This document shows, one piece after another, positions 1 through 64,000 of a stretch of 64,000 nucleotides of DNA. Source of the stretch: Tubulanus polymorphus (taxonomy: Eukaryota > Animalia > Nemertea); contig NC_134030.1 in NCBI RefSeq assembly GCF_964204645.1, positions 20,482,210 to 20,546,209 of the forward strand. The letters run 5' to 3'. The position numbers and the translations under genes are program-made. Below the pieces are notes generated by a model that saw only the letters and a program-made list of their open reading frames with translations, was not told the DNA's origin and did not search any database. The first letter of the stretch is position 1, and the number at the start of each line of letters is the position of its first letter.

Positions 1-430
1 TTTCGTAACTGCATTTAATTGGACTGCTGTAGTTTTTTGCATAATGATTGTGGTGACTTTCAAACAATTGGTTTTTGTATGTGTTGTTGACCAGGGGGCT
101 TTATATGATCAAGCAGGAGACGAGTGTCGTTACTATAATCTGTAAACTGGAAAGATGCCAGACTAAGGATGAGAGATGAGCGACCTACGAACTATTGTTG
201 AATTGTTTGGTTTAGCTATTGCGCAATATTGCTCTAACTTGGAATCGTAAACAAGATGCGGGCCTAAATTATTTCAAAAACTACATTAGCGACGATATCA
301 AGATCTAGGTTTCACTTATTAAGAGTTAATTTGGCCATGTTGAATTATAACATGATATATCTGCATCGAAATATGATCTCAGTTCACTTTTCGGTGGAAT
401 ATTCTATCCCGAATGAATTACCCATTTCAG

Positions 431-845
431 ATGCAATCGACCGTCCGGTGAAGGTCATGTGGATACTCCAACACCACAGCAACAGGTTGATGATACAACA
501 TGCGAGATGTTAAGTATCTACGAAGAGCTTGATGATGACAGTGATTCCGATAATGTTTCAAATCCAGTCAGAAATATTAAAACTGGATTATTACATAACA
601 TACCAATTCACAAGGACATCGAAGCCGGGGCAGATACAACTGCATATATGGATATGGAAGCCGCGAAGGGCATAAATACAACTCCTTATATGGATATGGA
701 AGCCGCGAAGGGCATAGATACAACTCCTTACATGGATATGGAAGCCGTGAAGGGCATAGATACAACTCCTTACATGAATATGGAAGCCGCGAAGGGTATA
801 GATACAACTCCTTACATTGATATGGAAGCCGAGAAGAAAGAATAA
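431..845 (+). CDS. Gene A1 terminal exon: cytoplasmic tail with 5 YxxM motifs (YMDM x3, YMNM, YIDM) and SIYEEL; upstream exons lie outside the window
   Basis: Acceptor atttcag|A at 430/431, phase 2. The frame is open to TAA at 845. It contains a 42-bp/14-aa tandem repeat and is paralogous to 34828-35431. Confidence 0.85.
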
Positions 846-869
846 CTGTAAGAGTAAAACAAGAATCAA

Positions 870-1110
870 AAAACAGAATCATAACCAAATTATACTGCCC
901 ACTCTCCTCCTCTATTCAAAAAGTTAAACATTCTCAAAATAAACATTCTCAAAATAGACATTCTCATATAAAAACCACCCTATTCATCCATCAAATTCTA
1001 CTATCATTACCACATTATGTTTAAAAACATGTTCGCCATTGAAAACCACTATCGAAACATACAAAAACATTCTCAACATGATCACACACATTGTCTACCT
1101 GTAAACCATT
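870..1110 (+). mobile_element. Degenerate LINE (CR1/L2-like) 3' remnant, shared with 35450-35920
   Basis: Near-identical to 35690-35920. The longer copy translates to KNISPITGIINKTKNILDYQQLLTLYY, which resembles the C-terminal region of CR1/L2 ORF2. Confidence 0.5.
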
Positions 1111-1400
1111 ATTACGTTATGCTTTTCTTTGAAATAAATTGAAATTGAAATTGAAAGATGCTACTATATACATGAATACGGAATCAAGGAATTGCAATGA
1201 ATGATGCATTCATGGCGGAAGCGGAGAAGGCGGTGAGTTCATAGAAAGATGATATTGAACTTTAAATCTTGCGATCTTGTGGAAATTTGATTTGCTATAA
1301 GAATATATAATCAAAGTATTTCATTATTCATAACATGTGATTGATTTATCTAAAATGCATTTTTGTCATAAGGAAATGTGTTTTAAACCAAGAAAATAAT

Positions 1401-1451
1401 TACCACCATAGTGCCTCAACACCGCTGTGGTGTTGAGGCACTATGGTGGTA
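1401..1451. repeat. Short near-perfect palindrome
   Basis: taccaccatagtgcctcaacacc...ggtgttgaggcactatggtggta. Confidence 0.8.
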
Positions 1452-2437
1452 TTCCCGTTATTCAACACACTAGGGTGGAATTTTTTAAATTTTCCAATAG
1501 AAATTCAAGTAAAATTGAAAGTAGTTACATTTTAGGCCCACCTGATTCTACACGAAGAGACCCATTCTCGGAAAATGTACCGTATTGCATACAAAAAACC
1601 TCAACGATAAGCCTAGTAAATGGACTAGTTATGTCCAATCGATTTTTGAAAACTGCGGTTTAGGTTACATCCGGTATGAACAAAAATGTTCCCAACGTTA
1701 ATTATTTAATGGAATCAATGAAACTTAGATTGCAAGATCAATTTAGACAAGATTGGCGTCAAAACTTAGAGAAATCGTCAAAGCTAGATATTTATAACTG
1801 TAAAACCAGAATGGGGTATGGAAACATGCTTACTCTCACTTACTCCTAATCTGAGAATGACAGGGATAAAATTCCGATGCTCGAACCATGCAACGGTGAA
1901 TCGGTAACTTTTCGGGTTTTGAGTTTTCATTTTGTGTTCTCAGAGGTTTGAGAAAGCTGTCAACGTTTCATGTACTAGTTTTATAATTTTGAAATCACGT
2001 GAAGATATTGCAACATGGTTGATGGGGAAATATTAAATTACTGGCATACTCAGTGAGTATTTCATACTATTTGCAGTGTTGATTTTAGTAGATTATGGTA
2101 TAATAACATAAGAGAATATTCCGTAGTATAAGAGTATAACATAAATCAGTGAGGTAATTCCATTAAATTAAGGCGAAATATTATGATGCAAGATAAAGGT
2201 CAACTTTTTGTATTGCGCAATCTAGCAATAGCTCAGATATTATAAGTTTGTATTATCTGTTTACAGATTTGAATCGTCTAAAATCCGTTGAATAAAGAAA
2301 CATCAATATGATATCCGGAGTTTGTTATTTGTCGGACGTATTCAAAAGCCACCACTTGAAACCCCATCGAGCCAGTCGGTGCATCGGCCGTATACCGCAA
2401 ACTGCTTACAATGTACAACAGCAGTTCTTTGACTTAT

Positions 2438-2541
2438 TTACAGTCCATAAAAAAACATCCCACATAGTATCATTACAAAGATTCGCCGAAATGCACCACC
2501 AGCAACATTTCCTCTATTACCAATCGTCTTAGCCGTCTTTT
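2438..2541 (-). CDS. Gene B1 terminal exon: GPI-signal-like C-terminus EKTAKTIGNRGNVAGGAFRRIFVMILCGMFFYGL*
   Basis: Minus-strand acceptor ttttaag|, phase 1, in frame with the 3200-3427 exon. It shares NVAGGAF with the B2 terminal exon. Not present in the ORF track. Confidence 0.7.
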
Positions 2542-3199
2542 CTTAAAAGATAGAAAAGCTTAAATAAATAACATGACTGTGAAAATAATGATAAAAATAT
2601 TTTAACAGTCTATAGAACTGAAACCACTAACGATTTCCAAAACATCTCATCATTTTGTTAATATTGAAGTGTTTGTATTTTGTAATTTTGTTTATCAACA
2701 CGGATCTGTTCAATTCCATACGTCTGTCTGGCCTAAAAGATGTGCCGTAAATCTCGCCTTACGCAGACATAGCGGGACCGATGAAATTGGTTAAAGTATG
2801 ATTTGAGGATATGAAAATACATAAGGAAGTCAGAAAACGATATCGTTTTTGTCCGAGTTACGATGTCAAAAGTCCGAGTTGGCGAACTCAGATCAACTCT
2901 TACTGTTATTTACTGTCTGTTTACATTTTGGATACACGGGATCATATCACACCTGTCGATCAGTTCTTGAACACACCTATCGACAGATTTATCGTAAATC
3001 GAATGATTATTGATTTTGTTGGATATAGCGCGTATATTCGGTGCGAATGGGAAAAACCATTTCCAGTATGAATAAAACTAACCAGTTGGTATCTAAATAT
3101 TCAAAAACGTTTTTGAAAATGGCTCATAGAATTGAGTTGAAACGTTAAGCTACCAGATAGTTTTTCTTTTATTGTGGGTTTTTATCTACTAAAACTAAC

Positions 3200-3427
3200 C
3201 TGGTTCATCATTTCGACCGAGATCACGACGACGAATGTCAATGAAGCGTTTACCATTTAGCAGACACCTCCCTCTATAATCATTTGTGATACTGTTCACA
3301 ATCGGTACCGAAACAATCCATTTGTCGTTTGATTGTTTCTGAACATCGGCTGGCGGGTCACATGTTAGTTTTTCCGTCTCTGCATTTCTAGTTATGGATA
3401 CATTATAGTACCGAGCTGTTGCAAGGT
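3200..3427 (-). CDS. Gene B1 exon: short Ig-like domain D
   Basis: 228 nt, phase 1-1, gag acceptor and gttagt donor. LTCDPPA...W..SVPIVNS.TNDYRGRC is homologous to 37630-37857 and 16524-16790. Confidence 0.8.
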
Positions 3428-3935
3428 CTCGAATGAAAAAAAAAATAAAAAACCAAGAATTAATCTTATTGTCTTTCGTCGCAGGTACGATATTCAAGAA
3501 TCGGTATTTTCGTAAGACACTGCAATTAGATAAGAACCATACAGGTGCAGGTTTAGAACTTTTCATTTGCAGATTGGAGTTTACAGCACCAAGGGGAAAA
3601 TAGAAAATTCAGTTAACCCCGCGATTAAACTGAAGCAAATAAAAAGGCATAAAAATCAAAACCGTTATTGGCGTGAAATAACCGTCTCGCTGGGAGTTTG
3701 CCAAAAATTAGATTGATTTATCTCAAGTGAATTTGCTATAATTCACTTACCTTTTTATTATGAAATGCCGTGATTTGGGATCGCGGCTCAAAGAACCACC
3801 CCTTGTATTGAATCGTCTCCAGAACAGCCTCAAACCTGGTCCACTATAGGATTTCGAAACACAAACATCAGGTGCGGAAGCAGGCGAGAACACAGGTTTG
3901 CACAAACCGTTTCTGTTCGTAGGGAAATCGTCTTG

Positions 3936-4038
3936 TTAAGGTGTTTGGGTCGGCTGGACCGTTAGAGGCTGGGCAACACAGCCAGTTTCACGAGGGTGTA
4001 GCAATATGTACACATTAGTATGTAGTTTAAATATCCAC
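3936..4038. repeat. ~100-bp inverted repeat pairing with 8454-8556, probably the terminal repeat of the second Penelope-like element
   Basis: ttaaggtgtttgggtcggctggacc...tatccaca is the reverse complement of 8454-8556. A partial second copy lies at ~4075-4127. Confidence 0.75.
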
Positions 4039-5299
4039 AGTCGAAATAAAACTGAATAAGTTGTATTTAGGTCCGTCAGACCGTTAGAGGCTGGGTGACG
4101 CAGCCAGTTCACGAGGGTGTAGCAATGTAACAATTATATCATTCACAGTAAAAATAACAAGAAAATTAATTTTAGAAAATTATTTGACGCCTGCGAAAAA
4201 AAATGTATAATTTCTGGGCTAAGCTAATGTGGAATTGCAAATTTGAAATCGAAGTTTTAAGAAATTTGGGGAATGATGAGATTTGGCGATTGGGTAGATG
4301 ATACAGCGGGTCTTCGACTCTAGTAGTGGTTTAAATTTTTTTATTGAAAATTCTCAATAATTGATCGCGAACTTGCGACCGACTTCATTTACTTATGCCT
4401 CTAAGCTGGTCTGCAACTTCATTGCCTCCATGGTTGAAGAACGAGCTCTTCTGATGTCTGCTTCATCATGACTTCGAGCATATCGTGTGGCCTAGCCAGC
4501 CGGCCCGGTCCCCGGGCCCGGGCCACGGGTTTGGCTGTCACTCGATATCCTAGAGTCTTGAGTCTGGGTGGGTTGAAGTAGACATTGTCATTTAAAATAA
4601 CATGCTTATGTTTTTCTGTATGAATTACCCGTGTGTCATGTATGTTGTATTAATTTATTTTAAAATTTGTATTTATTGAATTTGGGAATTTTATCCCGAA
4701 ATTTCAATGTAATAAGGATCAATAAAGAATTGAATTGAATTGTCACCTAATACACATGCCATCAGAGGACGCGGAGCCGTATATGATAGCTATGCTATTA
4801 TAGATTGCTAATCTCACGAAACCTGCATACTCCTAATATCAAACATATTTTCTAAAACGTTTGAATATTGAAATTATATGTTTACACATTTTCATATTTA
4901 CCGCTTGTAGCCGTTGATGAAATTCACGCCGGCCCTACACACATCGTAGATAGCTTCGTCATTCCACCGGCATGCCCACGTCAGGGTCTGACTTTTATAT
5001 CAGACTTCCAAATCGTGTATACATCCGCCATTTAACCGAATAATCCGATTTACTTATCATTTCTATTTATGCCTGCCGCTTCTGATATAATCATACATCC
5101 TTTACTATTACAATACGTCTTCTAATGATATTCAATGCAATATAACATTTCGACGTTCAAATATAGGTCATTATATAATCACAGGAAGCCATTCTACATC
5201 TATGTCAATAATATTTTGCCAGATAGCTTGTATGTGTACACATAAACCTGTGACGAGACGAGAAGATACACAATATCCGTGTAAGAAGATAACAAGAGA

Positions 5300-6716
5300 A
5301 ATCCCACAATAAGTTCAGCCAAAACGAGAAACTTGAATAGAAGAGTTATATATATTTGCGCAACGTTTCGGCTAAAGACTATTAGCCATCATCAGGCGTA
5401 CTGAGTACAGGAGAATATTACAAGATATTTATACAAGACCAAAACAATAGAAGCAGAGTGAGTGATTAAAATATTGAAAGGGGAATAGATTAAAGTAATG
5501 ACATAACAACTAGAAAACAATGCTAAAGTAAGCAAGGCAAACTAGGGGCAATGTAGATAAAAGTAATTAATAAACAAAGACACAAGCTAAAGTGATTAAA
5601 ACGGGAGGACAAGCTAAGGGGTAATCAAATAAAACAAAGAGAAGGAACATGAAAGGCGATAATCAGTGAGTGAGTGGAAACAAGCAAACTATGATAAAGG
5701 CAAAACAATGGAGGGAATTAGTATAACGGGGGTACAAGAGAAGCGAGAAATTTGGAGATCAAAATGTTGTGGGGGGAGAAACCGTTATTCAAATTAACAC
5801 AATTTTCCAAGTTTTCAATAATCAGGGCCGATTCCATAATGTGTCGTTTAATCTTTTCTGAACAGGGGAAAATTATGGAGGCATTTTCAAAATCAAAATT
5901 GTGGCTGGTTTCGTATACGTGATTGGCAACACCGCTTTCAGGCTTAAAATTCTTTACATCATTCTTATGTTCACGAATGCGCTTGTGTAAATCGCGTCCG
6001 GTTTCGCCGATATATATTTTGTTACAAACTTTACAGGGAATTTTATATACACCAATGTTCAGGGGTTCAATTTTGGGGGAGTTATGAGTAAGATTACGAC
6101 TAAGTTTGTTGTTATAAGTAAAAATGAGTTGTTTGTTTAAGAGATGGAGGGGAGTTTTAGATTTTTCCAGAAAAGGAACAAAAGGTACAATAATAGGCTG
6201 TTTACGCGCGCGGGTCCCTTGAGAGTGACTGAAATGTGAACGACGGGCTCTCAAGAGAGCTTTATTCAAAATGTCGTCGGGGTAAGCTAATTTATTAAGA
6301 GAGGTCTTGATCTGGGTTAGTTCATCATCCAAGAAAAGGGGGTCACAAATCCTTAATGCGCGAAGGAATAAGCTTTGGGCAACACTAAGTTTAATGTTAT
6401 GAGCGGTGAAGGAGAAATAATGTAGGTATACTCTCCCTAAACTTTGGTTACGATACGTTGATGATATTCTTGCCCTTATACCTTTTGACTTTGATATTGA
6501 TCAATTTCTCACATTTATTAACTCTTTTTATCCCTCCTTGAACTTCACATTTGAATTGGAAGTTAATGGGAAAATCCCTTTCCTTGATGTTTGTATACAC
6601 AATTGTTTGTCTTGTCTAAAATTCTCGGTTTATAGGAAACCTACCCACTCTGGAACATACCTACATTATTTCTCCTTCACCGCTCATAACATTAAACTTA
6701 GTGTTGCCCAAAGCTT
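5300..6716 (-). mobile_element. Penelope-like retroelement (GIY-YIG endonuclease ORF 5718-6332) with an inverted RT fragment at 6430-6716
   Basis: GVYKIPCKVCNKIYIGETGRDLHKRIREH matches the Penelope GIY-YIG signature. The + strand fragment reads WLRYVDD...FTFELEVNGKIPFLDV...VYRKPTH. 6370-6429 is an inverted copy of 6657-6716. Confidence 0.9.
5361..5396 (-). ncRNA. Hammerhead ribozyme core in the Penelope terminal repeat
   Basis: Minus strand reads CTGATGA-t-ggctaa(tagtct)ttagcc-GAAAC, i.e. the conserved CUGANGA/GAAA core with a perfect stem II. Confidence 0.75.
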
Positions 6717-6719
6717 GGA

Positions 6720-8556
<1,837 letters not shown>

Positions 8557-9992
8557 AGGGTAACTGACACTTTTTAAAAGATTTTCTACTTTTTACACTA
8601 AACGATATATTATAGTATACAATAAGGCTAGGTGATTTCATAATTGGACAAATCTTTTCAATCTAGTCAGAATTGATGATTTTGATGTTCGCGCACCTGT
8701 TCAGTGTATACATTGCTTCTGCTGAACGCGTGGTACTGTGTCTATTAATAGAACTACGTCACTAAAGTAACGGCTCGGAAATGATGTCTATAGAAATGAA
8801 TAGGAAATAAGCTACAAGAGCAATTCAACTTAATTTTATACCTTTTTGGCATTCGAATTGAGACAAAATGCCTCTTGATTTTGAAAGTCTACATATTAAT
8901 GATTATACTTAACTGTTGAATGGACCATATCCGTTCCAACTAAGCGCAAAAATAGGATTTGAATAGCAATCCATGGCATTTTCTAGTAGACAGCAGGGAA
9001 CACGGATGTTTAAATCATCGTTTTGTAATATCATTTAGTGATAGTAAGTAAGTTCATGGTTAGATCTAAGAATATTTTGACTAATGAACTGATGATGAAA
9101 CTTAGACAGAATTAGCCGCAAGAATAATTTCAATTCTTTTCTTGAAATATACCTCGTATTGGTAGCGGCTTTGGTCACAAAATAAGAATATTTCCTCATC
9201 CATCCTATTTTAAAACTTAGAAATAACATTTGTGAAAGATTTGTGATGTAATCTATCAAAACTCTTCTGCAGCGTGAAACTTTAATCGAAAACATTATTC
9301 CTTTGAATATTTGTTGTAAAGCTGTAGAAATTTATGAAAGTTTTTGTAGAGTTTTGAAGTGTTAGTTTTAAAACTAGGCCTACTTAGTCTTAAATGACTT
9401 TGAAAAATAGTAAACGAATATGAATCTATTTATTCTTTAGCGAGATCGAAATGTGTGATTACATAAGACACTGTAGTATGCTTGTGGTGCTGAACTATAG
9501 GTGAACTATGGAGCAGCAGTAACAGTGCTGAGAGCTTAGCATAGTGTACTTTAAAATAGCTTCATAGCAGCGGATTGAAATCTGCATCTTCAATTTGATC
9601 GATTTAGCCTATTCAAATTACTCATTGATTCTTTGAAATAGGTTTATGCAATAGACAATAGATCCTTTTAACTCCCTGGCCAGTTTCAAAGCTGTAAAAC
9701 AATCTGGCATTGAGATATAACAGAAAATACACGCAGTTTCCTCAAAATTCAACACATTTCTATAGACGCTATTTCTCAGCTCTGCCTGTAATGACGTTGC
9801 AGCGCGCACCTGCTGATTTAGCCGACGCTGAACAGTAAGCGATGTAAACAACGAAATGAGGTCAAAAATCTTGTTACAAAATCACAAATTGCGCGTTAAC
9901 TAAACATTTTGGAACAGAACGGTTGAAGATGAGTGTATAGATCAATAGAATACATCATATTTTGAAATAAAAAAAAAAGTGTCAGTTACCCT
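8557..9992. mobile_element. Non-autonomous DNA transposon with TTAA target site, Kolobok-like
   Basis: TTAA|AGGGTAACTGACACTTTTTT ... AAAAAAGTGTCAGTTACCCT|TTAA. Purine-purine termini with a TTAA TSD; no transposase ORF. Confidence 0.8.
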
Positions 9993-10315
9993 TTAACATG
10001 TTCATACCGGTTTACAAGCCGGTTTGCATAAACCGGCGTCTTTGTTCAGGCGTAAATCTAAACGGTTCGTAAACCGACTAAAGGCGCTTTGTGAGCGGTT
10101 TGCAACATCGAACCGACTTTTCAACGATGGCCAAATGGGAAATTTCCGCGGTCAGCTGACTCAAACCTACTTTTCGTTCCGTCGCATTTGTTCACTCTAC
10201 GGCCAACCGGTTTATGACGCAATAAACCGATATAAACCGGTTTGTACAAACCGATTTCAAACTAATGCGCTTCTGCTTTATGGTTAGATAACTTAGGTAA
10301 GCGCGGTAATGAATG

Positions 10316-10665
10316 TATCCGTTTCCCCAGTGACATCAACTCCCCCTATGCATACTCGTCCACTAAAGAGTATTGGGAGGAAATGACTTTTTTGCGGACG
10401 AATGTACATGGAGGCAAGAAAGATAGAGATAGGGAGGGTGGGAGGGAGCAAAAAACGGATCGTAAGTCAACACCAGAGGGGAAAGTGAGGGTCCATCCAG
10501 CCACAATACGGACTCATCGTCCACCGAGCCTTCAGGCAAACTGTGCAGTGTCAGATTATTACACTAGTGTCGCTGATGTCACTGAGGAACTATCCGTTTC
10601 CCCAGTGACATCAACTCCCCCTATGTATACTCGTCCACTATAGAGTATTGGGAGGAAATGACTTT
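10316..10665. repeat. ~75-bp direct repeat pair (10316-10391 and 10591-10665)
   Basis: tatccgtttccccagtgacatcaactccccc...gtattgggaggaaatgacttt occurs twice. Confidence 0.8.
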
Positions 10666-11222
10666 AGATTGAATATGTAGGGGGACCCAGATGATCAGAT
10701 CAGGCAACTATCTATATTTTTTTCCCTTTCTCATTCCTCTCTCCTTCTCCCAAAACTCATCAACAAAAAGAGAGAGGGATGGGAAGACGTCTAGATATTT
10801 CCAAACAAGCTTATAGGCTTAACAGCAAACCTCTCTTCCCTAAACTTACAAAGTCATGAGAGAACGGGACTTGTGTATGTAAGCGATAGATATACAAGCA
10901 CAGGTCTAAACAATCAGGCAGTTGCTTGCTTCTATTGTAGACTACCACAGTGCATGTTCAACCTGGGGCAAAAACCCACCCGGTAGCCAAGAATAATTAA
11001 ATATGCAATAAAGATAAATGCAGAAAATTGCGTCAATTGCTACAAAATATAACCAGGGTTGGGAAGCCCCAGGCCGAACTCGCGTGAACAAAGTCCACTA
11101 GGATATAAGTCACCCGGAGAACGACGAGTAAATTCCCAAACGCCCTATGTCAGATAAGTTCTAAGCGCGATAGAGTAAGTTATTTGTAAAGGGTCAAGGC
11201 AAAGAATTTCCAGTTTACTTAC

Positions 11223-11571
11223 TATGAACTTCAATCATATCAAACTCAACAGGTTTCGGATTTGTAGGATTTTCCTTTACAAGACATCTAAATGATGATC
11301 CATTGTGAAGTTTGGAATCTGCCTTGAATTTTAGCTGTGCGTAAACAAGTGCGTTCTGTTTGATATATCTGTGAAGTCGTATATCTCCAAAAACTGGTCC
11401 CCACGATTCAGAACCGCGTCTCTTCTGTTGAAAAATCAGCGTAGTCGTCGATTTTCCAACCCCTGTTCTGCATAGGTATTGTGTATCGACCCCCTCGAAT
11501 CTTATGTCCGGCCGTCCAATGGGACCCCGATAATTATCGATATAATAAGGTAATTCTGAAACATATTGTAA

Positions 11572-11620
<49 letters not shown>

Positions 11621-11793
11621 TGTCTGTCTGTCTGTGTCTGTGTGTGTGTCTGTGTGTGTCTGTGGCTGTGTGTGTGTGTCTGTGTGTGTGTGTGCGCGTG
11701 TGCGCGTGTGCGCGTGTGCGCGTGTGCCTTTGCCAGCGTGATATCCAGACAGAGTATCACAGGGATTATCGATAACAACCTCATTATTACCAT
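11223..11793 (-). CDS. Gene B1 5' part: signal peptide (ATG 11793), in-frame (CA)n-encoded His/Thr linker, Ig-like V domain (11223-11555)
   Basis: MVIMRLLSIIPVILCLDITLAK is followed by an uninterrupted frame into ELPYYIDNYRG...YLC...W...FRC...EVH|gtaagt. The V segment is 333 nt, as in B2. Confidence 0.8.
11577..11727. repeat. (TG)n/(TGTC)n/(CGTG)n compound microsatellite
   Basis: Directly visible in the sequence. Confidence 0.95.
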
Positions 11794-12133
11794 GTCCCCC
11801 ATTAGACATAACAGATTTAGGAAATCGCAGGTAATAATAACAGAAGACACCAGTCGTATGAATTCGAATCTCGTTATATAAGCATAGGCCTCACCATATG
11901 ATAGTCATCGGGTAAATGTTTATCTTCAAACGTTTTAATGCAATCAATTAGTTCAAATTTCTCGATTGAACCGGACAGACAGGCAAGTTAAAAATTTATC
12001 TAATAACAAACAACTAAACATTAAGATAGATAGATATACAACTCGTCATCGCGCATGTCAGAAGCTAGTCAGTCGCGCTGGCTGTCACGGCCTGGTCGTG
12101 TAGTGTACTAAAACGATAGAATGCAAGGATAGA
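11794..12133. promoter_or_regulatory. Putative bidirectional promoter / 5' UTR region between B1 and C1
   Basis: The divergent ATGs at 11793 (-) and 12134 (+) are only 340 bp apart. The B-proximal part is conserved at 39470-39730. Confidence 0.55.
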
Positions 12134-12221
12134 ATGGCCTTCAACCATTTCGTATATACCTGGACAGTCTTACTGCTGGTGATTCACGACACACGAGCGT
12201 CTCAAAAAAGTATTATTTCAG
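12134..12221 (+). CDS. Gene C1 exon 1: signal peptide MAFNHFVYTWTVLLLVIHDTRASQKSIIS
   Basis: ATG, hydrophobic core, phase-1 donor G|gtaggt. The paralog at 45818-45905 has the same length and keeps the frame. Not present in the ORF track. Confidence 0.8.
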
Positions 12222-12289
12222 GTAGGTCACTACTGTCATATCTATTGAAAGAATACATCGTTCTCCCAATTTCGCAGTGATTCGAACGC

Positions 12290-12560
12290 TGCATGTTTCT
12301 CCATCGCAGTGATTCAAACCTGATGACATCATGAGGCTCTGCCACGTTCCTCCCTCGGCCGGGTTTCGAACTTGATGACATCGTGAGACTCTGCCACGTT
12401 CCTCCCTCGGCCGGGATTCGAACTTGATGACATCGCGAGACTCTGCCACGTTCTTCCCTCGCACGGATTCGAACCTGATGCCAATGTGAGATTCAGCCAC
12501 GTTCCTCCTACCTGATGACGTCGTAAGACTCTGCCACGTGCCCCTCAAAAGGTTTTGAAC
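12290..12560. repeat. ~50-bp minisatellite in C1 intron 1 (about 5 degenerate units)
   Basis: Unit gatgacatcgtgagactctgccacgttcctccctcg..gggattcgaacct. Homologous arrays lie at ~15015-15125 and 45975-46858. Confidence 0.85.
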
Positions 12561-12738
12561 CGGTTGCTCTGTGCATATCTTCGATGGATTTACTTGACAA
12601 TGAAGGGAATAAATATCGAGTCATTCAATAGGCTCCACAAGTAATACAGACTGTACACAGGTCTTACAAGTAGGGCCTATAAATATGTCTAATACTGATC
12701 GCTTATAGATGAATTCTTAACTTACTTTTATATTTCAG

Positions 12739-13032
12739 CACCTTATGGAGTTGTACTGGAAAGCATGAATGTATTACTGGGTACACATTTATTATTGTCG
12801 CAGGAAGGTAAAACTGTTAATATTACTTGTAAACAAAGCAACGCTGCAGCGACTGGTGTACACTTCCAGCTTCACGAGAAAAATGCAGCAGGAGGACCCT
12901 GGACTCGAATACCTCTTACCTCATCTAAACCAGTGTGGACAATTTTACCCGATGCTGGAAAACAATATAGATGTGTGGCCAATAATTCAGCCGGAGCGAA
13001 AAGAAGTAAATTCTACAAATCGGATGTTATCA
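12739..13032 (+). CDS. Gene C1 exon 2: Ig domain P1
   Basis: 294 nt, phase 1-1. EGKTVNITC...W...DAGKQYRCVANNSAG is an I-set/C2-type Ig motif. Confidence 0.88.
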
Positions 13033-13869
13033 GTGAGTACCTTTGGTGGAAATACATTTCCCATGTAGGATGAAGCTAGTCGTCCTTGCGATGTTGGCCA
13101 TATCATACATGGTGCTTTAATATCACTTAAAATCTCCAGCTAATGTAATGGTACTTAAAAGTTGTCTACCCATGTTGTATCACTAACAATCTTCGCCAAT
13201 GTTGTGGGATTAAAGCTTCTACCTGTGTCGTGACTACTGAATCTCTTATATCGTGATCCGACTGGTCACCAATGTTGTACTACCTTATGCTACTAGTTCT
13301 TCGGTCTGCTTCTTCCTCGAGTTAGTTATTAAACACTTCTATCTGCTATGATCACGTTTTGCTTTCCATATTTTACCTCCTACTCGTTTCTTTCTCTGTT
13401 CCACTTTTCCTTCCCTTGAGCCAAAACCTTAGACGTATATACCTACCTAGTTCCCGCATTCCTCGAATACCTAAGCAATGACCACGTCATCTTCTAACCT
13501 GACCCTGGTTTGCTTAGTCCCAGTACTTCTATTCTACTCCCTCGACTAGTGCTAACCATCTCATATAATTCCTTATATTTCAAAATTAGGAAATAATGCT
13601 CTTCTCCCTTTCATACAAGCAGTTACCTTTCAGCGTGCGCACAAGCACACATTACACACACGCTGTGTACTCATACATTGGCTCTACAGTGCAATCAAAC
13701 GCATTAAGGAGCACTATGTCAGACAGAGAATATCATCAGGAATCCAGTGTAGCGGTTTATTTTGTTTACCTCCACCAGAAAAAATATTTTTGGGCCATTT
13801 CTATTTCTTACTTATTTAAGGTAAAAAGAAGATTTTTGGGCCAATTATTTCTTATTTATTTATTTTAAG

Positions 13870-14178
13870 GTATTAAGATAAATGAGTGTAAGCAGCTTGT
13901 TCAATCATTGGATTGTACTTGCAAAGCCGTTAGTAAGATCGGTGAAGCAAACTTGAACGTTGCATTTTATCCTAACGGATTCGAAGATAAACGTCTTGAT
14001 TTCTATTTGAGTCGGGCCCCAACGGAGCAAAAAGTGATAAAGAATGGAGTTATCAACAGAATTTCGTGGGATCTATCGACAATGAGGTTTGCCACTGCGA
14101 TTCAATGTCGTTTGTCGACGTACAATGGTAAAAAACCAGCAAATAGAATAGAACATCAACGTAAAGTGGACGTAACGT
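13870..14178 (+). CDS. Gene C1 exon 3: Ig-like domain Q1
   Basis: 309 nt, phase 1-1, ttttaag| ... |gtaagt. Reads LDCTC...IQCRL...KVDVT, with three paralogous copies in the window. Confidence 0.82.
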
Positions 14179-15301
14179 GTAAGTTTTGAACATTTCTATC
14201 AATGAACTAAACAGCAGTAAACCCGAAAAACACAACTGAACAGCTTTTAACAAATCAGCTTTTGTGGAATATTGTGCCGGTCTTTCGAGGTCCCCATTGT
14301 TGCGAGAATTTTCGCTCATTTTTGAAATATGAGTTTTGATTGAATATCAATTAGCTCTGCAGTCCCTTGGTGAATTTAATCATATAATCAGCAAAAAGGA
14401 AATGAAATGCAGATATGTGCCGAGTTCCTTGAACGCACCAATTTAGAGCAGTGACGATGAGAAACCAAGGACCGTATATTCTGGCCATTTCTAAATGTTT
14501 CAAGACTGCTAATCGGTAGTCAGTGCGGAATGTTTGGTTTTCTAAGAATAATTAGGGGTCGTAGGTTGTCATGATTTACATGAATTTCATGGATTCGAAC
14601 CCAACACCCGAACGGCCAGTTGACAGCAAACAACAGCCTAAGCAGTATTGTACTGGGGAACGTTCTTCGCGAAATCTAAACGGCCAATTTTCTCATCCAA
14701 GCAACTAAGCATAACTCCTTGCTTCTGATGCCAACAGCTATTAATAAGCACACGGATCACACTACTACCGATCTTACTCCTGTACGTACCGACGATAATT
14801 TGTTATTTATGATAGTAATTTAATGGTGTAGAGATTCGCGATGTCATCAATTCGAATCTGTCCTCATGAGGGAGGAACATGGTTGTATCTACGAGTTGAG
14901 ATGATTGCTCTTGGTAGAGTCGCGCGATGCCCACCAGATTCAAATCCCTAGCGTAGCACATTGTCTCTCTGCTTGAAAGGCGTAGCAGCGGTTAGCGATG
15001 GCCCAGGCCCCATTTGAACCTGATGGCAATGTGAGACTTTGCCACATTTCTCCGTCGGCAGGGATTCGGACCTGGCGACGATGTTAGACTCCCCCACATT
15101 CCTCCCTCAAAAGGTTTTGAACCTATTGCTCTGAGCATATCTTCGTTGGATTCATTTGACAATGAAGCGAATAAATATCGAGTCATCCAATAGGCTCCAC
15201 AAGTAATACAGACTGTACACAGGTCTTACAAGTAGGGCCTAATGAATATGTCTAATACTGATCGCTTATAGATGAATTCTTAACTTACTTTTATTATTCA
15301 G

Positions 15302-15595
15302 CACCTTATGGAGTTGTACTGGAAAGCATGAATGTATTACCGGGTACACATTTATTATTGTCGCAGGAAGGTAAAACTGTTAATATTACTTGTAAACAGC
15401 GCAACGCTGCAGCGACTGGTGTACAATTCCAGCTTCACGAGAAAAATGCAGCAGGAGGACCCTGGACTCGAATACCTCTTACCTCATCTAACCCAGTGTG
15501 GACAATTTTACCCGATGCTGGCAAACAATATAGATGTGTGGCCAATAATTCAGCCGGAGCGAAAAGAAGTAAATTCTACAAATCGGATGTTATCA
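15302..15595 (+). CDS. Gene C1 exon 4: Ig domain P2
   Basis: 294 nt, near-identical to 12739-13032, splice sites intact. Confidence 0.88.
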
Positions 15596-15861
15596 GTGAG
15601 TGCCTTTGGTGGAAATACATTTCCCATGTAGGATGAAGCTAGTCGTCCTTGCCATGTTGGTATTCTGGCCATAACCCTAACTGGACAAAAGCACAGATCC
15701 GCACCTCTTATAAATGGTGCTGTAATATCACTTAAAATCTCCACCTAATGTAATGGTACTTAAAAGTTCTCCGCCAATGCTGCTTCCACCTGTCGGCGGC
15801 GTGTGTGTATTTATAATTGAAATAAAAGTATACTATTATATAATGATATTATATTATACAG

Positions 15862-16170
15862 GTTTAAAGATAAATGAGTGTAAGCAGCTTGTTCAATCAT
15901 TGGATTGTACTTGTAAAGCCGTTAGTAAGATCGGTGATGCAAACTTGAACGTGGCATTTTATCCTAACGGATTCGAAGATAAACGTCTTGATTTCTATTT
16001 GAGTCGGGCCCCAACGGAGCAAAAAGTGATAAAGAATGGAGTTATCAACAGAATTTCGTGGGATCTATCGACAATGAGGTTTGCCACTGCGATTCAATGT
16101 CGTTTGTCGACGTACAATGGTAAAAAACCAGCAAATAGAATAGAACATCAACGTAAAGTGGACGTAACGT
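15862..16170 (+). CDS. Gene C1 exon 5: Ig-like domain Q2
   Basis: 309 nt, near-identical to 13870-14178, splice sites intact. Confidence 0.82.
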
Positions 16171-16523
16171 GTAAGTTTTGAACATTTCTATCAATGAACT
16201 AAACAGCAGTAAACCCGAAAACAACAACTGGAGCAACTTTTAACAAATTTTTCAAGGTTCTGTTTTCTTGGAATTTCTTTTAGTTCCATATTACTACGCT
16301 TTTATGTTTCAGCTTGCGCATTAATTCTCCGATTTACTCTTAAATTAACTCGAAACATTGCACTATAATGCCGAATATCAGACTTGGGCCGATGTATATA
16401 TTTAGCGTTTGATTATGCTGGTGTAATGAACAGTGATGAAGACTCAGAGGTCGTTAGTTGTAGAATCTATCATGACACAAGTTCATGCTTGTTATTTCAT
16501 CCACGTTTGTTTCGTTTGTTCAG

Positions 16524-16790
16524 ATTTTAGGCCCGATTTCAAGAAAAGCGGTGAAAATGAAACGAATGCAGCGTATATCGTAACCATATATAGTTATCCG
16601 ATGACGAAAGAAGTTACATGTGACCCTCCAGCTGTCGTTCAAAATCTATCGAACTCACAGTGGAATATAACGATACCAATTGTAGACAGTACCACAACTG
16701 ACTATAGCGGGCAGTGTTTGGCAGATGGTAAAAATGAAAACGTCATCGATGTCGCTGGTTATCATCGAAATGCTCCCACTGGTGAAGCGG
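16524..16790 (+). CDS. Gene C1 exon 6: membrane-proximal Ig-like domain D
   Basis: 267 nt, phase 1-1. VTCDPPA...WNITIPIVDSTTTDYSGQC is homologous to the B-gene D exons. Confidence 0.82.
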
Positions 16791-17002
16791 GTAAGATCCA
16801 AACAAATCATGAACCGGATTTTACTTTATTTCTCTGAACAATCGGATGATTTTTTGTATGATTTAATGAATTAGATTCGCTCGCGATGCATGTTTGTTAC
16901 AAATACGAGAAGTTGCAAAACATCTATTTATGCTAGCCTAATAATCGATACAAATACTGATTTATTTAGACTTGAGAATTTTATTTGCTGATGTTTGGAT
17001 AG

Positions 17003-17101
17003 GAGGAAATGGAGAAACTGTGGGAATTGCGTCATCTATTTTGGGATTCACGTTATTTCTCGTTTTGACGATCTCGTTTGTACTTTGGTACTGTGGCAAT
17101 T
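17003..17101 (+). CDS. Gene C1 exon 7: transmembrane helix GGNGETVGIASSILGFTLFLVLTISFVLWYCGN
   Basis: 99 nt, phase 1-1, tag| ... |gtaagt, with a hydrophobic stretch of ~23 aa. Confidence 0.8.
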
Positions 17102-17181
17102 GTAAGTTATACTTGAAACTATCATCGAATTAGAAAAGAACTATTACAGAAATAAAAGACTTTTTTATTGCTTATTTTCAG

Positions 17182-17232
17182 TGCGTTTCGTCAAAAACCC
17201 TAAGAAAAAAGAACAGCCTAATGGTGGAAATG
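17182..17232 (+). CDS. Gene C1 exon 8: basic juxtamembrane segment LRFVKNPKKKEQPNGGN
   Basis: 51 nt, phase 1-1, tttcag| ... |gtaagt. Confidence 0.75.
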
Positions 17233-17368
17233 GTAAGTTCTACAAAACGAATTGGGCATGTAACTGGAATAATTGAAAAACTGGATTAAACCAATCATGA
17301 TTAATCCCTAGTTCGGGATTTCACTGGCAAGTAAGATCGGATGATCGAATATACTTACTGCTTTGTTT

Positions 17369-18820
17369 AGTGTATGTGACTATAGCCATGGTTGACCGTG
17401 ACCGACCCAATGGTACTACGAGAAAGTTATTGCCTGATGTTGATGATCTAAGTCGCCGCGAACCCTCAGCAACCTGACAGCGAAGAAACCGATGCAAACT
17501 AATTTTCGTTTGACTCTACCTGATTATGAAAATTAAAATAGTGACGGATTATGTCTAACTCTAAAAGCGATGACAAAGATCTTTTTTTTCGAATTGTCTC
17601 TTACAAAAAAATGATGTAATTATTACGAGTCATTATTGTTTGAGTTACGATAAGTGAATGTTAGGCATTATTGTTGAATTCCGTAGAAAATAAAAAGCCA
17701 TCACCTGCATAACTTTTGAATTTATCTGAAGCGTTTGAACCCCTTAATTTCTAATGGCATCTGGTAATTCAATATTGAACGAAATCATCCATCACATTTC
17801 CGTTGATGCTATCAATACTGAACTGTTGGTCCATGGCTCCAGCCTCAAACCATTAGCTTTAAATGTCATCATTTAAACCACGGTCCAAAATTTGTATATT
17901 ACTCAAAACGGTTAGAATAAGACATATAGATCATATCACACCTTAACAACCATGACATCGAGGGAATAATTTATTTGTTTGTTTATTCATTCATGTATTT
18001 ATCTATTCTTTTACTCTTTAAAAATAGGCTTAATTGTAAACTGATTACTCACCTCATCATCTCACCATACATCTCCCTTATCGAAAATTACCACCAAAAT
18101 AAAAATTAATTTTCAATCAGTACATCCTATGAGTTTCATGCTCCTTATATGTAACTTACCGATGTATCTTTAGGTAATGTTTCAGGAATAGATAAATTTC
18201 ATCGTTGTTGCAAATCATTTGTAGAACGAATCGATTTCTGTGCTCCAAAGTAAAATGTACTTGGTTGATCCTACTGGACGCGTGGTCCTTCGGTATTTCT
18301 TCTGCTTCACTTGTCGAACATATACGTTACCCCCAAAATTATCATCCCCTCAATCCATACCGTGCCTGTTGTGTGTCAGCGAGCGTGAATAATGTGAGAG
18401 AGTGTCTGGATGACCAAGTAACAGGCAATTTGCTGCATTCATATTGTTCGTGTACATACACGTGTAACTGTGTCGAAGATGAGCTGCACTTCATCTTAAC
18501 GTGTAGTAAATTCAACAAGGAAGAAATTTAATTTGGTAAATGTTGGTGTAAATAATGTAAATATAATTTTTAATGATATGGGTTGTCAAGCGGAATTGGT
18601 AAATTCCGGGAACATATCCAATTGTGATTGAATTTTATATCTTATTTTTGTGCTTGAGGTTTTTTGTGTTCCGTACCTGTCTCGTGAATTTTTCTTGTAA
18701 ATATCTTTGTAATTCTGGTATTGTATATATGTATATATTGTTTTCCTTTTCTTCTGTTTCGCTGTCCATTGACGATCATGTCATTTGATTATGATGAATA
18801 AACCAAATAACCAACTAAAT
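17369..18820. repeat. Block duplicated at 62579-64000; contains a LINE 3' remnant
   Basis: Colinear, highly similar sequence. CNCVEDELHFILTCSKF resembles the zinc-knuckle end of LINE ORF2. Confidence 0.85.
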
Positions 18821-21800
18821 TCTGAATGTACATCCACTGTATAGTTTTTGAATCGTAAATCTTTGTAAATAAAGATCTGAGTTATAAGTGCTTATAAGTG
18901 AGTTATTGAGCTTTTACATTTCGAGCCTCGGGACGTTCGGTCCTCTAGTTTTCATAATTGGAATGATAGTGAATTTGATACAGAGGAGAGAATTGATGAA
19001 TTATCTATAATTGTAACAGGTTAAAGTTCTCCGAGTTAAAATCCCCCCAAATTTGATTTCACGGCTAGATATGATAAAATACATGTACTTCAATATTCTT
19101 ATCTTGAAAAACAGAAAATACTTCAAATTTCAGAAATTTCAAATTTTCTGTGCTGTATTTCACAATATACACCTTGGATAATCTGTGACTTTTAACAAGC
19201 GACATGCATACAAAATATCATCGTAGTTTTGAAAATTTCTATGAAGAAATCTAGATTTGAAGTGATAGTAGAATATCCATGTACCCTGAATATTATTGTA
19301 AAAAGTTTTATTTAGGTTTTATACCTGAGTTTGATAGAAAACCGAACGTGGGGAAATTTTACTAGGGGGATTTTTAGCTGGGGAACTTTTACCGAGTGGG
19401 ATTTTTACCGGGGGATATTTACCTACATTCATTCTACATAGGCTACAAGACAGAAACTGCTACCAACTCGAAGATTTGTGTTCAACATACGTCTAATGTC
19501 TATTTCAACTTGACTTGAGAGCATAACAAGTGGCCTAGCTCAGTTAGTTTTGGTGTTACATACCTGATAAAAGTCTTAAAAGTCGAAACCAGTTCACATT
19601 GCGTCTAGGGGATACATTGTCCTTTTTGAATGCAATAATCAATGAATACTTCGGTTTGAATAGCATCAGTTCTGAGGATTAAACCATTCACAGGGGCCTA
19701 TATCGTGTTCACACTAACTAGATTTCATCATGGAGGAAGGGACGTTAAACGTGGCGTGAGGATCCAGAGGATCCAGCCGTCTAAGAGTCCATGATTTCAT
19801 TAGGGATTTGCGATGTTGAGAAGTGACGCTACGGCGCAGGTTTGCCGGACTTATATACAATAACTCTACAACTTGCTACAGGATTTTCACGCGATTCGAA
19901 TTTTCGCTCAGGTACCTAGAAAAAACCTTTATTCCACCATAAGATCGTCCTGTCGACATAATTTCAGTTGTAATATACAACTTCTCCTTTGTTTTTAATG
20001 TATTGAATTTGTCATTTTTTAGGCCATTCCTCAATTACTCACCAGGCCCTGATTGCTGCATAGAGTACTGCAGACCATCCTCACTTGAACCTGAACTTGA
20101 ACCCAGAACCTGATTTCCGTCAATGCGCGTGCTGCTGATTAAACTAATCTGGCCCGATAGAACTAAATGCTGCAGCCTGGATTGCACATCTTCATAAGGA
20201 GAAGACAACTTATCGAAATTGTCAAGGAAACTGAACTCATAAATTGGCGAGTAGATATTTTGGCAACCATCTCCGCCTGCATCACACTAAACCTTTTGAG
20301 CCAGTCAGTCCAAAGATTTCCGTTTGAGTTAGTAATTCGAATTTATTGATTTTCTATTGATATTGTTTTAAGATATATCTGCGATAATTGATAATTATCA
20401 TATTTTCTCATGATCATTTATGATTATCATCATTATTACTGATCACATTAAATGTCATCAATCACGGAACACAACTTATTGGTAGTAATCATTCTATGTT
20501 GAAATATATCTCGCTTCTTAATTTACATCAGCATTTTTGAATAGTGATGAACACGCTCGTATTGCTGTGAAAATCTGTTTCTTCATTTTTTGTATAGTCT
20601 AAAAATGAAAGATATGAGTTCCAGTCGAATAATCAGACAGTCAATATACTTGGACTTGCATAAGGGCAGTTTGAATCTTTAAATCATGTATTATCTAAAT
20701 TACCAATATCTTGTCATAAAAGATAACGATCATGAGTACATTTGGAATTTTACAAAATCGTATAATAGATAATATTCTTCAACCTATATCTATGTTTTTG
20801 ACATTTGAACGAACGGAAATACCTTTGTTCAGTGCATGAAAAAAAGACGTATGTCTGGTTGAGCAAACCACAATATCAATCGAAGATAACATCCTGACAT
20901 CCGGAATAAAATAATAGCTATTTGTTTTTATTGATATGGAGGGTTTTTGCTTAATCATATTATTTACTATATTGAAGACTGAAAATAATCTCAAACCATT
21001 TATAACATATGTATGGGTTCCTAGTGTCCATGCAATTGGCCACATACAACCATACCACCACGTTTCTAGAATTATTTGCGACGTTTATCATCTTTATCCT
21101 GTCAAACCTTTGGATTTTTATGGTTCAAGGGCTTTAAGTTTTCGGATGAATTGGGACCTGTGTTAGTATTTATCACCATTGTTTGAATTTGAGCAACGCA
21201 GTCAAATCGAAGCAATTGTCAAAGCAATTTACTTTTGAATTAGTCGTTTTCTGTGATATTCAATTGTCACTATTAAGTGCACGTGTCCTTGTGGAGAGAA
21301 TACCTTCGGGTATCGTTATGAGCTAGAAATTGCGCGATTTGTTTCGACAAAACGTCAAATTCCATGACATCATTAAAAAAAATAAGCATGTGAGAAAGTA
21401 CTTCAATATTATCTAATATCATCATTCATTTTATGCTAAAATGAAATTATACCGGCCAATTATGAGAAACGGGTTACTTTTGTAAACTGCAATAATTTTT
21501 GTAATCAAGTTAATTTCCATAACTGCCGGGTCAACTTTTGAGCTCAGCAAAAATGAGAAACAAGGTATCAATGTTTTGTCTACTGGTAGCATGTCCAAGG
21601 AAACGTGATACTTGCACATCATGATATTCATCCAAAGCATCGATAGTTATAAATACAAAAGTTGCAAATATATTTTCTGAAAAAATGTTTGGAATATTCG
21701 AATGTCCTTTTTGTTAGAATACCATGTTGTACCGTTATCAGCTTATGAAAGTCCGCGCATTTTGATTCTGGATCTTCTCAAATTGCATGATTCAATTTAT

Positions 21801-23667
21801 ATACATGTAGTACCAATACCAATTCATGTTACGTGTCCATTAGTTTAAGGACCTAATGATTCACCACTCCAATGACGTATACGAAATATACTAAAGCTGA
21901 TATCAATCAGACGGTGGTTGTTCGGTGTTAGGAGCGGTTCGCGTCGCTGTTAATTCAATCTATAAACATAACGTATTTGTTGTGCTACAGAAGTCGATAC
22001 TTGAAAAAAAAACATCTCTATGATCATGACTTGCTAGTGGGTGCGCTTTTACGGCGACGATTCCTCACCCGAGTCCAGCATGACATATAGCGCCAGTGTC
22101 CGCCGAACTGCCGCGATGATAAAACATAGGCTATCAACACGAAAAGAGTTAAAGAATTTTTCTAAGGCATTAGAGAGGTGGCTAGCCACCCTATTCAACC
22201 CAATGTTCTAGGAATGAATTTCAATTTATTACAATTTTTTAGTGAGTAATAACGACTTGGTTTGAAGACGCGTTCGAAAAGTAGATTATTATTGCATTGA
22301 TAAATCTATTCGTTTAGAAGGAATAAATGTTGAATGATGTATGAGGTTTGATTTGTTGCACAAATATGTTTTGCTCGCATGCCATCGAAATGATTATCCG
22401 GGTTGCTCCCCTGTCCCAGGGGTGTCACTCAGGCATCAAACCTTAACTATGAATATTGTTTGTTAAAGTCAGAATTACTGTTTTCTTTTTCAGATCAGCT
22501 ATTCCTCACTTCCCATTATCAGCACCTGATTGCTGCCAATACCACGGGGCTGACTGAACCAACGCTGCTTGAGAACATAAGAACTAATCCGTTGCTCCAC
22601 ACGGATATGAATCGGTGGTGAGTAGATTTGTTTTTAACAGAAAATGTCATGTATCAAAATTAAATCATAAGTTTTAATGGTGAGCGTCGCAATTCTATTT
22701 TTCTAGATGAGCCTTTCTACCTCCTCGTGACTACAGCAACGACAGCTCATTGGGCTTTAACCCTTCCCAACATCTCCACTCAAGACCTAATTGCTGCCTA
22801 AACCAGCCTGGCCCAAACATACAATCCTCATGACGTAATTGCTGTTGGGATGTGAGAACTGTAGCCTGGATGTTACATCTCCCGAAGAAAAGTTAACTGA
22901 TCGAAAAAATCCGTGCAGCTTCGCTCATGAATTGGTGAGTAGACATTTTAACTGTTTGTTGTATCGGAAGTTAGGTCGGGTCGTTACAGCAAACTCAGAT
23001 ACAGTTAGATCCTTACACTCCTCTCGAATTAACTTGTGACCAATTTGTGTTTGAGTTTAGGTGATGATTCAAGTTTTTCGAATGAAGCTGATATTCTATT
23101 GTTGAAATTATTATGAAGTTAGGTCGGGTTAAAGCTTATCAAACAGACTTTCGTCACAAAGATGCAGCGGAATTTCTCTAAACTCGAATCGTTTTGTAAC
23201 CAGTGATGTATAGTGGGAGTTACGGTGATCATTCTAATCACTCCCGTATTCAAGAAGTATTTTTTGTTTCAATGGTTTTAAAGATCTAATATTTGTAAAC
23301 AAGTAGATAACGATGATGAGACTCGAAAGCATTTGCCATAAGTGGAGTGTCAAAATGTTGGGCAATTTGTCAGATAAAGAAACCTTTGATCTATTCGATA
23401 AACTTAATGACGAAATATTATCAGTAAAACCGACTTTTTATCAACCGGTTCATTTGTCCAGGACATTCATACAGTATTTTTAGAATAGTCGAACTAGGGC
23501 TTGTGACTGTGGTCACATATCTTAAGTTTAAAAATTTGTTTAGAAAAATCAGTCTCCCTTGTCTCGCGAAAGTGCGCTGATAAGATATATCGGTTTTTGT
23601 AATTACACAATATTATTTCTGATCGATTCGAATTGTATTGCAAAATTTAGACAGTCCCGCGTGCACA

Positions 23668-23915
23668 CTGTCCCGGTTGAATACATATCGTCCCGCTCAA
23701 CACAGTCCTGGTTGAATACATACCGCCCCGGTTGAATACACGCCGTCCCGGTTGAATACACGCCGTCCCGGTTGAATACACGCCGTCCCGGTTGAATACA
23801 CGCCGTCCCGGTTGAATACACACCGTCCCGGTTGAATACACGCCGTCCCGGTTGAATACACGCCGTCCCGGTTGAATTCACGCCGTCCCGGTTGAATGCA
23901 CTCCGTCCCGGTTGA
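23668..23915. repeat. 20-bp minisatellite (gccgtcccggttgaatacac) x ~12
   Basis: Directly visible tandem units. Confidence 0.95.
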
Positions 23916-24072
23916 TACGCTGAAATTCACACAGAGCAAAGCGTCATTCTTCAAGCATGAGTCATAAATTTTGCACCATACATATTGACATGTCCCAGTA
24001 ATAAGACAGCAATTCTAAGTAAATTCTAAGTAATTTCTAGTAGACACTGTATAATTTTATTCTTTATTTCAG

Positions 24073-24146
24073 ATAAACGAAGGGAAGAGGTGGAGATGCT
24101 TGATCAGAACGAGGTGGTCAGCTCACCGAACGCAAAGAACAACTGA
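24073..24146 (+). CDS. Probable gene C1 terminal exon DKRREEVEMLDQNEVVSSPNAKNN* (predicted C1 total 594 aa)
   Basis: Strong acceptor tctttatttcag|, phase 1, compatible with exon 8. The nine exons sum to 1785 nt. Confidence 0.55.
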
Positions 24147-26609
24147 AATGGAGCACTCCGTAATTTACCCCATCAAACAAACATTAAAAGAAGTGTAATT
24201 TGATTAGTTAACACCTTCAATATACAATGAATCTTCATTCTTATCTAATCTTATGTTTGTGGATTGTTTCTTTTGGGCCAATGTTGGTCAGCAAAAGAAT
24301 GATCAACAAATCCAATTCTGAGACAAGTATTTGGCGTTTTCTTAGGGGAACGTTCTACTAATACCGTTGTTCCCCAAGTAGTGATTCCAACCATCATGAT
24401 TGCATAATCTGGAGATGTGCACGGTTTTGTAAATACGAGCCCGTGAGAAATTCAAGTATTACTTAAATCCAAGACAAATCCTAAAAAATTCTCTTCCCAA
24501 GATGGAAATTATTTCAGGAAATTTGATTTGATATTTGGCCGAGATATTACGCCCAATGATAGCATTCTCAATGGCATTTCACGAATTTGATAATGAAATT
24601 GTAATGATGTAATGACATCACTAATTGTTCTAAGAAAATGTTGGCGTCAAGTAAGAAGCATTGTGACATTAATAAAGATTGTGCAATGTAGTACTTTGTC
24701 GATCATATATTGTAGACCGCAGTTTGTACTTGATGTACAATAAACTAAATTACTATCAATGTTGTCTATATCAATTTCTTGTGGATATCATGAATTGATA
24801 ATACGAGCTGGGCCAATCAGATTCGAACGTTGTCATCTTCAAAGTATGGATTATAAAGCAGGCTTGAATGGGGTTCGAACCTAATTTTGCGTATCGATGA
24901 TGATGAGCAAATTAGAGGAACATTTCCCGAACCTGATAAGGATTTAGACAGACCGCTATCATAGCTACAGCGGCCGGTATAATAGTAGCCACTATATTCA
25001 AAACGTTTAACCGTTTATGAATTAATGCATGTGTCAGTCTGCAGCGTGGGCTGTGCGAACCCAATCGTCGTAATTCGAATCTGGATCTCGGCCAAACTTA
25101 AACTCAAGTAGATGACTAAGATCACCAGACCTCAGGTAGACTTGATATGAATTGTCAAGTAGATATCACACTTGAAGAGAGATTCGGACTGATACCTACT
25201 ACAATTCATTTTTGAACCTTAATTACCACCAAAAAAACTAATGGGTGACTATTTCGCATGCCTGAAAAGAGCTTCACCTATTCGAATTTATCTACGTACA
25301 AGAAACGACATTTTTCAAACTCGGCATCAGCAGAGAAGTCATTTAATAGCACCAAAACAGCAGATGAGGAGCGTCCTTACAATTTCCAAGCTTTACAACT
25401 CAATACATGTAATATTTTAGTTATCAATGAAGATGGCACCATCATTTCATTGTACCCCACTGATTTTCTGTTTTTGACAATTCTTTAAGAATGGTTCTCG
25501 CAGAATTGACAAAATGATATCCTAATAAACAAACGTGACACAAAATAAATTGAACTTAATTCAAAATCTCAATAACTCTATTCGGAATTTATGAACGATT
25601 TCAGCCGTGTCATCATATACTGAAAAGAAGATGTCCTTTCTTACAGAAGCCCACAACAGAATCACGCAGGAACCAACACAAACGAGGTTTATTTCATTTC
25701 ATAATCGGTTTATTTTATATAAATTGCACATAAATACGACTTGAGTGTCATAACCCATCTGATAATAACTTGAACGATATGATTGTAATACGCAGCTTGA
25801 TTGAAAGGTCAAAAGTGAACGAGGTGGCATATAAAAAACCCAGTCAAAATCTTTCCTTAACATGGAATGGCTCCAGTAAAAGATAATTGCACATAAATAC
25901 GTCATGACTCATCTGATAATGACTGAGGTTTGCCGTAGTTGGCTGAAAGGTCAAGTACAAAAAAAAACATTCAATAGATAGTCAGTCGTTTACATTATGG
26001 AATCGCTGGTAGACCGGAGCGCCATCTTGTGCCCGCGCACAGAGTTACTCAGTTACTTAGTAGGTTTCCTGAGAAAACTCTACGACAAGTGTATTCAGCG
26101 AAGGCGACATCTATGGCGTCGTTTAGAACCACAATCACAATCCCCCAATCCGGGGCCGTACATTTTATAACATCATTACAACAAGAAGCCATTACGTGAA
26201 AAATTCATATCCGACCTTTTCAACAATTGTGACAATTCTAGTCGCCATAACGACCGTAGAACATAACTGTTTTATAAGCTCTATTGCGCTTTTATTTATC
26301 TAAAATTCGCAAGGAGACAATTACGAATAATTTTCAAAATATGAACGAATAATTTTAAAGTTGCGTAGTAGGCAGTTTCTTAGGAGGTGATGACTTACAT
26401 TCACTTAAATTCAAATTTCAACTGGAGAATAGGAAAACTAATCATCAAAATATTTCGTAAAGCACAGAATATCAGTCAAATTTGTATCATTTCAAGTATC
26501 ACCTAAACTCAAACACAATCACAGGTTACAGATTAATTCGAGGTAAGAGGAGTGTAAGAAAACAACTGTATCTGAGATTGTTGTAACGAGGGGGCCATAT
26601 GTTTAATAG

Positions 26610-26930
26610 ATAGCGGGTCTGAATTGGTTTAGTCGGCACGAATTGGCAGTAATCAGATCCTGGGTACAAAGAGCTTACTTGAAAAATATAATTCTATTCG
26701 AGTTTCGACCAGTTTAAATGTATGTGGAATGAGCCTTTTAAACATAATTTCAGGATTTCAGGAATTGAGCTCCCGGACAGCCGAGTGTAACCCGATGGTT
26801 GTTTGGTCGCCCTTTTGTCGAACTTTGCGTTAAATGTATCGAGGTAATGGTAAATGGAACGATGTTATATGCCATAATTTGAAACCAGGAAGAAAGACAC
26901 TCTAAATATTTGGATGGATATATGAAAGCT
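26610..26930 (+). pseudogene. Decayed C-type lectin domain (two exon remnants)
   Basis: V*IGL....WQ*SD is a WIGL-like motif with Trp codons replaced by stops. The second remnant reads DFRN*APGQPS...ELCV/MYRGNGKWNDVIC...GWIYE, with a WND motif, a frameshift and stops. Confidence 0.7.
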
Positions 26931-27689
26931 GTGGGTACTGGAGTGTGTAATGGGTAGTGTAGTGTGATCTGTGTGCATTTTGGTGACCAGCACACAGATC
27001 TCATTGTTCATTGGGGTTTAGTTCAGGACTCGCGAGATTTTCAACAACACGGAAGTAACGTGTAATAAAGATGACTTGAATTGCATGACTACCTACCACC
27101 CCTCATTATTGTTGGAAAACTAAACGTTCCGCACTGACTAAAAATTAGTAATAACATTTTAGAAGTGGTCAGAATTTTAACTTTTCTCATTTTTATTTTA
27201 CAATTGCGATTGGTATAATTTTTTTTTTAAACGGCCGTTAAGGCTTCATGTTTCGTCTGCAATTCACTGCAAATAGTTACGCAACTACGCACATTTCAGT
27301 GTTTTTGGCAGCTGTACACTCAATCGGCACCGTTCGTGACTAGCTTCACTGCGGAATTATCATTAATTAACATCGCCATATCACATCATCAACTTATATT
27401 GTGCCTTAAAACCCTAACAGCCGAAATAATTGAAATACACACACGATTTCTATCATTGAAAATTGAGAGAATGGCAGTGTTTGTGTTCTGCTGCTTCGCG
27501 TAAATCCCGCGGGGCGGCACCACCGCGCGGTGGCGCCACCGCGCGGAGTGGGCCGATACGTCCAGCTATTTTTCGAAGGATTGTCAATAGAAATAACGGG
27601 TACGATATGAACATCTTGCAAGTTCACAAAAAATATTCTGTAGCGGCAATACAGTCGTCCTCTGACCTACGATAGACTTTTGAAGTTAA

Positions 27690-27920
27690 ATCAATGTTTT
27701 TACACTCTGACGATCTATTAATCGTTGTTGCTCGGTCGGATGATTGAACACAGTTAATATTATCCAGCGCACAACAGTCGCTACATTACCGATATTCATC
27801 CAGTATTCCTGTTCCGTCGATATGGACTGCGCGGCTACGTATAATCCTGGACTCGAGTCGATGGTATGATGAGGGACCTGCGATACAGCCTTTTTTTCTT
27901 GCACATCCGCGTTCACGCCT
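27690..27920 (-). mobile_element. Degenerate LINE reverse transcriptase fragment
   Basis: KKAVSQVPH...VRWI...QQRLIDRQS resembles the CR1/L2 pattern KAFDKVPH...WI...QRVVIDGQS. Confidence 0.4.
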
Positions 27921-27986
27921 CACCGAGAGCTCCGGTCAAATTGAACAATGCCTATTTTCACATTCATATGAATTATTTACCAATAT

Positions 27987-28169
27987 TAAGATAAAATCCC
28001 CTTAATTACAAATTAAAATAATTCTAAAATCGAGAATTTATTTATTGAAACAATCTAAAATATATGAACACGACGTTTCGATCTCACCCTAGAGATCATC
28101 GTCAGGTGAAAGAAATAAATTCTCGATTTTAGAATTCTTTTAATTTGTAAATAGTGGGTTTTTATCTTA
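27987..28169 (-). mobile_element. Short Penelope-derived element: hammerhead core (28071-28106) between ~57-bp inverted repeats
   Basis: Minus strand reads CTGACGA-t-gatctc(tagggt)gagatc-GAAAC. 27987-28043 and 28113-28169 are imperfect reverse complements. Confidence 0.7.
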
Positions 28170-28233
28170 TAATCTGTTCACCACGTTTGAGTGTACAGGT
28201 TATCGTACTATTTGCCAATATATTTTTATATAG

Positions 28234-28339
28234 TTAATCGTATTTACCAATCATTATCCAAATCTTCCCTATCAATTTCACCTGAGAGATGCGGAACATA
28301 ATGTTTTGTATCTGTCATACGAGCATTACTACTCTGCAG
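28234..28339 (+). CDS. Candidate upstream exon of gene A2 (LIVFTNHYPNLPYQFHLRDAEHNVLYLSYEHYYSA)
   Basis: Acceptor tttttatatag| and donor CAG|gtatgg. Open frame ending in phase 1, compatible with the next exon. No paralog is available to confirm it. Confidence 0.4.
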
Positions 28340-28584
28340 GTATGGCAGGGGACACTGATCCGTGCTAATCTGTAAAGTTTTCTCTGGGAGTTTGAAATCA
28401 AAATCTGAGGATGTTGAGTAACTGGTCTGTACTGGTCTGCATCGTGTTACTGCAGCTGGGAAACGTACACAATGCAGAATTGTCTGGAGTGAAGGGAAAG
28501 AGAAGTAAGTTATCCATATATATATAAAATCCTTCAAAAAAGTTTCAAATAACATGTAATCATTCGACAAACCATTCGTTTCAG

Positions 28585-28923
28585 GTGATCTACCATTCAT
28601 TGGCCCGTACCCTGCTCCCGATGGTAAGCCGGACAGGAGAAACCAAGGACAGAGGGTAGATTATTTCTGTAGAATTAGGGCTGGAAAGTCAGATACTACT
28701 TTGATATTTGAACAGAAGAGACGAGATTCTGAATCATGGGGACCAGTTCTTGGGCATATGCGATTTCACAGAGGTGTCACAGATGACGCATTCGTTTACG
28801 CTAAGTTAGAATTCAATGCAGATTCCAAACTTCACAATGGAACGAATTTTAGATGTCTTGTAAAGGAAAATCCTACAAATCCTGAACCTGCTCAGTTTGA
28901 TCGACTTGAAGTTCTTAATATCG
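28585..28923 (+). CDS. Gene A2 exon: Ig-like V domain
   Basis: 339 nt, phase 1-1. YFC...LIFEQKRRDSESWGPV...HNGTNFRCLVKENPTNP is paralogous to the B1 and B2 V exons. Confidence 0.85.
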
Positions 28924-29047
28924 GTAAGTAACAGTTGAAATGCGTCATTAGCAGTAGCCAACAACAAATGGTTCTTTGGGGTTCTTCAAAGAAGCTGTGA
29001 GTTTTGCGTGGTGGTGGTGGTGGCTTGTGAAGATTGCTACAGTAATC

Positions 29048-29210
29048 AGGGGCGGATCCAGAGGCCTAATTTGGATGTCTTGTCCCAAAATGGCACGTTA
29101 ATGTTCAAAGAGGCTATGTTAAGCGTATTCCCGCACTGAAATGCACAAAATGAACCAAAAAAATTTCATGGAATTTTACAAGTCTCATAAGTCCCCTTGG
29201 ATTCACTACT
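29048..29210. mobile_element. Degenerate MITE
   Basis: Imperfect TIRs: caggggcggatccag ... ttggattcactactg. Confidence 0.4.
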
Positions 29211-30709
29211 GGGAATAGCTTTGTCGACACAAGTCAGGATGGACTTATTGAATAAAGATAACATTAAAAAGAGACAATTGATAAGATCATTTTTTTATTG
29301 AATAAACTCATATGTGTTACGGATATAAGTGTTATGTAAGTTACGGATAAGAAAGCAGTGAAAGAAATAAGAAATGCGGTCAAATCAATAAGCGAAAAAC
29401 AAGAAATTAAAACCTGGGCGGCCGGGTCTGATCCATGACAGTTTTACTATTTTTCTTGACAATCTTACATCGACTTAACAGTTGGAATTTTACACTTAAT
29501 ACATCGTTTACATATAGGAAGAAGCAATTTTCGTCTCTTAAATATCTGGAGAAGGAATTTTCAATGCACTTTCGAAGATTTTATTCATCAATCAAATTTA
29601 TATATTCATAAAAGCTCGGATTATTCACCAATAATATCGGGAGATAGAATTGCTTCTTGGGATGTTATAGTATATACAGCATAGAAAAACATGGTATTCT
29701 TTTTCGATTTGGTTCGAGTTACAGCTACACAATAACGGTTTCCGCGTTGGATCTGTGGCCTGGTCCAATTTCTATCATTAGTTTGTGCCCCCCACGGCTG
29801 AATTTACTCGGACCCTTTACTTAACTAGTGACATTAATATTAATATCAAGAACCAACCAAATCGACAAAATTTTCAGTTTTAATTTTTGTGCTACGTTGT
29901 AAACCATTGATAATAGTTTTTTGGCCTTGTAGTTATATCAAATTTATATCACCCTTGCATATAATGCAACTAATAGGCGCTTTGCTTGGTTAATTATGTA
30001 TTTGTGCTATCGCTTTTGTTTCTTTTTTTGATAAAAAGATGAATGGTAAAAAAGATATCGAGGTATCTCTCGTAAATTCTGATAGATAAATGGAATAAAC
30101 GGCAAAAATAGCTACTTAGTCATTTTTAGATTGTGTATTCAAATGAGTCATTTAACAAAAAGCCCATTATACATCTATCATTATCCATACCTAGCACATT
30201 TAGCATATTTGCATTGTCTAACAATAGAAATGGAGAAGTTAGAGTAATGTATATATTCTTCCTCAAACTTCCTCATTCTCCCAATCGATAACAGTTTATC
30301 GCCGCTTGATTCTCCGTAAATAGTTGCGACTGTTATGACTTGGTTAAAACAGTTTTTGACACTGACGAAATTCAACAAAACAGGGTGAGGTCTTATGTCT
30401 GCCGGCTTGAATACCGAGCCCCAAAATAGTCCGTGAATACGTTATAAAAAAAAACCTCGAGAATCTACCTATGATAAAGATGATTATTAAATAATAATAA
30501 ACGTCTTGTAAAGCGCTAAATCCAGCTTCACATAAAATCATCATCAAAGAGGAAATATTTAAGTTGACGGCTCAACTCGAGAACAGGTAAAAGTAGATTT
30601 GCGGGCTCATCATTTCATCGAGAAAAGAATTACTACGCGCTGATCGATAGAAGGTGAAGTAAATTTCAGAAGACGACAATCGGAAGTCGGCAATCAGAAA
30701 CCTGAAAAC

Positions 30710-30930
30710 AGATGCTGCAATTGTGAGGGTGATATAGATGCTGCGATTGTGTGGGTGATATAGATGATGTGATTGTGAGGGTGATATAGATGCTGCGATT
30801 GTGAGGGTGATATAGATGCTGCGATTGTGTGGGTGATATAGATGATGTGATTGTGAGGGTGATATAGATGCTGCGATTGTGAGGGTGACATAGATGATGT
30901 GATTGTGAGGGTGAAATAGATGCTGTGATT
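30710..30930. repeat. 26-bp minisatellite flanked by a short inverted repeat
   Basis: Unit gatatagatgctgcgattgtgagggt; flanks tcggcaatcagaaac and gtttctgattgccga. Confidence 0.9.
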
Positions 30931-31624
30931 TTGATTACAATTTAGTTTCTGATTGCCGATTGCCGATTTTCGATGTGAGAACTGGTCGACTATCAGGTTT
31001 CTGTCCGGACCACTCACTTCACTTAAGAGAATCCTCCACGATGGAACTATTTTCACCTATTCTGAAGTTGAACCGAAAAATGGAATAAACACCATCAGGA
31101 AAAATAAATTGTCACCTTTCTAACGATTCATAAGGTTAAATTGTGTGCCAAAAGAGGGATGGATGACAATTAATCGCGCTAGAGGTTTTAGTTAAGGAAA
31201 TGTTAAAATCTAATCAACAATGCGGGACCTGTGGGACCGCCTCAAAATTGCGCCAGGTAACTGGAAACTTCCCTATACAATAAAGTACAGGGAGTGATTA
31301 ATGTATATTTTCTTATTTCACTAACTAGACGGGCTGCCGTGTTTTGTACTCGCTGGTGAAATTTTATTCAGTACTTTGGCAGTCCAGCGAGAAGAAATGT
31401 AGACTATTAAGAGCACGCACATGTTGATTGGCTAACATGTTCTATTTCTATCAACTAGTCGAGACTAGAATTGTGTCGAGGAAAATCGAGCAACTCTTTC
31501 GTTCAGCAGACGCATAACTCACTTCAAAATAAGTGTGCTCGACTGCGATTTGCTCGATTCCGCGACGAAAAATCGTTTGTGTGAACCTAGCATGCAAAAC
31601 TAAAGGCGGGTAGTGCCGAGTGCC

Positions 31625-31920
31625 TGCACAAATTCTTGTGATATGAACATATATATATTGACAGAATTTACCAATGTTGCGAATGTGAAAATTTGCAGAC
31701 CTCACACAGCGTCTTTATATGTAGTTGGAATTCAAAATGATTCCTAAATATTTTCACCGATGAGGAAAAGGAAATATTAGTATCGATAATTCTAATATTA
31801 GGGAGCTGGGACTGGAGCATCAGTTTAAAGCACCATTACATTTGGGAATTGTATTACGAATTATCTACGAGCCAAGTATTTACAATATCAGATGCCTTTG
31901 AACAAGCAGAAACCATTTGA
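31625..31920 (-). mobile_element. Degenerate L2/CR1-like LINE fragment
   Basis: RSANFHIRNIGKFCQYI resembles the motif that follows the RT domain in L2/CR1-group ORF2. Confidence 0.5.
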
Positions 31921-32363
31921 AAGGCAATGTACACAAATAGTTAGATAAGATGATGATAGGTTTGACACAATTTTGAAGAAAAAAAAAAATTGTTGGAGTC
32001 CAAAGTTTGCTTGGTGAGTAAGGGTCTCAGAATATAAAGTTTAAACTGTGATTGAACAATACCACATTCGAGAGAAAAATTTACGACTTTAGAGGCCAGA
32101 GTTTAGAGGCTAGAGTAAAAGCGAGACATTTGCTGGGAGACATTTCTGTAAAAGCCTAGATGGAAATGGGTCGAGCAGTTCGTTTTTCAAAAAGCGACAG
32201 GTTCTATTTTTGGTTAATACCTATTTTGCTTATTGGTTTTGCTACTTTTTATACTTTGAAAAAAATACGGTTACTTCAAACTATAAAATGTTCAATCTTA
32301 CACACGTCTGCAAACTAATCAAACACGCTGAAAGTTAATTCTGCAAGTTGTATTTTGTTTCAG

Positions 32364-32389
32364 ATCATTCAACTTTGAATCCCTCATTG
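32364..32389 (+). CDS. Gene A2 micro-exon DHSTLNPSL
   Basis: 26 nt, tttcag| ... |gtgagt. It converts phase 1 to phase 0 exactly as needed to join the V exon to the stalk/TM exon. Confidence 0.7.
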
Positions 32390-32688
32390 GTGAGTATCTG
32401 GGAATAAGCCTGAGTCAAATTGAACCCGCACAACTGTTGAACTGGATTCAAAGTCAAATTAAATCCACTTTGTGGAACTGGATCCAAGTCAAATTAAACC
32501 CACACAACTGTGGAACTGGGTCCGGATTCAAATTAAACCTACACAATTGTGGAATATGGTCCAGAACTAAGTTAAACCCGCTCAACTGGGTTCGGTATCG
32601 AATAAGGATGGGCTTAATCAAATTGAATTCATGATAATCAATTGATCATTTAAAATCGTATTCTCAGATTTTTGTTTATGTTCAATAG

Positions 32689-32942
32689 AGTGACTACATC
32701 AATCAGACTACATTGGGTCCCAGTAACCGGGTCGCACCTGACCAGATCACTGCTCGGACTACAAGTGACCAGATCACAACTGATCGGACTACGACTGACC
32801 AGACTACTGCTGATCAGACTGCAACTGACCAGATTCCAACTGATCGGTCTACATCCGACTGGACCAATGTGATACTGTACATCACCAGCGGAGTAACTGG
32901 ATGTATTTTAATCATCATCATGGCTGAAATCATCATGCGCAG
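32689..32942 (+). CDS. Gene A2 exon: Thr-rich stalk (15-bp repeat, DQxTT-like) and TM helix VILYITSGVTGCILIIIMAEIIMRR
   Basis: Phase 0-2. The donor AG|gtatga matches the phase-2 acceptor of the tail exon. Confidence 0.82.
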
Positions 32943-33069
32943 GTATGAATGCAGGTTATTCAGAAAATTCTGCACGATTCCCCAGTGTAAGGATCTATTA
33001 CTTTTCACCGTCGAAAACGTGTCCATTGAGTCCCTGTTACCATCGTCATGTAAATTTCCAATATCGTCT

Positions 33070-33240
33070 AAAGCGTCTTCGAAAACTTAAAAAGTATGCA
33101 AAAGGTCGATTTTGCTGAAAAACACTGGCCTCCAGTCGGCCATCTAGATTTCGATCGGGCCAGTCTTGGGTAGATTCATATCATAAATCATACAGCAAAA
33201 TCGACCTTTTGCACACTTTATAAGTTTTCGAAGACGCTTT
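33070..33240. mobile_element. MITE-like hairpin with ~48-bp TIRs
   Basis: aaagcgtcttcgaaaactta...gattttgctg pairs with cagcaaaatcg...taagttttcgaagacgcttt. Confidence 0.7.
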
Positions 33241-34827
33241 GATCAGGAAACAAGATGGTTTGTCATAAAATCAAAATTTGAAATGGGTTTGGGAAGAAAT
33301 ATCTAGCATCAAATGTTTATTTGTCAACAGGTTTTAATTTGTATTGTTGAAATTTGATAACTGTTAGCATTCATTGGACACATCTCCTCATAGCGAATTT
33401 TGTTCTTACCACCATCAATTAAATATTGAAATGTATTGAATACGTTCACTAGGCTAACGTTCACTGGGGGTGTTGAATTGTCGAGTAACATATTAGTTTC
33501 CATTCATATTGATATGAATTTCGTAACTGCATTTAATTGGACGGTTTGTAGCTTTAGCGTTAATCTTTCTACTTACGAGTCGTTTCGGGAACTAACTCGA
33601 TATAGATGACGACGACTATGACATTTCAGTTGAAGACGACTTTATTCTGCACTTTGCATGTGTCTGAATTTCATGCAGACTCCAAGGCTGACTTTGCGAG
33701 AATGCCCGTATCTAACGATTCTTCTGAATCTTAGTTTGAAGTTAAACATAATATTGGTTACAAACAGAACAAACAGAGGGACATGTGACAGACTGGCAGG
33801 TGACAGGTGTCAAACTGGTCATTGTTTCATACAATGAGGACGGATTAATGAATTACTAAACAAACAAATGAGCAGATACTAATAGTTAAGATGAAATACT
33901 AATACTTAAGATACAATAATATCAAAGTAGAAATGGCTTTGTTATATTCTCCCTTACTACATTTGGAAAGTAAAAGAAATATAATAAGTGGAATATGGAG
34001 ACTGCTTGCTAAATATATGAAAGAGACTAGATATGACATTTAATTGATAAGAAAATTGAAGGAATTAAAATTAAGCAAATAATGTAATTGTTTTGTTATA
34101 TAGCTATTCGCATATTTTATGATTGCGGTGACTTTTAAAGCGATTGATCTTTGTATATGTTGACCAGGGGGATGTTATTGTGCTGTTTTCCTTAGGCTAG
34201 GTCTGGTGGCCAGTATGGCCAACTGGACACGATACTACAAGCACGAACTCTGGTATAGAATTGGTATATAATAATAATATTTTGCAGTTTGGCTACGTAT
34301 AGTATAGTACAGTCATTGTTATTGAACTACGTTACAGAAAAATTAGTCAACTATATAAAGCAGTTACAACTGTGTATAATACATTATACATGAACATCTC
34401 AGAGTACATAAAATCTTGGAGTAATCATTTGACAAATCAAATGATTACTTCCAAGATAAAAATCCTCAACAGTTATACATGATAGAGCAGGAGACAGTGT
34501 CGTTACTATAGTCGACTGGAAAGATTCCAGACTAAGGATGAGAGCTAGCTATTTATCCAGAGCACCCATCCAGAACTATTATTGTTCTAATTTGCAATCG
34601 TATAAAAATCATGGCCTAAATTATTTCAAGAACTACCCTGCATTACGGACGATATCAAGATCTAGGTTTCATACTTATAAAATAGTTAATTTACGCATTT
34701 GGACATGTTGAATTATATATAGCATGACATATTTGTATCATCCGAAATATGATCTCATTTCACTTTTTCGATCGAAGCTCCTTGAAATTGCTTGTTATTC
34801 TATCCGAGAATGAATTTCCCATTTCAG

Positions 34828-35431
34828 ATGCAATCGACCGTCCGGTGAAGGTCATGTGGATACTTCAACACCACAGCAACAAGTTGATGACACAGCAAAC
34901 GATATGTTAAGTATCTACGAAGAGCTTGATGACGACAGTGATTCCGATAATGTTTCAAATCCAGTTAGAAATATAGAAACTGGATTACTACATAACATGC
35001 CAATTCACAAGGACATCGAAGCCGGGGCAGATACAACTGCATATATGGATATGGAAGCCGGGAAGGGCAAAGATACAACTCCTTACATGGATATGGAAGC
35101 CGGGAAGGGCAAAGATACAACTCCGTACATGGATATGGGAGCCGGGATAGAAGAGGACACATACATGAGCACTGAAGGCGCGATACGCGATGATACAACC
35201 CCTGTCCCTAGCGCTGAGGGAGACAAAGATGCAGATCAATACATGAATCCTGAAGCTTTGGAGACGACGTATCTTCAGTTGACGGAAGATACCGATGAAC
35301 CTGTGGAAGATGATGTTGAACTTTATTCTTATGCTACTGTTGAATACAAAGCTCCTTACATGAATATGGAAGCCGCGAAGGGCATAGATACAACTCCTTA
35401 CATTGATATGGAAGCCGAGAAGAAAGAATAA
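34828..35431 (+). CDS. Gene A2 terminal exon: acidic tyrosine-rich cytoplasmic tail (5 YxxM plus YEEL, YMST, YMNP, YLQL, YSYATV)
   Basis: Acceptor atttcag|A, phase 2, open to TAA. Paralog of 431-845 with 63 extra aa. Confidence 0.87.
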
Positions 35432-37173
35432 CTGTAAGAGTAAAACAAACAGACTTCCTAGGTCTAACGATACATGAAAATCTCAATTGGAAACCACACA
35501 TTGAAAAAATACACAAAAAATATCTCTCCGATCACTGGAATAATCAACAAAACGAAGAACATACTTGACTATCAACAACTTCTTACACTCTACTATACTC
35601 GTCATATATCCGCACTTAACCTACGTTTGACTAGCATGGAATCACTCACAACACAACAACAAATGCCAACTCGTTCAGACGAAAATTGTCAGAATCATAA
35701 TCAAATTATACTGCCCACTCTGATCCTCTATTCAAAAAGTTAAACATACTCAAAATAAACGACATCCTCATATAAAAACCACCCTATTCATCCATCAAAT
35801 TCTACTATCATTACCACATTATATTAAAAAACATGTTCGCCATTGAAAAAAACCACTATCGAAACATACAAAAACATTCTCAACATGATCACACACATTG
35901 TCTACCTGTAAATCATTATTACGTTATGCTTTTCTTTGAAATAAATTGAAATTGAAAGATGCAACTATATACATGATACGGAATCCGGGAATTGCAAAGA
36001 TAATACATGACGGAAGCCGACAAGGCGGTGAGTTCAAAGAAAGATGATATTGAACTTGATCTTGCGATCTTCTGGAAATTTGATTTGCTATAACAATATA
36101 TAATCAACGTGTTTTAAACAAGAAACATAATTACAATAACAAGAAAATTAATTTTACTAAATTATTTAGCCAGTATGGTAGATATGTTTAGATATACACT
36201 GTACGGTCGAATTCAAGATGACCCCCAGATGACTCCCTGACACGTTTTATATCAAGGAAATGAGATATCTAGAGGATTCAGAGGATCAGCATTGAGGAAA
36301 CCCAAAGAAACCAAACAACTGAGAAGTGATTACGAAATCAGCGAAAATTGAGCGATTTTCACTTTTTTGAGACCCTGAGAATTTTTTTAAATTTCTGACC
36401 CCCCAAAGAATAAAATGACTGCCCTGGATGGTTTTCTTGTTGTCCTATGATATTATGAAAGAAAATAGCTATTTACTATTTTATTTGTATAAGATTCTGG
36501 CTTCTAAAGTGCAATACAAAGACTTTTTTGGTTGCGTGACCTCAACTTGACTTCAGGTTTTGGGAGGTCCTACCTTGCACCCGTAGGTCCAAACTTTTTA
36601 TAACTAACATTTTCTGGTAGAGATACCTATTAAAGGCCAAAATTAATTCCCCACATTGAATGGATAATGAAGAAATATATTCCCAGCGGAAGAGATTTAT
36701 ACATCTAACAATAAATATCAACAATAATGGTAGAAATAGGAACAAGAAATAAGTTTATGATACTAGCGGGTTGTAACATAGTAATTACCAATGTACATGA
36801 ATACATAACAATTTTCTTCACGTTTTTTCTTTCATATAAAGATTTTTTGTTGTCCTTCTAAAACCTGTAATGGGTTTGAGTGTAATTAAAATGAATGAAT
36901 AAATAAATGAATAAGCTAACTTATCTTATCTTATCTTAGCTATAATTCATAGTGCGCGTAATATACTATTGAATATACTTCTATATAATTGATACCTTGT
37001 TTCTCCGCTCTGCTGAGCTTAAATGTTGACCCGGCCGGCCGCCTATCTACCCTATACATTACTTTTTTTTGCGCGTTTTCCTTGATGATGAAAAATAAAA
37101 CATTGCCATGTCCCGAATCAGCCATCGTACATTCACCTCGTCACGTGGGTTTGCGGGCTTCACTGCATCACAA

Positions 37174-37316
37174 TTAATTATACAAAAGAAATACAAAGAG
37201 TCCACCGAATGCACCACCAGCAACATTAACTCCATTACCAGATCCTCCGTTAGTATTAACTCCAATAGCATTAACTGCATTTGTATTGGTATCATAGGTA
37301 TTGACATTGTTTTTCC
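37174..37316 (-). CDS. Gene B2 terminal exon: Asn/Gly-rich spacer and short hydrophobic end ...GGSGNGVNVAGGAFGGLFVFLLYN*
   Basis: Phase-1 acceptor. The four B2 exons sum to 774 nt (257 aa). Homologous to the B1 exon at 2438-2541. Confidence 0.7.
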
Positions 37317-37629
37317 CTTCGAAAAAAATGCAAAATAAACAAAATGACATAAAAAATAAGGATAGAAATATTAAGCTGAAACAACCAACAAACTTTCAAC
37401 ATCAGTATCTCATTATTAAGTCTACATTACGAGTTGGCAAACACGGACTGGCTTTTACTCAGGTTTGCTATTAGTAACTTTAAATTTCGGATGCATGTCA
37501 CCACATCCAGTACTTTTGACAGACATTTATCGAAGTCATTTTGTTATGAATGGTTGTTAATTCTGTTAGATATAGCGAGTATACTCGAAGCGAATGCAAA
37601 TTTTATTCCCAGTAATAAATGAAACTAAC

Positions 37630-37857
37630 CTGGTTCATCATATCGACCGAGATCACGATGGCGAATGTCAATGAAGCGTTTACCATTCAGCAGACACCTC
37701 CCTCTATAGTCAGTTGTGATACTGTTCACTATCGGTACCGAAACCATCCATTTGTCGTTTGATTGTTTCCAAACATTGGCTGGAGGGTCACATGTTAGTT
37801 GATTAGCCTCTGCATTCCTAGTTATGGATACATTATGGTACCGAGCTGTTGCAAGGT
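37630..37857 (-). CDS. Gene B2 exon 3: short Ig-like domain D
   Basis: 228 nt, phase 1-1, ttacag| ... |gttagt, open frame. Not present in the ORF track. Confidence 0.82.
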
Positions 37858-38328
37858 CTGTAAGGAAAAATAAAATAAAAAACTAAGAATTAATCCTATT
37901 GTCTATGCTGGCTGATTCGGGCCATGTAAATTTTTTTTTTCGTTCTCCACGAAAACGCACAAAAACAAATATGACCGCGCAAAAACAAATATTACCGCGC
38001 AAAAACAAACTTTTAACGCGCAAAAACGAAATAATCCGTTTTTGCGCGCTGAAAGTTTGTTTTTGCGCGGGCGACCAGCTTTGAATGACCAGCTGACTGG
38101 ACGACCGGCCGACTGGATGACTCTGATCGGAGGACTGGTCGACTGGCCGACTGGATGACTCGATGACTCGATGACTGAATGACCGTGGTGACCGGCCGAC
38201 AAGATGACTGGGTGACTGGGTGATCGGAGGACCGGTCGACTGGTCGAATGAGCAAGTAGGCATTTGTGTTATAGCCAGTTATTCAGTAATAAAGTGTCAT
38301 TGATCACTTAAGTGGATTCTGGCACTTA

Positions 38329-38543
<215 letters not shown>

Positions 38544-38795
38544 GCCATGGAAAGTTCCAGACCTGTTGCACCTGGAGTTGTTGAATTCGTCCAAACAATA
38601 ACTGTTAGTTTGGATAAAACGATCAAGTTTCTTCAGGAGAACAATATAATTCGAAGCAGCTGTCACTGCATTTACTGAATATGTTCCTACACCCTTGCAC
38701 TATTACTCCGTATTCTACACTTGGGCCGTTCTAAGCGCGATAGAGTAAGTTATTTGTAAAGGGTCAATGCTACGAATTTCAGTTTAGTTACTTAC

Positions 38796-39128
38796 TATGA
38801 ACTTCAATCGGATCAAACTGAAGAGGTTTCGGATTTGTAGGATTTTCCTTTACAAGACATCTAAAAGTCGTTCCATTGTGAAATTTGGAATCCGCCTTGA
38901 ATTTCAGATTAGCGAAAACAAGTCCGCTCTCTGTGACATATGTGTGAAGTCGAATATGCCCAAGAACTGGTCCCCATGATTCTAAACCTCGTCTCTTCTG
39001 TTCAAAAATCAGCGTAGTCGTCGATTTCCCAACCATCGTTCTGCAAAGGTATCGTGTCTCGAACCCCTCGAATCTTATGTCCGGCCGTCCAATGGGACCC
39101 CGATAAGTATCGATATAATAAGGAAATT
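38796..39128 (-). CDS. Gene B2 exon 2: Ig-like V domain
   Basis: 333 nt, phase 1-1, tttcag| ... |gtaagt. Confidence 0.85.
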
Positions 39129-39399
39129 CTGAAAAATATTGTTATTGATATGGACTTTCATTCTTTATTTTGCTACACGTGTAGTCTTCGCCCACTCCTT
39201 CGGCGTTTCTTCATCATTCTAATATTTCAACTTCTAGGATTTCACACACAGGCGATTTTTTTCAGCGCTCTATCAAAAAGTGATCATGTAAACTGCTTAC
39301 ATCATGTAATAATCGCCAGAGGGTCAAACCCCCTGTCCGTTAATTCATAATACTTACAGATTGATTGCAGTCAAAAAGAGTTTCATCAGTTCAACATAC

Positions 39400-39469
39400 C
39401 TGTCTTTGCCAGCATGATATCCAGGCAGAGTATCACGCAGATTATCGATAACAACCTCGTTATTACCAT
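39400..39469 (-). CDS. Gene B2 exon 1: signal peptide MVITRLLSIICVILCLDIMLAKT
   Basis: ATG, hydrophobic core, phase-1 donor G|gtatgt. Paralogous to 11728-11793. Confidence 0.82.
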
Positions 39470-39777
39470 GTCACCTATTACACATAACAGATCTAGGAAA
39501 TCGCGGGTAATAATAACAGCAGACACCAGTCGTATGAATTCGAATCTCGTTATATCAGCATAGGCCTCACCATATGATAGTTATCACGTAATTGTTTATC
39601 TTTAAATGTTTTACTGTAACGACAATGCAATCAATATGTTCAAATTTCTGGATTGAACCGGAAAAACAGGAAAGTTCAAAGTTTATCTATTAACAGACAG
39701 CTAAACATTGACTTCTCATTGCGCAGGTCGGGAGCTTGTTAACTGGCAGATTACCCAGTCGTGCAGGCCGTTTCAAG

Positions 39778-39925
39778 TTATTTATACAAGACCAAAACAA
39801 TAGAAACAGAGTGAGTAATTGAAATGTTGAAAGGGGAATAGATTAAAGTAAAGACGTAACAGCTGGAAAATAATGGTAAAGTTAGCAAGGGCAAGGGACA
39901 AAAACTGATTAAAGTAATTAGAAAA
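39778..39925 (-). mobile_element. Penelope terminal-repeat fragment
   Basis: Similar to 5427-5570. Confidence 0.65.
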
Positions 39926-40078
39926 TAAGTCCTCTTTTTGGCTGTAAATATTGTGGGATTTCTTGCTTAGGGTCAGTCATGCTCTCTGGGCGGTCTTCAG
40001 TCGTAGAAGATCGACGTGACTCTCTATGCCTGGTCGGAAGTCACGCGCAAACAGCGAATGATCCGTCCCTATATTCAC

Positions 40079-43000
40079 CGGTTCCTGAACTTCGCTGAAA
40101 AAGCTGAATCACTGAAACGCTGAAACGCTGAAATAAAAACGCTGAAATTTCAGGGAATTTCCGAAAAACGCCGAAATTTCAGGGAATTCCCGAAAAACGC
40201 TGAAATCGTGCTAGGTACCAACAATACACGTTTGAAATATTTTCCGGGCCGGTGTCCGCTGCCGAGTCCTGAACCGTGTTTTAGTCTCTACCTTCGGTTA
40301 CAGAGACACGCATGGACAGTATGTGTGGAGTATACTTCTAGAGGGCCACTTGTTGGGACAAATTAATTCGCTTGAAATCCGGATTTTTAATGCATACAGG
40401 CAGCATAATGAGGAAAACCCATTCACAAACCGTGCAAGCCAACTTAAACACTATGCTCAATATTCCCTGCAAGACGCAAAATATCTTATTTGAACGTTCA
40501 TGTATAAAACATGGAGCAACTTTTCTTTTGTCAAAACGTTGATGGGCGACGGACTATGTCACTATGGTATTCTCTGAAGGAGGTAAATTAAATTTGACAG
40601 CTAGTTATATAAATGATGCAGCTTTTGGACAAAAGGGATCTAACTAAATTTCTTTTTAATTCACTGTGGAATGGAATGGATTGACGCCTATGGCATGCAG
40701 TAGGCCCCTATGTATGGGTCATACTGATTAGCGTCAACCAATTAATCTAAATCGGGCTAACCATTCAACAACTGTGAATAATTTATTTGCTGTGGCGTGA
40801 TAATAATTAGTTTTTTTGAAGAAATGACATACCAACTGTTAGAAAAATGTACCGATTCTTATTTTTAGACTACTACTGAATCTATAAAAGGAGGAGTCAT
40901 AGACAAAGTTGATTTGCTTAGCTGGTGACACTTCTTGTCAAGTACATCATCTCAAGTACTGGGTGTTTTGTAAGTTTAATTTCAGTATTTATTTACTAAG
41001 TGCTGTTCACTCGGACCTCAGTGCTTTCAAACTAGGCCCACCCCATAGGCTATACAGTCCAGGGTGTATTAGCCACTATTCTTTTATATCCGACTAAAAT
41101 GCACCTTTTTCTATTTATAGATTCAGGCTTAGAATGTGCAAATTTTTTGAGATACTGAGAAATCAGATGGCACCAGTAAACTTCAACTGCGAAATTTGCA
41201 GCAGGATAGCTGAACGACACAATTTTTAAAAATAAAATGGCTATTCGAATGCTATTTCAATAATAACTTGATTCAACCAGAGAGAAATAAGTCAATTGCG
41301 GATGTACAGTACACCCACTTTTCTTCCCTGTTTCCTGGTACCAAATTTTTAGTCTTAAGCTAAGCGATATTCTAAGGTATACTAGTGGATTTCATTAGAA
41401 TATGAAGCAATGGAACCAGAATTCTAGTTAAGCGAACTATTGATTCTGATATAATGTAAGAACTGATTTCCTTTGTATACTCTTGCAGAATGTGTTATGT
41501 ATTATTTCAAGCTGTTAAATAATATAGTTAGACAAATATCCAATTATTGGATCTTTCTTGTTGACTCGTTTAATTTTGTGAGTTAAGAGTTCCAGTCAAT
41601 CCACAATGTGCAGTGCCTAGCCTTCATCTACACTAAAGCCATGCCTGTGTATGGGAAAAAAATATCGTTCGACTCCTATAGGCCAGATACATCAAAGCAT
41701 GCAATACATTGCAGATAGTAGTCTCCGGCAAGTCGAAAGAGAAAGTAAACCAGGTTTTACCCCGTACCCTACCCGGGAACAAAGACACTTAAAGATTCCT
41801 TCCTCCTTGTAGAAATTGTAGAAATATGGCACCCAATTGTAGCAATGCTAAGTACAGTATACTATGACGGTTGAACCTTTATTAACGAATTTCAATGACA
41901 CCGAAAATAGAATCAAAATAATCATTAGTTCCATGCTAGCACTTAATTTGGGTTATCAGGTTCAGCCTAACTGTACTAGGGATTTCAGGTCACGTGATCA
42001 AAATGTGTCATAATTAGCGTTTTCCTCGCTTCAAATTTTTATTCACTCACAAAAAACGCATTTTATATCCGATTGAAACCAAACTTGCTCAGTATGCTCA
42101 ATTTACCGATTATTTGTTGTGGTGTAAATTTCATGAGTGTATCTTGCGTAGTTACAGAGAAATAAATCGTAGTTCAGCGCGCATCGCCGGATTTCTAGGA
42201 AACAAAATGGCGGCCATGTTTGAACGTGCATTTTTCAATCACGTGAAAACCACATGCAATTTTTTAGGTCAAATCCGCAAGCCCGCTGTTGATTGGCTGA
42301 TTATTTGACCTCGGAACATTTTAAAAACATTACTCGGCTATAACGTAGTGGTGCGTACTTTTTTGCCCGGCCGTGTATTTGCTATTTTTAAGCGATGAAC
42401 GTATTTCAAAGCTTCAATATGCGAAAATTATAATAATTGACAAAAAGTACACCCATACGTTTCAAAATTGAATACTTAATTAATCATTTTCTTTAATTAC
42501 TTTTATGATTGATTTAGTAGTCTTTCGCGGATTTTGACCTAAAGTTGGCGAGGTGCTTAAAATTGTTTACATCCGGGTCACTTCCGGCTCCACACCGGCT
42601 GCCAGCTGATCAATTAAAACACTTCCTGGTTCGTTTTTGCTACTCTAAATGGCAATTTAGCAACTAAAACGACAATGTTACTCAATAAATTTATTCTTTA
42701 TTAAGAAATCGGCCAAGTATAAGTAAAATAATGGCTATCGAATGGCAAATTCTTTAGTATTTTCCACCAGAATCCAGGCCTTGTCTTGTGCAAATTTTTT
42801 CCCAAGCAAAAATTTACTTTTCCCAATCTCCTTTGCCTAATAAGTTGAAATATTCATCTTCACAATTAAAGGAAATGCTAGGATAGCTCCTGAAATGAAA
42901 TTTACTTATTTGAGCTTTTTTGACTCGAGGCCTCCTAGGCCTACCACTGCAATGTAACTGCCGCCAGTAGTGCAGTAGGCCTAAAACACCCAATCAATGG

Positions 43001-44925
43001 TTTTTCGAGCCAAATGATGTTGGTCACCTAAATCTAACCTCTCATAGGCCTACGTAGGTCTATCCTCTTGATGTTGTGGAATATATTACTCAAAATCAGA
43101 AAAAAAACTATATAACTAAGGCCTTGAGATTTTGCGTTTTAGTAAAAAAGACTTTCGGCTCCCGAAACCTCCATCAATAGGCAAACCAATACAGCTTTGA
43201 CTTTGATGACTATGAGGTACTAATGTTTCATGGGTGGCCATACTGATGAGTGAAACATTTTATGTTAGGATTATTTTCACTGATCGGCTAGGCCCTACGT
43301 TGTGAAATGATAGATGTGAACACGGATGTCCTAATGTTCATGATTGTGCATCTTATCTTCTGGGATCAATATTTACAGACTAATACTTGTCTAATACATT
43401 CAATTGAGCTAGTTTGTCATCATTCTTATTCAATAGAAGAAACTTCCAGAAAAAAGACCTTTCATTAGATACCAAACATGACATACTTTGTTGAGATTGG
43501 TCACTTCCGATGAAATATCGACATAAAACAAGATGGCCGCCTTCTTGTGAGCCACAATCTGAGATATCATGATAAAGATATTTTTTCGAGATGTCTTTTA
43601 AGGATCTCTGAAAGAATAACAAGGGTTTACACATTCATTTTAATACATTCATTTTTTCTGAACTTGATAAATCTCTTCAAATGATTGTCTGATTCTTCTG
43701 CGGCAAGTGAGGATCTGAAAATATAATGATTATTATTAGTATCTGAGCATCTCAAAATGCAGGAATATGATCTTAGGAACATTGAGATATTCTAGAAGAG
43801 GAATTATTGTTAACAATATAGGCCTAAAGGCCATATCGAATGAGCTATTTACAATTCAGTGGAAGTTAATTAGATTCAAGATGGCCGCCTCAATACTCAC
43901 CTTATGGTTACCACGGTAACCGGTATAACCTAGTTGTTCGATTTCTCCATTGTATTTACCTCAAAATTGATATTGGATGTATTCCAGTATCATTTATCTT
44001 GAAAAAGAAATTCTCATATAGTGTATTAATGGTATTGTAGTATGTATTAATTAGTTAATGAGTATGCAAATTAGCCTAATTTACATATTTGCATAAATAC
44101 TTCTAGAATCTCAATACTCTTTTTACCAACAACGTGCTGAGCAAGTTTGGTTTCAATCGGATAGGAATTTTGGGAGATATATTAGTTTTAATGTTGAATT
44201 TACTACTTTAATCAGGCTAAAAAGCAGTAAAACCTAGACACTTCCTGTCTGACTCTTTAATTGAAAATGAACTAGAGTGTATTGCGCAATCGAATGACAA
44301 ATATACCCCAAATTTCCACCCTTTAATTGCTTATAACTTTTGAACCGCTTGACCGATTTTGATTCTGTAAAGTGCTATATCCTTATGCTATCCCCTTCTT
44401 CATTTTAACCTATTAAAAAGACACATAGGACACATAGAAATTTTCAACCTGAAATCCCTAACTGTACTTTCATTCAGTACGAGACTTGGCAATGATAAGT
44501 TGCAAGAAATCACCAAACATAAGAAAAAATATTGTGAATTAATATTACTGTGATTAAGAATTTATTCAAATGAAGTGATAACTTCATTGTTAGATCGTAC
44601 CGGTATATGCACGTAAAACTATGGCAAAAAACACATCTAACAATCCACGCAATCCGCAATCGATCAAGTCGATCATGACGACGACCTTAGGGCATGTCTC
44701 TGTAACCGAAGGTAGAGCATAAAACACGGTTCAGGACTCGTCAGCGGACACCGGCCCGGAAAACATTTCAAAACGTGTATTGTCGGTACCTAGCACGATT
44801 TCAGCGTTTTTCGGGAATTCCCTGAAATTTCGGCGTTTTTCGGAAATTCCCTGAAATTTCAGCGTTTTTATTTCAGCGTTTCAGCTTTTCAGTGTTTCAG
44901 CTTTTTCAGCGAAGTTCAGGAACCG
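40079..44925. mobile_element. Non-autonomous TIR transposon, Mutator/MULE-like (~230-bp TIRs, 9-bp TSD TATATTCAC)
   Basis: TIRs at 40079-40310 and 44693-44925; TSD at 40070-40078 and 44926-44934. Confidence 0.88.
41978..44459. mobile_element. Nested TIR element (AGGGATTTCAGGT termini, 9-bp TSD AACTGTACT)
   Basis: aactgtact|agggatttcaggt ... acctgaaatccct|aactgtact. It can alternatively be read as TAGGG termini with a 7-bp TSD. Confidence 0.8.
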
Positions 44926-45817
44926 TATATTCACGCGACGAAATCTTAGACCGGTCTAAATTTGGTCTTCGTATTCAAATATTCATATTCGTATGCTTTG
45001 AACCGTGTTTTAAACGACACTTGGAGTTTCAGCGTGATGGAATAAAATTCGCAATAAATGTCTAAACCTGACAGAGGATCGAATTGGTCAAATGAAGAAT
45101 TTCTTGCTCTACTTGGAATCTGGAAGCAAAACGTCATCCAGGCCCATACTTAGCAGATGACGACATGTTGCGGGCCCGGTGACAAGTGAGTTTATCAACG
45201 CGTGTCAAAATGCCATATGAACGCTCAAGAAAATTTGGTCCGGTCTAAATTTGGACCGGACTAGGTACGGACCCATTTAGACCGGTCTAACTAGTTGTCG
45301 TGTGAGCGAACTAGTGTACTAGTTGTATGTTTCTCGTTATAGTGCATTGAAATACAGTGTCAATATTCAATATGCCAAGGCGTCACGTATAACTGCTTAA
45401 AATCCAGTGTCCAGTTTTATAGACTGGTATTATCATAAACCCGGGGTTAACTCAATTGAAAATTAATTAAGTTAGCCCCCGGGGTAAAGTTAATACCAAT
45501 CTATAAAACCGGGCCCAGGAATCAAATCGTGCTTTTGAAGATTTTTGGGCGTTTTTTTTCTAGCTTAAAATAAGAGGGATTGACCCTATCATTTATTTGG
45601 TTGGTAAATTTCGTTTGATTTCTTTGTTTTGATCGAGTGTCCCTTACAAACCCACCACACCTGCTGGGAGCGAAACAGTTAAAAGATTAAAGATACTGAA
45701 AACTTTAAAGTCGCGCAAAGTTTAAAGTTCGTATGGCATAATTGAAAAATATTTATTTAGGCGACGTTTACGTACCATGATGTCATTCTTTTTGCGATAC
45801 CAACAATAAAGAATAGA

Positions 45818-45905
45818 ATGACGTTCAGTCATTTTGTTTATACCTGGATAGTCTTACTGCTAGTGATTAACGACACAGAAGGGCTTCAAACAAAGATTAA
45901 TTCAG
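45818..45905 (+). CDS. Gene C2 exon 1: signal peptide MTFSHFVYTWIVLLLVINDTEGLQTKINS
   Basis: 88 nt, G|gtaggt donor, paralog of 12134-12221. Confidence 0.78.
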
Positions 45906-45974
45906 GTAGGTCACTACAGTCATATTTATTGAAAGAATATATCGTTCTCTCAACCTCGCAGTGATTCGAACGCT

Positions 45975-46858
45975 GCCACATTCTCCCTCACAGGGAATTG
46001 AAACTGATGACATCGTGAGACTCTGCCACATTCTCCTTCGCAGGGAGTTGAACCTGATGACATCATGAGACTCTGCCACATTCTTCTCCCTCACAGGGCG
46101 TTGAACCTGATAACATCGTGAGACTCTGCCACATTCTCCCTCACAGAGATTTGAATCTGATGGCATCGTGAGACTCTGCCACATTCTCCCTCACAGGGAG
46201 TTGAACCCGATGACATCGTGAGACTCTGCCACGTTCCTCCCTCGCAGGGATTCGAACCTGATGACATCGTGAGACTCTGCCACATTCTCCTTCGCAGGGA
46301 GTTGAACCTGATGACATCGTGAGACTCTGCCGCGTTCCTCCCTCACAGGGAGTTGAAACTGATGACATCGTGAGACTCTGCCGCGTTCCTCCCTCACAGG
46401 GAGTTGAAACTGATGACATCGTGAGACTCTGCCACATTCTCCTTCGCAGGGAGTTGAACCTGATAACATCATGAGACTCTGCCACATTCTCCCTCACAGG
46501 GAGTTGAAACTGATGACATCGTGAGACTCTGCCGCGTTCCTCCCTCACAGGGAGTTGAACCTGATAACATCATGAGACTCTGCCACATTCCCCCTCACAG
46601 GGAGTTGAAACTGATGACATCGTGAGACTCTGCCACATTCCATCCTCACAGGGAATTGAACCTGATAACATCATGAGACTCTGTCACATTCTCCCTCACA
46701 GGGAGTTGAACCTGATAACATCATGAGACCCTCCACATTCTCCTTCGCAGGGAGTTGAACCTGATAACATCATGAGAGTCTGTCACATTCTCCCTCACAG
46801 GGAGTTGAACCTGATGACATCATGAGAGTCTGCCACATTCTCCCTCACAGGGAGTTCA
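45975..46858. repeat. Expanded ~50-bp minisatellite (about 17 units) in C2 intron 1
   Basis: Unit gatgacatcgtgagactctgccacattctccctcacagggagttgaacct. Confidence 0.95.
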
Positions 46859-47715
46859 ACATTATTCAAAAACGAATGTTAATAAACTAGTATGTTTATA
46901 AACAAAATGAATTATTTACTTACGTAGAAGTAGTAATGTTTATTTTCTTGCAAGGCTTGCAAGGCTTGATAAAATCAAATAACTCTAGACTAGTGATGTG
47001 TTTTTTCAGATACATATTTAACGCCGCCGAACTCATAGAATAGTTCAGAGTTCTTCAATTCGTCTTAAATTTAGTATGATATGCTTAGGAAAATATCAAA
47101 TTCAAAACCAACTGATAACTTATCATTAGAGATAACGAAAAACATTTAACACGAAACAAAACATTCTTTATTTTGCTTCTTGATTAAGCTTCTCAGTAGA
47201 GTTCGATTCAGACCGCCATGTCTTTTGCAATCCTTCAACACAGTGAAGAATGAATCAAAAAACGATGTTTTAGGTCAATTGCCAGTTCTTTCTAGTCCTG
47301 AAATGGTATTTTATCAGATATTTACTATCAAGCCCGACTGAGCTAGGCCACCGTCTGATGCGCTCTCTCAAGTCAAGTTGAAATGGACATTTCCAACCGC
47401 TCTAAAAGGGCGCGTACCAAGACGCACGTGCCATGTTACTATTTATATATAAGGTCATCGACTAACTCGTCTTGGAACTAATGATGACCATGTTGCTCCG
47501 TGCATATCTTCGATGAAGAGTCACCCAAAAGGCTACACAAGTAATACGGACTGTATATAGGTATATAGTAGGACCTAATGAATATGTCAAATACTGATCG
47601 CTTATAGATAAATCCTTAACTTTAATATTTCAGCACCTGATGGAGTTGTACTGTACAGTGCGAATGTATTACCGGGTACAAGAATATTACGTATATTGTG
47701 TATTTGATATTTCAG

Positions 47716-48003
47716 CACCTGATGGAGTTGTACTGGACAGTGTGAATGTATTACCGGGTACTAGAATATTATTGTCGGAGGAAGGTAAAACTGTTCGTAT
47801 TACTTGTAAACAGAGCAGCTCTACAGCGACTAGACGTGTGCAACTACAGGTGAATAATGGAGCAGGAGGGACCTGGACTCCAATAAAACTCAGTATATCG
47901 ACAGTGTGGAAATTTGTACCCGAGGCTGGAAAACAGTATAAATGTGTGGCCACTAATTCAGCCGGAACGAAAGAAAGTAAACTCTTCAAATCGGATGTTA
48001 TCA
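47716..48003 (+). CDS. Gene C2 exon 2: Ig domain P
   Basis: 288 nt, phase 1-1. Reads EGKTVRITC...W...EAGKQYKCVATNSAG. Confidence 0.82.
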
Positions 48004-48618
48004 GTTAGTATCTTTGGTGGAAAAACATTTCTCATGTAGGATGAAGCTAGTTGCCCTTGTCATGTTGGTAATTCTGGTCATAACTCCAGCTGGGCAAAAG
48101 TGCAGATCCGCACCTCTTATAAATAGTGCTGTAATATAACCTAACATCTACACCTAATGTAATGGTACTTAAAAGTTCTCTATACCAATGTTGTATCACT
48201 AACAATCTTCACCAATGTTGTGGGATTAAGGCTTTGTCGTGACTACTGGATTTCTTATATCGTGCTCTAACTAGTCATCAATGTTGGACTATCGGATTTT
48301 ATGCTACAGTTGCTCGGCCTATTTCTTCCTCAAGTTAGATGTTAAACAATTCTATCTGATATGATCACGTTTTGCTTTCCTTATTTTCCTTCTTACTCGT
48401 TTCATTCTCTCTTCTTTCTCTCTTTCGCTCTCTCCGTCTTCTCTCTCCCTCAATTCTTCTTCATGAGCAAAACCCTTAGACTTATATACCTATTTCCCAC
48501 ATTCATCACAAATTCCTAAGCAATGATCTCATCATCTTCTAACCTGACCCTATATGGTTTTCTTAGTCCCACTACTTCTACTCATACACATGAATATTTC
48601 TTAATTATTTTGTTTAAG

Positions 48619-48927
48619 GTATAAAGATAGATGAGTGTAGGCAGCTTGTTAAATCATTGGATTGTACTTGCAAAGCCGTTAGTAAAATTGGTGATTCAAA
48701 TCTAGCAGTGGCATGGTACCCTAACGGATTCGAAGATAAACGTCATGATTTCTTTTTTAGTCGGGCCCCAACGGTGCAAAAAATAATAGAAAATGGAATA
48801 ATCAACAGAATTTCGTTCGTATTATCGACGCTGGATTTTGCCACTGCGATTCAATGTCGTTTGTCGACGTACAATGGTATAAAACCGGCAAAAAGAATAG
48901 TACATCAACGTAACGTGGACGTAACGT
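48619..48927 (+). CDS. Gene C2 exon 3: Ig-like domain Q; no D or TM exons found downstream in the window
   Basis: 309 nt, phase 1-1, paralog of 13870-14178. Confidence 0.78.
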
Positions 48928-49377
48928 GTAAGTTCCCAACATTTCTATCGATATGTTAAGCCCAACGCACACTGCAAAACATTTGTTTCGCCGAAACAGA
49001 AAACACGTTTTTCAGAAAACGTTTTCTGCTTGTGAAAAACGTTTTTCAGTTCGGCCTTTTTTTGTTTTGCCTCCCCCGCACACGGCATAACAAAAAACAT
49101 CAAAAACGTTTTTTTCACGAGGAAAAAACGTTTTTTCGGTGCGGTGTGCGGTGTGCGTTTAAGCAGCATGAAACCCAATAACAACAACTGAACAGCCTTT
49201 TTACAAATCAGCTTTTGGGGAATATTGTGGCGGCCTTTCGAGGTCCCCATTGTTGCTAACATCTTCCGCTCGTTTATTTGAAGCATAAGTTTTGATTGAA
49301 TATCAATAAGCTCGACAGTCCCTTGTTTGATGAATTATTAATATAAACATCATTATAAAGGAAATGAAACGCATATA

Positions 49378-50003
49378 AGGAGAGAATCCCACAATGATAA
49401 TAAAAAGTCCGAAAATGAAACTTCGAGATAGTAGTTTATTTCAACGTTTCGACTATATCCTAATAGTCATCTTCAGGAATAATGAGATACTACAGAAATT
49501 ATGAGATATATATACAATCCAGAGACAAAGAGACTAATTCAAGTAATCAGAGATGATACAAAATAAAGGAAAATTAACGTAGAAACAGTTACACGCTAAA
49601 ATAGGTTAAAGGGAAGCAAACTAAGGGGTGATTATAAACAACAATAGTGAGTATAAATATAAATGAAACTTAAAGTCAGTAGTAAAAAGAAAGACAAACT
49701 AGGGGGCACTTAAATTAAAACAAAGGTGAATACAAGTTAAGTCAGAGACGAAATTGATGAGAGAACAAATAACAAATAATCAAAGGGGAAATCAAGTGTT
49801 GAGTTTAACCAGTTTACAGAGGAATTTTGATATAAGTTTATTATGGGGTGAAAAACCATTGTTAAGGTTTACAACGTTGTTCGAATTTTCAATAATTAAT
49901 GCAGATTTCAAAAATTATTGAAAATTCGAACAACGTTGTAAACCTTAACAATGGTTTTTCACCCCATAATAAACTTATATCAAAATTCCTCTGTAAACTG
50001 GTT
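49378..50003 (-). mobile_element. 5'-truncated Penelope-like copy with hammerhead core (49442-49477) and a 91-bp perfect hairpin
   Basis: Minus strand reads CTGAAGA-t-gactat(taggat)atagtc-GAAAC. The ORF end (SALIIENSNNVVNLNNGFSPHN) matches the end of ORF 5718-6332. Hairpin arms are 49807-49897 and 49913-50003. Confidence 0.85.
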
Positions 50004-53000
50004 TATTTTACGTCTTAATCAGTTGGATAGCAGGCACAGAGTGTTATGATAATTAGTTACAGTATACACAGAATAGAATCGAATATTATACTACTTGATT
50101 ACTCATACTTCATCAGATCGTAACTGAGATTGTCCTAAAATGACTTTTCTTTAACTACATACTTAATACAAAGGCCTATTTCTACAAACAAATAAACCCC
50201 TGTGAAGCTGGCTCCCGGTTCCCGGTTCCTTATTCGGCTCCCGATTCAAAATGCTGTTGAACCGGGAGCCGAATCGGGAACCGGGAACCGGGAGCCGGCT
50301 ACTGGTTCAGCTCCCGATTCAAAATGCTGTTGAACCGGGAGCCGAATCGGGAACCGGGAGCCGGCTACTGGTTCAGCTCCCGATTCAAAATGCTTTTGAA
50401 CCGGGAGCCGAATCGGGAACCGGGAACCGGGAGCCGGCTACTGGTTCAGCTCCCGATTCAAAATGTGAAGCTGGCTACTTATTCGCCAGGTGGCGCTGGT
50501 GTACACTGTGCTGTAGTCCAGACATTTCACGTAACTATGTCTACTCTGCTGATAAACAAACTCGACCTCGACCTTGACAAGAAATCGCCAGGTGTGGCGC
50601 GAGCCAATCCAGACGTCTAAACACGATTGCGTATGCGACCGCGAGACTCGCGGTCGCTATACGTCAGTAAGCTGCGTCTATTAATAACATAACTTGGTTT
50701 AAGAACGTGTGTATTGCTCGGTCGTTTTTCTCGTCACCGAATCGACTTCTTCATATGTTATTCGCCTCTTTAATCATTTAATCAATAAACCATCGATTGT
50801 TCCCGAGCTATAGGGTATTGATTAGTCAGCACTGAAAGGGTTAACAAGAGAGAAAGTTTCTAACGAAAGTTATCGAATCCCCAAGACAACAATATCTGCA
50901 AGCCCATGAAATTGTAAGATATAAAATAAACATACGCTTTCTGCCTACCGTATAAATCACCCTTCATGCAGGGTAAATCCATTGTCGAAGATGAAAAAAC
51001 AATCACTTCAATATTCTATTAAACTTAATATTTTCCTATCTATCAAATTCCATAGAAAAAAGACCGGGAACCGGGAGCCGGAACCGATTCGCTATACGTC
51101 AGTAAGCTGCGTCTATTAATAACATAACTTGGTTTAAGAACGTGTGTATTGCTCGGTCGTTTTTCTCGTCACCGAATCGACTTCTTCATATGTTATTCGC
51201 CTCTTTAATCATTTAATCAATAAACCATCGATTGTTCCCGAGCTATAGGGTATTGATTAGTCAGCACTGAAAGGGTTAACAAGAGAGAAAGTTTCTAACG
51301 AAAGTTATCGAATCCCCAAGACAACAATATCTGCAAGCCCATGAAATTGTAAGATATAAAATAAACAGACGCTTTCTGCCTACCGTATAAATCACCCTTC
51401 ATGCAGGGTAAATCCATTGTCGAAGATGAAAAAACAATCACTTCAATATTCTATTAAACTTAATATTTTCCTATCTATCAAATTCCATAGAAAAAAGACC
51501 GGGAACCGGGAGCCGGAACCGATTCGGCTCCCGATTCAAAATCATTTTGAATCGGGAGCCGAATCGGGAACCGGTAGCCGGCTCCCGGTTCCCGGTTCAA
51601 AACCATTTTGAATCGGGAGCCGAACCGGGAACCGGGAACCGGTGGCCGGCTCCCGATTCAAAATGTGAAGCTGGTTACTTATTCGATTCGAACAGGATTC
51701 TCTATTGCGGACAGGTAAATGTTATGATTGCGTAACTATGGTGTCTGCTCTCAAGTGCTAGCCGTAACCTTGACCACCAGTCGAGACGAGGCCAATCGAG
51801 ACGTCTAAACACATCGCGCAACCAGGTGTGCTGACCGCGGGCGTTGCCCGGAGCGTTGACCTGCATTTTGACTCGGCAACTCATAATATCTTCTTTCATT
51901 CATTGAAGGTTTTGTGAAATAAGCGAAATCCTCGGAAATTTCTTTCCTTTTAAAAACTGCCAGCTGCTGCTACTACGTCATCATTCCGATATGAGTGTAT
52001 GAAGCTACGAGATAGATTGTACGCGTGACTTGTGATATGTAGTTTTTCCCACAGCCAAATGGGTTAATGCCCTGGGCCCGGTTTAGGTGATAATTCGAAT
52101 TGAAAGTGCTTTATTCTAGTTAGTGAATTCGATGATTAAATCTATTTCACAAACGCTAATTAGGGAAGAATTTACTAATTAGAAGTATCTACAAATAGAA
52201 GTCTAATACCTGGACACAACAAATCACCAGGTGATGGCACGAGCCAATTCAGACGTCTAAACACGATTGCGTAAACATGTCTGCTGATAAGAGCTATAGT
52301 TAACCTCTACCTCAACCACCGTAACAAAGTGGAAGCCAATGGAGACGTCTTAACAAACACCACGTGCGTGCCGATGTCTGCAACTCTAGTAAATATTTGA
52401 TCAGAACAGAATTAGAAAAGAATGGATTTATTTTCACCATTTCACCCAACATTTGAATGCTTGAAGAAGGATAAAATTATTTAAAATTACATGTTCAACT
52501 GAATGAATTTTTTTTAATACCTGTTTATTTGTTTAATTTGTTTGCAACGGAAAATTTTCAGTCTTTGGCAATAATGAAAATGTCTGCTGATTGTGAAACA
52601 CGAAACATTTGGACACATCAATTTATGACTAACCAATTAATGACAAACATTTAAAGGATTAAAACATAATTTCCGTGACCAGTTTAAGAAAATATGTCTG
52701 TCATTGATTCTTATGCCCCGCTCGAAATATTTTATTTGGTGAATCCCATTGTGTGTTCCTTGAGGTACCCCATAAAAAGTACGTATTGCAATATCGCTTT
52801 GAAATCCTTAATGCTTTGATATTTTGGAAAAACCTTTCAAACCTTCACGGCCGTTAGGCTAAATCTAAATTTCAGTTTATAGCGTAATATTTTCGTCAGT
52901 GTGCAATGGCAATCGTTTGAATGGCGAATAAATTCGTATTCAATTCAGATGTCTCTAACGCGTTTGCATAACTATGTCAGATGCTGGCGAGCGGTTACCT

Positions 53001-53769
53001 CGACCTTGGCCACCAGATAAGGCGAGCTGTCAATCAACACCACGTCTTGCCGAGGTCAGTGGTTTCAAAGTTGCTATGCGCAAGTATACGGTATTCCCCA
53101 GTCCATACGTCTTTTCGTATGTCTGGTGATCGAGCGGCAGATAACACTGCTCAATCAGATGGTCTAGACTGTGGCTTCTCTAATATCTGGACACATCCAA
53201 TCTTAAAAAACCACAATCTGCAAACATTTTCATTATTGCCAAAGTTGCCAAAGACTGAAAATTTTCCGTTGCAAACAAATTAAACAAATTAACAGATATT
53301 CATTGAAAAAATTCATTCAGTTGAACATGTAATTGTAAATAATGTTATCCTCCCTCAAGAATTGAAATGTTGGGTGAAATGGTGAAATGGTGATTGTTTT
53401 CTAACACATCAATGTATTCAGTTATCGCGACTCACAGGATGATTTGACCGATCGGATGGATTTTATTTGTCAGTTTGCTAATCGACCTAAGTGACACCGC
53501 TTGCCCGGTCGTAAGAAACCAGGTGTCCTTTTATTTAAGCATATCAATCGGATTGCCCCGTGCTCTATTAAATATTGTGAATCTAGTTTTCAAAATGATA
53601 TTAGTTTTCTCTGCATGTCTGCCGAATATTTGTAAACGAAATTTGGCCAGCACATACCATGGAAATATTTATCAATAGAATAATAGAAATGATGTTTTAT
53701 TCTCTGAAGAACCATGTTGGTGCCGGGACATTTCCTCACAGAGGGAGACATCTTCAGCGAAATGACCAG

Positions 53770-53850
53770 AACTCAGCGGTCTAGTGGTTAGCGTGCTCGG
53801 CTGGCATGCTGGAGTTCGCAGGTTCGAGTCCTGCTAGGGTTAGGGTTACG
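53770..53850 (+). mobile_element. tRNA-derived SINE head / pseudo-tRNA
   Basis: A-box-like cggtctagtggtt and B-box ggttcgagtcc, followed by tagggttagggtt. No convincing cloverleaf. Confidence 0.55.
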
Positions 53851-54197
53851 GTCGGGCTGATGATGTGTTTATATTTAGGGTTTTCTGTTATTTCACAGAA
53901 AACCCTATTGATATCCGCGTGATTATTATTAGGGTTTTCTGTTATTTCACAGAAAACCCTATTGATATCCGCGTGATTATTATTATTATTATTTTCTTCC
54001 ACACTATTTTTACCAAAAGAACATAGGCTTTGTTACCTTACCGCTGTTTCATATACAATCCATATAATATCGTTCAGCTCACTGAGATCTACAAATAGCC
54101 CGCGTGTTTTTTCACGAATCATCGTTACAAAAGCGCTGTCGGGCCGTAAACATCGAAAATTTAGCCCCATTCAATGGGGCGACATGTTTTTCGAGTC

Positions 54198-54575
54198 GTC
54201 AATTCATTATTTTGGTTTTATCGCCCGCGACAATTCAATATTTTGGTTTTATCGCCCGCGATAATTCATTAATTTGGTTTTATCGCCCGGGACAATTCAA
54301 TATTTTGTTTTTATCGCCCGCGACAATTCATTATTTTGGTTTTATCGCCCATGACAATTCAATATTTTGGTTTTATCGCCCGCGATAATTCATTAATTTG
54401 GTTTTATCGCCCGGGACAATTCAATATTTTGTTTTTATCGCCCGCGACAATTCATTATTTTGGTTTTATCGCCCGCGACAATTCATTATTTTTGTTTTGT
54501 CACCCGTGACAATTCAATATTTTGGTTTTGTCACCCGCGACAATTCATAATTTTGGTTTTGTTGCCCGTGGTTTT
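54198..54575. repeat. ~31-bp minisatellite x ~12
   Basis: Unit ttttggttttatcgcccgcgacaattcaata. Confidence 0.92.
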
Positions 54576-54589
54576 GTCGGAACATTAAG

Positions 54590-54900
54590 TTTTTTGGTCG
54601 AACAGTGTGTTAAGGTCGTTTTGGAGTTTACTCGGTCTGGTATATTTTGGATTACTGTGTATGTCATTTGTCAGGAGATTAAACAGAAGACGACTTAGGA
54701 TACTACCTTGCGTGACTCCACTAGTTAGACCGTCTCATTCCAAGATGAGGCGTTCCGTTGATTTCGGTTACAAGTTTCCGTTCAGAGATAACTGCTGAGC
54801 CATTTGGGCGACCTATCATTGATACTGTTTCCTAATAGCCTGTTTAGTAATGGCTGATGTTGAGCCTTATCAAATGCTTTGTTGAAATCCACCGTTGAAC
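54590..54900 (-). mobile_element. Degenerate LINE RT fragment
   Basis: The minus strand encodes GVTQGSIL, a variant of the GVPQGSIL RT motif. Confidence 0.5.
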
Positions 54901-57900
54901 AGGATTCTAAGACTGTGCAGAAAACCCATTATCGCTGCTTTGCAGCTATATTTCAGTTTGTTATGATTTTATATGTTATACTTAATCCAATGCCTAATTC
55001 TAATAATTATTCATATTTTGGCCAGGGTTATTAAGTACCAAATCTGAATTGTCACATCTACATGAACACCCATCAAATAACTGTGACGTGTTCCCCCCCC
55101 CCCAAAAAAAAACTCCAACCAAGATTACGCTGGTTGAGTGCATAGAAACCACAGGGTTCCAGGTGTGTAATGATGAGAAGCTGTAAATGTAGCGTGACCA
55201 GAGCGCTTCTGTTAAACATCAATCTACAAGCGCGTAGATGAACTGAGAATACTGCCTCCCGAGCGCAAACAAATTAATTGATTGTTCCCAGTCATAAAAC
55301 GCTTTTAGTGCACGAGCAATGCAACCCCCAGTGATAGGAGAATGAATGCAACGTAAGTCACTCAAGCCGCCTGTATCCGCCATGGCACTTTTTTCGTATG
55401 CTGCGTAAAATGGTTATGGTGGGATTCGAACCCAATAGCTTGTGATAAACTAGACACCTAAGTAATCGAAATACCGCACAGAAATCAACATCCTCCTATT
55501 TCAATTTCCGGAATATTATTTCAGAATTAATTTCTAGTATATTATCAATCAGTGATTATGACAGATGTGAGCGTTCACTTTAAATGTAAGTAAGTTTGGA
55601 CGAATTTTGGTGGCCTATCTCAGATGAAAGCCTTGACTATTTACTACAAAATAACACGAACTTGTAATGCATTGAAACAAACGGCAAATGAGCTATTCCG
55701 TTATATCTATCGCGATGCCCCGATGCCGATGGCCGCCCGAAGATTGATGTCTTGTTGGTTGGATTTTACTAGGGCTCAGTATTGTCCCTTGCGGTAAATG
55801 AGCGGTTAATTGGTCGGTAATTAGATGGTAATTAAGTGGTAAATTGTCTATTTGATATCGTCGGTTGTTTAGCGGTTAAATAACCACTAAACAACCTACG
55901 ATATCAAACAATATCCGGCTAATTACCGACGTATAGGATTGACGACGATTTTCCGACGACGAACTTCCGACAGAAATGAGATAGGGGCAAAATCGTCGGA
56001 TTTTATTACCATGGTAGCAACAATACACGTAGTTTATATAATGACGTTCAAATTCCATTTCTAATCACGATTTTCGACTACCTCCACATTTCTTAACCCC
56101 GAGATATTTCAAATTGATTGATTGATCGATTGACTTCTGAACGTGAACAAATGATTTTCCATCCTTATAATTCCATTGAAAAATTCCACATGTTCAGATA
56201 TTTTTTATATAAGGTTTATGAATGATTGATATTTTGAAATGTTAGTATTATAGCATTTTTATTTTATAGCAAGTGTGCATTGATTCATTGCATATTTCAT
56301 TGCGATAACATCTCAAACAACAATTGTCCAGTACATCGTTACCTCAGGCTAGTAGCATATTCACACAATACAGATGTCGGATTGTGGTTTTTGAGTATAA
56401 CAGATTCCATTGAAATTGGTTTAAGTCGTATGTGTAACTGGGGTAGCTCGTTTGCGCTGTGATTTTCATTACACACAGTCAATGGAGTTGATACCCTGGG
56501 GAAAACGAAATCGACAAGAAAGAATATGGTCTTGCTGACATGGTTCTACCAGGGAAGTGTGATGACACATCACACTTCCCTGGTTCTACTGAGTACTTTT
56601 GTGCCTATGTTTCGTAGAATAATTGGAACACTGAACTTATTACTTTTGCTAGAGCAAATAACATGTTTTGCCGACTGTGACGAACTGCTGCAGACATCAA
56701 CAAAACAAATCAGAATTATAATTCGACAGAGACGTGTTCACATTTAGGTTGTTAAATAAATGGAGCTGACGGTGATGGGTCACAGTTGTATTTCCCACAA
56801 ATGGCAATACATTTCAAACCGACCAATAACTTTCATTAACGACATAACGTAACGACACATCTGAATTTCTTCCGGAAAGCAAAGTAAAATTAGGTGACAA
56901 TTGGAACTATTTAATTTCGCGCATTGAAACATACATACGCTTTAAGCGGCGTGATCAGTACGCACAATAGGGAGCATTTATTGATTGCTAGAAAAGCGAT
57001 AAACTTGTCGTGTTGTATTGCTATAATACTTAACACTGCATTTTCACATTTGTGATCATACGTACTAATTTCCCCTGGAGCGGTGCCCCGGCAACAGTGC
57101 GTCAGCAACAGGTGGGATTCTCACGCGTATCTCATTGAGCGGTGATGAGTGATAACAGATATCAATTTCTTCACACGGTCAGCTTTTCCGATATCAAAAT
57201 AGTAGGTCAGCATCATTGCTTGGTGACGTAGCTACGATAGTCCCAGTTGATCGTGTCATCACGTCTGGCGCAACCTCGGAAATCCTCTCGATGACAGACA
57301 CTGTCCAATAACCATCGGATCGCCTCTCTGGCGCCATACTTGCGTGGGTTTGATTGCAGCCCACCGAAACTCTTGCTTCAGCGTCTCAAACGTTTTTTCT
57401 TTTGGCCACATGGCCAATGAATTGTACTTTTCGTGATTGATAAACGCAATGCTTATTTCGCAAAGGAATGATTTCTTATAAATGCGTCGTTCATTTACTC
57501 TTCACTTTGTTTACACAGTTCACCAAACTCACTGTTGCTTTTTTCACGGTATGTCGGTGATAAACCTAAGCACGTATGCGCTCTCTAGCGTATACAATTG
57601 ATATATACGTATCCAATTGATAGTCATAATTTGTTCCCTCTTATATATCACGGCTATATGATGCACCCACTAACATGTATGTTTATCATATCATATACGA
57701 TGGCACCAACAATACTTTAGAAATCATTAATTTAAAAAATCTTAAATACCCCTTTTAAATGAATAGAAACTGAGTAAACAGTAAGCTTTCAACAGAGATG
57801 ACGCCAGGAACACGTACCTGCACACATCTAGATACAGTGAGCACCTGCTCAAACTGCCGATTTATAAGTGTATTTCAGGAAATGACTGAAATGATAATCA

Positions 57901-58365
57901 GTAGCATATTATAACTTGTGAACATATTACTTCATAGAAAAAGTATGACATGATATTCTATTAATTGTACATGTGCCCTTTAAGCAAGTAGAATCAACAT
58001 CGCGGATTGAATCCTTCATTGTAAAGGAGACATGCTGAAACTTCACTATCATTAAGTTCCAAACTTTTTCTTTTTTCATTCCAGAAATTATATAACTATG
58101 CCTTTAAAATTCCAATAAATCGACCCTCTAAACCTTCGACCTTCATTATATATGACTCATCAACGATATTCGAGATATATCAAAAATTTTGAAATTATGT
58201 ACTTTTACAAAGGAATTCCGTTGGTAGTAATAAGTTGGAAAACTGTTCCGATTCGACTTTTTTTACTAAAACACCCTAAATCGATTCGGCGCTATGGTTT
58301 AAGTTACAGCGCATCATCAAATACATCGAAAAACCAACCGATGACCTCTCGTAACATCTCTATTC

Positions 58366-58641
58366 ATGGCCGTCGGAACAGGGGCGGCAGGGGCGGCCAA
58401 AGCCGCCCCACTTTTTTGCTTAACAAAATATTTTTCAAAAGCACGCTGAACCGCGTAGCAGCTCGTCGTTCTCTGTACTAAGTGGTTGGCTCACCGCTTC
58501 TCGTGCTTCTGTGAGTGAGACCGTGAAATGGCCCCAAAACGCATCTCCGGCGATTGAATTTTCAAAATTTTTCTAGGGGAGGGCCCCTAAACCCCCTTCA
58601 GAAATAAGCCTCGCCACTTAAAAATTCCTTCCGACGGCTCT
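58366..58641. mobile_element. MITE, possibly hAT-like
   Basis: Imperfect TIRs: catggccgtcggaa ... ttccgacggctctg. Confidence 0.55.
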
Positions 58642-61600
58642 GCTATTACCTTTTGACATTTCATTCGTTCCAGGTTTTCTATTCTCACATGGCGCGAGTA
58701 TACGATATTCCTCAGTCCAGACGTATTTACGTAACCATGTCTCGCCTGAGATAAGCGATAGCTAACCTGACCTCGGTCACTAGGCTAATCGAGACGTCTG
58801 CGTGTGCAGATTTCAGTAGTTTCACAGTTGCTATGCAACCACAGTAACCATTGGATTAGAATACATATGAATATATTTACCTACACTACAACCCTTTCTT
58901 CCAAATTATCCACATGTTTTCGTTTTCTAGTGTGTTATAATATTTACGGAAAATATAATACTCAACAAAAAAGGCGACTATAGGTATGTATGTATATATA
59001 GGTGATTCAGACGGTGGGCGGACGTCTCGATCGAACGCCTGTTCATTTGACGATGTCACAATTTTGATCTTGTTGATCGCATTTTCACCAGAGTCGGGTT
59101 TCGGGTTTCACGAAGGGGAATTTAAGCTCCCCCTAATTCCGGTGTGCATAATTAGCGACGGGGCTGGTCATTTTATTAATGATAGTTTTTTCATCGTATA
59201 GGAATAATGCAATAATTAATTTGGAATTAACTTCGGAGATAATTACAATTAATTACTTTTCCCTAATTAGCGTTTGTGAAAGAGATTTAATCATCGAATT
59301 CACTAACTAGAATAAAGCACTTTCAATTCGAATTATCACCTAAACCGGGCCCAGGGCATTAACCCATTTGGCTGTGGGAAAAACTACATATCACAAGTCA
59401 CGCGTACAATCTATCTCGTAGCTTCATACACTCATATCGGAATGATGACGTAGTAGCAGCAGCTGGCAGTTTTTAAAAGGAAAGAAATTTCCGAGGATTT
59501 CACTTATTTCACAAAACCTTCAATGAATAAAAGAAGATATTATGAGTTGCTGAGTCAAAGTGCAGGTCAACGCTCCGGGCAACGCTCGCGGTCAGCACAC
59601 CTGGTTGCGCGATGTGTTTAGACGTCTCGATTAGCCTCGTCTCGACTGGTGGTCAAGGTTGCGGCTAGCACTTGAGAGCAGACACCATAGTTACGCAATC
59701 ATATCATTTACCTGTCCGCAATAGAGTCGAATCGAATATACCAGCGCCACCTGGCGAATAAGTAGCCAGCTTCACATTTTGAATTGGGAGCCGGGAACCG
59801 GGAGCCGGCTACCGGTTCCCGGTTCCCGATTCGGCTCCCGATTGAAAATGATTTTCAAATATGTTGACAATATTTCAATACACATTTCAATAGCCAACTT
59901 CATATCGCTGACAAAGGTAAACCAATTAACTAACCCGTATTAAGCATTTTCCATTAGAATTATCACCTAAACCGGGCCCAGGGCAGAAGAACTAGTAACA
60001 TATAACAAATCATGCAGTACATCTTTCTCGTATCAGACCGATGATGCTCACATCGCAGTATTCTCCACTATTACATTCCCCAGAATTGACGTCATCCGCG
60101 TCTCTGTAGGCAGACAAAATGAAATTAGGTCACCGGCGTCTCTGTAGTCAACGAGCAACAGCTGACGCTCACATCGCGCAAATGTTTGTTTTCATCATCG
60201 CGCGCAGTGACGTCACGCGGAAAGTCCAAACTTAATGGTAGAAAAGTCTACCTAAACTTTATCGTATCGGCACGAAATCTATTCGTTAACACAGATCAGA
60301 CCATCCTCTTTCAATCCATACCACTCAACGCGTAATCGAAGCCACACGAACGGAGATTACGCGCTACAAAGTTAATACGCTATGGCTTAGCCGCTTATAG
60401 TATAGAATATAGTTGTATATAACTGTGTATATTGAAGTCACGCGCGTGCTGTTAATTCAGACGTCTCGATTAGCCTGGTGGCCGAGGTCAGGTTGCACTC
60501 ATCAGACATAGTTACGTAATTATGTTTACCTGCTGTCCGCAATAGAGTCGAATCGAATAAGTAGCCAGCTTCACATTTTGAATCGGGAGCTGAACCAGTA
60601 GCCGGCTCCCGGTTCCCGGTTCCCGATTCGGCTCCCGATTCAAAATGTTTTTGAATCGGTAGCTGAACCAGTAGCCGGCTCCCGGTTCCCGGTTCCCGGT
60701 TCGGCTCCCGATTCAAAATGGTTTTGAACCGGGAACCAGTAGCCGGTTCCCGGTTCCCGATTCGGCTCCCGATTCAAAATGATTTTGAATCGGGAGGAAA
60801 TCGTCACACGCGTGGTGTTAATTCAGACGTCTCGATTAGCCTGGTGGCCGAGGTCAAGGTTGCACTCATTTCAGCAGACATAGTTACGTAATTATGTTTA
60901 CCTGCTGTCCGCAATAGAGTCGAATCGAATAAGTAGCCAGCTTAACATTTTGCAATTGAGACGTCTAAACAACCATTTTATCTCTGCGCCAATGTTAGTG
61001 GTCTCACTGTTTTACCATGCAGCCGTGGTAACTATTGGATAAGAATTTTGTGTGCGATCTCATTTCAAGCTATTTTCGGTTTAGGGATGAAAAAAATGTT
61101 CTTTTATGTTTTCTATGGAATTTGATAGATAGGAAAATATTAAGTTTAATAGAATATTGAAGTGATTGTTTTTTCATCTTCGACAATGGATTTACCCTGC
61201 ATGAAGGGTGATTTATACGGCGGGCAGAAAGCGTCTGTTTATTTTATATCTTACAATTTCATGGGCTTGCAGATATTGTTTTCTTGGGGATTCGATAACT
61301 TTCGTTAGAAACTTTCTCTCTTCTTAACCCTTTCAGTGCTGACTAATCAATACCCTATAGCTCGGGAACAATCGATGGTTTATTGATTAAATGATTAAAG
61401 AGGCGATCAAAATATGAAGAAGTCGATTGGTGACGAGAAAAACGACCGAGCAATACGCACGTTCTTAAACCAAGTTATGTTATTAATAGACGCAGCTTAC
61501 TGACGTATTGCGACCGCGAGTCTCGCGGTCGCATACGCAATCGTGTTTAGACGTCTGGATTGGCTCGCGCCACACCTGGCGATTTCTTGTCAAGGTCGAG

Positions 61601-62578
61601 GTCGAGTTTGTTTATCAGCAGAGTAGACATAGTTACGTGAAATGTCTGGACTACAGCACAGTGTACACCAGCGCCACCTGGCGAATAAGTAGCCAGCTTC
61701 ACATTTTGAATCGGGAGCTGAACCAGTAGCCGGCTCCCGGTTCCCGGTTCCCGATTCGGCTCCCGGTTCAAAAGCATTTTGAATCGGGAGCTGAACCAGT
61801 AGCCGGCTCCCGGTTCCCGATTCGGCTCCCGGTTCAACAGCATTTTGAATCGGGAGCTGAACCAGTAGCCGGCTCCCGGTTCCCGATTCGGCTCCCGGTT
61901 CAACAGCATTTTGAATCGGGAGCCGAATAAGGAACCGGGAACCGGGAGCCAGTTTCACAGGGGTAACAAATAATCATTAGCCGTCATTTTAGATTAAATA
62001 CCTAATCTATAAAAATTGACTCTCAGTACCAAATGTACGTGTTACATAAAGGTCTGATTTCTCAGCTAAGCCTAGGTACACATTTATGCCAAAACATATA
62101 TAAGATTTAACTATGAAAAATGGATGTAACTCACCTGAAAATTCAAACGATTGAATTTATGTGTTAATACCAGTTTATTTTACGTCTTAATCAGTTGGAT
62201 AGCAGGCACAGAGTGATCAAATCTGTGCTGCCAAAAACCAAGTTGATTAAGACACTCCCATCAAGAAATTATTGACCAAAACTTCTAGCGATTGGTTCAT
62301 CCAAAATTTATTAAGACACTAATTATTTAACATGTTAAGACACTAATTACCTGATGAGAGCTAAACTAGTTGCGAGGGCAGGTGAGTTGAGAGTTGTTTA
62401 TATTGCTATTACATCACTTATTCAAAAATAGTGCCAGTTCGCTAGGTAGACAAAATACTCAATAAACAAGACAGCCTACTTGAGCTGCCAAAACTGTATC
62501 CGGGTAAAAGTGACAAACAAACATAAGTAAACATAAAAACACAATCCGCAGTTCCAGATAAAAATACTCCTTGCTAAA

Positions 62579-64000
62579 AGTGTATGTGACTATAGCCATG
62601 GATGACCGTGACCGACCCAATGGTACTACGAGAAAGTTATTGCCTGATGTTGATGGTCTAAGTCGCCGCGAACCCTCAGCAACCTGACAGCGAAGAAACT
62701 GATGCAAACTAATTTTCGTTTGATTCTACCTGATAATAAAAATTAAAATAGTGACGGATTATATCTAACTCTAAAAGCGATGACAAAGATCTTTTTTCGA
62801 ATTATCTCTTTCAAAAAATGATGTAATTATTACGAGTCATTATTGTCCAAGTTACGATAAGTGAATGTTAGGCATTATTGTTGAATTCCGTAGAAAATAA
62901 AAAGCCATCACCTGCATAACTTTTGAATTTATCTGAAGCGTTTGAACCCCTTACTTTCTCTTTTAATCTTTACAAACGTGAGATTATTATGTTAAATGTA
63001 TATGTGGCATCTCGTAATTCAATATTGAACGAAATCATCCATCACATTTCCGTTGATGCTATCAATACTGAACTGTTGGTCCATGGCTCCAGCCTCAAAC
63101 CATTAGCTTTAAATGTAATCATTTAAACCACGGTCCAAAATTTGTATATTACTCAAAACGGTTAGAATAAGACATATAGATCATATCACACCTTAACAAC
63201 CATGACATCGAGGGAATAATTTATTTGTTTGTTTATTCATTCATGTATTTATCTATTCTTTTACTCTTTAAAATAGGCTTAATTGTAAACTGATTACTCA
63301 CCTCATCATCTCACCATACATCTCCCTTATCGAAAATTACCACCAAAATAAAAATTAATTTTCAATCAGTACATCCTATGAGTTTCATGCTCCTTATATG
63401 TAACTTACCGATGTATCTTTAGGTAATGTTTCAGGAATAGATAAATTTCATCGTTATTGCAAATCATTTGTAGAACGAATCGATTTCTGTGCTCCAAAGT
63501 AAAATGTACTTGGTTGATCCGACTGGACGCGTGGTCCTTCGGTATTTCTTCTGCTCCACTTGTCGAACATACGTTACCCCCGAAATTATCATCCCCTCAA
63601 TCCATACCGTGCCTGTTGTGTGTCAGCGAGCGGGAATAATGTGAGAGAGTGTCTGGATGACCAAGTAACAGGCAATTTGCTTCATTGGCCCCCTCAATTG
63701 ATATTATAACATTTCATATTGTTCGTGTACAAACACGTGTAACTGTGTCGAAGATGAGTTGCACTTCATCTTAACGTGTAGTAAATTCAACAAGGAAGAA
63801 ATTTAATTTGGTAAGTGTTGGTGTAAATAATGTAAATATTATTTTTAATGATATAGGTTGTCAAGCGGAATTGGTAAATTCCGGAATTCTTTGTAATTCT
63901 GGTATATTGTATATATGTATATATTGTTTTCCTTTTCTTCTGTTTCGCTGTCCATTGACGATCATGTCATTTAATATGATGAATAAACCAACTAACCAAC
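62579..64000. repeat. Duplicate of C1 intron-8 block 17369-18820
   Basis: Colinear and highly similar, with small indels. Confidence 0.85.

What the first reader, a model, noticed from the sequence alone, without database searches (positions are those of the whole stretch)
431..48927. Tandemly repeated three-gene module of divergent IgSF surface proteins: signalling receptor, GPI-like partner and multi-Ig TM protein
Seen in sequence: phase-consistent exon chains give three architectures repeated in the order A-B-C-A-B-C. A is V-stalk-TM-YxxM tail. B is SP-V-D-hydrophobic C-terminus, on the opposite strand. C is SP-P-Q-P-Q-D-TM-short tail. A and B share the V domain, and B and C share the D domain. 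Established knowledge: clustered IgSF families that pair signalling and tail-less/GPI members with similar ectodomains are typical of immune and self/non-self receptor loci such as vertebrate CEACAM and LILR/KIR and the Hydractinia Alr complex. Inference: this is a lineage-specific invertebrate immune or allorecognition receptor complex. I do not recognise it as any named family.
Basis: partly seen in the sequence, partly recalled or inferred. Interest (0 to 1): 0.92.

Follow-up and report, generated by a model that had tools for sequence, protein, structure and literature searches.

The report
Ribbon-worm paired Ig receptor complex
This window is a decaying corner of a large, undescribed family of antibody-fold surface receptors in a ribbon worm, in which a receptor with a signalling tail is repeatedly paired with a multi-domain partner that elsewhere carries an immune 'alarm' (NLR) domain, which suggests a worm-specific immune recognition system.

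Summary
Mostly confirmed. The genome is the nemertean Tubulanus polymorphus. The exon chains are real: C1, A2 and B2 match RefSeq models, and an RNA-like run shows C1's splice joints. Corrections: A1 is frameshifted, B1 has lost its first donor and C2 lacks its D and TM exons. 'V' is a C2-set rather than V-set Ig domain, and D's fold is unproven. The A-B-C trio is a local derivative (four partly broken copies). The genome-wide unit is a head-to-tail A→C pair (about 20 pairs, ten in a row). A carries an Ig domain, a TM helix and repeated YxxM motifs. Canonical C is P-Q-V-D-TM plus a Cys-rich linker and an unknown helical region; four RefSeq C genes end in NACHT-LRR. B is an A/C chimera with a GPI-like end. 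The best reading is a lineage-specific immune receptor complex working like CEACAM paired and decoy receptors and sea-cucumber AjNLRC4. Function, tissue and polymorphism are untested. The scan had already noted the Ig-TM-NLR genes and A-C arrays on other DNA of this genome.

The parts
431..845 (+). A1 last exon (YxxM tail). The gene starts upstream of the window and its V exon is frameshifted (probable pseudogene)
2438..2541 (-). B1 last exon, hydrophobic C-terminus
3200..3427 (-). B1 D exon (GAG acceptor, also used by paralog LOC141906756)
11223..11555 (-). B1 V exon (C2-set Ig)
11556..11793 (-). B1 signal-peptide exon plus former intron; donor lost to a CA microsatellite, frame open (about 57 His/Thr-rich residues)
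12134..12221 (+). C1 signal-peptide exon; ATG 341 bp from the B1 ATG (head-to-head)
12739..13032 (+). C1 P exon 1 (Ig, Pfam ig 5.7e-5)
13870..14178 (+). C1 Q exon 1 (probable C2-type Ig)
15302..15595 (+). C1 P exon 2 (96% identical to P1)
15862..16170 (+). C1 Q exon 2 (98% identical to Q1)
16524..16790 (+). C1 D exon (beta-rich, two Cys; Ig fold inferred only)
16970..17101 (+). C1 TM exon (acceptor 16970 seen in RNA; 17003 in RefSeq X2)
17182..17232 (+). C1 tail exon 1
17371..17477 (+). C1 last coding exon; total tail about 53 aa with one Tyr
28411..28504 (+). A2 signal-peptide exon
28585..28923 (+). A2 V exon (AlphaFold pLDDT 86.7; best structural match Rst domain 2, Z 11.1)
32364..32389 (+). 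A2 short stalk exon
32689..32942 (+). A2 Thr-rich stalk plus TM exon
34828..35431 (+). A2 tail exon: 12 Tyr, 5 YxxM, one ITIM-like and one ITSM-like motif, 25% acidic
37174..37316 (-). B2 last exon, Gly/Asn spacer plus hydrophobic end (GPI-signal-like)
37630..37857 (-). B2 D exon
38796..39128 (-). B2 V exon (mosaic: first third C-like, middle A-like)
39400..39469 (-). B2 signal-peptide exon
45818..45905 (+). C2 signal-peptide exon
47716..48003 (+). C2 P exon
48619..48927 (+). C2 Q exon; no D or TM exon follows
62581..64000 (+). Surviving 3' part of C2 (copy of the C1 last exon and downstream DNA, 92% identical)

Best explanation
A lineage-specific innate immune receptor complex evolving by birth-and-death, exon shuffling and gene conversion. 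The basic unit is a tandem A→C gene pair. A is an activating receptor: ligand binding to its C2-Ig domain clusters it, a Src-family kinase phosphorylates its acidic YxxM repeats, and PI3K p85 docks to drive uptake or activation, perhaps tuned by an ITIM-like site. Canonical C is a multi-Ig sensor with a Cys-rich (probably palmitoylated) linker and a helical region; in some copies a tethered NACHT-LRR could oligomerise on clustering. In the window's sub-cluster C has lost V and its signalling tail, and a new GPI-like chimera B (A-like binding core on a C-type V-D scaffold) was added. C1 and B would then act as decoys or co-receptors for the same ligands as A. Shown: gene structures, copy numbers, pairing, C1 splicing, Ig fold of V and P, B mosaicism, and NACHT-LRR fusions as RefSeq models. 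Inferred: ligands, phosphorylation, PI3K binding, GPI anchoring, decoy role and the immune function itself.
For: Copy numbers and A→C adjacency. Ig-TM-NACHT-LRR in LOC141906641, -642, -708 and -709, with 920-930-aa open frames downstream of C ectodomains. Tethered and cytosolic NACHTs are interleaved on the tree, implying domain swapping. 38 of 94 tail tyrosines in seven A proteins are YxxM. V exons are more diverged than signal and tail exons of the same gene pairs at both site classes (dN p=0.002 and 1e-9; dS p=0.013 and 0.018). Variation sits in strands A-B and D-E (47-48% identity) against C-C' and EF-F-FG (77-83%). Many broken copies. Precedents: AjNLRC4 (PMC8699970) and CEACAM paired/GPI receptors (PMC2832619).
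Against: No expression-by-tissue, infection, ligand or polymorphism data. dN/dS of V among local paralogs is 0.4-0.8, and no pair is convincingly above 1 (best one-sided p 0.049, uncorrected). No NACHT gene lies in the window. I did not test the Ig-TM-to-NACHT junctions with reads. No ITAM was found in A. The YxxM motifs come from a tandem repeat, so they are not independent.
Confidence: 0.62

Rival explanations
1. Heterophilic cell-adhesion or neural recognition code (Kirre/nephrin, Dpr/DIP or Beat/Side-like): A and C are each other's binding partners and are co-duplicated to keep matched pairs.
For: V's best structural matches are domain 2 of Rst, SYG-2 and SYG-1. Strict 1:1 A→C pairing. Nephrin tails use Tyr motifs to recruit PI3K (own knowledge).
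Against: Identity to those proteins is only 11-18%, and CD79b and CD22 score within 1 Z. The family is not single-copy or conserved, turns over fast, has many pseudogenes and is fused to NLR domains.
Confidence: 0.15
2. Allorecognition or gamete self/non-self locus, as in Hydractinia Alr.
For: One main chromosomal complex of unusual IgSF genes with Tyr-motif tails, exon shuffling and pseudogenes, as in Alr (10.1101/2022.03.04.482883).
Against: Alr has V-set, I-set and Fn3 domains with ITAM/ITIM; this family has C2-type domains and no ITAM. Tubulanus is solitary (own knowledge). Allelic polymorphism was not shown (cannot separate alleles from paralogs).
Confidence: 0.13
3. The A-B-C repeat in this window is mostly neutral debris of segmental duplication; B and the tail-less C have no selected role.
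For: Three of six window genes are damaged. Upstream modules carry broken B and deleted C copies.
Against: C1 is well expressed and spliced. B2 and LOC141906756 are intact with dN/dS near 0.5-0.6.
Confidence: 0.1

Closest known systems
Mammalian CEACAM family (PMC2832619)
   Same: Clustered IgSF with signalling, short-tailed and GPI-linked members; binding domains shared by gene conversion; birth-and-death evolution.
   Different: No sequence kinship. C2-set rather than V-set distal domain; YxxM arrays rather than ITAM/ITIM pairs; fixed A→C gene pairing; NLR-fused members.
AjNLRC4 of the sea cucumber Apostichopus japonicus (PMC8699970; related AjNLR-new, PMC13133943)
   Same: Extracellular Ig domains, TM helix and intracellular NACHT; shown there to bind microbes and drive phagocytosis.
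   Different: AjNLRC4 has two TM segments and no LRR. Tubulanus C-NLRs have one TM, 4-11 ectodomains and an LRR-like C-terminus, and belong to a paired multigene array. The window's own C genes have no NACHT.
Hydractinia Alr family (10.1101/2022.03.04.482883)
   Same: Invertebrate complex of dozens of atypical IgSF genes with Tyr-motif tails, exon shuffling and pseudogenes.
   Different: Different domain types (V, I, Fn3 against C2-type), ITAM present there and absent here; a role in allorecognition is shown there, not here.
Biomphalaria PTC1/PTC2 polymorphic transmembrane clusters (PMC7494358, PMC10875847)
   Same: Lophotrochozoan clusters of divergent single-pass receptors; weak TMEM154-like TM region (A2 E=7.8e-4, below the cut-off).
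   Different: Defined by allelic hyperdiversity and parasite-resistance mapping, neither tested here; ectodomains differ.
Anthozoan membrane-bound NLRs (PMC3879445, PMC5094078)
   Same: NACHT-LRR tethered to a membrane.
   Different: Three to five N-terminal TM helices and no Ig ectodomain.

Membership tests
Immunoglobulin superfamily | V domain adopts an Ig beta-sandwich | tested here: met
   AlphaFold pLDDT 86.7; Foldseek and VIA hits are Ig domains, Z up to 11.1
Immunoglobulin superfamily | P domain matches an Ig profile | tested here: met
   Pfam ig 23.8 bits, above the 21.8 cut-off
Immunoglobulin superfamily | Q and D domains are Ig folds | tested here: inconclusive
   Q: Ig_2 E 0.024 in 6 of 17 members; Atlas C2-set leads at 0.83 for the Q-D stretch. 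D: no Ig hit. The P-Q-D model failed, pLDDT 38.6
V-set Ig domain | V-set profile match and C'' strand | tested here: not met
   No V-set hit for isolated V exons; C2-set_2 up to 3.1e-5; best matches are domain 2 of Rst, SYG-2 and CD22
Paired receptor families (CEACAM/LILR type) | Clustered paralogs sharing an ectodomain with different tails or anchors | tested here: met
Paired receptor families (CEACAM/LILR type) | Opposing activating and inhibitory signalling on shared ligands | not testable with these tools
   Only motifs seen: YxxM, one ITIM-like, no ITAM
GPI-anchored protein (B) | Signal peptide plus omega site, spacer and hydrophobic C-terminus | tested here: inconclusive
   Pattern present by eye in B2 and LOC141906756; no predictor available; the hydrophobic stretch is short
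NLR (C paralogs outside the window) | NACHT plus C-terminal LRR | tested here: met
   NACHT E 3e-14 to 3e-16; HD2 and LRR_14 hits are weak (LRR E 0.001-0.003, below the cut-off). Gene models are RefSeq's; junctions not checked with reads
NLR (window genes) | NACHT exon in or near the window | tested here: not met
   No NACHT match between 18.45 and 22.26 Mb of C6
Hydractinia Alr | V-set + I-set + Fn3 ectodomain and ITAM-bearing tails | tested here: not met
Hydractinia Alr | Extreme allelic polymorphism controlling fusion or rejection | not testable with these tools
   one search gives only two samples as contigs
Kirre/nephrin or other conserved neural IgSF | Single or low copy, orthologs across phyla | tested here: not met
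   At least 65 V copies; no full-domain hit outside T. polymorphus

The most novel reading that the evidence does not exclude
A and C are genetically linked, co-evolving receptor pairs in which an Ig receptor with a PI3K-docking array works together with an Ig receptor wired directly to an NLR switch or to an unknown helical signalling module. This would be an animal surface counterpart of plant paired NLRs, with B and tail-less C as recently evolved decoys.
Probability: 0.2. Interest if true: 0.85.

Novelty: new variant of a known kind. Interest (0 to 1): 0.6.

Why it matters
My paper searches found nothing on nemertean Ig receptor families and nothing on this one. It shows a spiralian independently building a vertebrate-style paired and decoy Ig receptor complex, and plugging the same ectodomain into a Tyr-motif tail, an unknown helical tail or an NLR. 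It gives a concrete test of whether invertebrates gain recognition diversity by swapping signalling modules onto diversified Ig ectodomains, and of how a membrane-tethered NLR is activated from outside the cell.

Tried and rejected
Pfam finds nothing for the window's V, Q and D exons. PDB sequence searches with V, Q, D and helical-tail profiles gave no significant hit. Profile-profile Q/V and D/P comparisons were blank. AlphaFold of P-Q-D failed, so its fold search is uninformative. The Atlas had no usable hit for the helical tail. Candidate exons at 34196 (gives a stop), 20023, 22494 and 24073 were dropped; RNA supports 17371 as C1's last exon. Positive selection was not demonstrated. The one-clade test for tethered NACHTs did not finish.
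Full report
Source. The window is G000:C6:20,482,210-20,546,209 of a 267.8-Mb genome. Proteins matching it are RefSeq 'uncharacterized' products of the ribbon worm Tubulanus polymorphus, on contigs of the same lengths as C6 and C9.

Observation. Self-comparison and exon mapping recover six genes in the order A1(+), B1(-), C1(+), A2(+), B2(-), C2(+), with GT-AG introns that are phase 1 around the Ig exons. A and B share V (61-63%) and B and C share D (48-51%). C1, A2 and B2 match RefSeq LOC141906812, -813 and -814 X3. Laying four runs on 12,600-17,600 showed that X2 behaves as RNA, with GT..AG joints Q->D, 16790->16970, 17101->17182 and 17232->17371 and the signal exon joined to P. Because Q1 and Q2 are 98% identical, the Q->D joint cannot be assigned to one of them. 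A2 and B2 were not tested with reads. Three genes are damaged: A1 has a 1-nt frameshift in V; B1's first donor is replaced by a CA microsatellite that happens to keep the frame open; C2 stops after Q, with about 13 kb of repeats where D, TM and the first tail exon should be, and its 3' end resumes at 62,581.

Folds. V folds confidently as an Ig sandwich (pLDDT 86.7). Its best matches are the second domains of Rst, SYG-2 and CD22 (Z 10-11), and Pfam gives C2-set_2, not V-set. P passes the Pfam ig cut-off. Q has weak Ig_2 and C2-set signals and the B-strand Cys, C-strand Trp, F-strand Cys pattern. D has no profile support; by inspection it could be a compact Ig domain with a C-to-F disulfide, which is inference only.

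The family. The genome holds at least 65 V, 32 P, 33 Q and 29 D exons, mostly on C6 between 18.0 and 22.8 Mb, with more on C9 and C19. Reading those coordinates together with the tail matches, the repeating unit is an A gene followed head-to-tail by a C gene: ten consecutive pairs at 21.75-22.09 Mb spaced 26-43 kb apart, three at 22.76-22.82 Mb, two at 22.28-22.39 Mb, two at 18.34-18.44 Mb, one on C9 and the two in the window, about 20 in all. Canonical C is SP-P-Q-V-D-TM, sometimes with extra P-Q repeats up to 11 domains. After the TM comes a Cys-rich linker and, in about 16 copies, a multi-exon helical region with no known match. Four RefSeq C genes end in NACHT-HD2-LRR. Matching open frames of about 930 codons lie downstream of C ectodomains on the same strand. 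Their NACHTs are 65-74% identical to cytosolic NLRs of the same genome and interleave with them on a tree. Outside this species the V profile finds only summed weak matches to generic multi-Ig proteins; since few nemerteans are annotated, that bounds what is known, not the true range.

What the window adds. B-type D exons number four, all within about 110 kb around the window. Upstream lie two more partly broken modules, one inverted. B's V groups with local A domains on the tree, whereas C's V forms its own clade at 100/100. Its first 33 residues and exon ends are C-like (40-47% to C against 30-35% to A) and its middle is A-like (67-78% against 27-35%). B therefore looks like a C-derived V-D unit partly converted by A and given new signal and GPI-like exons. 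B lies tail-to-tail with A and head-to-head with C; the B1 and C1 start codons are 341 bp apart, so a shared promoter is possible (inference). C1 has lost V, duplicated P-Q very recently (dS 0.03-0.04) and has a 53-residue tail with one tyrosine.

Signals and divergence. A tails are acidic and carry 3-12 YxxM each; A2 has five plus one ITIM-like and one ITSM-like motif, and no ITAM. YxxM is the p85 docking motif of CD28, CD19 and IRS-1 (own knowledge). Between local A paralogs V is more diverged than the signal and tail exons at both synonymous and non-synonymous sites, as expected if flanks are homogenised while V variants persist. Differences concentrate in strands A-B and D-E. Average dN/dS is 0.4-0.8, so positive selection is not shown.

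Mechanism and rivals. Most likely (0.62) this is an innate immune receptor complex: A activates through PI3K, canonical C senses and signals through its helical or NLR tail, and B and tail-less C1 are decoys or co-receptors. All functional steps are inferred. Rivals are an adhesion or neural code (0.15), allorecognition (0.13) and local debris (0.10).

Comparison and novelty. It works like CEACAM paired and GPI receptors (PMC2832619) and like AjNLRC4 (PMC8699970), and resembles the Hydractinia Alr complex and snail PTC clusters in layout, but it is a member of none. The ingredients are known; their combination in a fixed gene pair was not found in my paper searches. I rate it a new variant of a known kind, interest 0.6. 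I found the NLR fusion, before consulting the scan's notes, which record the same fusion and A-C arrays on other DNA of this genome.

Noticed in passing
window 5718-8126 (-): Broken reverse-transcriptase and GIY-YIG-like ORFs (Penelope-like by inspection) inside B1's V-D intron, rearranged around a TA microsatellite.
   Followed up: no
window 23664-23920; RefSeq LOC141906814 X1/X2: RefSeq splices B2's D exon 14 kb away to an open 20-bp minisatellite, across gene A2, replacing the GPI-like end with a repeat peptide. Not checked with reads.
   Followed up: partly
window 47621-47771; L013:3195-3971: An 82-bp unit covering the P-exon acceptor and first 18 codons is tandemly repeated: twice in C2 and about ten times in the C9 C gene.
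   Followed up: no
window 12290-12560 and 45970-46860: 51-bp minisatellite in the first intron of C1 (about 5 copies) and C2 (about 17 copies).
   Followed up: no
window 50196-52190 and 59237-61964: Large inverted repeats (864 bp at 98%, 623 bp at 91%) with nested minisatellites fill the place of C2's lost exons; probably foldback or non-autonomous transposons.
   Followed up: no
P0012, P0007, P0094 cytoplasmic regions: A helical cytoplasmic region of 600-1000 aa, internally repeated, in most C genes and in front of NACHT in P0094 and P0106; no Pfam, PDB or Atlas match.
   Followed up: partly
L017-L020 (C9 4.2-5.1 Mb): About six A-type genes with two V domains and apparently no C partner; one V pair differs by 12 non-synonymous and 0 synonymous changes.
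   Followed up: partly
G000 C6 18.34-18.47 Mb (+) and 22.23-22.39 Mb (-): The two A/C-NLR clusters look like a large inverted duplication flanking the window.
   Followed up: no
P0004 (LOC141911244): RefSeq model joins a ubiquitin hydrolase domain to a family V exon; probably a mis-join.
   Followed up: no

What the first reader, a model, noticed from the sequence alone, without database searches (positions are those of the whole stretch)
34828..35431. Cytoplasmic tail built from a minisatellite of YxxM motifs and combined with ITIM-like motifs
Seen: a 42-bp unit encodes DTTPYMDMEAxKGx, giving five YxxM motifs per tail, including YMNM, plus SIYEEL and (in A2) TTYLQL and YSYATV in acidic context. 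Established: pYxxM binds PI3K p85 SH2 domains, YMNM is the CD28 motif that also binds Grb2, and S/I/V/LxYxxL/V is the ITIM consensus. Inference: this is a non-catalytic tyrosine-phosphorylated receptor with multivalent PI3K docking and a possible phosphatase brake. That is unusual for an invertebrate Ig receptor.
Basis: partly seen in the sequence, partly recalled or inferred. Interest (0 to 1): 0.85.

Follow-up and report, generated by a model that had tools for sequence, protein, structure and literature searches.

The report
Ribbon-worm receptor with repeated PI3K docks
This ribbon-worm cell-surface receptor has an inner tail carrying five copies of a short tyrosine signal that recruits the enzyme PI3K in vertebrates, and about 40 related genes carry 1 to 19 copies, but nobody has tested whether the copies work and the proposed 'brake' motifs are weak.

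Summary
Observation confirmed. 34828-35431 is the last exon of a five-exon gene of the nemertean Tubulanus polymorphus (RefSeq LOC141906813, 438 aa): signal peptide, ONE Ig domain, Thr-rich stalk, transmembrane helix, 200-aa acidic tail, no kinase. The splice to 32942 is in phase and matches RefSeq; no RNA reads were available. The tail has five YxxM, as three plus two 42-bp units split by a 65-codon block. About 40 paralogous tail exons exist, with 1-19 YxxM. The ITIM claim is weak: SIYEEL meets the consensus in 4 of 26 tails, elsewhere YEDP/YDEL (Src/Nck-like). YLQL...YATV, 20 residues apart, looks more like a two-site SHP2 dock, which may activate rather than brake. On chromosome C6, 19 of 20 such genes lie just upstream of a second Ig-receptor family without YxxM arrays, reminiscent of Botryllus FF/FcoR pairs. 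Best reading: non-catalytic PI3K-docking receptor or co-receptor, working like IRS-1/HER3/CD28; untested. The scan found this family before on other DNA.

The parts
28411..28504 (+). Gene A2 exon 1: start codon and signal peptide (phase 1 donor)
   Evidence: residues 1-31 of RefSeq protein P0009
28585..28923 (+). Exon 2: single divergent Ig-fold domain (Cys, Trp, Cys core)
   Evidence: AlphaFold pLDDT 84.7; only Ig-fold hits, best Z 10.8
32364..32389 (+). Exon 3: 26-bp micro-exon (phase 1 to 0)
   Evidence: residues 146-153 of P0009
32689..32942 (+). Exon 4: Ser/Thr-rich stalk (stalk 36% S+T, built from 15-bp repeats) and transmembrane helix at about 32872-32934 with a Glu near its inner end; phase 2 donor
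34828..35431 (+). Exon 5: whole cytoplasmic tail, 200 aa, 25% Asp+Glu, 12 tyrosines
34910..34927 (+). SIYEEL: fits ITIM consensus here; conserved in the family as hydrophobic-Y-E/D-E/D, more like a Src-family/Nck site
   Evidence: the reading as Src/Nck site is from own knowledge
35030..35155 (+). 42-bp units 1-3, three YMDM, 14 residues apart
35156..35344 (+). Non-repeat block absent from paralog A1, shared with other paralogs: YMST, YMNP, YLQL and YATV (the last two 20 residues apart)
35345..35428 (+). 42-bp units 4-5: YMNM and YIDM
431..845 (+). Tail exon of paralog A1 (RefSeq LOC141907547): five contiguous units, five YxxM
12133..17232 (+). Neighbour gene C1 (separate gene): signal peptide, Ig and other ectodomain exons, TM exon about 17003-17101; no YxxM array; 3' end unresolved
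37180..39700 (-). Neighbour gene B2 (approximate ends): same Ig family plus one more domain and a hydrophobic C-terminus, GPI-anchor-like, no tail
   Evidence: relative P0021
45809..48952 (+). Neighbour gene C2, first exons (approximate start); follows A2 on the same strand, first Ig exon 12.9 kb after the A2 tail start

Best explanation
A2 is a non-catalytic type I receptor or co-receptor: one fast-evolving Ig domain on a mucin-like stalk, with a disordered acidic tail that acts as a built-in docking protein. Inferred mechanism: ligand binding or clustering lets a Src-family or receptor tyrosine kinase phosphorylate the tail (the YEEL site as a likely primer). Neighbouring pYxxM motifs engage the two SH2 domains of p85 and activate class IA PI3K/Akt. 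YMNM and YMNP may add Grb2, and the YLQL/YATV pair may bind and activate SHP2 in members that carry that block. Unequal crossing-over in the 42-bp coding repeat sets the number of docks per gene. Shown: gene structure, fold, motif counts, selective constraint, family and gene pairing. Inferred: phosphorylation, binding partners, immune role.
For: Exon model equals RefSeq P0009 exon by exon. 67 distinct units: Y 93% and +3 M 96% conserved even though both codons were masked when units were picked; +1 M only 76% and replaced mainly by I/V. Event counts on a spanning tree: 5.4 amino-acid changes at Y and +3 M against 58 elsewhere, binomial p=0.0016; dN/dS-like 0.16 against 0.52; +1 M 7.8 events against +3 M 2.0, same ATG codon. 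Tail dN/dS 0.30-0.35 among close paralogs. The listed DNA-unit matches fall in tail exons. p85 iSH2 gene present. p85 binds multiple pYXXM of HER3 (PMC8449365) and YXXM in the Drosophila InR tail (PMC7991905); two-site SHP2 activation (PMC2747914).
Against: No RNA or protein evidence obtained: three runs were DNA, the possible RNA run gave nothing. No binding data. Units are related by duplication and conversion, so the p-value is approximate, and the loci were found with a query that contained the motifs. Thr2 and Asp7 are also fairly conserved. Several paralogs keep only one YxxM, too few for two-site p85 binding in cis. The ligand and kinase are unknown.
Confidence: 0.6

Rival explanations
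1. The repeats are YxxPhi sorting signals read unphosphorylated by clathrin adaptors (AP-2/AP-3), making A2 an endocytic or fast-recycling receptor; a CTLA-4-like dual use with p85 is possible.
For: YxxM is a YxxPhi motif, and YEEL, YLQL and YATV also fit (own knowledge; motifs). A single-Ig, mucin-stalk design suits uptake receptors.
Against: +3 Met is almost never replaced by Leu, Phe or Val, which AP-2 accepts; only ATA and ACC variants were seen. One or two motifs suffice for sorting, but arrays reach 19.
Confidence: 0.13
2. Dual activating/inhibitory receptor with a true ITIM brake: SIYEEL recruits SHP/SHIP and dampens signalling.
For: SIYEEL meets the consensus in A2 and its three closest paralogs; two others end in VTYxNL. 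The YLQL...YATV block is conserved in several paralogs.
Against: One strict match is at chance level (P=0.15). The homologous site is YEDP/YDEL in most paralogs. Two-site SHP2 binding in Gab proteins is an activating arrangement (PMC2747914).
Confidence: 0.12
3. A general SH2 scaffold in adhesion, growth or guidance rather than immunity, phosphorylated in trans by a receptor tyrosine kinase such as the insulin receptor (IRS-like role at the membrane).
For: Acidic-context YMXM is the IRS-1 type motif (own knowledge). Top fold hits include adhesion proteins Rst and SYG-1/2.
Against: About 40 copies, tandem turnover, fast Ig divergence (59% identity to the nearest paralog; branch lengths 0.42-0.47 against 0.02-0.16 for TM/tail) and neighbours with NACHT domains point to recognition or immunity. 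Fold hits do not separate Ig classes.
Confidence: 0.1
4. The array is a by-product of an unstable minisatellite in a tolerant disordered tail, and the motifs have no function.
For: Unit number varies freely (1-19); some tails are cut short by stops that leave units outside the frame.
Against: Position-specific constraint on Y and +3 M; frame kept over tails up to 385 aa; unit confined to tail exons.
Confidence: 0.05

Closest known systems
Botryllus FF/FcoR receptor pairs (PMC12582321)
   Same: Invertebrate Ig-superfamily type I receptors in clusters; a tyrosine-motif gene sits next to a partner gene, and pairs duplicate together.
   Different: FcoR carry ITIM, hemITAM and core motifs, and the paper states that YxNM was not found; three Ig plus Sushi ectodomain; co-expression shown. 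Here YxxM arrays, one Ig plus stalk, pairing only genomic, no sequence relation found.
Hydractinia Alr family (10.1101/2022.03.04.482883)
   Same: About 40 divergent Ig receptors, mostly in one chromosomal region, poorly detected by Pfam, with exon shuffling and tyrosine motifs.
   Different: Alr have V-set, I-set and Fn3-like domains and ITAM/ITIM tails with a genetic link to allorecognition; A2 has no ITAM, no Fn3-like exon and no functional data.
HER3/ErbB3 tail, IRS-1, Gab/DOS, Drosophila InR C-terminal extension (PMC8449365, PMC2747914, PMC7991905)
   Same: Several YxxM for p85 in one disordered tail, with Grb2-type sites and a two-site SHP2 dock in the docking proteins.
   Different: Those are kinases, pseudokinases or cytosolic adaptors with unique-sequence motifs in single-copy genes. 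Here a kinase-less Ig receptor builds them from a coding minisatellite across a large gene family.
CD28 / DAP10 / CD19 / TIM-type receptors (own knowledge)
   Same: Non-catalytic, YMNM or YxNM for p85 and Grb2; single Ig plus mucin stalk resembles TIM and CD300; TM acidic residue as in DAP10.
   Different: One or two motifs only; no homology detected. The TM Glu is limited to A2's subgroup and the neighbour C1 has no basic TM residue.
Oyster CgIgR (PMC6994640)
   Same: Lophotrochozoan Ig receptor signalling through a tyrosine motif.
   Different: Five Ig domains and one ITAM recruiting Syk; A2 has no ITAM.

Membership tests
Immunoglobulin superfamily type I receptor | Ig-fold ectodomain | tested here: met
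   pLDDT 84.7 model; 224 chains at Z>=8, top 50 all Ig-fold entries. No Pfam hit for this domain itself; V, I or C2 set not resolved.
Immunoglobulin superfamily type I receptor | Signal peptide, one TM helix, tail joined in frame | tested here: met
   Splice phases and RefSeq model; no RNA junction seen.
YxxM/p85-docking receptors (CD28, HER3, IRS-1 type) | Cytoplasmic YxxM under constraint | tested here: met
YxxM/p85-docking receptors (CD28, HER3, IRS-1 type) | Phosphorylation-dependent p85 binding and Akt activation | not testable with these tools
   Only the presence of a p85-type gene was checked.
ITIM inhibitory receptors | Conserved [SIVL]xYxx[LV] motif | tested here: inconclusive
   One match in A2, at chance level, kept in 4 of 26 tails.
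ITIM inhibitory receptors | SHP/SHIP recruitment that inhibits signalling | not testable with these tools
   Needs experiment.
ITAM receptors (Alr ITAM members, CgIgR) | Yxx[LI]x6-12Yxx[LI] | tested here: not met
   No ITAM in any of the 18 proteins scanned.
Hydractinia Alr | V-set + I-set + Fn3-like ectodomain and sequence homology | tested here: not met
   Single Ig plus stalk; all full-domain profile hits that were named are Tubulanus proteins.
Botryllus FF/FcoR-type cognate pairs | Adjacent gene pairs duplicated together | tested here: met
   19 of 20 single-Ig tail genes on C6 are followed within 15 kb by a C-type gene on the same strand; not independent events, and the six C9 4.2-5.1 Mb genes have no detected partner.
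Botryllus FF/FcoR-type cognate pairs | Co-expression and heterodimerisation | not testable with these tools
   No RNA data.
Receptor tyrosine kinases | Cytoplasmic kinase domain | tested here: not met
   No Pfam family in the tail.

The most novel reading that the evidence does not exclude
A spiralian paired-receptor complex in which each YxxM-array gene is the signalling co-receptor of the adjacent multi-Ig receptor (short, helical or NACHT-LRR tail), GPI-type members act as decoys or ligands, and repeat number (1-19) is a heritable gain control on PI3K output. This would be a convergent counterpart of Botryllus FF/FcoR that uses PI3K docks instead of ITAM/ITIM.
Probability: 0.2. Interest if true: 0.82.

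Novelty: new variant of a known kind. Interest (0 to 1): 0.55.

Why it matters
Described invertebrate Ig-receptor clusters signal through ITAM, hemITAM or ITIM. A family of about 40 genes that instead carries 1-19 p85-type docks built by a coding minisatellite would add PI3K co-stimulation-type signalling to invertebrate recognition systems. It would also give a natural series for testing how SH2-site valency sets signal strength, in a phylum for which my searches found no immune-receptor study.

Tried and rejected
Linking the tail to the Ig exons at 12-17 kb: rejected, those form gene C1 with its own signal peptide and TM exon, and A2 has its own start at 28411. RNA proof of the junction: none, runs X2-X4 are genomic and X5 laid nothing. 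Sequence searches of the Ig domain in PDB, Pfam and the Atlas gave nothing usable; only the fold search identified it. Positive selection in the Ig domain: not shown, dN/dS 0.55-0.66. PLAT identity of the P0018 ectodomain, suspected by eye: inconclusive (no Pfam hit, pLDDT 51, no fold match; only weak relatives are borderline PLAT). SHP2, Grb2 and Src genes were not searched.

Full report
Observation. The stretch 34828-35431 follows an AG acceptor and holds a 200-codon open frame ending in TAA. It has 12 tyrosines, five of them in YxxM (three YMDM, one YMNM, one YIDM), plus SIYEEL, TTYLQL and YSYATV as described. Five YxxM arise in 0.034% of composition-shuffled tails, whereas one strict ITIM match arises in 15%. 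The five units are not contiguous here: three units (from 35030) and two units (from 35345) flank a block of about 65 codons that the paralogous tail at 431-845 lacks.

Gene and organism. Protein searches returned only proteins of the palaeonemertean Tubulanus polymorphus. I built the gene from splice sites and phases: signal peptide 28411-28504, one Ig-like exon 28585-28923, a 26-bp micro-exon 32364-32389, stalk plus TM 32689-32942, and the tail. Each exon's translation lies in order in RefSeq protein LOC141906813 (P0009, 438 aa). The TM donor and tail acceptor are both phase 2, as in most paralogs where the TM exon lay in the fetched flank. The RefSeq model is a prediction whose read support I cannot see. 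The sequencing runs laid here were genomic, and the one possible RNA run laid nothing, so the junction is strongly supported but not directly observed. The ectodomain has no Pfam hit but folds confidently (pLDDT 84.7) and matches only Ig-fold structures (best Z 10.8, 96 aligned, rmsd 2.4). The Ig class is unresolved. The Ig exons at 12-17 kb belong to a separate gene.

Family. The tail exon has 71 matches that collapse to about 40 loci on C6 (17.5-22.8 Mb), C9, C11 and C19. In 26 tails read in full, YxxM number runs from 1 to 19. The listed DNA-unit matches fall in these exons. The same TM-tail module also sits behind other ectodomains: P0013, P0014 and P0004, and P0018, which does not match the Ig profile. 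No full-domain relative outside Tubulanus was found among 1.84 billion representatives; other hits were short repeated stretches in long proteins.

Are the motifs selected? Units were collected with the Tyr and +3 Met codons masked. Among 67 distinct units, Tyr was kept in 93% (21 synonymous against 5 changed) and +3 Met in 96%, the two highest values. The +1 Met, with the same codon, was kept in 76% and changed mostly to Ile or Val. On a spanning tree of units, Tyr and +3 Met took 5.4 of 63 amino-acid changes against an expected share of 23% (p=0.0016). The test is approximate because units share history. It matches what p85 SH2 domains prefer (pY, hydrophobic, x, Met; own knowledge), and a p85 iSH2 gene is present.

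The ITIM claim. The first tyrosine is present across the family as hydrophobic-Y-acid-acid (YEEL, YEDP, YDEL) and fits the ITIM consensus only in A2's four-gene subgroup. From my own knowledge this resembles Src-family or Nck sites. YLQL and YATV fail the strict consensus but recur together, 18-20 residues apart, in several paralogs. That suggests a two-site SHP2 dock as in Gab proteins, where it activates SHP2 (PMC2747914). A brake is possible but not the best reading.

Neighbourhood. The same Ig domain occurs in two other gene types. B genes are short with a hydrophobic, GPI-like end (two in this window, minus strand). C genes are multi-Ig TM receptors whose tails are short, long and helical, or NACHT-containing, without YxxM arrays. 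On C6, 19 of 20 single-Ig tail genes are followed within 15 kb by a C gene on the same strand, including a run of ten tandem A-C cassettes. These are duplications of a cassette, not independent events, and six C9 genes have no detected partner. The Ig domain diverges much faster than the TM and proximal tail among close paralogs, but dN/dS of 0.55-0.66 does not show positive selection. This layout fits a recognition or immune cluster. That is inference.

Mechanism. Most likely, clustering leads to tail phosphorylation by a Src-family or receptor kinase, two-site p85 binding to units 14 residues apart, and PI3K/Akt output, with Grb2 and SHP2 inputs in some members and repeat number setting valency (confidence 0.6). 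Rivals are AP-2-type sorting signals, a true ITIM dual receptor, a non-immune IRS-like scaffold, and a neutral repeat.

Comparison. It works like HER3, IRS/Gab or the Drosophila InR tail (PMC8449365, PMC2747914, PMC7991905) but has no kinase. It is organised like Hydractinia Alr (10.1101/2022.03.04.482883) and Botryllus FF/FcoR (PMC12582321), but is not a member of either: no ITAM, different ectodomain, no homology, and FcoR are reported to lack YxNM. Ig-NACHT receptors like the C-type neighbours are described in sea cucumber (PMC8699970). I found no paper on this nemertean family. Earlier agents of this scan described sister genes with 12 and 19 motifs; I reproduced those counts. This copy adds the constraint test, the weak ITIM and the pairing count.

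Verdict. Real, lineage-specific new variant of tyrosine-motif Ig receptors; function untested; interest 0.55.

Noticed in passing
window 32413-32588: 39-bp intronic repeat that is a very high-copy genome-wide element (summed contig depth above 10,000 against about 17 for unique DNA in run X2).
   Followed up: no
window 32692-32713: One contig of a second sample (X2) differs by five clustered changes that alter three stalk codons, towards the sequence of paralog P0002; possible allele or gene conversion.
   Followed up: no
window 11218-11850, minus strand: In gene B1 the signal peptide reads in frame through a (CA)n microsatellite into the Ig exon, where B2 has an intron.
   Followed up: partly
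window 22496-22618: Possible cytoplasmic exon of gene C1 containing SHYQHL, an ITIM-consensus match; exon status unverified.
   Followed up: no
G000:C6 18.35-18.45 Mb and 22.26-22.37 Mb; C9 0.30-0.32 Mb: C-type genes predicted by RefSeq as Ig-TM-NACHT receptors (P0019, P0025); about 18 intact NACHT exons of this family genome-wide, some far from detected Ig exons.
   Followed up: partly
G000:C6:19029522-19033120, minus strand (P0018): The YxxM tail is attached to a non-Ig, possibly PLAT-like ectodomain; identity inconclusive.
   Followed up: partly
L003-L007, L009 (C6 18.2-18.5 and 22.23-22.25 Mb): A subgroup with other ectodomains has tails cut by stops before the last units, keeps one YxxM, and lies 14-30 kb downstream of NACHT exons.
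   Followed up: partly
G000:C6:22784904-22786950: A tail exon with a 682-codon open frame and units spaced at 96-bp multiples; not fetched.
   Followed up: no
window 32926-32928: Glu in the TM helix, shared only by A2's subgroup (P0001, P0002, P0008); no basic partner residue seen in the C1 helix.
   Followed up: partly
window 5718-8126, minus strand mainly: Fragments of reverse-transcriptase and endonuclease-like retroelement ORFs inside the long intron of gene B1; judged by eye.
   Followed up: no
window 12467-16248: Internal tandem duplication of the Ig1 and D2 exon pair in gene C1 (86-97% DNA identity).
   Followed up: no
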